This document shows positions 1-64,000 of a stretch of DNA of 64,000 nt, one piece after another. The stretch spans positions 83,762,001 through 83,826,000 of the forward strand of contig NC_086379.1 in assembly GCF_036588685.1 (NCBI RefSeq). The letters run 5' to 3'. The position numbers were made by a program, and so were the translations under genes. This DNA is from Mytilus trossulus. Lineage: Eukaryota. The notes beneath the pieces are model-generated. The model was not told where the DNA came from and ran no database searches. It saw only the letters and a program-made list of their open reading frames with translations. Numbering within the stretch: position 1 is the stretch's first letter; each line of letters starts with the position of its first letter.

Positions 1-402
1 AAATATTAGAATATGCTGAAAAAAATACACTGGTTTCCAACCAATCGAAATCCGGTATTCTTATATAAGGTGTAATTATGGAGAGAAAAAAATCATTTTT
101 TAACTGAGTTTTACTTCATGTTTGAAAACAAGTGCATGGACACTACTTTCTAAAATATGACATTTGGCTTGATTTGTTTATAAGATTGGTACAAATTATA
201 GATGAGATGTCATACATAAGTATGACATCTATTTGTACCAATCTTATAAACAAATCACAGCTGAATTAATTTCACAGAAATAAATGCCTTTTTATGCCCC
301 ACCTACGATAGTACTGTAGAGGGGCATTAAGTTTTTTATGCCCTTCCTACAATAGTAGAGGGGCATTATGTTTTCTGGTCTGTGCGTCCATTCTTCCACC
401 TG

Positions 403-2013
403 TTCATTATACCCCAAGCAGGAGTTACGCCCCTTTGAACTTATTTCCTTCAATGTGCTACTGCAACAGTTTGTCCTCACAACTCCTCTAAAACCACACA
501 ACAGAATTTCATGAAACCTTTTTAGATAATAAGGACATACTATCTAGATGTGCATATTGACAGGAAATTACGATTCAATTTTTTTCTACCAGTTATGCCC
601 CTTTAAACTTGTTTACTTCAATGTACTACTGCAAAAGTTTGTCAATCTTCTGACATCAGACTCAGACTTCTCTTGAATTGAATTTTAAATGTGCGTATTG
701 TTATGCATTTACTTTTCTACATTGGCTAGAGGTATAGGGGGAGGGTTGAGATCTCATAAACATGTTTAACCCTGCCGCATTTTTGCGCCTGTCCCAAGTC
801 AGGAGCCTCTGGCCTTTGTTAGTCTTGTATTTTTTATTTTAGTTTCTTGTGTACAATTTGGAAATAAGTATGGCGTTCGTTATCACTGAACTAGTATGTA
901 TTTGTTTAGGAGCCAGCTGAAGGACGTCTGGGTGCGTGAATTTCTCGCTTCATTGAAGACCTGTTGGTGGGTGACCTTCTGCTGTTGTTTTTAATATGGT
1001 CGGGTTGTTGTTTCTTTGGCACATTCCCCATTTCCATTCTCAATTTTATACTATGTAGATGTGCATATCGACAGGAAATTACAATTCAATTTATTTTTTA
1101 GGAGTTATGCCTCTTTGAACTTATTTGCTTTAAGGCACTACTTCAACAGTTTGTCATCTCGACTCCTCTGAAACCACACATCATCCAATGAAATTTTGTA
1201 GATAATAAGTATATACTATGTAGAGGTGCATATTGGCAGGAAATTATTATTCAATATTTTTTCCTATACAATTTTTGTTTCTTACACTTATTTGGGTGCA
1301 ATCAACATTTTTTTTACGTGACGTCATTCTGTAACAGGGCATGTAATAGTGGACCCATCATGCAGAAGTCAGATATTTATAGTTATATAGATATCTATAC
1401 ATCAATGGAAAGATAATTCTATGAATTTTCTGAATAAATAAAAAAAAAATCCAACATCTCTTGTTTAAACATGCAAATTGGTACAAGTTATCAGCTGGAA
1501 ATTAGGCATTTTCCCCCTAAAAAACCTTAAAAACAGACCACCTTTGGACACACAGATCAGTAACCTGTGCATATATTTGAGATTTCTTATAATATGCATT
1601 TCGAAGAGCTTGTCCGGCTGATTTAAGAAAATGTAGTTTCAGCCTACGTTTGCCTGCTCCGAAAGTAGCTATCTTCCCTAACAAATCAAAGTGCTTTTTG
1701 CAACAGGTGAAAATCAGCTGTTTATGGAGTTGCCTCCCATATAGTAGGAAGTCACAAAAACATTTTTTTTTTTTAAATCTTGACAAAAGTGGCATTTTAA
1801 TTGAACTTCAATATATGTTTTTCACAATGAACATAAAAAAACAATCAAATTTTTCATTTAGTGGTATATAAATAGCAGGGAATTCCATCAGTATGTAAAT
1901 CTCACTGGGGAAATACCCCTAGTTTTTAGTACGAAACTGTTTATAGCCCCCTTTAATTTCTCCAATGACAATGTGGGGTCGTGGGGTATGTGAGCGTGCT
2001 CACTAAGGTTCTT
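403..2013 (+). mobile_element. Nested HINE-like element with internal ~160-bp tandem repeats
   Basis: Repeats GGAGTTATGCCCCTTTGAACTT...ACAGGAAATTACGATTCAATT at about 421, 590 and 1101. The 3' end carries GGGGTAT plus the hairpin GTGAGCGTGCTCAC (1990-2003). Confidence 0.6.
644..1048 (+). mobile_element. Nin-domain-type SINE
   Basis: Core GGGAGGGTTGAGATCTC...AAACATGTTTAACCC...TGTCCCAAGTCAGGAGCC, shared with other copies in the window. Confidence 0.7.
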
Positions 2014-2049
2014 TAATTCGTCCATTCGTTTGTCCGTCTGACTGTCCCG

Positions 2050-3859
2050 CTTTAGGTGTCATACCACCAATTAAAAGTCCCTATCTGTTCAACCAAATTT
2101 TACAATTTTCCCAGCTTTCTCAATATTTTACCTTAAGTTTAACTTCAAAGAAACCAGGTATATCCTGAATCGTACATGTATCAGCTTTCTACATGCCAAT
2201 TTTCAACAGGTGTTTGAAATCATATAAAAAAGAAAAGGTCTTCGGAATAGAGGTACCACTGAAAATAACCCCTGGTTTTCTGGAAATCTTAAATTAGTAT
2301 ACTATGGAGTGCATTAATCCACAATTTTGAATGCAAACTCATAAACATGTAAATTTTAGCTCAAAATGGTCTTAATATATTTCTCTTTCACCAAAAGTTT
2401 CATTTCTGCCAATTTGTTGGTTAGATTAAGTAAACAATGACATCAAATGCACTATTTTTTGCCCGAGTAGGCCTACTTTCACATACGTTCTAAATCTGAG
2501 GGAGTAATTGGTGGTATGACACCTAAAGAGACAAAAAAGTTGGTTAGAAATCTTTTATTTTGCTTTATTCTTAATCCTTAGTCAATTTGTAGTTAAAAAC
2601 AGCTTATCTGAGCATTATGCGACTTATATTAAAAATTTCACAGCTCAATTTAAACTGACTGTAATGTATGACTTTGATAGAAAATACTTGAAAATTTCAT
2701 TTTGGGCTACAGGAACATAAACTTTCAATATCAAAATCAGTTTTTGTTGATTTTTCCTTGTTTGTTCTACTTCTTTAAAGACTTTCCACAATTTTTGCAA
2801 TGAATTTAGTAAATAATCCAAGGTATTGAAGTGTCAATGAATATTGACCCCCCTTTTTTTCATCTGGTGTCAGTAAAGTATTACAAATTGATCACAAATG
2901 CAGTCATGATCATTTAACTGTGTTTATTTACATCAGTTAATAAAATTTAAGATATCAAAATTTTATTTGGAATAATAAATGGTACTTTTGTGAGTTTCTG
3001 CAGTGTTTACATTAGGCTATGATATCTGCCAAGTACATAGTATATGACGCAATGATATAAGGGGTAAAAATCAAATAATTTCATTAAATCTGCAAGACAA
3101 AATTTGTTTGGGGGTAGTAAACAACCTATGTTTCAATGTTTAACACCACAGAATAACTTTCTGTGCATTTATAACATTATTTAGGACATTTTTTATATAA
3201 AAGCATATTGTCAGGATGGGAAAAGCTAAAAATAGCACAAACTCAATTTTTAGGCTCTAAATTTGCAAGATGTGACATTTTGCCCTCAAAAAGATTGAAA
3301 TGTGGCTACTATTATCTCAAATGATCAGTTAAGACAAGAAAAAACAATTGTTTTCAGATTTTGATGTTTCACCGCATTTTGCGGTGTCATACCACCAATT
3401 AAAAGTCCCTATCTGTTCAACCAAATTTTACAATTTTCCCAGCTTTCTAAATATGTTACCTTAAGATAAACTTCAAAGAAACCAGGTATATCCTGAATCG
3501 TACATGTATCAGCTTTATACATGCCAATTTTCAACAGGTGTTTAAAATCATATAAAAAAGAAAAGGTCTTCCGAATAGAGGTACCACTGAAAATAACCCC
3601 TGGTGTTCTAGAAATCTTAAAATAGTATACTATGGAGTGCATTAATCCACAATTTTGAATGCAAACTCATAAACATGTAAATTTTAGCTCAAAATGGTCT
3701 CAATATATTTCTCTTTCACCAAAAGTTTCATTTCTGCCAATTTGTTGGTTAGTTTAAGTAAACAATGACACCAAATGCACTATTTTTTGTCCGAGGAGTA
3801 GGCCTACTTTCACATACGTTCTAAGTTTGAGGGAGTAATTGGTGGTATGACACCTAAAG
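2050..3859. mobile_element. Non-autonomous TIR element: two direct copies of a ~478-bp unit (2050-2528, 3383-3859) around an ~855-bp spacer; third unit copy at 9598-10065
   Basis: TIR CTTTAGGTGTCATACCACCAATTA / TAATTGGTGGTATGACACCTAAAG. The block interrupts a host repeat that reads GCTTCAGGTTAAAG when intact (15601, 26450). The TTTA-GG...CC-TAAA ends are Kolobok-like (tentative). Confidence 0.75.
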
Positions 3860-3942
3860 GTTAAAGTTTTTAGTCAAGGTAGTTTTTGATGAAGTTGAAG
3901 TCCAATCAACTTCAAACTTAGTATAAATGTTCCCTGTGATAT
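2985..3942 (+). repeat. Left copy of ~950-bp direct duplication flanking the LINE
   Basis: CTTTTGTGAGTTTCTGCAG...CCCTGTGATAT is repeated at 9214-10148. The copies differ by a 20-bp indel, a 3-bp indel and a few substitutions. Confidence 0.95.
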
Positions 3943-4207
3943 ATATATATATATATCTTTATTTCCTCCAATAATGAAGAGCATTAGTTAGATCGATAGT
4001 TGAAGCAAAGTTGGAAGATAAGACAGTATATGTACATACAATATATCAAAATTAACCTTTACACAAATATATAAATGTGAAGAATGCGTAACAAGAGAAT
4101 AAAATTACATGTTTATCAGCCTAAGAAAGTAGCAATTAATGTTCACACAGTAGAATCTTTAACATAACTAATTGTCTAATATGTAGAAATTGTTCTTTTC
4201 ATCTAAT

Positions 4208-7200
4208 TCAAGTCGCACACATCCAGTATATGTTTGTGATGCAGGTCTTTTGAAACTTAGTCCGTTCATCTTCGTTTAGATCGAAGTCTGTATGACACGA
4301 TAAGATGCTAAAAAGTCTTCGTCAGTTAAGCTATGTAGATAGGCACTGAATTCGATTGGACCTATATCTATCAAATCACACCAAAACTTGTCCCTTTTTG
4401 ACTGGAAATTTTCACAAGAAAGTACGATGTGAATAGTTATATCACCGAAAAACCTTCCGCACTTGTCACACAGAAATAACGGTTCTTCATATGGACGGGT
4501 TAAGGTACATAGATTGACAATAAAACGGCACTGTTCTATAAGTAATGGATGTTTTCGGCTAAAAGTCCAAGCAGGATGAAGACCTTTGGAAAGTGTATGT
4601 ATACGACTGAAGAATTTAAAATCTTTGTCTATTTGTGTCCTGAAACGCCACAACGATTCCTGGATTTCTTGGACGGCAACTTTAACTTTCTTCTTCCATT
4701 GAATGTAAGTTGGGAAATGACCTGTACTCAGGTAAGTATCAAAGTCTGACAATCCATAATTGATCAAAATTCTATGTATATCGGGAATAAATCCAAGTTG
4801 TTGTTTCACACAGTTATATTTAAATTACATAGCTCGAGTGAGAAATATCTGCTTTGGAAGCATTGAGTCTTTCATTAGGACTAACTTTCCAAGAAATAAT
4901 AATTTCCGTTCATCTATGTATGACTCGGCGGACTTCCATCCAATCAACGCATTTGCCATATCAGATCTAGTTTGCCGTGGTAGTCCCTGTATAGATTTAC
5001 ACACATATCGCTGTGCACGTTCTAATAGTAAAATCTCGGTGTTGGTAATTTCGGTCCACAATTCACATCCGAAAAAAGCTTTCGTGAAACATACCTGACG
5101 AACTATACGGTTACAAGTGTCAATACTGATAACAGAAGGATGTAAACCTGATTTGATTAACCCTAATGCTGAAGATCTTAATGTTCTGCAGGCTTGAAGT
5201 GTTCTGTCCATAGAATTAAGGTTACTGTTCAATAGGACTCCTACGTGTCTAGCGGAAATTTCCAATTGTATGCTGCTGTTGTACAGTAGAATATCCGTAT
5301 GTTGTTTTGATTTGGAAAAATTAAGTTGAATGCTTTTTAGTGGATTAAACTTAAATTTCCAATCCATGCTATAATTTTCGCATATTGTTACCATCGTTTG
5401 CATGTTACAACAGTTAGTACTGATCAAAGCGATATCATCTGCTTGAACGGGTGATGAAATATGAATGTCCGTTACGAGTATGCCACGTCTACAGCCATAG
5501 TTTTCCAGTTACTCCATATTCAAGCAGTTTGTACAACAATCCGTTGTGCCAAACCGTGTCAAATGCCTTTGTTGAATCAAGTAAAACAACTATAACTTTT
5601 CCAAGTCTTTCAATATGGTGATAAACGGATTCATGGATATTGAATGATGTATGTAAACACGATAGACACTGCTGATATGCCGTTTGCTGTGGGTTTGGAA
5701 AACATTTGTTGTCTTTCTTCAATTCAAGTTTTAAATCAATGATTTTATCAAACACTTTTCCAATACACGGTGCTAAACTTATTCCTCGATATGAGTTTGG
5801 ATCACTTTTACATTTGTTTTCTCCTTTAAATAAAGGGACAATCAAACTTGATTTCCAAGATTTTGGAGAATAAAAGTTGTAACAAACTAAGTTGAAAAGT
5901 TTTGTCATGTGATTTCTCAAAATATTTCCACCGTATTTCAGATGTTCATATTCGATGTTATCCAATCCAGACGCTTTATTATTTTTAGGCACTTCAATAC
6001 CTTTTCCACTTCGTTAACTGTAATATGTAGCTTAGTATTATCATAAAATATTCCTCTGAAATCTTTGTGAGCAACCTCAACAGTCTTGGTTATAGCCCGT
6101 TCCTTGTCACTAACCGGTTCTGATTCGGTATTTTGTTTGAAGATTGACTCGAAGTGATCTGCCCATCCATCTAAGATATCATCCTGAGTCGAACATTGTC
6201 TTCCATTTACAATTAGTTTTGATAAGCAGCTTTTAGACTTTTTATTTTTGTTCAGAAATGACCAGAGACGTTTTTGATCTATATCGAAATCCTTTTCGAG
6301 TGAATTATATGTTTCTTGCATATGCGTTTGATATGCATTTCGTAATTCCCGTCGAAAATTTCGTTTGGCTGATTTGTATTCTTGAAATATGACGTGTTCA
6401 CCTCTTGGCCTATTACAAGAAATCCATTGTTGGCGTTTTGAAGCCATATTTTCATGCAGCGCTTTTACGTGATGAGTCCAGTATGGTTTAAGGTATTTTA
6501 CGAAAGTTTTGTGTGGTAAAGTTTCTGTTTCAGCTTGTTGTATTGCATCGACGATGTTCGAATAATAACACTCTATATCACAATTGGGACATCCTAAACT
6601 CGGTATCTCCACTCCCCAAAGATGCTGTGAAGTTGCAAAAGAGAAGTCTTCCAAATTGTTCTTTTCTCGAGCCTTATTCCATGATACCTTAGATTGTTTT
6701 ATTATTGTTTCCGTGTCTGCAATTACTGTATTGTCTAATTTTAGCTTGGCTATAATTGGATGATGATCCGAAACATTAAACGAATGGTCGTCTAATACTC
6801 TTGCCGAATCAATCAGACTGATATTATCCTTTGATATCAAAATATGGTCTATAGCAGTAGATGGACCACTTTCATACGACTGAAATGTAAATGTACTGCC
6901 TTCCCCAAAGGATTGTAAATGTAAGGAAACAAGACGCAATTCGTCCAAAAATTTCGCAAATGTTACTGATCGTTTATCTTTAACGGAATTAAATGATCTC
7001 GGTCCATTTACTTTGGCGTTTATATCGCCAAGAATGATGACCGTACCTAGCTGAGAGTATATCATGTATATGTCGTACAGTCGCTCAACGTAAATTCTAA
7101 AATGTTCGAATGGCTTTGACGATGCAGGTAAGTATACGCAGAAACAATATATATTCTCTGAGTGAATGGTGTGAATTTCTATTCCTGTTATGCGTGTGTC

Positions 7201-7568
7201 CTCTATATCAATACTTTCAACATATTTGACAATTGAAGATTTAACAATAAAAGTCACACCACCTTCCATGCGAATTGTAAACGCTTCAGGGTAGTCATCA
7301 TCAACACATTTTGGATTTACTGATGAATAAGTCGAATCAATACTTTCGAGTACATTTACACAGTGTCTACGCAACCAATGTTCCTGTAAAGCACATATAT
7401 CAACATTGTGGTTTTTCAAGCACTCCACTAAATATGGGACACTTGACATAATCCCTCTACAATTCCATGACATAAATGTTAGTTTGCTGGACATGTTCAT
7501 TAAAGTGTTACATAAGATATATACAATTACTAGATATGTTAATTTGTTAATTGCCATATTTTCCATTC
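4208..7568 (-). pseudogene. LINE ORF2 (APE endonuclease, reverse transcriptase, CCHC-like C-terminus), disrupted
   Basis: APE motifs SWNCRG, LQEHWL, GDINAK, IDHILIS, SDHHPI. RT motifs KASGLDNI, PLFKG, NSYRGISL, DSTKAFDTVWH, QADDIAL. C-terminal CDKC...HIVLSC. Lesions: frameshift at about 5940-5990; deletion plus stop at about 5489 (the QG-containing RT block between KLWL and QADD is missing); in-frame stop at 4825-4827; probable frameshift at about 4310. Confidence 0.9.
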
Positions 7569-9211
7569 TTATAACTGGTTCTTTCTTGTAGCTGACGACG
7601 GGATAACCAACGTTTGAAAAAAATGCCGTCTGGCCAAAAGTTAAAATCATACACTCTTTCTTTTTCTGAATGTCGAACATTTAGTTGAGCAGAGTTACTA
7701 TATAATCCTTTGGTGAAAAATCGAATATAGGTGAACTTGACATTATTTTCAAGTAGGAAGGCTCGCATGTCACTTTCGGTGCAGTCTTTCCTAATTCCGC
7801 CGACATACAAACGTTCGACTCGATTATCAGATACTCCTCTAAAATTGTTTAACGAAACCATGTTTTGATCACTCGATATAACAACTTCGATGTGTTCAGG
7901 TGCAGATTGATTCTGTGTTTGTTTTTCCCCATGATTTTCTATAGTCTTGGACATTTCAAATGAGCTGAATTCTAAAATACTACTATCATCAATAACTATG
8001 TCTCTATTTGTAGAATTATCAGTAATTATATCTTTTTCCCCTCTATACTGATGTTCAGTTGTTGACTTTCTTTGTTCTTTATCTGTAAGCTCTTCCATTT
8101 GAGATTTTGACAGACGTTTTGGACTCACGAACGAAATGAGATCAATGTCGCTGCCTGTACTTATTTTCGGTGACTTTGGATAGTTCTTTGTTTTTGTTTT
8201 TGTCTTCTTCATGTCACCACTTTTGTGTAAATCTAAGATACTTCTGTTGTTTACTGTGATATCTGATTTTACTGTGTCTATTTCGTCATTCAAATCATAT
8301 ATATCTTTTCTCACTAATTTTAAGTTAGCACGTAAGGCATCTACTCCGCTAAATTTCGAGTCTTCCAGCCTTGTTATCCTAGAATCTACAGACTTTTCGA
8401 ACATTTTCAACGCATTAATATCTTCTTTTACTGACTGTATCTTTGTTGAGTTATTTCCTGTTTCTGTTGCAAGAGAACTTATTACTGTGTCAATTTCTGA
8501 GATATCCTTTTTGACCTCAATCAAGTTTGGACTATTTTGCTTAGTCTGATGGTTTTCATCTGTAAGAGTTTTGATTTTGCATCTTATTTCGGCCATGAAT
8601 TCAACTAAAGCAGAGTCAGATTTGTCAATCGAATTTTGGAGTCGATATATTTTATCTGCTTGTGTCTTCACGACATCTTTTAACGTTTCGTTTTCTTTAA
8701 TAATATCGTGTATCCTTTTATCAATATTATCAATATCTTGTGCGTTTTCACCTTTCATCGTCATTATATCGCGATCCAACCGTGCTAAGCCTTCTTTGAG
8801 GAATAAGTCGTTGGAACTGTCTGTTCCTATATCTTGTCCGTTATCAGATGATCTACAGTTTTGTGATTGCCTTGGTCCTTGCGATTTTGGAATATTAATA
8901 GTTTCTAGCAATTCGTCGTTACAATTGTCATTCAATGCAACATACAAAATAAAGCAATCTTTGGCTAATTTTTGTAATAATGTGTCCCCATTTTTTGAAC
9001 GTGCTCCGTATCGCTTTTTCAAAGTTGCTGTCTTGTATGGAAAATTTTCCCGATCTCTAACTTCCGAAAAGAAACGCATTCGTATTTCTTCAAGTTTATG
9101 TGTATCACTACTAGTTGTTTGGATAAGTTTTGAAATGAAGGTTTCTTTTGGGCAGCCTCTGAAATTTTTATCGAAGTTATTGAGTATTGCATCTTGAGAT
9201 GATATATCCAT
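7547..9211 (-). CDS. LINE ORF1p-like protein (coiled coil plus C-terminal RRM-like domain)
   Basis: Open 554-aa frame with a long heptad-rich middle. The C-terminal RLYVGGI...SAQLNV...FWPDGIFFKRW is typical of LINE ORF1. It overlaps the start of ORF2. Confidence 0.8.
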   Translation of the reverse strand: MDISSQDAILNNFDKNFRGCPKETFISKLIQTTSSDTHKLEEIRMRFFSEVRDRENFPYKTATLKKRYGARSKNGDTLLQKLAKDCFILYVALNDNCNDELLETINIPKSQGPRQSQNCRSSDNGQDIGTDSSNDLFLKEGLARLDRDIMTMKGENAQDIDNIDKRIHDIIKENETLKDVVKTQADKIYRLQNSIDKSDSALVEFMAEIRCKIKTLTDENHQTKQNSPNLIEVKKDISEIDTVISSLATETGNNSTKIQSVKEDINALKMFEKSVDSRITRLEDSKFSGVDALRANLKLVRKDIYDLNDEIDTVKSDITVNNRSILDLHKSGDMKKTKTKTKNYPKSPKISTGSDIDLISFVSPKRLSKSQMEELTDKEQRKSTTEHQYRGEKDIITDNSTNRDIVIDDSSILEFSSFEMSKTIENHGEKQTQNQSAPEHIEVVISSDQNMVSLNNFRGVSDNRVERLYVGGIRKDCTESDMRAFLLENNVKFTYIRFFTKGLYSNSAQLNVRHSEKERVYDFNFWPDGIFFKRWLSRRQLQERTSYKNGKYGN

Positions 9212-9213
9212 AT

Positions 9214-10148
9214 CTTTTGTGAGTTTCTGCAGTGTTTACATTAGGCTATGATATCTGCCAAGTACATAGTATATGACGCAATGATATAAGGGGTAAAAAT
9301 CAAATAATTTCATTAAATCTGCAAGACAAAATTTGTTTGGGGGTAGTAAACAACCTATGTTTCAATGTTTAACACCACAGAATAACTTTCTGTGCATTTA
9401 TAACATTATTTAGGACATTTTTTATATAAAAGCATATTGTCAGGATGGGAAAAGCTAAAAATAGCACAAACTCAATTTTTAGGCTCTAAATTTGCAAGAT
9501 GTGACATTTTGCCCCAAAAAAGATTGAAATGTGGCTACTATTATCTCAAATGATCAGTTAAGACAAGAAAAAACAATTGTTTTCAGATTTTGATGTTATA
9601 CCACCAATTAAAAGTCCCTATCTGTTCAACCAAATTTTACAATTTTCCCAGCTTTCTAAATATGTTACCTTAAGTTTAACTTCAAAGAAACCAGGTATAT
9701 CCTGAATCCTACATGTATCAGCTTTATACATGCCAATTTTCAACAGGTGTTTAAAATCATATAAAAAAGAAAAGGTCTTCCGAATAGAGGTACCACTGAA
9801 AATAACCCCTGGTTTTCTGGAAATCTTAAATTAGTATACTATGGAGTGCATTAATCCACAATTTTGAATGCAAACTCATAAACATGTAAATTTTAGCTCA
9901 AAATGGTCTCAATATATTTCTCTTTCACCAAAAGTTTCATTTCTGCCAATTTGTTGGTTAGTTTAAGTAAACAATGACACCAAATGCACTATTTTTTGTC
10001 CGAGTAGGCCTACTTTCACATACGTTCTAAGTTTGAGGGAGTAATTGGTGGTATGACACCTAAAGGTTAAAGTTTTTAGTCAAGGTAGTTTTTGATGAAG
10101 TTGAAGTCCAATCAACTTCAAACTTAGTATAAATGTTCCCTGTGATAT
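9214..10148 (+). repeat. Right copy of ~950-bp direct duplication flanking the LINE
   Basis: Near-identical to 2985-3942. It then continues into the host element (GATCTTTCTAATT...). Confidence 0.95.
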
Positions 10149-10264
10149 GATCTTTCTAATTTAAATGCCAAATTAGAGTTTTTACCCCAATTTCACGGTC
10201 TACTGAACATAGAAAATGAAAGTGCGAATGGGGCATTTGTGTACTGGGGACACATTCTTGTTTT

Positions 10265-12941
10265 TAGGCAGTTAAGCTGCCTTATGCGAGCACCCTGGAT
10301 TTGTGTGCTACCCAATAAATGCTGAAATACATACCTTTGTTATCATCTAGCTGACTACTATATTATTTATAACTTATTAGGCCATTTTTTCATACTTTTC
10401 ATTCTTGATTTCAAAAAATATGACCAGAAAAACCTTAAATGATCGTCGATTTTCCCAAAAGTTTTGAAGTTGCACATAGGAAGTAGAGCACATTAGGAAT
10501 CCTTCTGTAGTTTATTATCCCCTGAGCTTTTGGCTAAGATGTCAAAGAACAAATGTATGAAATATTTAATTGCCGAAAATCTCTAAAGACAAGTAGTTAA
10601 GATTTCCCAAATTGCAAAAGTCGTAGGAATATTGTTTGTCATCTATACGTAGTCAACTACGTATATATACGTCAGTAGTTGGCGGCAATTTTGAATTAGA
10701 AGACGAAATTTTCGTATCTTTTCAATTTGGACGCAGGGGTTTAAATAAGCAGTGGTCCGAGGTCTGCGACCTTCCAATTTTGCAGTCAAACTTTCTTCTT
10801 GGTTACTAGCTAGGCCGACATGCTCGACGGACCTTGAAAGAAAATATGAAAAAACACTTTGCAATCATTTTTATCAAAGTTTCCTAATAAACAATCTCAA
10901 GCTTATTTTCATCATTACTATTCGTGACAGCGATGTTCAATTTGTTCAACCGCTAGCTTTATACAGAAAATCGCCGATAAATAATGTGTAAATCCGAGTA
11001 AAAACGTATCTCACTATCGAGACTCCACTATCTGTCAAGAGAGAACAACATTGGAAAAAAATGGCTGCCGCGAGATTACAATGTTGGATCCGATTCCGGA
11101 AGCGGATAAGGGTAATCCCGGGTTTTGGCTATAAAAAGCTTTAAAAATCCAGACAGGTGACAAAATACATCTATGCATGGTAAATAAATATAAACACTAG
11201 AATTGAAAACCAAAAGATATATGTAAAAGAAAGAAAAAGAAGAAAATATTTTGTACACCAATTTTAATGTCAAAATCCAATACAATGTGACAGCTGGGAA
11301 CAGTTTATCTAACAGCTTAATTTTTTTTTATCAGTGATAAATGTTGGTAATGCATGTTTAATGCTTTTCAAGTTAAACATACTACTGCTATTTCAAGGGG
11401 TATTTTTTTCTTCTCAATTTTGATAGGTCAGTTAAAATAGCTGGAAGTTTCTTATATTAAAAAAAAAGGTGTTGTATGATTGCCAATGAGACAACTATCC
11501 ACAAGAGACCAAAATGACCAAAATTTGGTAACGGTCAAGATCCCCACCCCTAAACCATATATATTCATGTATGGGAATCATATGAAATATAGGTGGAGTT
11601 CGTGGCGCCATTCTACCCCTTTCTGTTTGAGAATTTATATAGGGTGAGATCCACAATCTTATACAATATTTATTTATGTATGGGACAATATTACAAATCA
11701 AATGAATTATAAGGGGGTCCCTATGGTCACGGTACACCCTCCTGTTTGAGAACTTGGAAAATTTCGAGGTCATCACCCGTTAACCATATATACTCATGTA
11801 TAAGACTATATAACAAATCAAATGAAATATAGGGGAAGTCCTTGTGGTCACCCTACCCCTCATGTTTAAGAACTTTGAAACAGTTGGGATCCCCAACTCT
11901 AAATTAAAAGAAATATAGGGGGAGTCCCTGCAGTAACCTGATTGAAAAATTGGAAACAGTCGAAATCCCCACCTTTAAATTAAACCATATATATTCGTGT
12001 ATGAGAACTAATCAAATGAAATATAGAGAGAGTCCTTAGGGTCACCCTACCCACTCCTGTTTGATAACTTAGAAACAGATGAGATCCCCACCTCTCAACC
12101 ATATATATTCATATATTGGACAATATAACAAATCAAATGAAATATAGGGGAAATCACTGGGGTCCCCCACCCACTCCTGTTTGAAAACTTAGATAACGGT
12201 CGAGATACCCTACCCATAAACAATATATATTCATGTATTGGACAATATAAAAAATCAAATGAAAAATAGGGGTTTTGAGAACTTGTAAAAGATTGAGATA
12301 CCAACGCCTTAACCATATTCAGTCCTGTTTGTCATTTCAAAAGAGATTGAATGACATACAAGGTCAATCTCATAGGCGACACATATGCATATCACTTTGC
12401 TAGACCCTGACACCTGTCATTTTATTCCAAACTTGGACATGGGGTGAAGGTGGGAGTCATTTACATTTACTATGGACAGGTCAGTCAGACCACACCATTG
12501 ATCCCTGTAGTAGTAAACATTTGTCTCATAACTTTTGTACTGTACAACACAAACTCAGTTTTCCTTCCAGGGAAGCAAGTCCATTCATACTTTTACAAGC
12601 TCATACTAAAGTCAAATTGAACTACTAACAGTCAACTAATACGAACAATTACGATCAACTAGAAGAACTGCAATCATTGCAAATTTGTACCACTGCTGAC
12701 TCATGAATGACTCATGACCATTTGTGGTCATGTGCGTTGCTATTGAAAACCTTGATAAAATATAAATTATTTGCCTTAATGTTTAATTCATTAAATGAAC
12801 ATAAATGTACAATTATATATGAATGTTTGTTCTTTTAAATCTTTAACAAAAAGTTGGAGCAACATTGCCACAGTTTTCATAGTTATGTTTGCCTTGGTTT
12901 TTGGTTAACTGCCTGCAGTGGTGCTTACAGCGCTTTGATTT
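10265..12941 (+). mobile_element. Large HINE/Helentron-like non-autonomous element, copy 1
   Basis: Subterminal inverted repeat TAGGCAGTTAA...TTAACTGCCT, a 3' mini-hairpin (GTGCTTACAGCGC), ends in T runs and no TSD. Contains an internal degenerate ~115-bp tandem array (about 11525-12320). Homologous to 18374-21563. Confidence 0.8.
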
Positions 12942-13504
12942 CTTAAGTAATGATAATTGATATAAGACGAATTAATGTCCAAGGATTGTTACACCCATTA
13001 AAAGTGGATATTGGAATGTTAATTACGGTGTTTTCTTAATGAGCAAGAGTATAAATGCAATAAAAGCAAAATAATACAAAAAAATGAAATAGATTCAAGA
13101 CTTTTTTCAGACTATGAAAGGAAGGAATATTGTATTAAGTATAGTAAAATTGAGGAAAAAAAAGAAAAAAACATGGAACACATGATTTAGAACCAAAACT
13201 GAAAATGTAATATGAAAATCTATTATTTATAAAAGAAAAATACCTACTAGAAAACAAATTTAAAATAAGCCTAAAAAGCTAAAGGAGCACACTTCAAATG
13301 AAAACAAAAGTGGGTAGAAAAAGGGGAAAAAACAATGCATACTATCCAGGTATTCAGAAAATCTTAGCAAACAATACAAGACATGACTGAAATTAAAAAA
13401 ATGATAACAACGAAAGTATAACAGATGAAAATAAATATTATAATTTGAATGAGATATAGGCTAATAAATTTATTTGACACTAAACTGGATGGGATTTAAT
13501 CTTA

Positions 13505-14225
13505 TTGAAAAAATAATTCATGGAAGCCATAGATTGTTGGAAATTTACACATGGCCTGGGTCGTGATATTCAAATTTTATCCTGAGCGTTAACGAATATC
13601 ACGGCCCAGGCCATGTGTAAATTTCCAACAATCTATGGCTTCCATAAATTATTTCGATTCTGATAGGACAAATATGGTCATTAAAAAACTGAAGCAAGGG
13701 TGGGTATGCTGTGTGTGTGGCTGTTCTTTTTTACTCCATTTTAGAAAAAGCTCAAATATCTTTATAAATATGTAGCTTATTGCATAGGTTATTTGTGAAT
13801 AACCGCTAGAAAAAAATCTGTTTAATTCTTTTAATTCTCAAACCCGACATTTGCCATTTTTAATTTACATGTGTGTTTTTCTCGTAAGCTTCCGTCAAAT
13901 CCAAAGTTGACATTTCTTAACTAAGGAGCCGCCATGTTGACTTGTTGAAATGAGTAAATATGCGAATAATGCAATAGAAAAGAAAATAACACAAAACCTA
14001 CATTTGTACCTCAAAAATCAGTTTTAATTCAATATCATACGAATTCAGATGGTTCACGTAACAGAAAACTAACTTAAGCGGTTTCTTTTGTATGACGTCA
14101 TGTTTTGAAATTACTTAAAATTGCGCCAAAAAGATTAATAGACTTTATTTTATTTTTATTTTGTTGATTTCGCCGAGCTCTTGTGCATTAATTCTTTTTA
14201 TTATGCATACAAATAAGAATAAAAG
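13505..14225. mobile_element. Non-autonomous element with long terminal hairpin (Crypton-like, tentative)
   Basis: Near-perfect ~58-bp inverted repeat at 13512-13653 (AATAATTCATGGAAGCCATAGATTG...CAATCTATGGCTTCCATAAATTATT). The right boundary is approximate. Confidence 0.5.
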
Positions 14226-16257
14226 TTATTTTGTCTTATTTTAATTGCACTTTTTAAAACAATAAAATCGGCAAAAGGTTTGCAAATAGGTTCCATTACA
14301 TGTAGATTTACATGGGAAGTAAATTGTAACAGCCATTATTATGTATATCTCTGAGTATGCGCTAAGAATAGATATATCGAGAATTTTATCACAGTGTTGT
14401 TTATAAAGCTAAAGAAGCACGTCATATTTGAATTTTCTAGAGCAAATATGAAATGTAATAGATCATAATCATCATGCAGATAAGTTTAACATAAAAGGGG
14501 AGGAGGTCTTGGTTGCCGAGTGGTCTAAGTAACTACTATACAGTAGTCACTAGCCATTCCGGCCAAAATGTAACAGAACAAAGGGAAGCATGCAGAAGAA
14601 GGAAACTCCAACTGGGATGATTCCACTCAGATCACCCAGCCTTTATGTTTGTGTCTTTTATGATAAACTTGAAGTGAAATACATGCCTGTTGTGTTCCCC
14701 TCTAGATATTATTTGAAAATTGTGTTTCTGGTTTGTGGTCTCCTTAAAATTTACCGAACATATTGTTTTTATTCAATTTAAAAAAACAACTAAAAAGAAA
14801 TAAAATATATGACATGAAATACAAGCCTTTGTTAATAAATGACCTTTAACTTTGTCAAAATAAAGTAATATAGCCTTATCAACAATGATATATACCTCTT
14901 AATTAAGGAATTTGTCATATCACTCTATGTCTTCGTTTACTAAAATGTCGGTTATAAGGAAGTAAATTAGGACATGTTTATACATGATCGTTGTAATCAG
15001 TAAATATTTAAACGACATCTATAAATAGATAAAACCGGTTCAAGTACACCAGTAGTATTTAAAAGACACAATTGTGAATATAATATAACGGGAATTTTCT
15101 TACCTCTAAAGTTAGATTTAAAAACCTTTTGATTAATCATAGTTTTTAAGATTTAATTGTTTTGCTAATAAATTTTAGATAAGAAATTCTGTTACAAATG
15201 TTCTTATGCTAAATATGTTTTCATTCTTTTTTAAAACCATTTAAAATTATTGTTAATTTTAGACAAAATATAAAGTAGGGTATGATTTTATTTAGACAGC
15301 AACCCAGCAACAAATATATCTAGCGGTCAAGGTACAGTCTTCTGGAAAACACAGATATCTATCCGGTATGCAAGCTGGGAGTTAAACAAGTTATGATAAA
15401 CTATTTAACAGCAACTGAGAGAAGAATAAAGATATAATATTCACACTAAAGTTCACTGAGAACAAATCACATTTTGTTGTTAGAAAGAGCTGTTTCTTGG
15501 TGTATATTTTGAACTTGTTTGATTGGTAAAAGTTGGTAATAACATGTCGATCTGTTGAATATATTCTGTTTTAACTAAAAACATATTAAAGTTAGGTCCT
15601 GCTTCAGGTTAAAGTTTTTGGTCAAGGTAATTTTTGATGAAGTTGAAGTCCAATCAACTTAAAACTTAGTACACATGTTCTCTTTAATATGATCTTTCTA
15701 ATTTTGATGCGAAATTATAGTTTTGTCCCCAATTTTAAGGTTCACTGAACATAGAAAATAAAAGTGTGAGTGGGGCATCCATGTACTATGGACACATTCT
15801 TGTAACAGATGTTGTTAGGATTTGTTTTACAGAAAAATTGTTTATTTGTGGGGAGAAATGTGGTATAATATATTTAACTAGTTGATTGATTTTTTAACTC
15901 TGATTACTTTATTTGATAGGTTAACTATATTTCTGGTATAAATTGAGTGAAGGTTTGTTAGCCCCGTTCATCTAGATCTGACATTAACCTCATTTTATGG
16001 ATATGAATAGTAGATGTATATGTTTTGAATGATACATAACTTGATTAAATGATAGGATTGCCACATAGCCAAATATAGCACATCAACCACCATCCTGTGA
16101 CTCATCTGGAGCTCAAAACATTCAGGTCCAACTTACGGGGGAGTTTAGCCAGTTTTACTTATACACGATCCTTCCTCTTTGCCTATAATAATGCCATATG
16201 TTGTGAAACTAAAAAAATGTTTATAATAGTTTGTATTTTAATTCTCCTGTTGGTTTT

Positions 16258-18019
16258 TGTTTATATCATCACAACTTTATTGTGATATTTCAAAAAGGGT
16301 CTTTATATCATTACAACTTTATTGTGATATTTCAAAAAGGGTCTTTATATCATCACAACTTTATTGTGAAATTTCAAAAAGGGTCTTTATATCAGCACAA
16401 CTTTATTGTGATATTTCAAAAAGGGTCTTTATATCAGCACAACTCTATTGTGATATTTCAAAAAGGGTCTTTATATCAGCACAACTCTATTGTGATATTT
16501 CAAAAAGGGTCTTTATATCATCACAACTTTATTGTGAAATTTCAAAAAGGGTCTTTATATCAGCACAACTTTATTGTGATATTTCAAAAAGGGTCTTTAT
16601 ATCAGCACAACTCTATTGTGATATTTCAAAAAGGGTCTTTATATCAGCACAACTTTATTGTGATATTTCAAAAAGGGTCTTTATATCATTACAACTTTAT
16701 TGTGAAATTTCAAAAAGGGTCTTTATATCAGCACAACTTTATTGTGATATTTCAAAAAGGGTCTTTATATCATTACAACTTTATTGTGATATTTCAAAAA
16801 GGGTCTTTATATCATTACAACTTTATTGTGATATTTCAAAAAGGGTCTTTATATCATCACAACTTTATTTTGAAATTTCAAAAAGGGTCTTTATATCATT
16901 ACAACTTTATTGTGATATTTCAAAAAGGGTCTTTATATCATCACAACTTTATTGTGATATTTCAAAAAGGGTCTTTATATCATCACAACTTTATTGTGAT
17001 ATTTCAAAAAGGGTCTTTATATCAGCACAACTTTATTGTGATATTTCAAAAAGGGTCTTTATATCATTACAACTTTATTGTGATATTTCAAAAAGGGTCT
17101 TTATATCATCACAACTCTATTGTGATATTTCAAAAAGGGTCTTTATATCAGCACAACTTTATTGTGATATTTCAAAAAGGGTCTTTATATCATCACAACT
17201 TTATTGTGATATTTCAAAAAGGGTCTTTATATCATCACAACTTTATTGTGATATTTCAAAAAGGGTCTTTATATCATTACAACTTTATTGTGATATTTCA
17301 AAAAGGGTCTTTATATCATTACAACTTTATTGTGATATTTCAAAAAGGGTCTTTATATCATTACAACTTTATTTTGAAATTTCAAAAAGGGTCTTTATAT
17401 CATTACAACTTTATTGTGATATTTCAAAAAGGGTCTTTATATCAGCACAACTTTATTGTGATATTTCAAAAAGGGTCTTTATATCAGCACAACTGTATTG
17501 TGATATTTCAAAAAGGGTCTTTATATCATCACAACTCTATTGTGATATTTCAAAAAGGGTCTTTATATCAGCACAACTTTATTGTGAAGTTTCAAAAAAG
17601 GGTCTTTATATCAGCACAACTCTATTGAGATATTTCAAAAAGGGTCTTTATATCATCACAACTCTATTGTGATATTTCAAAAAGGGTCTTTATATCATTA
17701 CAACTTTATTGTGAAATTTCAAAAAGGGTCTTTATATCAGCACAACTTTATTGTGATATTTCAAAAAGGGTCTTTATATCAGCACAACTCTATTATGATA
17801 TTTCAAAAAGGGTCTTTATATCAGCACAACTTTATTGTGAAATTTCAAAAAGGGTCTTTATATCATTACAACTTCATTGTGATATTTCAAAAAGGGTCTT
17901 TATATCATCACAACTTTATTGTGATATTTCAAAAAGGGTCTTTATATCAGCACAACTTTATTGTGATATTTCAAAAAGGGTCTTTATATCAGCACAACTT
18001 TATTGTGATATTTCAAAAA
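16258..18019. repeat. 42-bp minisatellite, ~42 copies
   Basis: Unit CAAAAAGGGTCTTTATATCATCACAACTTTATTGTGATATTT with an internal dyad ATCACAA-CTTTA-TTGTGAT. Confidence 0.98.
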
Positions 18020-18373
18020 TTGATGATTATTTATATAATTATGTTAATATTGTCTGCAATTATTTTGGAGAGGTAATTTTAGATGTGAAAATGTAACAGT
18101 CTTGGTTAACTCAGTTTAATCTAATTTTGGATGTAACGCGTCTTCTGATTGGCTGACGATATTTTGTTATCAGCCCATAGACATAATTTAGTCATGTGAC
18201 CGTGGTGTAATCAATGTTTTTCCATTGTTTTGTAAGGTTTAAAATGGAATTTAGAATTAAAAAAAATTATAAGAAATGACTACTATTTTTTCTGTCTATT
18301 CGAAATAACATAAAAAATGTTGTGCACACTGTAAATAACCCGCTAAACGCGTTATTCAGTGTGCACCACATTT

Positions 18374-21300
18374 GTAGGCAGTTAAGCTGCCTTATGCGAG
18401 CACCCTGGATTTGTAGTCTACCAAATAAATGCTGAAATAGCTGGCTACGATATTATTTATAACATATTGGACAATTTTTTCATACTTTTCATTCTGGATT
18501 ACAAAAAATATGACCAGAAAAACCTTAAAGGATCGTCGATTTTCCCAAAAGTTTTGAAGTTGCACATAGGAAGTAGAGCACATTAGGGATCCTTATGTAG
18601 TTTATTCTCCCCTGAGCTTTTGGCTAAGATGTCAAAGAACAAATGTATGAAATATTTAATAGCCGAAAATCTCTAACGACAAGTAGTTCAAGATTTCCGA
18701 AATTGCAAAAGTCGTAGGAATATTGTTTGTCGTCAATACGTAGTTAACTACGTCAGTAGTCTATTGATATAAGTTCAACTGATCACGCTTGTTGATGGCA
18801 ATTTTGAATTAGAAGATGAAATTTTCGTATCTTTTCAATTTGGACGCAGGGGTTCAAATTAGCGGTGGTCAGAGGTCTGGGACCTTCCACTTTGCAGTAG
18901 GACTTACTACTTGGTTACTAGCTACGCTCGACATGCCTGACGTACCTTGAAAGAAAGTAAAAAAATAACTCTGCAAACATTTTTACCAAAGTTTCCTAAT
19001 AAACATCTCAAACTTATTTTCATCATTCCTATTCATGGCAGAGATGTTCAATTTGTTCAACCGCTAGCTTTATACAGAAAATCGCCGACAAATAATGTGT
19101 GAATCCGAGTAAAATCGTATTTCACTATCTGTTAAAAACAACATTAAAAACAAAATGGCTGCCGCGAGAATTACAATTACAATATCAGAACTGATTCTGG
19201 AACGGATAAGGGTTATCCCGGGTTTTGGATAACAACTAAAAATCCAGACAGGTGACAAAATACATCTATGCATGGTAAATAAATATAAACACTAGAATTA
19301 AAACCCAAAAGATATATGTAAAAGAAAGAAAAAGCAGAAAAAAATTTGTACACCAATTTTAATGTCAAAATCCATTACAACGTGACAGCTGGGAACAGTT
19401 TATCTAACAATATATATGTTCCTGGTAACAGTATTAATTTTCTTTATCAGTGATAAATGATGGTAATGCAATTTTGTTAGATGCTTTTCAAGTTAAACGT
19501 ATTTTTGCATTTTCAAGGGGTATTTTTTTCTTCTCAATTTTGATAGGTCAGTTAAAATAGCTTGAAGTTTCTTATATAAAAAAAAAAGATGTGGTATGAT
19601 TGCCAATGAGACAACTGTCCACAAGAGACCAAAATAACACAGACATTTACAACAATAGGTCATCTCATCCTTCAACAATGTGCAAAGCCCATACCGCATA
19701 GTCAGCTATAAAAGGCCCCAATAAGACAATGTAAAACAATTCAAACGAGAAAACTAACGGCCCTATTTATATAAAAAAAAATAACAAACAAACGACAACC
19801 ACTGAATTACAGGATCCTGACTTGGGACAGGCACAAATAGTGCAACTATATTATATGATACCTGAATGTAAGCAAATCATTTGATATATAGGTAGAGTCC
19901 ATTGGGCCACTCTACCTCCTCCTGTTTGATAACTTTGAAACGGATGAGATCCCCACCCCTCAGCCATATACATTCATGTATGAGACTAAATAACTAATCA
20001 AATGAAATATAGGGGAAGTCCCTAGGGTCACCCCACCCCCTCATATTTTAGAACTTGGAAACAGTCGAGATCCCCATCCCTAAACCATATTTATTCATGT
20101 ATGGGACAATATAACAAATCATATGAAATATAGATGGAGTTCTTGGGGCCACTCTATCCCTTTCTGTTTGAGAATTTATTATGCTCAAGATCCACAATCT
20201 TTTAAAAGAATATATATTTATGTATGGGACAATATTACAAATCAAATGAATTATAAGGGGGTCTATGATCACTGTACACCCTCCTGTTTAAGAACTTGGA
20301 AAAATTTGAGATCATCACCCCTTAACCATATATACTCATGTATAAGACTATATAACAAATCAAATGAAATATAGGGGAAGTCCCTGTGGTCACCCTACCC
20401 CTTCATGGTTAAGGACTTGGAAACAGTTGGGATCCTCAACTCTAAATTAAATGAAATATAGGGGGAGTCCCTGCAGTCACCCCACCCCTCCTGATTGAGA
20501 AATTGGAAACAGACAAGATCCCCACCTTTAAATTAAACCATATGTATTCATGTATGAGAACTAATCAGATGAAATATAGGGAGAGTCCTTATGGTCACCA
20601 TACCCACTCCTGTTTGATAAATTAGAAACAGATGACGGATCCCCACCCCTCAACCATATATATATATATTCATGTATTGGACAATATAACATATTTAATG
20701 AAATATAGCGGAAGTCACTGGGGTCCCCCACCTCCTCCTGTTTGAAAACTTGATAACAGTTGAGATCCCCACTCATAAACCATATATATCCATATATGGG
20801 ACAATATAAAAAATCAACTGAAAAATAGGGGTAGTCCCTAGGGTCTACCCACACCCTCTTGTGTGTGTTTTGAGAACTAATAAAAGATTGAGATAACAAC
20901 GCCTAAACTATATTCTTTCCTGTTTGTCATTTCAAAAAAAGATTGAATGACATACAAGGTCAATCTCATAGACAACACATATGCATATCACTTTGCTAGA
21001 CCCTAACACCTGTCATTTATTCCAAACTTAGACATCATGGACTTGGGGTGAAGGTGGGAGTCATTTACATTTACTATGGACAGGTCAGTCAGACCTCACC
21101 ATTGATCCCTACTGTAGTAGTAAACATTTGTCTGATTTGTGTCTCATAACTTTTATACTGTACAACACAAACTCAGTTTTCTTTCCAGGGAAGCAAGTCC
21201 ATTCATACTTTTACAAGCTCGTACTAAGTCAACCTGAACTACTAACAGTCAACTAATACGAACAATTATGATCAACTAGAAGAACTGCAATCATTTCAAA

Positions 21301-21563
21301 TGTGTATCACTGCTAACTCGTGAAAGACTCATGACCATTTGTGGTCATGTGCGTTGCTATTGAAAACATTGATAAAATATCAATTATTTGCCTTAATGAT
21401 TAATTGGTTAAATGAACATAATGTACAATTATATATGAATGTTTAATGTTTGTTCTTTTAAATTTAAAAAAAAAAAGTTGAAGCAACATTGCCACAGTTT
21501 TCATAATTATGTTTGCCTTGGTTTTTCGGTTAACTGCCTACAGTGCTTACAGTGCTTTGATTT
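18374..21563 (+). mobile_element. Large HINE/Helentron-like non-autonomous element, copy 2
   Basis: Same ends as copy 1. Inserted into a T run of another element, whose halves 18123-18373 and 21561-21607 rejoin to match 39797-40097. Carries a SINE fragment (19579-19835) and an internal array (about 19880-20910). Confidence 0.82.
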
Positions 21564-22276
21564 ATGTTATTTCTTCATAGACAGAAAAAATACAAGTCAT
21601 TCCTTAAAAATTGATTGAATAGATTGAAAATCAAGTTCATTCTAAGTGGCTAAGTGGTCTATGGGGCTGGACACAGTGAGTCTGTGTTGTCTTTGTAACC
21701 CAGTATCATGAGTCCAAGAAGAACAAAAATTTTCTTCCGCAAATAATCAGATGTAACATTTTTGCGCTGATATTTGAAAAATAAAATGATTATAATGATT
21801 ATCATATAAGTAAGGGGGAGTAAATATAATGTTTACATAGATCGTTTTAAATTAGCCTGAAAGACCTTAATAAAGCGTGATTCCTTTGACAGTCTTATAT
21901 TTATTAGATTCATTCAGTTTATAGAACAGAATTATGGAAAATGTTCACTACTGCATGATTCTAAATGTTCGCTCACATCTTGCATTCGTAAAGTTGGATC
22001 TCATATACATGATATATAGGTTGCATGCATATATGCATACTCTTTCCTAAATTATTTTAAACAATCTGTAATTATTTGTTGATAATGTGGTCATTGAGAA
22101 TTATGAATTTTAATATACATATAACTTTATTATAACATTCATTTTCATAAATATTTTGGGGGAATTTACTCTATGCAGAGGGGGTATTATTTTAGAAATT
22201 GGATTGCGTTTCTCTACTCTTATATCATGTATATATATATTTGACTAGATGTTATTGTTGTTTATATCTGTTACAG

Positions 22277-25200
22277 GAAACGTGTCGTTATTGTAAAGAA
22301 GATTGGACAGAACATTTTGGTAAAAGATGTGAGGAAATAGAGAAGAAAGATGAAGTTAAACTCAGGCTGCAATTGTAAGAATTAAGTTATTTTTTACCAG
22401 TTATTGACATTTGTCAATTCTTATGAAATTTTGTATATACAAGATGATGTTCTGTTTGCACAACTCATTTAAAAATTTCATTCTAATACGTTTTTCTTTT
22501 CTTTTTTTGTTAATATTTGTACTTTTTCACCACATAAGAATGTACTACATGTAATACCAATAACAAAGTTGTTTGTTAAATTTATTGTCATGCTCACTCT
22601 GTAATAGGACTAAATTGTGTATGTAAACTAATGGTATAAACTCCCAACCTTCAATATTGACTAAGTAAAAAGTCCTTTTATATTTAGATTTTTCTGTTAT
22701 TTTCTTACTAAAGGTTTCATAAATGTCGAGAGAATGTTAAATTTCACGAGCCGTAAGGCGAGGGAAATTCATTCTCAAGACTGGTATTTTTTCGCAAATA
22801 CCCCTCAAGAACATGATATATCTGTTTAATTGCACCGAATGTTAATGTACTAAAACACATTGATGATCGTGACGTTACAAGCATCCAGTCGGATAGAGTA
22901 TTTATTGGCAAATACCACGGCAGAGAGGGTAATATAGGCATATCCTTTTAGCAAATACCCCGGCGGCGTTAAAAATGAATGATATTCATTTGATAAAAGT
23001 AAATTGGTGAAAAATACACTGGCTATCAACCAATCAAAACCCCTGATTCTTACATAAGGTGAAATTATAAGCATAAGGCTTTTCTTGATTTGTAAAATTT
23101 CTTCTGTGTTTTGTAGTGAAGAGAAAATGACTGAAGCCAAGATAAGAACATGTCATAAATGTAAAGCAAAGTTCACTAAATCAGATGGCTGCAATAAAAT
23201 GACCTGTCGATGTGGAGCAAAAATGTGTTATATTTGTAGGCAGCCAAATGTAAGTTTACAGTACTTGTTTGTTAAGTCCTTCATAAGTTACAGGAGTTTT
23301 ATTCTGATGAAGCAATATTACGCATGCTACTGCCCTTGGAAAATTGATTGAAAATGTAAGAGGTCTAAGATAAAAATAATACCTTGTTTCTAAGAAGTTT
23401 ACCAAAGAGAAAACATTGTTTCTTCAGCATGTTCAGGGGAAAGGTTTGGAACTAAATCATATAAATATTCTCATATATAAGTATTAAAATAAAAAATTAG
23501 ACATTAAATTTACAAATACTTGTCCATCATCTCTTTCTTTGCACAAAATCAAATGTTTTTTTCTGTAATTAATTATGACATCATGCTTTGTTACAACTTT
23601 AAATGCATGTTATTGCAGCACAGTAAAATAGAATAAGTTGTTGAAACAAGCATTAGGAATAGCACCTATGGAGTCATATTGTGTAGTACCATATAATATA
23701 AAAGTATTAATTTTATTAGGAGATGTGGTATTATTTCCAATATGACAACTATCTACAAAAGTTTAAATGAATTGGATATTAGCAATTATGTGAACATTTT
23801 CCTAAATCCAAGACAACAATGTTTGTTTTATCTAACTTTGGTTTGACGTTCACAAAATACTCCTGCACAACTTATGATCAATTAAAAGATGATGTACTAC
23901 ATTTTATATCAGATGATTAAATTTAAAAATTGTTCTTTGCTTTCCCTTTTCTTTTGGCTATCTTCATGTGGGTTGAAATAACTTTACTCTTAACAACACT
24001 GATCATACCTGTGTATTTATTTTTTGTGGGCTATAATTTTCATTGATCAAGGAAAACTTTAATTTTCATGGATATTTAATTTTGTGGGTTTGGCAAAATC
24101 TGCATATATTCCTTTAGAAATTTGTAATTTTGCTGTGAATTTAAATTTGCGCTTCTCCTGTACCCACGAATTACATGCTTATTGGTATACAACAAAGATT
24201 ATTGAATCCACAGTAGTCCTTCCAGATTATAAAATATGTTCACCATTTTAATAGACTTTTTGTTATATATCTATATATATATGATTATTGATATTGTCTT
24301 TTAGATTGATTATGATCATTTCTGTCGTCACTTTAGAGATCCAAACAAAGGCAAAAATTGTACTGAATGTACATCATGTTCTTTGTGGTCAAATCCTGAG
24401 GTAAGTCAATGTACATCATATTCTTTGTGGTAAAATCCTGAAGTAAGTCAATGTACATCATGTTCTTTGTGGTCAAATCCTGGGGTAAGTCAATGTACAT
24501 CATGTTCTTTGTGGTCAAGTCCTGGGGTAAGTCAATGTACATCATATTCTTTGTGGTAAAATCCTGAAGTAAGTCAATGTACATCATGTTCTTTGTGGTC
24601 AAATCCTGAGGTAAGTCAATGTACCTCATGTTCTTTGTGGTCAAATCCTGAGGTAAGTAAATGTACATCATGTTCTTTGTGGTCAAATCCTGGGGTAAGT
24701 AATGTACATCATGTTCCTTGTGGTAAAATCCTGAAGTAAGTAAATGTACATCATGTTCTTTGTGGTCAAGTCGTGGGGTAAGTCAATGTACATCATATTC
24801 TTTGTGGTAAAATCCTGAAGTAAGTAAATGTACATCATGTTCTTTGTGGTCAAGTCCTGGGGTAAGTCAATGTACATCATATTCTTTGTGGTCAAATCCT
24901 GCGGTAAGTAAATGTACATCATGTTCTTTGTTGTCAAATCCTGAAGTAAGTTAATGTACATCATGTTCTTTGTGGTCAAATCCTGATATAAATTAATGTA
25001 CATCATTTTCCTTGTGGTCAAATCCTGAAGTAATTAAATGTACATCATGTTCTTTGTGATCAAATCCTGATATAAGTTAATGTACATCATGTTCCTTGTG
25101 GTCAAATCCTGAAGTAAGTAAATGTACATCATGTTCTTTGTGGTCAAATCCTGAGGTAAGTCGATATACAACATGTTCTTTGTGGTCAAATCCTGAGGTA

Positions 25201-28200
25201 GGTCAATGTACATCATGTTCTTTGTGGTTAAATCCTGAAGTAAGTAAATGTACACATGTTCTTTGTGGTTTAATCCTGGAGTAAGTCAATGTACATCATA
25301 TTCTTTGTGGTAAAATCCTGAGGTAAGTCAATGTACATCATGTTCTTTGTGGTCAAATCCTGAGATAAGTCAATGTACATCATGTTCTTTGTGGTCAAAT
25401 CCTGAGGTAAGTCAATGTACATCATGTTCTTTGTGGTCAAATCCTGAGGTAAGTAAATGTACACATGTTCTTTGTGGTCTAAACCTGAAGTAAGTCAATG
25501 TACATCATGTTCTTTATGGTCAGATCCTGAAGTAAGTCAATGTACATCATGTTCTTTTTGGTCAAATCCTGAGGTAAGTCAATGTACATCATGTTCTTTG
25601 TGGTCAAATCCTGGGGTAAGTAAATGTAGATCGTGTTCTTTATGGTCAAATCCTGAGGTAAGTCGATGTACATCATGTTCTTTGTGGTCAAATCCTGAGG
25701 TAAGTAAATGTACATCATGTTCTTTGTGGTCAAATCCTGAGGTAAGTCAATGTACATCATGTTCTTTGTGGTCAAATCCTGAGGTAAGTCAATGTATATC
25801 ATGTTCTTTGTGGTCAAATCCTGGGGTAAGTCAATATACATCATGTTCTTTGTGGTAAAATCCTGAGGTAAGTCAATGTACATCATGTTCTTTGTGGTAA
25901 AATCCTGAGGTAAGTCAATGTACATCATGTTCTTTGGTCAAATCCTGAGGTAAGTCAATGTACATCATGTTCTTTGTGGTAAAATCCCGAAGTAAGTCAA
26001 TGTACATCATGTTCTTTGTGGTCAAATCCTGAGGTAGGTCAATGTACATCATGTTCTTTGTGGTCAAATCCTGATGTAAGTAAATGTACATCATGTTCTG
26101 TATAATCAAATCCTTAATTTTGTGTATACTCAAAACTATAATTATTATGCACATGAATACTTCCCTCATTTCATTTCATATTGAGGAACCTGTACTTAGA
26201 GACCACTTTAGCCTTTTTCTTTGAGTGGTCTCGTAACACAGGTTTGACTGTAAAGTCATTATCTCAGTATTAGGTATTTGTATATTGGAATGCAGGAAAT
26301 GAAAAAAAGTTAGATATTTATTTTTGCTGTTATTGAGATAAATGTGTTTTTTATGACCCACCTACAATAGAAGAGGGTCATTATGTTTTCTGGTCTGTGG
26401 CTCCATTGGTCTGACTGTTGGTTCGTTCGTCCACCACATTGAGTGTCTCGCTTCAGGTTAAAGTTTTTGGTCAAGGTAGTTTTTAATGAAGCTCAATCAA
26501 CCTAAAACTTATAAAAAAGAAGATGTGGTATGATTGCCAATGAGACAACTATCCACAAAAGACCAAAATGACACAGACATTTACAACTATAGGTCACCTT
26601 ACGGCCTTCAACAATGATCAAAGCCCATACCGCATAGTCAGCTATAAAAGGTCCCGATAAGACAATGTAAAACAATTCAAACGAGAACAAACGGCCTTAT
26701 TTATGTAAAAAAATTAATGAAAAACAAATCTGTAACACATAAACAAACAACAACCACTGAATTACAGGCTCTTGACTTGGGACAGGCACATACATAAATA
26801 ATGTTGCGGGGTTAAACATGTTAGTGGGATCTCAACCCTCCCCTAACCTGGGACAGTGGTATAACAGTACAACATAAGGATGAACTATAAAAATCAGTTG
26901 AAAAAGGCTTAACTCATCAGATAGACAAAAAATACAATTGGAAGTGGATGGGTACTTATACATCCCGACACCAAAAAACACTTTGAAGTTTGAACAGATC
27001 TGAGAGTACTCACAGTTATCTGACAGCTGGTTCAAAGCCACTAACAACTAATAAAAAAAGCATGCCTCTAAGACTAAACCAATCAATCTGTATACATCCA
27101 ACATACAATGGGTTTATTGCTAATGATAGGATCTTCCTAATTTTAATGCCAAATTAGATTTTTTACCCAATTTCACGGAAAATGATAGTGTTAGTGGGGC
27201 ATCTGTGTACTTTGGACACATTCTTGTTTATGTCTCTTTCTGGAAATTATCAGGACAATTATTATTAATATTCATATAATATATGTGCTACACATTTGAA
27301 GATTTCCCTTAACATTCTTGCCAGAATTAGTGAGTTTTTTAATAATTCTAATAAAAAAATATGTAGACTAGTCTGACAGTTGTCTTCAATTACAATACCA
27401 TAATAATTTTAAATATTGTTTTTATTTCAAAGTTCTTCATCTTTGGTAGTCGAATGGAAATTTTACAGTGAGACTATGGAAATGAAGATAACAAAATGAT
27501 ACCGAAATTTAAAGAACAAATTTATGGTCAGAAAAATGCCAGACCCTAACTCATGTAAGAGGGACAACAGATATAAAAGGGACAGTCAAACTCATAAATC
27601 AAAAAATAAACTGACAAGGCCATGGCTAAAAATGAAACAGACAAACAGTAGTACACATGACACAACATAGAAAACTATATTTACTATATATTACCATTGT
27701 CAATCTCTTATTTTGTGTTTTGCTTAGTCATTTAATTCCATTTGTTCTGTGAAAAAAGTGGGATTTTAAAATGTCTTGCAGTTCTTCTCTCAGTGGATGA
27801 TTGTCTTTTTCTTGTTGTTTTTTAAGCAAGATGACGAAAGAGCTGTATCAGAAATAAGAAAAGAAGCTGAAGAAGTCAGGAAAACTATGGGTAAGTTGTT
27901 ACTTAAATGATTCAACCTCCATTCAATGCTTCCTCTAATTTTCTATACTCTTAAATGAAAACTTTTGTTGGAAGAGTAATCATTTTTTCCATGGACATAT
28001 TTCTGTGAAAGTGTAGTGAATTAACTGATATGTTGAGTTTTTGGTCATTTTTAGTGTTTCTCAATGAAAATATTTGTTTGAAGTCTCAATAATGTGGGGA
28101 ATATTCTGAAATTTTTTTGATTATTTTGTGAAATAATTTTATTTTGATATTAATTAGAGCAGGAGAGAATTATTGCCAAATTCCATGTGAGTTTTTGTCA

Positions 28201-28882
28201 TCACTTGGCGTCTTTCTTTGTCTGTAAACTTACACAAATCTTCTCCTCTAAATTACTAAAACAAATTTAACCAAACTTGGCCATAATCATAATTAGGGTA
28301 TGCAGTTGTGAAATTGTGTGATGACCTCACCTGCCAACCAACATGGACGACATGGCTAACAATCGAACAATTGGGTGAAACACAAGTGTTGTCTATTGTC
28401 TTGGCCAAATTAAACCAAACTTTGTCTCAATCAATATTGGGTTATCTTATACTATTTATTTTTACTTAAACCTTATTTTACTTAATTTTAAACCACAGTA
28501 GATACAGGTGAGCGACACAGCCTCTTGAGAGCCTATAGTTTTCTTTAAATCTTTTTCTTTCATTTTAAATAAGAATATTGCCTGAAAATTCACTGTTCAT
28601 TTAAATGCAACCATCTAGATCATTAAACTTTATAAGAAACACAGCCAAGATTCACTGCCCAATATAAGGTCTAGCTACAAAAAAAATATATATAAGAAGT
28701 TAGTTTTGTCACTGCATCCAATGCTATAAAGTACAATATATAAATTCTGTAATACATACCTATACCTGTTTTTCTATTATGTAGGATATAATGATGACAA
28801 GTTGATCGGTGCTCCAGATGAACCTCCCAGTAAAAAACCCAGAATGGTGCCTCCTGGAAACCCTCGTGCTCAAGTTGTGTAA
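22277..28882 (+). CDS. RNF216: RNF216/TRIAD3-like RBR E3 ubiquitin ligase, 3' part (end of IBR, RING2, C-terminus); upstream exons not found in window
   Basis: Phase-consistent AG/GT exons 22277-22374, 23117-23249, 24305-24400, 27827-27890, 28785-28882 (TAA) translate to [125 protein letters not shown]...QVV*. This matches the RNF216 RING2 pattern (GCNxMxCRCGAxMCYxCR...YDHFC...CSLW) as recalled. Confidence 0.92.
22690..23068. mobile_element. Hairpin-ended non-autonomous DNA element; same family ends at window positions 1-78
   Basis: Hairpin with a GAGCCGTAAGGCGAG loop at about 22747. The end AAAATACACTGG...AACCAATC...ATAAGGTGAAATTAT is shared with 22-78. Confidence 0.5.
24366..26115 (+). repeat. 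42-bp minisatellite (~41 copies) made of the RNF216 exon end plus its 5' splice site
   Basis: Unit AATGTACATCATGTTCTTTGTGGTCAAATCCTGAG|GTAAGTC. The first copy is the real exon end (24400). Confidence 0.97.
26513..27110 (-). mobile_element. Nin-domain-type SINE inserted in a HINE-like element (26348-27228)
   Basis: Reverse complement of 61705-62252, with tail ...CTCATTGGCAATCATACCACATCTT. Fragments also at about 11465, 19579, 33590, 38620, 42664 and 53148. Confidence 0.8.
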
Positions 28883-29072
28883 TCTTAAATATAAACCCAG
28901 AATAGTGCGTCCTGGACACCCTTTAGCTTGAGCTCAAGTTGTGCAATATTGAATAAAGACCTAGAAAAGTGCCATATAGGCACCCTTGGGCTCTAGTGGT
29001 GTAATATTGGATAAAATCCCAGAATAGTGCCTCTTGTGCACCTTTGTGCTCACGGTGTGTAATATTGGATAA
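28835..29072 (+). repeat. Degenerate ~58-bp x4 repeat spanning the RNF216 stop codon
   Basis: Units start at 28835, 28893, 28957 and 29015: (A)ACCCAGAATRGTGCCTCCTGG...GCTCAAGTTGTGTAATATTGGATAA. Confidence 0.85.
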
Positions 29073-31605
29073 GAAAACAAAATCCAGACTTCTTGGCATG
29101 TTCCATTCTTCAAATTCTCAGGACAAGTTATGCATAGCACCTTATTGTTTATGATCAATTCAATGAAGGATTGTTTTAAAGGAAAGAAGAGTTGGACAAG
29201 AAATTGGAAACAAAGAGGATTGTTGCTGTTTCTTGGATAAAACATTTTTTAAAGTCATGATACCTGTATCAGTGAAAACCTTGTTGGACTTGTGTGACAT
29301 TTTATAGTGTAACATTTATCACAAGCTGCTTGCAATTGTGGCATGCAAACAACATTTTTTCTTGTAAGGCAATATTGATATAGGGATGGGATATGAAGAT
29401 GTTTTATTTCCAATGGTGCTCTATTTTTACTGTTTATTATATTATGTAGAGCTATGGTTTTTAATATGGTGACTGATGAAAATTGACCATAAAACTGTAA
29501 AGATAAATAACAGTTAATATTATAAATGACATGTATGAATTCATTCTCTTTGATTTCTAAAATATTTTCAGATTAGAATTAAACACTTTTGTGTGAATTA
29601 GTTGGTATAAGTAAAAGATAAGGAAAATTTGGAACTTATGTTAAAAGTGCAAGGGTAACAAATATATGATTAGATCACAGGTTTCTATAGTAGAATACTG
29701 TTTGAGACATCTTTTAGAAGAGAGCTCTTGTTAAATAATATATTAATTAGTTTCTATGTTAAAATCTGCATGTATACCATGTTATCCGTAACAGTTTTAT
29801 AACTGCATTTTGTTTGATTTGAAACGCATGACACAGCAAAATTGAGATCATATTTTAGTGCTTAAACAAAACAGAAAGTTATTTAGTGCTAATAGTCATG
29901 ATAGTTGTACACAAGTCATGTTTGTTGTGTGTTATTTTATTGCTGAAATGCTAAAAGACAATGAAGTTATGAAACATGTTCATATGTTGTAATGTTGCAT
30001 ATAGTGGTATAGACCTATTCTTTGAATGGAATGTTTTATTGTTAATTTTAGGTACATTCAGAATTATTTCTCTTTTTTATTTGGTTTCTAATTAGTCTAT
30101 AATGTAGAATAAGAGCAACATTGAAATAATTAAAGACCAGATTTTTAATTAGATGTTGTGTTATCATAAGGTCAGATGTATCAACTTCAACACAAATTTA
30201 TACAATGTAAAATGTAAAATGAATCAACAAAAAAATAATAAAATTAACAAAAAATTAAACAAAATTAGTCAATAACCAGCAAGAATTAATATTTAAAGAA
30301 ACGTTTTTTTTAAGTAATACACCTTATTTTCAACTGAGGAGGGATAGTTCTGTAAATGTAACAGTAAATTGTGCGGTAATTAAATTTGTCCGCCACACTT
30401 TTTCACTAGGTAATCAAGTATGTGACTAATAGATTTATTAGGAATGTAAGTCCCTGGATTATTCTAAGGAAGCTAAAAAAGTTTTTCATGCACTTATTTT
30501 CCGAAGAAAAGTCTTATATTATATAGTTATACATCCATATTGTTATTGTTTTCTATGAAAAAGGCCTCTTTAAATGTTATTTCCCCAAGACATTCTTAAA
30601 ATTTAATTTATACTAAAAGTATCATTTGTAATTAGGTGCATCATTTAAGTCCATAATATAAAAAAAAATAGTTTGTTTGATTATTAAAAAAACCAACCCT
30701 TTTGTAATAACAAATATAGTGAAATATGAATGCAAAATGTTTAACATTGTACAAACATATAAGAATTAAAAGTTCTATTATTCACAAGTTAAGGGTTTCC
30801 TTCATTACAATATTTCCTATAAGAAAAAGGACATGAACATACCTAGGAATATTAATGCCCTTGACATTAATGTCAAAGTAATAAGTCTTTGCTAGTATAA
30901 CGAAAGATCGATGCACAAACCATAACACAACCATGACAACAAGATTTGAATGATTTCTTTTATTACACATTTTCCTAAACTGTAAAGGATGTTTTTACAT
31001 AGGAATCTTAATGAACTGTAGATGAATTCCTGGGGAAATTAAACCAAGCATATACATTTTATATAAAAAGGGATAAACAACTGTAAACCAACATTATAAC
31101 AAAAGAATTAAAAGTCCATTGTTAACATGCAATTAATTTTTGGAAAATGTTTTTTAGGGAACATTTTCCTGGTCAGATAAATATTATGTAAATTTTTACC
31201 AAGGAATATTGATAAAATGTACATACATTCCTAGGAAAATTATTCAGTGGGACAAAAATTACTGCCATTAGGCTTAATAACTAGTAAATTCTGCAACCAT
31301 GGACTTCTTATACTACATGTATTCATATAGTCAGCCAGACAATTCTTACTAGGACTCATTTATCTATTACATAAGCAGGATCAAATGTTTGTGCCAAATT
31401 ATTGATTTGTTGAGGGAATACTTGTGAAATATTTTATGTTGAAATTAAAAACATATGATTTGCATACCTTTTGTTTTCCTATAACTAATGGACCTGAAAC
31501 ATATTTCATTTGCAGGTGAATCAAAATGGTTTATGTGTCTGTCACAAGACAGGAACCTTATTGGTGGTTGTTTATTTGATTAAAATTAACGGTACCAATT
31601 TTATT

Positions 31606-31649
31606 GCATCAGATGCACATTTCGACAATACATATCTCTTCAGTGATGC
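31606..31649 (-). ncRNA. Minimal type I hammerhead ribozyme, within a Penelope/retrozyme-like fragment (about 31585-31745)
   Basis: The minus strand reads GCAUCA CUGAAGA GAUA-UGUAU-UGUC GAAA U-GUGC-A UC UGAUGC. It has a 6-bp stem I, a CUGANGA core, a 4-bp stem II, GAAA, a tiny stem III and an AUC cleavage triplet. Confidence 0.75.
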
Positions 31650-32419
31650 TCGTGGCCAAAATATTTGAAATCCAAAGCTTATATAAAAGATGAAGAGCTA
31701 TAATCCAAAAGGTCCAAAAAGTATAGCAAAATCCGTGAAAGAATCTGTTGAACTGTTCATTGGCAAAAAACATCACATCATCCTGTCATGAAATGTTGTC
31801 ATTTTAGTGTTATATTTATCATTGCCATCAAAGTGTGAAAACCAGGTTCAACCATACCATTTTTGCTTAAAATGTCCTGTTCTGAGTCAGGAAAATGGCA
31901 GTTGTTATCTTATAGTTCGTTTCTGTGTGTGTTGCATTGTTGTTTTGGTTTCGCACTTCAGTGTTTCTGTTTCGTTGTTTTCCTCGAATAGTTGATGTGT
32001 TTACCTCAGTTTTAGTTTGTAACAAGGATTTGTTTTCTTCTCAATCAATTAATGAATTTCAAACAGCGGTAAACAACTGTTGCTATTATTTAAAGTGGCA
32101 TATCTATGATAGATTGTGTTGATTTAAAATGTCAATTTTTAAAAGTCGAAGCAAACATGAGCATGATCAATTGTCACATGCCCATAGGTGATAACTTCTG
32201 CTTTTAACAGAGTAAGAAAAAGAGATGGAACTCAGCAAGATGATATAAGCCAAAGAAAAACGAAGAAGTCTTGACAGAGATAAGTGAGAAAAAAAGGAAG
32301 TAGTATTAAACAAAAACTAAAAGGTCAAAGCAGGAAGTATGTCCAGAAGTAAACAATTTATTTTGAATAAAGACTGATGAACAGGTAACCAAAAACAAAG
32401 AGTTAACTTTAAATATATA

Positions 32420-32590
32420 AATAAATGCCTACATGCCAAAAAATGCACACATTCTATGAATGGATACAAGAATGCCTTGACATCATATTTAACATCAAGA
32501 ACAGATATGATCAATCACACAATATAGTCTTATGTGGGGATCTAAATGGGTCATTTATACCAACAAGAAACATCGAGCATGACATATATA
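32420..32590 (+). pseudogene. LINE endonuclease fragment
   Basis: Translation ...ECLDIIFNIKNRYDQSHNIVLCGDLNGS contains the APE GDxN motif in its usual context. Confidence 0.55.
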
Positions 32591-33030
32591 GATTCTACCA
32601 CTGCATCGAGTGTTATACGATATTTATCCACTCTCGACAGTTCAATTTTCAAATTTAAAGTCCGAGCCGCCTCGGCGTGGACTTTAAAATTGATAATTTA
32701 ACTGTCGAGAGTGGATAAATATCGTATTACACGAGATTTGGTGGTGGAATCTGTTTCTCTAATGATTTTCTAACATTATGCAGGCAAACTTATTCCTCCT
32801 TTTCGAATGATCTGCAAAAAGATGTGTTCTTTATATGTGACGTCGTCAGGCATGGTCGCCTTTTTTCATACTGTCACAATAGGAAATTCAGAGGAAAGCA
32901 AGAAAATTCGACGTCACAATCGGATTTTAACCAATGAAGTACTGAGATCAAACGAACCACACGTTGATTAATTATTTTTTTTATACAATGGGTGCAGAAA
33001 GGGATAAATTGACGAAGAATTAGAGAAAAA
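32590..33030. mobile_element. Hairpin-ended non-autonomous DNA element
   Basis: ~70-bp stem AGATTCTACCAC...GTGGTGGAATCT (32590-32752) with a GAGCCGCCTCGGCG loop. Confidence 0.55.
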
Positions 33031-33116
33031 GTAATACATAGCATGCATTATAATACAAATCAAAATTTATAAATCTCATTTTAATGAACATTTTCTACTA
33101 TCCTTTTTACACAAAT

Positions 33117-36100
33117 CTATTCAATTAACGATGAAAGTCCACTATTTCTGGCATTTTCAATGATGTCCTTTAATTTGTGTTTTTTAGGAAAAAAGTAAAC
33201 ATTCATCCATTCTTCAGTAGCTGTGTCATAGAATACTTCTGATAGAGATGACTGCAGTCGTGCTTTTAAGATTCGAAAACTCTCCAATAACCTGAAAAAA
33301 TAAATCAAAGTTAATTGAAACCAGTGTATGTATATTTATAGGTTGTATTTCTATATACTTGCAATGCCACTTTCAATACAAATGACTTTAAATCTAAAAC
33401 TGTGTCACTTTTCCATAAAGTGGTGTGTTTTTTTATATTGTATCCTAAGGAATAAAAATTAATTTATACACTTCTTTTTTATTTATTGCTAAAGTCAAAA
33501 CAAAGTGTTATGTCACATTTTTTTTTAACATTTAAATGACTCCCAGTTTTAGCTCATATTAAACCTCTTTACTACACCTACTTTTACTTTGACTTGTTTC
33601 ACATTGTCTTATCAGGGCCTTTTATAGCTGACTATGCGGTATGGTCTTTGCTCATTGTTGAAGGCCGTAAGGTGACCTATAGTTGTAAATGTCTGTATCA
33701 TTTTGGTCTTCTGTAGATAGTTGTCTCATTGGCAATCATACCACACCTTCTTTTTTATATTGTCCTGAGAACTTGGTACTATTATGAGTTTGACACATTG
33801 TATATGGACTATAAAGAATGTAACATTTGTGTTACATTGCAAATTAAACGTATCAACAAACTTCTGAACTTCATATAAACTGAAATCAATAAAAATGAAC
33901 TTACTTTGCTACAGCATTTAGTAAGGGTCCTACATGGACAGGATTGACAAAGTTTCTTTTTATTTGATATTCGTTCATCCAAGTAAATATGCTATAAATA
34001 GAAAAGAGTTCATATTTTATATAATGTTTTACTGATGAACACATATGAAATTAACAACCATCATGCATGTTTCTTCTCTAAATCAATTCAAAATTCAGAA
34101 TGAACATCCTTAATTAAATAAACAGCTGCGTCATGAGCGCATGATACACCAGACGTCTTGTGTGGAAGTTTTATGCAATAATCATAAATAGTTTCTGAGA
34201 AAGTTTTAAGCAATAACCATATATTGTTTTTGAGACACGGCGGGACATGTGAAACCCCAAACCGTGTTTTTTTTTTACAAAAAACTAAATATCACTAAAA
34301 TAAAATTTTGAATCAAAACCAAAAAGTATACAGATCTTTAGATTAATATAACAAAGAAGTGTGTACAGTTTTAAGCAATAATCATAAATTATTTTTGAGA
34401 TACCGCGCGACATGTAAAAAAAACCTCCCCTGTTTATCAAAATACTCAATAACTCCAAAATAAAGTTTTGAACCATCACAAAAGTATACAGATCTTTAGA
34501 TTAATATAACAAAGAAGTGTGTAAAGTTTTAAGCAATAATCATAAATTGTTTAACTGAATAAATGAAAGTTGATGCAACAGCAATTTAAATCTATCAATA
34601 ACACCTTTCATAAATACAACAGATTAGTTGCATGCGCTCGAATAATATCAAGTTTCAATTTACTACAACAGGACTCAATAATTTGTGTATGATTAATATG
34701 ATTTGTTAATATATTTTTCCTTTGTTACGGCTTTGATAGGAAATGTCATAACTACTTTTGTAACATTTGTATTTAAACCTTATGTCAACTGATCTGTGGT
34801 ATACACATGCTTTATGTACATGAATGGAATTCTAGGGTTCCAAGAAAGTTGATATAAGAATAATCTTAAAAATGTGTTGAGTAGATAATTGTAAAGTTTA
34901 AACACATACTATTCAGTGTTTATTTGTGTGGGCTGAATAACTCAAATTTAGTAATCTTTATCGGGCATTCAGAATGTAAGATACTGAGCCCAGTTTATAT
35001 ATCAATAATCTCTGGTTTGATGGGCTCCATTATACATATCTATAGGTTAACATGGATATCAATTGTTACTTGGATGGAGAGTTGTCTCCCTGGTAATCAT
35101 ACCACATCTTCCTTTATCTATATGTATATTGTATATTTACCTCTCATTATGCATTAGATCTTCATAGGAAGCCTCAAGGTGATTGAAATCCAGCATATCT
35201 CTGTACACTTTATGTCCTGGAAAATCACAAGGAGGTGCTCCTAAACTGTGGAGATAAAACTAATGTCACTTAATAGTGTTATAAAGATAGCAAAAGCCAA
35301 AATCAATATTCTGGAAGACTCCATGCAGGTTAATTTAGAAGGCAGATTTAAAATCAATGCTAGATTTCTATTTGACATTTTCTGAGTTTTTGTAACAATA
35401 TTGGTAAATATAAATTCATATGTTTTAACGCACTGTCAAATAAAACATAGCTTGAATTGTTCTTTTCATTGGTCAGACACACAAAGGTGAGATTTAAACC
35501 TGAGAAGGTCAGACACTCCATTGTGACGGTCATTACTTACCACAGAAATGAACTGATAGATAAGTGAGATTTAAACATGAGAAGGTCAGACACACCATTG
35601 TGAAGGTCATTACTTACCACTGAAATGGACTGATAGGCAAGTGAGATTTAAACTTGAGAATGACATACACACCATTGTGAAGGTCATTTATAATACTTAC
35701 CACTGAAATGGACTGATAGGCAGGTGAGATTTTAACTTGAGAAGGTCAGACACTCCATTGTGAAGGTCATTACTTACCACTGAAATGGACTGATAGGCAG
35801 GTGAGATTTAAACTTGAGTAGGTCATAAAAATCATTGTGAAGGTCATTACTTACCACTGAAATGGACTGATAGGCAGGTGAGATTTAAACTTGAGAAGGT
35901 CATACACACCATTGTGAAGGTCATTACTTACCACTGAAAAGGACTGATAGGCAGGTGAGATTTAAAGTTGAGAAGGTCAGACACTCCATTGTGAAGGTCA
36001 TTACTTACCACTGAAATGGACTGATAGGCAGGCGAGATTTAAACTTGAGAACGTCAGACACACCATGGTGAAGGTCATTACTTACCACTGAAATGGACTG

Positions 36101-39100
36101 ATAGGCATGTGAGATTTAAACTTGAGAAGGTCAGACACTCCATTGTGACGGTCATTACTAACCACTGAAATGGACTGATAGGCAGGTGAGATTTAAACTT
36201 GAGAAGGTCAGACACTCCATTGTGAAGGTCATTACTTACCACTGAAATGGACTGATAGGCAGGTGAGATTTAAACTAGAGAATGATATACAACCCATTGT
36301 GAAGGTCATTTATAATACTTACCACTGAAATGGACTGATAGGCAGGTGAGATTTAAACTTGAGAAGGTCAGACACTCCATTGTGAAGGTCATTACTTACC
36401 ACTGAAATGGACTGATAGGCAGGTGAGATTTAAACTTGAGAAGGTCAGACACACCATTGTGAAGGTCATTACTTACCACTGAAATGGACTGATAGGCAGG
36501 TGAGATTTAAACTTGAGAAGGTCAGACACACCATTGTGAAGGTCATTACTTACCATTGAAATGGACTGATAGGCAGGTGAGATTTAAAGTTGAGAAGGTC
36601 AGACACTCCATTGTGAAGGTCATTACTTACCACTGAAATGGACTGATAGGCAGGTGAGATTTAAACTAGAGAATGATATACACACCATTGTGAAGGTCAT
36701 TTATAATACTTACCACTGAAATGGACTGATAGGCAGGTGAGATTTAAACTTGAGAAGGTCAGACACTCCATTGTGAAGGTCATTACTTACCACTGAAATG
36801 GACTGATAGGCAGGTGAGATTTAAACTTGAGAAGGTCAGACACACCATTGTGAAGGTCATTACTTACCACTGAAATGGACTGATAGGCAGGTGAGATTTA
36901 AACTTGAGAAGGTCAGACACACCATTGTGAAGGTCATTACTTACCATTGAAATGGACTGATAGGCAGGTGAGATTTAAACTTGAGAACGTCAGACACTCC
37001 ATTGTGACGGTCATTACTTACCATTGAAATGGACTGATAGGTAGGTGAGATTTAAACTTGAGAACGTCAGACACACCATTGTGAAGGTCATTACTTACCA
37101 TTGAAATGGACTGATAGGCAGGTGAGATTTAAACTTGAGAACGTCAGACACTCCATTGTGACGGTCATTACTTACCATTGAAATGGACTGATAGGAAGGT
37201 GAGATTTAAACTTGAAAACGTCAGACACACCATTGTGAAGGTCATTTATAATACTAACCACTGAAATGGACTGATAGGAAGGTGAGATTTAAACTTTAGA
37301 AGGTCAGACTCACCATTGTGAAGGTCATTTATAATACTAACCACTGAAATGGACTGATAGGAAGGTGAGATTTAAACTTGAGAACGTCAGACACACCATT
37401 GTGAAGGTCAGCATTAAATGTTCCCTTGTTTAACACGGAGAGACAGATTCCCAGACTAGGTAAGGCTTGTGGTAATAACTCACATAGAACAGCATAATGG
37501 TCATACCTACAAAACAAATGCTTTGTGTAAGTAATGAATAGGAAATACCTTCTTATTGACATCTGATCTTTCAACTATACTCTGTTAAATTTGTTTATCT
37601 CTTGTCTTAAATCGGAAGACATCCAATAAAAGGTAGTATTTAGTGATCTTTTAGCATCCATTCCAATCTAGTTTCCACATTTTTTACTATAGACTATAAA
37701 AAATATTGTCAGGAAATTTGCAAATTATTTTCAAATAGTTTTGAAATTTGATATTAGAACTCGATTATTTCATCAAAGAATAAGATTACTATTATAAATT
37801 TTGTGCTTACTCTTACAACTTCATTTTTTCCTATTTTCTTTCCTATCTTTTAACCAACATGACAATGACTTTTAAAAATATACCTGGACCAGCCAGTAAC
37901 AGCATAACCTCGGATTGTTTGGAACTTCTGTTTTTCTTTCTCCTGTAAAGCCACCCAGACGAGATGATTTTCTATGTGGTAACCAATGTTTGTCAAATAC
38001 ATATTAGACCCTGTTGCTCCCTTGAATGCACTACCTAACCAAATATTGGGAAATAGCTTGGAAAACTTGTCCCAAATATCTGAAATATAACGATAGTCAA
38101 TGATTTTGTAAGCACTGAAGGGTAAAGATTGCTTTAATTTATCAGTAGTTCTAAAGATCAAAAGTTCTAAAATTATTGATAAAGGAAGAAACTCAAAATT
38201 TAAAAGATAACTCTAACAATGACATCTTTGATATATTCAAAACAGATCAAAAGTTGAAGCACCTTCCACAAATTATGTAATATCTCAAAAGTAGCTATAA
38301 AACTTGGAAGATTTAGATATCAAGTCAGTAGCATAGGTTTTTGATTGCATTTTATGCAATCTTTACCCAAAATATTTAAATTCAAACTGTTTTATTTTTT
38401 CTTCGATTACAAACAAAAAGTACCTGCACTAAATAGCAAATATAATGTTCAACAAACAGAAAGATATGTTTTGTAAGAGAACAAAATATTTTAATGGAAA
38501 CATGAAAAAGAGACAATTGTTTACTATAATTTGAATAGTTATTATAATTTGTCATCCAACAATTTAACTAGTTTTCATATATTTATAAGTAAGGAGTCCA
38601 GAGTAATGATGAGTAGAGCCTATTCAACTGATTTTAATAGTTTGTTCTATGTTGTGCTGTTACACTACTGTCCTAGGTTTGGGTAGGGTTGAGCACTCAC
38701 AATCATGTTTAACCCCGTCATATTCTTTATGAGCCTGTCCCAAGTCAGGAGTGTAGTTTAGTGGTTGTCATAAGTTCATGTCTGATATATTTGTTTTTTC
38801 TGTAATTGTTTTCTTATGATTTAGGCCTTTAGTTTTCTTAAATGAATTGTCTCATATTTTTTCACGTTCAGGACTTTTATATGGAATGTTCTCATTGTTG
38901 AAGGCAATACAGTTGCCTACAAATGCTTACATCCAATTCATTTGAACTTTGATGTATAGTCTCATTGACATTCATACCACATATCCTTATTTTTATATAA
39001 GTTGAAGAAAAACGATCGACAAACCAGAATATATATAAATAGAGACCATTTTTCAAACAAACAGCTATATGTTATCTTGTGTTTTCACTGTTGTCATAAA

Positions 39101-42100
39101 TATGAAATATATTGTACATGATGTACTTTTTAATGTTTTACCTGGTGGCAATAAAAACTTTGTCAAATAATGCCATATCATAGGTTCTACAAGGCCTGCC
39201 AAACCCGATTCTGTAATATAAAACATTCAAAAATCCTTTACATTCATTAAGTACTCTCAGTCATAAACCTTAACTCAGTATTTGGTGTACAAAATTTGTG
39301 CTGGAAACCCCAAATCCTGTTATTTGATTGGTTAAATTTTGAGCATGAAGATGATAATCCTACTTTCTGCTGTTTGTCAAAGAAAATGTTTTGTTAACAA
39401 TTTGATTTGATTTTTTTTGGGGATAAGATATATATCCTTAGTTAGCAAGCTTACAATACCCCACTACATATTTTTAGCTAAATATCAATAGGGATTCCCC
39501 TTGCCTTTTATGTTAACAAAGAAACCATATACCTAGATCCAATCCATTGTAAGGTCCTGGGTTTGATGTTAACACAATTATTTTTTTCTACTTTTATTAA
39601 CTATGACCTTAAGTAACCCGCAATATAATGTTTTGAACCTGAGATAGAGATCTTTCAATCATTGTGACCAAGTCTGTTTCCAATCCAATTCAATATTCTG
39701 TTATTATTTGAAACCAATTTCTACACTAATTTCAGTTTTAACTATGCCTTTTCCCTTGTAAGGGCTCTGTGACTTCATATAAATATGTTACAATAATTTA
39801 ATTTTAGATGTAACACGTCTTCTGATTGGCTGACGTTAATTTGTTATGAGCCCATAGGCATAATTAAGTCATGTGAACGTGACGCCATCAATGTTTTTTG
39901 TGGTTTTCTACAGTTTAAAATGAAATTTAGAATTAAATTATAAGAAATGACTGTAATAGTTTTTCTGTCTATTCGAAATAACATAAAAAAAATGTGGTGC
40001 ACACTGTTAAATAACCCGCTACATGCATTATTCAGTGTGCACCAAATTTTTTATGTCATTTCTTCATAGACAGAAAATATATTACAGTCATTCCTTAAAT
40101 ATATTGTAATATTGGTTAAATCTGATTTATGTTCCACATGGCAACTATGACCTTATCATTACATAGTCAACTTAACTTCAATACAGAATTTTCTTTCATC
40201 ATTACTTTTGATAGTATATACATGTAAGGATGCAATCCAATATAAAGTATTAGATCTTAGTGATTACCAGCATTTCTGAAAAAGTACAGTGTGAGTATCT
40301 GGTTCCTGTTTCTCAGTTTAGTATGTGTAGTCTTTAGTAGAATGTTATTTTGTCATTTGCCATGGCATTGTCAGTAAGTATTTCTTTGATTAGTGAGTTA
40401 TAAATTTCCTTCAAGAAAGAACATGACACCAAATCATGAAATGTCCAAACCATTCTTTGTCTAGCCAAATTGGTTTTGCTTATGATGAAGGCTGTACAGT
40501 GACTTATAGTTCAAATCATGAAATATCCAAACCATTCTTTGTCTAGCCATATGGGTTTTACTTATGATGAAGGCTGTATAGTGACTTATAGTTCAAATCA
40601 TGAAATATCCAAACCATTCTTTGTCTAGCCATATGGGTTTTGCTTATGATGAAGGCTGTACAGTGACTTATAGTTGCTAACATCTACTACAATTGGCCTC
40701 TGGTACATAGTTTTATCATTTACAATTATACCTAACATCAGCAAAAGAGGTGGAATGCCACTAACTTACCCAGTAAAACAGATAGTTCTGTATGTCTCAG
40801 CATGTCGTCCCACATTATAGCTGTAACTGATGGATACTTGACTTTGATGTAGTTAAGTACAGCCTTACAGTGACTAAAGAAGAGTTGTTGTTGTGTAAGG
40901 TTCTGTACATGCATTCGTTTCTTACATTTATCACAGATCCCAATATGGTAGACCTGTAATTGAATAGCAGAATGATCATTATTTGTCAAATATCTTCTTG
41001 CACTGAAGTTTGTTTTAATTATATAGATGGCTAATAACATAAGGTCCAAGCCAAATTCTAAAGATTGCTTTAGCAGCTGTCTCATAATTATAGTTCTGCT
41101 TCTATATATTTTATCTCCTTTTTTTCATTTGTTTATTTTTTTATCTCCTTATTTTAATTGATAATTTTAAAGAGGAGGCATGCTGTCAAAAATAGTATTA
41201 TAATTAATACTAATAATCCATGTTTTTGTTTTTCTGTCAATGCTACAAGTTTGTAGTGTTTAATGACTATTGTTTTGTAATTAATATGCCTGTCTGTCTG
41301 TTTGTGTGTTTTTGTTGTGCATTTTAGTAACAATCCTATTGTTTGGATTTCTGACTAATAAAATTCTTACTCTTATTCTTATTCCTTGTGTTTCAGTGGA
41401 CTTTTGACTGTTTATATTCTATTCAAAATAATGACTGGAAGATCACTGGCATTATGACTGCAATAACATTAAATTTACAGCAATAAAAGTATGATAAACA
41501 AGTGATTCATAAGACTAGTAAACTGACCTCATCAGCTCCGATATGGAACCACCGTAGACCTTGATGTAATTCCATAACTTGATCAATCATCATACAAACT
41601 GCCATCAAAGAATCTGCTCATAAAACAATAACATATGTCAATGCACTAAATAATACCTTGTTTACAATTCTTCTTTCTTCTTTTTAACACTAATTATTTG
41701 TCTTTCTGATCAGTCAGTTGACTAAGGTAACTTAAAGCTTCATAACAATAAACAACTTTTGATGCCGTCACAAAAACAGTTTCTCAATACTCCTTTATTT
41801 TTTATTTAATTTTTGTGATGTTATATCAAAATAGGACTATTAAAGCAGTGTGATTCGAAACCAGGTTAAGTACTTTGAACCCCTTTCATCGGAAGTTCTA
41901 CTGAGAATTTTTGCATACAGAATTACTTTGTGTTGTTACTTTATTTTATTATAGAGTAAACTGTTTTTCTTAAACTGCTGTACTGGTTATGCATGAACTA
42001 CTTGCCACTGGACATTTACCAAACAACAGTCAATCATGTATAGTTTATGCCTTCTTTTACTTTAAGGGTCCCTATACTAAGGGTTCATTCAATTTTATGG

Positions 42101-45100
42101 TTATGTTATGGAATGTTCTAGTCATTGGGGGATCCAGTGGGGTGCGGTGGGTTCAGGAGGTTGGAACACCCTCTTTTTTTGGCCGATCAATGCATTTGAA
42201 TGGGAGCATATAGCTGGAACCCCCTTTTTCTGGGTTGGGAACCTAGTTTTAGGGTTATAGTTTGTGTTAGGGTAAAGAATGGTTAGAGTTAAATATGGGA
42301 TTTAGGATAGTTGAGTACAGCTCTATAAGGGATGGGACCCCTAAAGTAAAAGAAGGCCATTACAATTTCCGCATCAAAAAGGACATCCATAAGTTACTAT
42401 TCATATATATATATATATCATTACCTGGATTGGAAGGACAAAGAGCCATGGGATAGTTGGGAACTTCTCTAAGAGATCTGAATTTCTCATGTTTCAACAC
42501 AAACTGCAAAAAATAAATCAATTACTTCTTTGCTATTCAAACCTTCTCCATTTGTGATTTTTTTTTGTGTGTTTTAGTTCAGTGAAATCCCAAGAATTTA
42601 ATAACATACCTTTCTATTAATATACATTTCTGGAAACAGTTGCATTATGAGATAAAACTACTGGTCATTTTGGTCTTTTGTGGATAGTTGTCTCATTGGC
42701 AATCATACCATATCTTCTTTTTTATACTAATAACAATATTTGACATAAAGTTTCTACATGTATGTGTCCACTGAACAGGACTTCCCTAAGCTTTGTAGAA
42801 TATAGAAAAAGGATGATACTGAAGTTCAAAGTTCATATTTTTTTTGGAAAATGACAAAAATGTATTTGTTTCATGCGGTCCAGACTTTGAAACATAGTTA
42901 TTTATAATCTTGTACCGTATAGCGGGTTATTTTCGCGGGTGTAAAATTTCGCGATTTTCATTGAACAAGGTATACGAAATATTTTGGCGGTTATTATTTT
43001 GGCGGATTAAAAACTGTTATTAATACCTTTGTATGTACACCTTTAATTTGGCGGAATTTATTTTGGCGATTTAGTTCTGTCTGCGAAAATAAGCGAAAAT
43101 TTGCACCCCGCGAAAATAACCCGCTATACGGTACTCTGATTGAATCACTTAAATGTCAATTATTTAAAGTGTTGTGTTGATGGAAGATTTTTGACATATA
43201 GTCAGATGCTCTGAATGGACAAGCTAGTGCTTGTTGTACTGTATAAACACCTATCTATTGTTGACAATTATCTTTTAGTCCAACTGTTTTCATTAGGTTG
43301 ATGTACACCTTACACCTCATTTTTAGTAATACATTACTATACACTAACCCTAAAAATTAATGTGTGTATGTGTGTGTCTCAGGGTTTCACTGAGTGCTTG
43401 ACAAATTTATCTTACAGTTAATCTGTTACAAATGTTTCTAGATATATGAACATTTCCCATAGTATTTTAAGAATGTCTTGTGTCCAATGTAGTTATAAAA
43501 TAGATTGTACCTCAAAATGGCCAAATGATTGCACTAGAGGGATTATAATCAAACTATTTTCTTCTGCTAGTTGCTGAATTCTGTATATTGCTTCTTTGCT
43601 ACAAAAGAATAACGATTGATTGATTTATGCTGCATCAGCACAAAAGCAAAAGAATATAGAAGCACAGAGACCACACTAAATAATAACTTTCTTTTAATTG
43701 TTCTCAATTAAATTGTGTTTTTAAATAGCTAATTATTATCAAAGTTGCAGGAGCAATATCTGTTTATAGGAATGATGTGTAAGGCATCCATGAATCAATA
43801 ATTATTCAAGTTTGTCATAAGGTTAGAACTAGAGATACATACATTCAGGGGAGACTACTTGTAAAAGTTATCTTTATGATTAAAAGAGGTTTCTGGATTT
43901 CCTGGTTTTGTCAAATCAAAACTCAACTTCGAAAATTTGAAGGCTGAAATTTCAAAAAGAAGAAAGGAGTGTTTCAGAACCATGCCAGCAAGATGAAGAC
44001 ACAGGGTCTGTATCTAAGCTGTACATAGGTAAGTGTCTTGGTCTTTTATAAAAGAAACATTGTACCTATTGCTTCACTATTCTAGATATTTGTATTACAT
44101 AAAGAACAGAACAAACCTGTATGCATGTTGTGATGCTACCTCCTCTAATTCTCCATAGTATGGAAACATATCTTCATATTCAATAAGGAGACCTGTAGCA
44201 CCCAACTTCTTAAACAATGGTATAACCTAAAATTATATCAACAAGACCTGTAGCACCCAACTTCTTAAACAATGGTATAACCTAAAATTAGATCAATAAG
44301 ACCTGTAGCACTCATCTCCTTAAACAATGGTATAACCTAAAATTAGATCAACAAGACCTGTAGCACCCAACTTCTTAAACAATGGTATAACCTAAAATTA
44401 GATCAATAAGACCTGTAGCACCCATCTCCTTAAACAATGGTATAACCTAAAATTAGATCAACAAGACCTGTAGCACCCAACTTCTTAAACAATGGTATAA
44501 CCTAAAATTAGATCAATAAGACCTGTAGCACCCATCTCCTTAAACAATGGTATAACCTAAAATTAGATCAACAAGACCTGTAGCACCCAACTTCTTAAAC
44601 AATGGTATAACCTAAAATTAGATCAACAAGACCTGTAGCACCCAACTTCTTAAACAATGGTATAACCTAAAATTAGATCAATAAGACCTGTAGCACCCAA
44701 CTTCTTAAACAATGGTATAACCTAAATATATATAAATAAGACTATATTTCGTGCACATTTCTTTCGTCTTTTGATACTTCATATTTTAACAAGTTTTTTT
44801 AGTAACTTGTGTTTATTAAGTTGTGGATATATAAGAATAACGATAGGATAGGAACACATTATTTTTCGACCAAGTCTTTCTTGATATGGTATTTGATTGA
44901 CCTGTTACTTTGACAAATCAAATATGAACAATCTAAAAATGTACATGTATTTTTCTGATAGATTTTAATTTCATATATTATACATTGTAATAGCCAATAA
45001 TGACAGGCTGTTTGTAAATGGGGGTTTATACAGCAATTTTCTTAAGACAAGTTGGTTTACCTGTTCTAAATATTCCACCCTAGGCGGAGCACCCTTCAGG

Positions 45101-45994
45101 TCAAGGTGAACAAGTCTGAAAAAAACCCACAACTAAACATAGTTATTATTATCTATTTATACTGAACTTTTCACACATAAATTTACATTGAATGGTTATG
45201 GCATACAATATTGAGACAATAAACTGACAATTGTTAATATTATTGACTAATTACATACCTACCAAGTTTTCAAAATGCCCATGGGGGTTTTGCATGCAAG
45301 ATGGCTGCCATACTCCTAAAAAAACCTTCAAGGGGGCCTTCAAATACAGTGTAATATTGTTTTTTGGCTTCTCCATACTTTTATAAGCCGCAATTAATTG
45401 TAAAATTCATTGTTTTGTTAAAATTGTGGACATAATTGCTCTTTAAAAGTTTCAATTTGGGAGCCTCCATAGGGGAAATCCCCAGCAAATAGTGACAGTT
45501 GGCAGGTATGTAATTATATTATATGAACAGCCGCATTTAAACCACATAACCATGAAAAATGAGCATGATGATTTATGACAATATAAATACTAACAAATTA
45601 AATGGAGAATGTGTCTTTGAGACACAGATGAAGGTCCCACTTGCATATATACATAACATTATAAAGGGGCATAACTATAAAAGTAAAAGTGACTCACCTA
45701 AATTCAAAATTTATTTTTGGTAATATTTAGCAAAGGTGGATAAGTTCAATAATGTTTGGCTGATGATATCTTTGATAAATTACCATGGTTAAAGAACATC
45801 GAGGAACAGAAACTTGAGATATACATGATATATACGTTCATATACGAGTCTTAATGCCTTCTCTGATGATGACAGGCACATACTATTTTGTTAATAATTA
45901 AGCGACACTGCTATAAGTGTTCTCAAAGGCTAATATACATGATATGGGGATCAAAACATTTAACATACCTATGGTTCTGGTCCATTAAATTCAT
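33117..45994 (-). CDS. HEXD: Hexosaminidase D (GH20), 13 coding exons, 474 aa
   Basis: Exons in transcript order: 45994-45969, 45115-45061, 44226-44117, 43598-43511, 42503-42425, 41613-41528, 40953-40770, 39210-39142, 38079-37884, 37506-37342, 35245-35141, 33991-33905, 33291-33117. All are GT-AG and phase-consistent, total 1425 nt. Motifs [40 protein letters not shown], catalytic [20 protein letters not shown] and [17 protein letters not shown] are typical of HEXD/HEXDC. Confidence 0.95.
35471..37409 (-). repeat. 77/83-bp minisatellite (~25 copies) made of a HEXD exon end plus its 5' splice site
   Basis: Sense unit TGACCTTCACAATGGTGTGTCTGACCTTCTCAAGTTTAAATCTCACCTGCCTATCAGTCCATTTCAGTG|GTAAGTAA. 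The first copy is the real exon end (37342). Confidence 0.97.
39797..40097. mobile_element. Short non-autonomous DNA element with hairpin end, intact copy
   Basis: Inverted arms AAGAAATGACTGTAAT...GGTGCACACTG / CAGTGTGCACC...ATTACAGTCATTCCTTA. A split copy lies at 18123-21607. Confidence 0.65.
40431..40673. repeat. 82-bp x3 tandem repeat spanning a SINE-fragment junction
   Basis: Units start at 40431, 40513 and 40595. The second half resembles SINE ATGGGCTTTGCTCATTGTTGAAGGCCGTACGGTGACCTATAGTT. Confidence 0.9.
42915..43131. mobile_element. Tc1/mariner-type MITE with TA TSD
   Basis: TA|CCGTATAGCGGGTTATTTTCGCGG...CCGCGAAAATAACCCGCTATACGG|TA. CpGs are intact, suggesting a young insertion. Confidence 0.88.
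44189..44727 (-). repeat. 55-bp x10 minisatellite made of a HEXD 3' splice site plus exon start
   Basis: Sense unit TGATCTAATTTTAG|GTTATACCATTGTTTAAGAAGTTGGGTGCTACAGGTCTTGT. Only the last copy (44226) runs into the coding exon. Confidence 0.97.
45255..45510 (+). mobile_element. MITE (TIR CATACCTGCCAAC); inverted partner at 47506-47773
   Basis: Termini CATACCTACCAAG...GTTGGCAGGTATG. The body is the reverse complement of 47506-47773. Confidence 0.75.
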
Positions 45995-47505
45995 TCTGTC
46001 TACTGTATAACCTGTAATGTATATTTATGTAATTTATTTACATAATTAATTGGAAATAAACATACATGTACAAATATTTTTCATTTACTAAACTTGTGTT
46101 CTTTAGTGTTTAAGAATAGATGAAAAATGCAAAAATATAATTCATCATTTATATGTAAAACTTGGATCTCCCTTATACATATGTTATATACATTGTAAAT
46201 ACATGTAGCTGAAGAAAATCATGACTGCCAACTATCCTCATTTTCTGCATTTTACTCTTAATTTCATGCATCAATCTGAGTTCTAATATTGGATTTGTAG
46301 AACGTGTAAAAGCCTTATTTCCATAAATTAATTCCACATGAAAAATTTGTTGGTCCCTGATTTTGAGCATTTCCTGGGAAATTTTGATCAGTGATTAGTC
46401 AATCAAATCTGATTCACAACTTTTCACAGTACAGATAATACATTTGTACAGAAGAACTGTTCATACTAATCATTATCATGATTATGACACTTTACTTTCA
46501 ATATGTACACATGTAATACCACCAATGCTTTCCTCTTTTAGCATTTTTAGTTTTAGTTTAAATTTACACTTTTCAAAAAATTGTGCAGACTTGATCTTTC
46601 TTTCAGATAAAGAAATAAATTACTTGACATCAGTACCGTCAGTGAGTCTTATCCTCTCCATTAATTATATATATACCTACAAAATTTTACATAACATTTA
46701 ATCCATCAAAACCATGTAACCTCAAGTTTCCAAAATATTTTATAGACATGATAGAAACACCAAATGAAAAAAGAATGGTGCTTTGAGACACCCAAGATAT
46801 ATGTTTATGACTCAAAGAAACAACAACAATGACAACCTGACAAAAGGGAAGAAAAACTAATGGGTCTTAAAAGCAACAGAAAAGTCCTGCACCTAGGAAT
46901 TTGTAGATTACTTGAACATGTGGTGACCTTATAGTGCAATTCTTATAAACAAAAAATAAAAAATAAAAATTTGCACCTGGTCTATCTCAAAAAGTTTTTT
47001 ACAGTATAAGTACACATGGTACATGTGTACTATTGGGACAAAAATAACATCAAATTATACAATAAAATTGAGAATGGAATTAGAAGTCTACTACATGTAA
47101 CTCTATCTCGAATTATAGATATTGCTATGCTCAGGGAGTTTAACAATTTCAGACATATTAATTTTTTACATATTTTACCTGGACCAAAATACTTAACATT
47201 GTGATTCATGTGATTCAGCCAAGGATTTGTATAGTTAGACAAATCCTTGATTCAGCACATGATTTTTTTTAACATGTAATTTCATCCTGTTTCTTAATAT
47301 TTTATGCATGAAATATCAAAAAATAAATTGGGAAAGAGTACAATGGAGTATGAAAAAAGTTGCTATACAGAATGGTAATAATAACATGAAAAATAAAAGA
47401 CCAGTGTGAGAACTGATTTATTACAACTATAAAATTGAGAATGGAACTATGTATATTAATATTTATAAAGCTCATATCTGTTGGTGTCAACTAAGACTAT
47501 CAATC

Positions 47506-47773
47506 ATACCTGCCAACTGTCACTATTTGTGGAGGATTTTCCCCATGAAGGCATCTAAACGGAATTTTGTAAGAGCAATTTTGTGTACAATTTTAAACAA
47601 AACTATTAATTATGTAATTGCTATAGGCATTTAAAAAATCATAAAGAAAGAAGAAGTAAAAAAAACAACATCAATATACATTTGAAGGACCCCTTGTCAA
47701 AGGTTTTTTAGAACTAAAGGGGCGATCTTGCAAGCGAAACCCCCATGGGCATTTTGAAAAGTTGGCAGGTATA
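47506..47773 (-). mobile_element. MITE (TIR CATACCTGCCAAC)
   Basis: Termini CATACCTGCCAAC...GTTGGCAGGTAT. Confidence 0.75.
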
Positions 47774-48060
47774 AGCGAAGGAATTTTAAGGAGTCCATGG
47801 ATGACTTTGTAGATCGAGGGCTGAGCGCATGTACATGTTCAGTCAACTGCATTCTTATACATGTACCTCTAGCCAATGTTGAATAAAACAAACACATAAC
47901 AATACACACAGTAAATCTCAGTTCAAGAAGTTGTCAGACATTTACTGTTATTAACAGGCTACCTTACAGTATTTTCAAATCCCGTTCAAATGTTCATGCA
48001 ATTCATTTAAGTTATCAATTTGTCGTCTGGCAAAAAATACAAATTCTAATCCTGGTATCT

Positions 48061-48301
48061 ATGGGTCTCATTGGACTCCAAGCCTGACGTAGGATTGCCA
48101 ATGTTTAAATTATTGTGCCATGAAAATGGGAAATGAAGTCTAGCGGGACACGATAAATTACAAAAAAATGAAAATTGTTTACATACATAGTGTAAGCGGG
48201 ATACATGAACCTGACAAAACAGTAAGCAGGATCCAGGATCAGAACCCCCCCCACCACCACCACCACCACCACCACCACCACCACCACCACAATGAGACAC
48301 C
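48061..48301 (+). mobile_element. MITE (TIR GGGTCTCATTG) with (CCA)n microsatellite; second copy at 51692-51920
   Basis: Shares its body and GGGTCTCATTG...CAATGAGAC ends with 51692-51920. (CCA)n lies at about 48251-48290. Confidence 0.7.
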
Positions 48302-48639
48302 TGATTCATGAGTTTATTTACTGGTCCCGACCAGTTTATGAGCATCCATGCTGTTTGCATTGTTTTATTCGTTATTACATATGTTTTTATATGCGGTGAA
48401 AAGCTCATTAGAGCTTATTTAGTAGTATGTTTGTCAATATACGGAATCGAAATAAAGTTTTTATCGACTTTAATATTTAAGTTAACTTTGGGGAAAATGA
48501 GAAAAAAAGATACTTCGGGACTTCATTCAAGAACACTTATCTTGTCAAATATAACATGTGTCAGTTAAAGCACATTGTATATTTACACCTGTTAGCATGT
48601 ATGCAAACCTTTGTGCATCAATCAAAATCAATTCATTTG

Positions 48640-48960
48640 TTATTCATCACGTAGTCATTAATTTTGTTTCAAAACATCATCAGTACCGAGCACTGTTTAC
48701 AGGCAAGATTTCCGTGCAATCTTGGCCAATCAGCTTCAACATCCGGTGTCCCGTTCGGAGTTTCATACGATATGCTTTTACCACAATTCAAAGTAAAGTT
48801 CCGGAAATCCCGAAAACCATTTATTTTGACAATCTCCCATACAGACAGAGTTATCGTCCTTTCCTCCTCAAGATTGAGGAGGAAAGGACGATAACTCTGT
48901 CTGTATGGGAGATTGTTATTTTGATGTGACCAGTGTTTGTAAACAAAACAGTTTTGAGGT
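48640..48960. promoter_or_regulatory. Probable bidirectional promoter region of HEXD (-) and CYBC1 (+)
   Basis: Lies between the divergent genes, both of whose ATG exons begin with a splice acceptor, so non-coding first exons are needed. Locally CpG-richer than the flanks, with a CCAAT box (GGCCAATCA 48724-48732) and an ETS-like TTCCGGAA (48799-48806). TSSs not determinable. Confidence 0.55.
48830..48915. mobile_element. 86-bp fully palindromic MITE with 9-bp TSD (Mutator-like by TSD length)
   Basis: Perfect 42-bp arms around a 2-nt GA loop, flanked by TTATTTTGA at 48821-48829 and 48916-48924. Confidence 0.85.
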
Positions 48961-49998
48961 TAATCAGTTTAGTAACAGTTGTATTGAGGAATACATATAG
49001 TAGTATTTAAAAAAAATTGATAAGTTGTAGAAATATTCAATCCTAACTGTAATTGCAATCATCTTTTAATCTACAGTAGTTTGATAATGGGAATTTAGGC
49101 TTATTACAAATTTGGAACAAATTAAGTGGGTCATTCATTAATTGCCCTACATTTTATTTACATGAGGTGTAAAATAAAATCATCACATTTTCTCATTTTT
49201 TCATGTTTGTTCACTTAACATGCTTAAAGCAGGGACCATGCATGAAGAAATGAACAAACTGTGTGGAGATTTAATCTTTACAGAGGATCATGTTGGGGTA
49301 CATTTGTACCATCATGACAAATAATGGTATAAATTCTTGTCAAATGTGAAATGAAGTTTATAACTGTTATATTTGGAACATGACGATAAAATGTACACTG
49401 TCTTTATGACTGATAAAATGTACACTGTCTTTATGACTGATTTTCATGATTTTGACAAACCACATTTAATTTATTATAAAAATAACTTAAAAAATAATGA
49501 TTTGAGACCTCTGACTGTCAATCACGATAAGGATATAGTTTGATGAATGACAGTAAAATTGTAATATATTTGATGCTTACTGTAGCCTAAAATTACCAAT
49601 TGATGCCTGCATGACATGAAACATGTTAAAGGGCATTTGACCTATGCTTGTTTATACTCCATTATCACTATTTGTTTTCATTTACATACATGTAGGTTCC
49701 TATATCATTTTGATATCACATTTAAAATGTCTGATGCCACTCTGGAAAATTAAAAGGGTATTGTTGTACATGCATTCTATTATGTCAATAGTTCATAAGT
49801 GGCTTATTCCTTAATTAATAAGGTCTATTAGACTGTTATTCTTTCAACTAAGGCTGTAGTTGAGAAAGCTTCTGATTGAGTATTTGACTACAGGATATCA
49901 GAAGGTATTTACCAGAATTAGATAAAATGTATTTCAAGACATGGTTCCAAGAATATCACAATGTTTCAAATAAAGTATTGTTATATTTTCAGATAAAA

Positions 49999-52900
49999 AT
50001 GAGAAGTTTTGTAAAAATTAAGGAAGAGACAGATGCTAGTTTACATCTTGTTAAAGAAAGTGGTCTATATGGTTATGCACTCCTTACAGGTAACATTGTG
50101 TATATTATAAGTATATATAACATATCAATAATGTAAAGTAAGAAATATAGATGATTGTCATGTCTGAGGGGGCGGCAGGACCTTTTTTGGGACATCAGGA
50201 TCAGGTGTTTTTTTCGGGATTGACCCTTTAGCATGTTTAGGAATCCAGGATTTCTTTTTTCAAATTTCAGGTTATCAGTTTGTTTTAATTTCAGGACCTA
50301 ATGTTTTTAAGCCCTGATTTCAGGATCAGGACCCTCCTCCCCCTCCTCATTTCTGTTGACTGCTTTTCTACTTGTAAGCATTTGTTTTATCAATTCACAC
50401 GATTTATTGAAGGAATTAAATGCTAATATATAACTAATAGTATTACACCAAAAGAATTCAAGAACAATACCTCTTGGTTTTCTTAATTTATAAATTTTAA
50501 CTATATTAAATGTACATTAACAAATAATGTATTATACAAATATGAAACAAGAGTGCACACACTGAAATGTCTCGCCTTTACTAATCATTGATATTATGTT
50601 GATAGTCCTAAGTATAAAGCTATATTACAACTGTCACATAAACTTAATAATAACCAAGAGAGCTAAACAAAGACCAATGAACCATGAAAATGAGGTCAAG
50701 GTCAGACAAACCATGCCAGGCAGACATGTACAGCTAACAATGCTTCCATACAACAAATATAGTTGACCTTTTACTTATAGTTTAAGAAAAATAGACTAAA
50801 ACACAAAAACTTAACACTGCAATGAACCTTGAAATTGAGGTCATGGTCAAATAAAACCTGCAAGACTGACAAATAGATCATAATATATTTCCATACAACA
50901 AATCTAGTAGACCTATTGCATATAGTATGAGAAAAACAGACCAAAACACAAAAACTTAACTATAACCACTGAACCATGAAAATGAGGTCAAGGTCAGATG
51001 ACACCTGCCAGTTGCACATGTACACCTTACAGTCCTTCCATATACTAAATATACTAGCCCTATTGCTTATAATATCTGAGATATTGACTTGACCACTTAA
51101 ACTTAACCTTGTTCACTGATCCATATAATGAGGTCGAGGTCAAGTGAAAACTGTCTGACAGGCATGAGGACCTTGCAGGGTAGGCACATACCATATATAG
51201 TTATTCTATTACTTATAATAAGAGAGAATTCAACTTTACAAAAATTATGAACTTTTTTTTCAAGTGGTCACTGAACCATGAAAATGAGGTCAAGGACATT
51301 GGACATGTGACTGGCCGAAACTTCTTAACATGAGGCATCTATATACAAAGCATTAAGCATCTAGGTCTTTCACCTTCTAAAATATAAACCGTTTAGAAGT
51401 TAGCTAACGCCGCCGCCGGATCACTATCCCTATGTCGAGCTTTCTGCAACAAAAGTTGCAGGCTCGACAAAAAACAATGCATATTGGATTCAAGATGTTT
51501 ACAAAAAGTCAGCTGTAACTTTTGAAAAATATAGCAGATTTATGTAGTTAATGTACATATAATATAGTTAATTTATAAATTAAGAAAACCCAGAGGTATT
51601 GTTCTTGAATTCAGTTGGTGTCATACTTACTAACTTCTAGAAAAAGACATAAGAAGATGTGGTATGAGTGCCAATAAGACAACTCTCAATTGTGGGTCTC
51701 ATTGAGGTCTAAGCGTGACGGGGGATTGCCAAATGTTTGTAAGCGTGACCGGTGAAATTCAAATTATTGTATCGTGAATCCAGGAAATGAGGTCTTGCAG
51801 GACCCGGGAAATGACAAACAAAAAAAGAATTGCTTACGTATATAGTGAAAGCGGGATACAGGAATCTAACAAATCAGTAAGCGGGATCCAGTATCAGAAC
51901 CCCCCCCCAATGAGACCCCCTCCATTCAAGTCACACTTTGTGAAAGCAAGCCATGTTATAGGTCAATCTACAGACTTCAACACAGAAAAATATTTGTTGG
52001 TGACAATTTACCTATGACAAATAAAGTTGAACTTTGATCCCATACTACATGTGCTGTTATGGAGTTATGTCCCTTGAAATTAAAACATTTTGAAGTGTGA
52101 ATTCATATCATTTTCAGGAATTATTCCATTAAGTTCAAATATTGTATAATATAAGCTTAAAATGTGGTTGGTGTCTATAATAATGTCCATAATTACTGGA
52201 TTTTGAAGAAGCTGTGAAATTTCTATAAATGAGGAGGGATATGACCTTTATCGGGACTCCAGGATCGTGTCTGACATTAATCAGTTTGAAAAAAAGAATA
52301 TGCATTTCCATTAATATAAAAAAAAATTGGCTGAATTTTTCTTGAAAAATTTATGTATTTATTTCTTATTGTTTTCTGTTTAGCCTTCACAGCCATTGGA
52401 TATGGAGCAGCATCTTACAGTCAAGGTATTGAAATATTAAAAATAGACATGTTTAAATATTATTATGTTGTACATTTTGTGTGTTGATATGGAGCAGCAT
52501 CTTGAAGTCAAGGTATAAAATAGACATGTTTAAATATTAGTATGTTGATTTGAAAAAGGATGTAAAATATTCCATGTACAAGATTTTTATATCATGTATA
52601 TATAACATTCTAATATAGAAAATTGAAGCTTTGTATACAGATCAATTTAAGCAAGCTTTCTGCATCTACTGCATGCAGATTTAGAACTCATGCATAGACC
52701 CATGCATGTATATATTGAGATTTATGTACTCTAAAGAAAAAAAGGTTATATCAAGAGAATAATGATAAACATGAGGCAGTGATATGTTTACACAAACATT
52801 TTTTCATAGATTCCTAATTCTGAAAAGAAGTTTACACACATTTGTTAATCTTCATAATTTTGACAGTCACTATTAGTTTACACATTTGTTTTAAATTTTT

Positions 52901-55135
52901 ATGTCTAGATTCCTATTTCTGGCAGACAGTTTACCTAACCTTTGGTGTATTTATGGGATTAGCCTGTATGGAAGACTATGAGGTATTATTTATAGATAAT
53001 AAGGAACCAATAGGTCAAGGTCATTAGGATTTAGTCTTTGATTTACCAGATATAATGAATTATAAATCTTTGCTTTGTTAAATATTCTTTATAGTAAATG
53101 CACACATTTAGTTCTGAATTAACATTCACTGATTGAAGACTTATCTATAAAAAAGATGTGGTATGATTGCCAATGAGACAACTTACTCGCCACAAGAAAC
53201 CAAAATGACTCAATAATTAACAACTAAAGGTCACTGTACAGCCTTCAACAATGAGCATAGCCCTACTAGTTTCTTATTTGGCACAAATGAAGAAAAATAT
53301 ATTAGATTGATGAAAATTGGACAGTTTTGATTTTTTTAATTGATAGCATCAACATCTTAGTATGTCACAATAGTTAAAGCTTTGGTACCAAGTGAGGAAT
53401 ATGACAGTTTTTATTTATTTGTTTGATGTTTTTGAGCTTTTGATTTTGCCATTTGATTAGGGACTTTCCGTTTCAAACTTTCCAGGTCGTTTGGTATTTT
53501 TGTGATTTTACTTTTCGTACAAGTTTTACAGAAAAATACAATATAAGAGATCTTTCCATACTTGTATGAAGAAAACAAAATGTTAATGGAAAAGACTTAA
53601 AGTTATATATATTAATCACCGTACCGTCAGAAGACTGTTGTCATACCTCCATTGAAGTCATTCATCAGAATCTTTTAATTTTAGGAATGTGTATTTAACA
53701 AAACAGATAAAGATATTCGTCTTACAAAACAGACTATATGGGATAGAATACTTAGTGTGATTAGTCAAAGGCCTGCCAGTGTGGGTGAGTTATACATACT
53801 ATTCTAAATAAAAAGACATGTGAAGCAAAGCTAGCAATTAGAAAATTCTTAATTGCCTTGAATCAATACATTTGAGAAAACTTTAGATAACCTAGCAAAG
53901 GGATCATGGTCATGCCAATAAAACAGTACTGAAATATTTTGCACTGAATGGCACATTTTTGTCTGGCCTCTAGGTATAAAACCACTAATTCATAGCTGCA
54001 TTGCTTTTTATGTTAAATTCTCGTTTTCAACCATTAATGGCCTCTTTATCTTTATATGAAAATAAAGAGATGTGGTATGGTTGCCTTAGAGATAATATGG
54101 CTCCACACCATCAAAATGGTTCATTGACTTTTGCATATTTTATATGTTTAAGTGTGTGTTCAGGTAAAATTTTTGAGTTAACCAGTTACATACACGATAA
54201 ATCCATGGTGTTTAAAAGTATCCAGTTGTGTAAGAATTGGCATTTTTCATTTCCACAGAGTTAGGTGGGTTTTTTTGCCCTGGTGCAGGATAATTTTTCA
54301 TTGACTGAATTTTAAAAAAAACATGTTAAATTACAACTTTCTGAAATATAAGGTCAGATAAATATACTTCACTGAAATCTAAATTTCTCAAGTCTTGTAA
54401 GTAAACATTTCTTTATTGCATCTTTTAAATAAAGATATAATAGGAAATAATTGTCAGGGACATTTAAATCTTGACTGCAGACCTTAAAGATTGGCAATCA
54501 AACCACATCTTCTTTTTTATATTAAAGGGAAAGAACTTATGTAATGATATTAATGAAAATTTTCTTTTAGTTGTGTTCAATATAGAAGATGTGACAGGTG
54601 TACATGTAAAAGAGGAGACTGTGACCTACTTTGGTAAAGGCTATCAGGTTGTGCTATTCATGAACTCAGGAATTGATGTAGGTGTTACCGATTCTTTTAT
54701 CTTTGGAAGAGAGAGGTAAATATATTTAGAATTTGGGTCCTTCAAAAATTTTAGTTTATTGTTTCAAATAATTACAAGTCCCATGTAATGTGAAATCTCA
54801 TAACGAAAGATTCAACTATTTTAGAAGAAATTTATCAATTTTTGGTTAAAAAATATTTTATTTAGAGAAATTATTAGTAGAATATTTCATGCTTTTATTG
54901 ATCAATGATTGGTTGTTAAATATATTTTTTTAATGAAGTTCATAGTGGAATATTTTATGTTTTTATTTACAGCTCTGAACATACTAAACTTGCTGACAAA
55001 ATAAAAGAATTTCTGAATTTATATCAACACCCAGAAGGCTTATCAGATGATAGTAGCTCAGATTCTGGAGAGGATGGGTTTGAACATATCACAGATCAAG
55101 TCATAGAGGAAGAACTGAAAAAGGACCAACAATAA
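49999..55135 (+). CDS. CYBC1: Cytochrome b-245 chaperone 1 (EROS/C17orf62) homologue, 6 coding exons, 204 aa
   Basis: Exons 49999-50089, 52384-52425, 52909-52982, 53685-53784, 54571-54715, 54973-55135 (TAA) are phase-consistent, total 615 nt. The protein has two hydrophobic segments followed by MEDYEECVFNK and VKEETVTYFGKGYQVVL, matching human EROS LEDWEEAIFDK and VEEEKVRYFGKGYMVVL as recalled. Confidence 0.88.
50546..51474 (-). mobile_element. HINE-like element with internal ~150-bp repeats; related copy at 61016-62460
   Basis: Recurring GAACCATGAAAATGAGGTCAAGG. Terminal hairpin TGTCGAGC...TGCAAC-AAAA-GTTGCA...GCTCGACA followed by an A run. Confidence 0.7.
52399..52547 (+). repeat. 87-bp-spaced duplication of a CYBC1 exon end plus 5' splice site
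   Basis: GATATGGAGCAGCATCTT(AC/GA)AGTCAAG|GTAT...AAATAGACATGTTTAAATATTA occurs at 52399 and 52486. Confidence 0.9.
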
Positions 55136-55474
55136 ACAGAGGACTAGATATTATCTAAGTGGTAATCGTTGACCTGGTACTTAATTCAGATTAATTTTTT
55201 TTAATTCTTACAATGATGTTTGTATTTATGTTTTTCAAAAGTTAGATTTGATGAGGATGAATATATATGTCAATTTTCTTCTAAAAATAATTGTTGTATA
55301 AATAGTTTAAATATATTTTTTTAATCAGCCAAAATGTTTTTGGACTAAATTTTTATTTTTTTATCATTTTGTAAATGTTTTATCCCCGTTATAAAATCTG
55401 ACAGTGTGATCTTAATAAATCAGTGAATGGAAATAATGCAACGTTGCAATTGACTATAATTTAAATAGTTTTAG

Positions 55475-55785
55475 TGTAGGGTGAATGATATTATTGCATT
55501 GCAATATAATATTTCCCACAGAAAGTAACCAAAAGTAAGCGTGCAATAAATTTCAATATTGTACTAGTGCAATAAATCTTCAAAATTCATGACGCCATCA
55601 ACGACAAAATCTTAGTTCAAACCTGTTTTTACTTTCAAATATTATATTGCTATACAATAAAAGGGTTATTTCATGAATATTGGGGAATATTGTCCCTCGT
55701 AGAACATATATTGCACTTGCAAGCTCATGCAATATAAAGGTTTACTTGGGACAATATTCCCCAATATTCATGCAATAACCCTATA
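55475..55785. mobile_element. Hairpin-ended non-autonomous DNA element
   Basis: Stem AGGGTTATTTCATGAATATTGGGGAATATTGTCCC / GGGACAATATTCCCCAATATTCATGCAATAACCCT (55662-55782). Confidence 0.55.
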
Positions 55786-56399
55786 GTATTTAGTTCCCAT
55801 AAAAACTTTTATGACACATAATGTGAGTGCCTCTAAGTATTTTATCACTTTGATTCCACAAAATATTCTCCAGTCATTTTCAAATGAGATTTGATATTTT
55901 CAACATAATTTTTTTTTTTTAAAAGTAAGAAATATTCTATTTTAAAGTTCACACCTTTAAACTTTTTGAACAAATGTTGAATGGAAGACAAACTTTTGAA
56001 TTAAGTTGTCACAAAATCTTGTTAATAACCTCTCAAGTAAAATAAATTTGAATTTTTTGAATGGGTCGATATGATATTAGTTTTTGTAATGTGATCTTTT
56101 CTTTTTCATCATTTATTTATGGTGACTGGTTTTTTTTCTAAATAAAGGCAAGGAAAATTAGTTTTATAACTTTTTATTGCTAAGCCTCTTCTAGTCTGAA
56201 AGTGTTCGCATTTATTTTATTGGATGTGTTTTCAATTTACACCCTAACATATTTATAACTGTACAAAAATATAATTAATGGAAGTTTTTCACTGGGACAT
56301 TATTTTATATTCGAATAGTTGTACTGATGTTCATGTAAAAACCTTGAGTAAAACTGACCAAAAGAATCATTTATGATGTAATTGTTTTACTGTAATTGC

Positions 56400-57853
56400 T
56401 ACTGTTCCTGAATCAATTACTTTGTAGTTAAATGAAATAATTCCTGTGTAGTTAATTTACTCAATTACAGTGCAGTTAATTGAATCAATTAATGTGTAGT
56501 TAATTGAATCAATTAATTGTAGTTAATTGAATCAATTAATGTGTAGTTAATTGAATCAATTAATGTGTAGTTAAATGAATCAATTACTGTGTAGTTAAAT
56601 GTATCAATTACTGTGTAGTTAAATGAATCAATTACTGTGTTGTTAATTGAATCAATTAATGTGTAGTTAATTGAATCAATTAATGTGTAGTTAATTGAAT
56701 CAATTAATGTGTAGTTAATTGAATCAATTAATGTGTAGTCAATTGAATCAATTAATGTGTAGTTAAATGAATCAATTGCTGTGTAGTTAATTGAATCAAT
56801 TACTGTGTAGTTAAATGAATCAATTAATGTGTAGTTAATTGCATCAATTAATGTGTAGTTAATTGAATCAATTAATGTGTAGTTAAATGAATCAATTAAT
56901 GTGTAGTTAAATGCATCAATTAATGTGTAGTTAATTGAATCAATTAATGTGTAGTTAATTGAATCAATTAATGTGTAGTTAATTGAATCAATTAATGTGT
57001 AGTTAATTGAATCAATTAATGTGTAGTTAATTGAATCAATTAATGTGTAGTTAATTGAATCAATTAATGTGTAGTTAATTGAATCAATTAATGTGTAGTT
57101 AATTGAATCAATTAATGTGTAGTTAATTGAATCAATTAATGTGTAGTTAAATGAATCAATTGCTGTGTAGTTAATTGAATCAATTACTGTGTAGTTAAAT
57201 GCATTAATTACTGTGTAGTTAATTGAATCAATTAATGTGTAGTTAATTGAATCAATTACTGTGTAGTTAAATGCATTAATTACTGTGTAGTTAATTGAAT
57301 CAATTAATGTGTAGTTAATTGAATCAATTAATGTGTAGTTAATTGAATCAATTAATGTGTAGTTAAATGAATCAATTGCTGTGTAGTTAATTGAATCAAT
57401 TAATGTGTAGTTAATTGAATCAATTACTGTGTAGTTAAATGAATCAATTACTGTGTAGTTAAATGAATCAATTGCTGTGTAGTTAATTGAATCAATTAAT
57501 GTGTAGTTAATTGAATCAATTAATGTGTAGTTAAATGAATCAATTGCTGTGTAGTTAATGGAATCAATTACTGTGTAGTTAAATGAATCAATTGCTGTGT
57601 AGTTAATTGAATCAATTACTGTGTAGTTAATTGAATCAATTAATGTGTAGTTAAATGAATCAATTGCTGTGTAGTTAATTGAATCAATTACTGTGTAGTT
57701 AAATGAATCAATTACTGTGTAGTTAATTGAATCAATTAATGTGTAGTTAATTGAATCAATTAATGTGTAGTTAATTGAATCAATTACTGTGTAGTTAAAT
57801 GCATCAATTACTGTGTAGTTAAATGCATCAATTACTGTGGAGTTAATTGAATG
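56400..57853. repeat. 24-bp minisatellite, ~58-60 copies
   Basis: Unit TGTGTAGTTAATTGAATCAATTAA contains the 17-bp quasi-palindrome TTAATTGA-A-TCAATTAA. Confidence 0.98.
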
Positions 57854-59999
57854 AAGCAGGACAGTATGTATTGTTAACTCGGTGATTGGGTATACTTTTA
57901 TCATAGAACTTATCATTATTGGTTAAAATTTCTGTATAATTAGTAAGTGCTTGTTCATAGGAACCATACACATGTCGCATTTATATTAATATTACTATTT
58001 GTATGTAATGACTGTTTAAAATATTCAAATCTGTGTAATCCTTAATGTTTAATTAAAATACCATTAGATTACTAAAATTAGTGCCATAATTCATTTTTTC
58101 AAAAATAACCCTTTCTTGCATATATAGTGGCATTTAATTTTTTTTATTCTTAATTTCTAAAAGGTCATGTAAATAAATAGTTTGGGAAAATTAAGTTGGT
58201 TTACATTGTATTTAGTATTAATCTGTGGTTATTAGTAGAATCTCCTTAATCTGTTAAAATATATTGTTAACACTACTTTTAGTTCCTGGTTTGAATCAAT
58301 ATTGTAATGTTTCAAGTATAATCATAACTTCTCTACAGAATCCTTTATAATTCAATCAGTATGATAATCTGCTCACCGATGTCAATGAAAATTATCAATT
58401 TGTCATTCAGAACTCGTTCAGGATTTTGATATCATGAGGCTATCATCTGATTGGTTATCTCAAACAGAGAGCGCCTATTAAAATTCTGGACTTGTGACAC
58501 ATTTAAATTGTATATAGAGTTCAGGCCCTTATGAGTCTGAGAGTTGATCAGGAGAAGGGACTTAATTACTCCAGTAACTTCTTCAGTTTTAAAGAACTGG
58601 TACAATTTTTACATAAACAACAAACAAAATTAAAATGCAGACTTTAACGGAATATACCATTCTTTTATTCAATTAAATATTTACTTTTTGAAAATTCTAA
58701 ACTGGTTTTAAAAACATTTCTTTTGATCCTTTTGACACAGTGACTGATAATGTCACATGCAAAGAACACATTTTTTTGCAGTTCTGTGAAAAATTTTGTA
58801 TGTACATATCATAAGATAAACAGTAGGCACTACCTTATCATGCAATAGGGTATCTCAACAATTAAATTTTGTCTCAAGTGGACATTTCTTGTGATCTATA
58901 GGTTATGTGAAGCACACATGCAGTTATGTTTAAAAACAGGAAAGTGGGGTTTTTTTTGCTCAGTTTATGATTGTAGGAACTTTAGTTGTTTTCCTTTTTA
59001 TTAGAACACATATGAAATGAATGTTTTACAATGTAATAGAAAGTTACACTATGTATAATTAGATATTCATATTTTATCTTGTTTATGTCTGGAGATATAT
59101 ATTACCCTTTATAGTATAATTTGATATTGTTGTAGTATTGATATTAATTGTTGACTGATTAACACAGGGTTAATTCTGTGGAAATATTTGTTATAACTGC
59201 CAAGAATGGAGATTGGTGTTTTATATCCAATTATTTAATTTGATAATTATACAAAAACACCAATTCTTTGTTTTTATCGTTAAATATTATCACAAGGTGA
59301 CAGGATTTAATTTCATATCACGTTATTGTTCATATTATATGGTACTTTTATTATAGACATTTAAAACTTTTCATGTAAATCATAAGGTGGTTCTCCCTTA
59401 CATACATTGTTATATACAAATGTGTTCTTATAGTGGTATTTATGTTTGATTAGTCCAAAATGTAAAATAGGACCATTATTTTGAAGTAATCTCGATGGTA
59501 ATACAAAACATCTCTAGTAGTCATTTAATTAAGTACTGTAGATTTATTATTATTTCAATTTTCATGAATTTCATAATTATAGATGAAATGTTCAACAAAA
59601 TACAACTTTCCTTAAGGCTTGTTTGCTGAAATTGTTTCAACTTTAAAATTAAGTATCTACAGAAATACAATTTTTCGTCCATCCCCCAAAATTAATACCA
59701 TTGAAAATAAGAAGATAAACAGTAGGAAAGAATAAAAATGTTGGGTCAAGTCAGTACACAGTAAGGTACACAATGAAATGTTTATCATTATGACCAATTT
59801 CTTACAGTTATATTTTGAACAATACCTTTTTGTGTCTTTTCATTTTTTTTAAAGGAAAGTGATGATGTTCTCAAGTATTCAATCAATCCTAAGGTGGTTT
59901 TTTTTTATATAAAATACCATCAATGTCTGCCTTTAGCTTTACTGTATGTCTGATAACTTATTATTGATTTGGTCCAAGTTCCAAATGTTGTATTATTTA

Positions 60000-60260
60000 T
60001 AGATTATTGTTGATCATCTCAACAAGATTGATTTTCTCACTTGAGCCTGTCTGGCGAAAGCGAGAAAAGCAATCGAGTTGAGATGACTAATGATAATCTG
60101 TTTATCGCTATTTTACCTATCATGACGTTGTCAATTTCATTAGTAGCACCACGTGCATGCTTAGTTTATAGCGATAATTTTCCATCTCAAGCGAGTAGCA
60201 CGATATGAAAAATTATCACAAAAAACAATCAAAGGAAAAATGCACAAAATAGCAATAATA
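60000..60260. mobile_element. Hairpin-ended non-autonomous DNA element
   Basis: Stem AGATTATTGTTGATCATCTCAAC...GTTGAGATGACTAATGATAATCT (60001-60099) with a GAGCCTGTCTGGCG loop. Confidence 0.5.
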
Positions 60261-61704
60261 ATACTTCTTCAAATGTCAACACAAATATATTCTCCTTTGC
60301 TATAGTTCTGGTCTAGGGACATGTGCACATGAAACGCTAGAAAAGAGTTATTTTTATGTAACATAAAACAATGGATCAGCTCTGTGACTTCCTATTGATC
60401 TGCTTCAAACATTATCTTTTTGACAATATTTCCTGTAATCTTCTGTAATAGTTTAAAACCAGTCTTTCATTGAATTTTAGTTGCAATAAATTACAGTATT
60501 ATAAACATGTCTTTGTGAATGCTTCTGCCAACATTTATTAATTTTTATATATACAGTGCAACCTTTGTAATTCGACACACTGGAGGACCTGAAAAAAAGT
60601 TGAATTAAGCAGGGTGTCTGAATACTAAGGTATTTTTCCGAAAGGATAGGCATATTTTGGTACCAGAAAAATGTGTTGGTGAAAGCAGGATGTTGGAATA
60701 CTCAGGTAACAGATTAAGCATGTTACACTGTAAAAGATTTCTGATTGTATATATCAAACTCATGGGGTCTCATTTTAGTCAGAAACAGATGATGTACAAA
60801 TGTACTTGTTTGATGCAGATGTCCATTTCCAAAAATTACTGTCCAGTCAGATGGGGTCGTTTAATTTGATGACTCACGTATACAGTGCCACACACCCTGT
60901 ACTTTAAGAATCCTTGCAACAGCTTTTTGATTGGTCCGTCAACAATCTGTTGCAAGGCTTAATTACAGTCCCTATCCAATTTACCCTCATTTTCTGTGAC
61001 ATACTACATGTATATACAAGAGTGCATACAATGAAATGTCTCGTTAACTAAGCATTGATATTATGATGATAGTCCTAAATATAATTCTTACTACAACTAT
61101 CACATAAACTTAACCTGATCCAAGAAAATGAGGTCAAGGTCAGGTAAAAAATACATGTACACCTGACTATCATTCAATACACTAAATATATTTGACCTAT
61201 AGCTACTGCTTAGTTTCCAAGATACAGGCTTAATGAAGAAAACTAAACATTGACAAATCAACCATGAAAATGAGGTCAAGGTCAGATGAACCATGCCAGG
61301 TATACATGTACACCTTAACATTAATCTATGCAAAGGTTAATATAGTTAACCTTTTGCTTATAGAATCTATGAAACAAACTTTCCCATGAAAACTTAACAT
61401 TGGCCAATAAACCAACAAAATGAGGTCAAACGTCAGATGATACCTGCCAGACAGATATATAAAGCTTACAATCATTCCATACAGCAAATATGGAAGAACT
61501 ATTGCATACATTATAAGAAATAGAGACCAAAACACACAAAAAACTTAACTATAACCACCAAACCATAAAAATGAGGTCAAGGTCAGAAGACACCTGCCAT
61601 TTGGACATGTACACCTTACAATCCTTCCATACACCAAATTTACTAGACCTAGTTTGATTATAGTATCTGATATATGGAGTTTAGTCTAAGTGGCATAATT
61701 TTTT

Positions 61705-62252
61705 TATTAGTTTTTAGTGGCTTTGAACTAGCTGTCAGATAACTGCGAGTACTCTCAGATGATCAGATCTGTTCATTATGTCTTTTTGAGTTGTGATGTA
61801 TAAGTACCTTGCCACGTCCACTTTTATTTTTGTCTATCTGATGAGTTAAGCCATTTTCAACTAATTTTTATAGTTTGTTCTTATGTTGTAATGTTATACC
61901 ACTGTCCCAGGTTAGGGGAGGGTTGGGATTCCGCTAACATGTTTAACCCCACCACATCATTTATGTATGTGTCTGTCCCAAGTCAGGAGTCTGTAATTCA
62001 GTGGTTGTCGTTTGTTTATGTGTTACATATTTGTTTTTCGTTCATTTTTTTCTAACATAAATGCGGCCATTAGTTTTTCGTTTGAATTGTTTTACATTGT
62101 CTTATCGGGGCCTGTTATAGCTGACTATGGGGTATGGGCTTTTCTCATTGTTGAAGGCCGTACGGTGACCTATAGTTGTTAATGTTTGTGTCATTTTGGT
62201 CTTTTGTGGATAGTTGTCTCATTGGCAATCATACCACATCTTCTTTTTTATA
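61705..62252 (+). mobile_element. Nin-domain-type SINE inserted into a HINE-like element
   Basis: Contains GGGGAGGGTTGGGA...CATGTTTAACCCC...TGTCCCAAGTCAGGAG and the CTCATTGGCAATCATACCACATCTT tail. Confidence 0.8.
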
Positions 62253-63004
62253 TTGACCACCAAAATTTAACCTTGTTCACTATCTTTGAAATGAGGTCAA
62301 GGTCTAGTGAAAACTGTCTGACATGGCATGAGGACCTTGCAAGGTCCCACATATCAAATATACTTATCCTATAACTCATTTAAAGAGAGAAATATTTACA
62401 ATATCTTTTTTTCAAGTAGTCACTGAACCATGAAAATGAGGTCAAGGACATTGGACATTTATATGAATACATAGGCGGATCCAGGGGGACCCTGGGGGGC
62501 CAGACACCCCCTTTGGTGGGGAAAATTTGGTTGATTATATAGGGAATCAGTGAAGCATGACTGGAGCGACTCCCCCCTAGGTCAAGTTCTGGATCAGTCA
62601 CTGAAATGTAAATATATGAACAGTCCATAAAACACAACACAAATAATTATCTAACAACACAAAATTATGAAACAAGATTTTCTAAAAAATATTTATTTAA
62701 ACATTTACAAAGTTGAACAAAAAATGGATAACAAATGAAAACTTATTTGATTAATTATGGAATACATATAGATTCTTCAACAGTGGCCGTTTACATTTAT
62801 TAACAAAGATATGTTCATTCAGGAATGTTGAGTAAAATATGTATAAATATTATAATAAAAATTGCAATATATAAACTATCTATAAATCTCATAACTGAGT
62901 TAACATAATCTCAACATAATAAGCAGATCTACCTATTTTGCAAAAAATAAACCATATATCACCTATATCCCATTGTATGACGTTGACATTGCATTTCTGT
63001 AACA

Positions 63005-63229
63005 TGAGGGGCGGATCCAGCCATTTTAAAAAGGGTTGTTCACAACTCAGGATAAAGAAGGGAGTTCACAACTTAGGATAAAGGAGGGGGTTCACAACTT
63101 AGGATAAAGGAGGGTTCACAACTCAGGATAAAGGGGGGTTCCAATGTCCCAATTCAAATGCATTGATCGGCAAAAAAAAAAGGGGGTTCCAAGTTCCAAC
63201 CCCCAGACCCTCCCATGGATACTCCACTG
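63005..63229. mobile_element. GGCGGATCC-type MITE with internal ~26-bp x4 repeat; relatives at about 42125 and 62470
   Basis: GGGGCGGATCCAG...GGATACTCCACTG ends with TTCACAACTYAGGATAAAG repeated four times. Confidence 0.55.
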
Positions 63230-64000
63230 AACATCATTAAAAGTACAGGTTAGCAGAATTATTTAGTCATTCACTCCAAAATAAAAATAAAAAAGATTTT
63301 TCCTCCATGATTTAATTTTGAACAGTTTTAGGAGTTACAGTATATAAAGAAAAGCCATAAATTGCTTCAAATTATAAATTTCATTTGTGCTTGGCTCCAA
63401 CAGGATAGAAATGCTCAGTAAATCTTGCTTTCTATCTTGTTTTTAAGCATTGTAAAAGCAAAATCTATATTTCAAGACAATGGAAGGTTATTCTATATCC
63501 TAGTTTTTCTTATCTAACAAGAATGATGGGGGATAGGACCTTTATCAGGACTCCGGGATCAGGTGTATTTAAGCTCCAGATTTTGGGATCAGGACCCCTC
63601 CTATACCCCCTCAAGAATGGCAAAAAATCAAATCATTAGTATTGAATCTTACCACCATTTTTTTTCAGTAACACCATATTAAAATTTGAAAGCACAGGTC
63701 AAACATTTCATAACTTATTGCATGGAAATGATGTAAAGTGTCATTTTCTGAACTATGAAGGACCATAACAGTAGAAATAAAAATTGTTAATATCAAACTT
63801 AATCTCCTTTTGTCAAAAGTAACTTGTTTAAATTTAAAACCATTAGTTTCAAAAAAAGATTCATTAGTTATTGCGCAGAAACTGTTGGCTGCATCCCATT
63901 GTAGTTCCTTTTTTTGATACCCAGATTTTTCCTTAAAATACCTGATTTATAATAACTTTTATGGCAAGTTTATTTTGCAAGTTACTATGGCACAATAAAA

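What the first reader, a model, noticed from the sequence alone, without database searches (positions are those of the whole stretch)
24305..52547. Recurrent tandem amplification of exon boundaries in all three genes: possible splice-site-array system
Seen: five independent, sequence-unrelated tandem repeats each straddle a gene-structure boundary. They are the RNF216 donor (42 bp x~41), RNF216 stop codon (~58 bp x4), HEXD donor (77/83 bp x~25), HEXD acceptor (55 bp x10) and CYBC1 donor (x2). Coding exons are only ~2.5 kb of 64 kb, yet about half of the tandem arrays I can find include an exon edge, and all extend into the non-coding side. Inference: either a transcription- or splicing-coupled duplication process favours exon edges, or the arrays are retained as splicing regulators (decoy U1/U2AF sites tuning productive splicing, polymorphic in copy number). 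I do not know of this being described as a general bivalve phenomenon.
Basis: partly seen in the sequence, partly recalled or inferred. Interest (0 to 1): 0.88.

Follow-up and report, generated by a model that had tools for sequence, protein, structure and literature searches.

The report
Minisatellites seeded on exon edges
Three neighbouring mussel-like (bivalve) genes each carry tandem arrays that grew out of their own exon ends into the intron or 3' UTR. This is a known kind of junction minisatellite, apparently harmless because the exon's own splice site is used, and it looks unusually common in this genome.

Summary
All five arrays exist where stated, and each starts inside a coding exon and runs into non-coding DNA. 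The genes were checked exon by exon: RNF216 (+), a GH20 HEXD-like gene (-) and CYBC1/Eros (+). The array units occur nowhere else in the 1.3-Gb genome, so they grew in place and are not a dispersed satellite. A second copy of the RNF216 3' half lies about 80 kb upstream. It has the same intact exons but only one 42-bp unit, so the 41-copy array is recent and dispensable. RNA contigs join HEXD exons at 37342|35245. The first, weaker donor (GTTAGT) is used and the 23 downstream donor copies, 21 of them GTAAGT, are skipped. Decoy splice sites are no better conserved than the rest of the unit. This is the architecture known from human F7 IVS7, CBS, IFI6, LMNB2 and PDGF, not a regulatory splice-site system. 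The excess at exon edges looks real but modest. In the window, 5-6 arrays touch an edge against about 1 expected (nominal P 0.0002-0.006, post hoc). Genome-wide, three of four splice motifs repeat in tandem 2.5-5 times more often than their reversed forms. The cause is unknown. The scan's first readers noted many similar arrays in other windows of this genome; none were checked here.

The parts
24305..24402 (+). RNF216 coding exon (end of the RING2 region); the working donor is presumed to be at 24402|24403
   Evidence: Matches human RNF216 in PDB 7M4N/7M4M (E 3.8e-6). It ends in phase 0, which fits exon 27827-27890. The exon is identical in the upstream paralogue. Donor use was not checked with RNA.
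24366..26114 (+). 42-bp x 41.8 array. The unit is the last 37 nt of the exon plus the first 5 nt of the intron, which carries most of the donor GTAAGT
   Evidence: TRF. Per-unit listing: the first unit equals the consensus and most of the 41 full units keep the GT. The unit is unique to this locus in the genome. The paralogue L010:5811-5851 has one copy.
27827..27890 (+). Next RNF216 exon; the intron 24403-27826 is half array
   Evidence: Read from the sequence with acceptor, donor and phase. Its translation is conserved in paralogue copy A.
28785..28882 (+). Last RNF216 coding exon, with the stop at 28880-28882
   Evidence: Sequence and phase. Intact in both gene copies.
28833..29072 (+). 58-bp x 4 array. 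The first unit holds the last 16 codons, the stop and a few more bases; the other copies lie in the 3' UTR
   Evidence: TRF, 73% matches. Alignment A1. The whole x4 array is also in the upstream paralogue at 94% identity, so it is older than that duplication.
37342..37506 (-). HEXD-like exon 9. The working donor is at 37342|37341 (GTTAGT)
   Evidence: RNA contig joints 37502(+4)|37880 and 35245|37342 in runs X12 and X13. X13 record 9 spans three exons; the two pieces over exons 9 and 10 show no mismatch. The homologue P0007 aligns through the repeated part.
35485..37410 (-). 77/83-bp x 24.6 array. The unit is the last 69 nt of exon 9 plus about 8 nt of intron
   Evidence: TRF. 24 GT donors were found: 21 GTAAGT and 3 GTTAGT, including the first, working one. 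The unit is unique to this locus. Intron 35246-37341 is 2096 nt, of which about 1857 nt are array.
35139..35245 (-). HEXD-like exon 10, the acceptor partner of the working donor
   Evidence: RNA joint; tblastn with P0007.
44117..44226 (-). HEXD-like exon 2; the acceptor is presumed to be at 44227|44226
   Evidence: tblastn with P0007, residues 34-69 (E 2.9e-9). Sequence. No RNA was laid here.
44189..44726 (-). 55-bp x 9.8 array. The unit is about 17 nt of intron 3' end with the AG plus the first 38 nt of exon 2; the copies lie upstream in the intron
   Evidence: TRF. All copies keep the AG, and the units alternate in a two-unit pattern. The unit is unique to this locus.
52384..52428 (+). CYBC1/Eros exon (presumed transmembrane part) with its donor at 52428|52429
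   Evidence: Open frame, acceptor, donor and phase continuity into the ORF 52824-53024, which has a weak PF15169 hit. Neither Pfam nor PDB confirmed this exon directly.
52399..52547 (+). Two-copy duplication (spacing 87/77) of the exon end, the donor and about 60 nt of intron
   Evidence: the repeat finder families D1 and D2, 94-97% identity.
16260..18019 (+). Comparison case: a 42-bp x 41.9 array inside an RNF216 intron, with no exon edge found at it
   Evidence: TRF. Flanks read. Single copy in the paralogue at L010:3056-3097.

Best explanation
These are five independent minisatellites or tandem duplications that arose in place. In each, the founding unit happened to straddle a boundary between coding and non-coding DNA.

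Shown:
- Each unit is local, unique sequence.
- The exon copy is the edge copy, and all further copies lie in the intron or 3' UTR.
- For HEXD, the spliceosome uses the exon's own, most upstream donor and removes the whole array as intron.
- For RNF216, an otherwise equivalent gene copy lacks the array.

Inferred:
- The arrays arose by replication slippage or unequal exchange. Short direct repeats sit at the unit borders: about 11 nt in HEXD and 9 nt in RNF216, seen by eye. Higher-order units point to later unequal exchange.
- They persist because they are close to neutral. Extra donors downstream of the real one are not chosen, as shown experimentally for the human F7 IVS7 minisatellite. Using any extra HEXD donor or acceptor copy would bring in a stop codon.
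- They are not a regulatory system.

The excess of such arrays at exon edges in this genome looks real but modest. Its cause is not established.
For: - Arrays and exon edges.
- Units unique to the locus.
- The paralogue about 80 kb upstream has single units and intact, 98-100% identical exons.
- RNA joint 35245|37342 in two runs, absent from the DNA run.
- Decoy splice-site columns are not more conserved than other columns (RNF216 3.0 vs 1.6 mismatches per column, HEXD donor 0.67 vs 0.51, HEXD acceptor 0.27 vs 0.25).
- The old 58-bp array has decayed to 73% identity.
- Published precedent with the same behaviour: PMC1557585.
Against: - Splice-site use was seen for one array only, and from assembled contigs, which drop rare isoforms. 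Low-level decoy use is therefore not excluded. One X7 contig end carries a variant base typical of decoy copies.
- Neutral birth at random places does not explain the excess at exon edges.
- Two unrelated 42-bp arrays in the same gene copy gained nearly the same number of units (+41 and +40). Simple random slippage does not predict that.
- Copy numbers were not verified on long reads.
Confidence: 0.65

Rival explanations
1. Exon edges, or coding/non-coding boundaries in general, are true mutational hot spots for tandem duplication in this genome. One possible cause is repair between very divergent haplotypes or paralogues in which exons are islands of homology, with out-of-register re-annealing at the homology border. 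Another is polymerase pausing at splice sites. This concerns the cause of the excess and is compatible with neutral persistence.
For: - In-window excess of 5-6 arrays against about 1 expected.
- Tandem triples of splice motifs exceed their reversed forms for three of four motifs, while the single 9-mer does not.
- By distinct arrays: about 17 for CAGGTAAGT in the first ~335 Mb, against 4 for the reversed motif in the same span and 6 for the scramble in C1-C4, about 400 Mb.
- Donors, an acceptor and a stop codon are all hit.
- Both 42-bp arrays sit where identity between the two RNF216 copies drops.
- Many first-reader notes of the same pattern in other windows (unchecked).
Against: - CAGGTGAGT shows no excess.
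- Match counts are dominated by a few long arrays, and controls range from 72 to 178.
- The one donor-motif array outside the window whose flank I read (C1, near 84.70 Mb) shows no obvious exon upstream.
- The in-window test is post hoc.
- No mechanism was tested.
Confidence: 0.3
2. The arrays are selected splicing regulators. Decoy U1/U2AF sites would tune productive splicing, protect against donor loss, or supply exons of variable length.
For: - Most decoy sites are intact.
- HEXD decoys match the consensus better than the working donor.
- The RNF216 unit is 42 nt, so it is in frame.
Against: - Only the first HEXD donor is seen in RNA contigs.
- There is no extra conservation of splice-site columns.
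- The paralogue works with the same exons and no array.
- The second RNF216 unit carries an in-frame stop.
- The 77-bp and 55-bp units shift the frame.
- The oldest array is decaying.
Confidence: 0.07
3. Coincidence and ascertainment. Minisatellites are so common here (about 18 loci in 64 kb) that a few touch exons by chance, and readers report the ones that do.
For: - The window was chosen for the pattern.
- One motif and one scramble blur the genome-wide signal.
Against: - Nominal P of 0.0002-0.006 in the window.
- The reversed-motif controls are free of annotation and of reader bias, and three of four show an excess.
Confidence: 0.15
4. Assembly artefact: the arrays or their copy numbers are not real.
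For: - Copy number was not checked on long reads.
- Two arrays have almost the same size.
Against: - Unit variants form higher-order patterns typical of real arrays.
- An independent DNA run has a mismatch-free contig across the far array border, 35183-35537. RNA-run contigs match interior copies.
Confidence: 0.03

Closest known systems
Human F7 intron 7 37-bp VNTR, and the like cases listed with it: IFI6 (6-16) intron 2, CBS intron 13, LMNB2, PDGF intron 4 (PMC1557585)
   Same: It is a minisatellite whose first monomer spans the exon-intron boundary, so the authentic donor is repeated many times in the intron. Only the most upstream site is used, even when downstream copies fit the consensus better. 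The HEXD RNA here shows the same behaviour.
   Different: Here the arrays are longer (up to 41 copies). There are several in three adjacent genes. One is built on an acceptor and one on a stop codon. The units hold mostly exon sequence (37 of 42 nt and 69 of 77 nt), whereas the F7 unit holds 4 exon bases. Copy-number polymorphism was not tested.
Tandem arrays of dual-specific AGGT splice sites, as in polyubiquitin UBC (PMC10809524)
   Same: Splice-site motifs are reiterated by a tandem repeat inside a gene.
   Different: In UBC the sites lie between coding repeats and are used stochastically to give isoforms. Here the copies are non-coding and, where tested, unused.
Satellite-like repeats carried by mobile elements in bivalve genomes (Helitron/Helentron- or MITE-associated; from my own knowledge)
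   Same: Abundant short tandem arrays in bivalve introns.
   Different: Those units are dispersed over many loci. The five units here occur only at their own gene.
Intron gain by tandem duplication of an exon segment holding AGGT (Rogers' model; from my own knowledge)
   Same: A tandem duplication supplies extra splice sites and adds intronic sequence without changing the mRNA.
   Different: The introns here were already there. The RNF216 paralogue has the intron without the array, and the HEXD intron keeps 239 nt of unique 3' sequence.

Membership tests
Junction minisatellite (F7 IVS7 type) | Head-to-tail array of several monomers inside a gene | tested here: met
   TRF; unit listings.
Junction minisatellite (F7 IVS7 type) | The first monomer spans the exon-intron boundary, so the authentic splice site is reiterated | tested here: met
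   HEXD donor by RNA joints. RNF216 by PDB homology and phase. HEXD acceptor by homologue alignment. CYBC1 only by frame and phase.
Junction minisatellite (F7 IVS7 type) | Only the exon's own, most upstream donor is used | tested here: met
   For HEXD only: joint 35245|37342 in runs X12 and X13. These are contigs, so rare isoforms could be missed. RNF216 and CYBC1 were not tested.
Junction minisatellite (F7 IVS7 type) | Copy number varies among individuals (VNTR) | tested here: inconclusive
   The two RNF216 copies differ by about 40 units. Whether they are paralogues or mis-placed haplotypes is open. No long reads were available.
Dispersed, element-borne satellite | The same unit is found at many loci | tested here: not met
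   Own-genome searches return only the locus itself, plus single units in the RNF216 paralogue.
Regulatory or decoy splice-site array | Decoy sites are used, or are conserved beyond the rest of the unit | tested here: not met
   No decoy joint is among those listed. Splice-site columns are no more conserved than others.
Intron created by tandem duplication | The intron is absent before the duplication | tested here: not met
   The paralogue has the same RNF216 intron with a single unit. The HEXD intron has a unique 3' part.

The most novel reading that the evidence does not exclude
In this bivalve genome, boundaries between coding and non-coding DNA are hot spots for the birth of minisatellites. 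The excess would be several-fold over intron interiors and perhaps an order of magnitude over the genome at large. The cause would be a mechanistic link, for example repair between highly divergent haplotypes that re-anneals out of register at the edge of conserved exons. The result would be thousands of splice-site ladders that lengthen introns and offer raw material for exon extension.
Probability: 0.3. Interest if true: 0.75.

Novelty: new member of a known kind. Interest (0 to 1): 0.5.

Why it matters
Each array is a natural version of the classic F7 experiment. Up to 40 identical or stronger donor copies sit behind a working one, and the first still wins. A genome with many such loci would give a large natural test set for the rules of splice-site choice. 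If the excess at exon edges holds up, it would point to a so far undescribed bias in where tandem duplications arise or survive. For annotation, these arrays are a practical trap, because gene predictors can pick a decoy site. If the excess does not hold up, these are ordinary neutral minisatellites.

Tried and rejected
I used whole-genome pattern counts instead.
- Asking for 30 loci in a pattern search returned 30 overlapping pieces of a single array. Its upstream flank showed no clear exon.
- Pfam on single HEXD exons gave no GH20 hit. The family was confirmed through the full-length homologue P0007.
- PDB and Pfam gave nothing for the CYBC1 exon that carries the duplication.
- An element-borne satellite was rejected.
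- A new intron made by duplication was rejected.
- A weak 65% match of the RNF216 array to a 48-bp array on contig C1 comes down to a shared 14-nt core.
Exons were searched one by one by reference.
- Five keyword searches of the paper library found no description of this as a general feature of molluscs. That is not proof that none exists.
Full report
**The arrays.** Tandem Repeats Finder lists about 18 array loci in the 64-kb window. The ones named in the finding are all there:
- 24366-26114: 42 bp x 41.8
- 28833-29072: 58 bp x 4
- 35485-37410: 77 bp x 24.6, with 83-bp variants and a 391-bp higher-order unit
- 44189-44726: 55 bp x 9.8

The two-copy CYBC1 duplication is below TRF's threshold but is found by the repeat finder (52399-52547).

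**Gene identities and exon edges.** I checked these exon by exon and searched no joined model.
- The exon 24305-24402 (+) aligns to human RNF216 in PDB 7M4N (E 3.8e-6). The exon before it has an IBR_1 hit. Phases connect 24402 to 27827-27890 and then to 28785-28882, which holds the stop.
- The minus-strand gene is HEXD-like. One RNA-confirmed exon found 352 relatives. The full-length relative P0007 carries Glyco_hydro_20, and tblastn with it maps twelve exons from 45117 down to 33147.
- CYBC1/Eros is supported by PF15169 (E 1.7e-9) on 54468-54716. The small exon with the duplication rests on frame and phase only.

**How each array sits on its exon.**
- The RNF216 unit is the last 37 nt of the exon plus the first 5 nt of the intron. 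The exon copy equals the array consensus, and most of the 41 full units keep the GT.
- The 58-bp unit holds the last 16 codons and the stop.
- The 55-bp unit holds the intron's AG and the first 38 nt of HEXD exon 2. All copies keep the AG.

**RNA evidence for the HEXD donor array.** I laid contigs of three RNA runs and one DNA run on 35101-41100.
- Two RNA runs join 35245 to 37342, with GT..AG on the minus strand.
- One 422-nt contig links three exons: 38005-37880, 37502-37342 and 35245-35139.
- The DNA run has none of these joints.
- So the working donor is the first copy, GTTAGT at 37342|37341.
- The 77-nt unit is 69 nt of exon plus about 8 nt of intron. The 2096-nt intron is about 89% array.
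- All 23 further donor copies, 21 of them the stronger GTAAGT, are skipped in these contigs.
- Contigs cannot exclude rare isoforms. One X7 contig end carries a base typical of the decoy copies, which is either an allele or decoy use.

**Origin.** Searches of the window's own 1.3-Gb genome with the 42-, 77-, 55- and 58-bp units, and with the intronic 42-bp unit at 16260, return only the locus itself. The one informative exception is a second copy of window 1-32581, which lies about 80 kb upstream on the same contig.
- Its RNF216 exons are intact and 98-100% identical in protein. Its introns are 73-96% identical.
- It has one copy of each 42-bp unit, so the window's copy gained about 40 and 41 units after the two diverged.
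- The 58-bp x 4 array is in both copies and is therefore older. It has decayed to 73% identity.
- By eye, short direct repeats flank the founding units. This is the usual substrate for slippage.

**Function.** In the decoy copies, the splice-site columns vary as much as or more than the other columns. Using any extra HEXD donor or acceptor copy, or the second RNF216 unit, brings in a stop codon. The paralogue does without the array. I see no sign of selection for the decoys.

**More than chance?**
- In the window, 5 clear and 1 marginal array contain a mapped exon edge, against 0.7-1.3 expected when one unit per array is placed at random. P(>=5) is 0.0002 to 0.006. This is nominal and post hoc.
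- Genome-wide, I counted triples of an exact 9-mer spaced 15-60 nt, which only tandem arrays produce. The tool's own reversed-motif control gave the comparison.

| Motif | Matches | Reversed control |
|---|---|---|
| CAGGTAAGT | 350 | 72 |
| AAGGTAAGT | 262 | 106 |
| CAGGTGAGT | 170 | 178 |
| TTTTTCAGG (acceptor) | 161 | 33 |
| GATGACTGA (scramble) | 177 | 79 |

- By distinct arrays, CAGGTAAGT gives about 17 in the first ~335 Mb. The reversed motif gives 4 in that span and 12 genome-wide. The scramble gives 6 in contigs C1-C4, about 400 Mb.
- As a single word, CAGGTAAGT is as common as its reverse (11072 vs 10329), so base frequency does not explain the difference.
- Only a minority of motif occurrences can be real splice sites. 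A 2-5-fold overall excess would therefore mean a larger excess at real sites, if real sites drive it. I could not verify that. The single outside array whose flank I read shows no obvious exon. One acceptor-motif array on the same contig plainly starts a thrombospondin-type exon.
- First-stage notes from many other windows of this genome describe the same pattern. These are unchecked leads.

**Comparison with what is known.** Borensztajn et al. 2006 (PMC1557585) describe exactly this architecture in human F7 and cite IFI6, CBS, LMNB2 and PDGF. They show that only the most upstream donor is chosen, even against better downstream copies. The arrays here are new members of that kind. What may be new is how common they are in this genome and that acceptors and a stop codon are hit as well. 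Five keyword searches found no report of this for molluscs.

Noticed in passing
window 1-32581, and G000:C7:83684642-83713093 (loci L009, L014, L010, L015): There is a segmental duplicate of the RNF216 3' half about 80 kb upstream. Exons are 98-100% identical in protein and exon 24305-24402 is identical in DNA, while introns are only 73-96% identical. This could be gene conversion, strong constraint, or two haplotypes placed in tandem by the assembler.
   Followed up: partly
window 16260-18019 and 24366-26114: Two unrelated arrays in the same gene copy share the period (42 bp) and almost the same gain in copies (+41 and +40 units against the paralogue). Both lie where identity between the two copies drops. 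This is unexplained.
   Followed up: partly
window 41587-41629: A weak 15-nt x 2.8 repeat (TRF score 51) straddles the acceptor of HEXD exon 5. Part of it is an in-frame five-codon echo inside the exon.
   Followed up: no
G000:C7:84705829-84706517: A 68-bp array whose unit is an acceptor plus the start of a thrombospondin-type exon (the WSTWGEW motif). It lies 0.9 Mb from the window on the same contig.
   Followed up: no
L013:3192-7263 (G000:C1, near 111.78 Mb): A 48-bp x 81.5 array that shares a 14-nt core with the RNF216 unit in reverse orientation. This is probably chance.
   Followed up: partly
window 56409-57852: A 24-bp x 60 array downstream of CYBC1, in a 2-kb stretch with strong GC skew (0.35). 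It is not at a mapped exon edge.
   Followed up: no
window 12006-12272, 19865-20446, 50673-51142, 61100-62650: Arrays with 121-147-bp periods belong to repeats seen at several places in the window and in neighbouring loci. They are likely element-borne, unlike the junction arrays.
   Followed up: partly
window 35246 (run X7): An RNA contig joined at exon 10 continues into exon-9-like sequence with a C where the assembly's first copy has A. This is a synonymous allele or use of a decoy copy.
   Followed up: no
window 48251-48290: A perfect (CCA)13 microsatellite.
   Followed up: no
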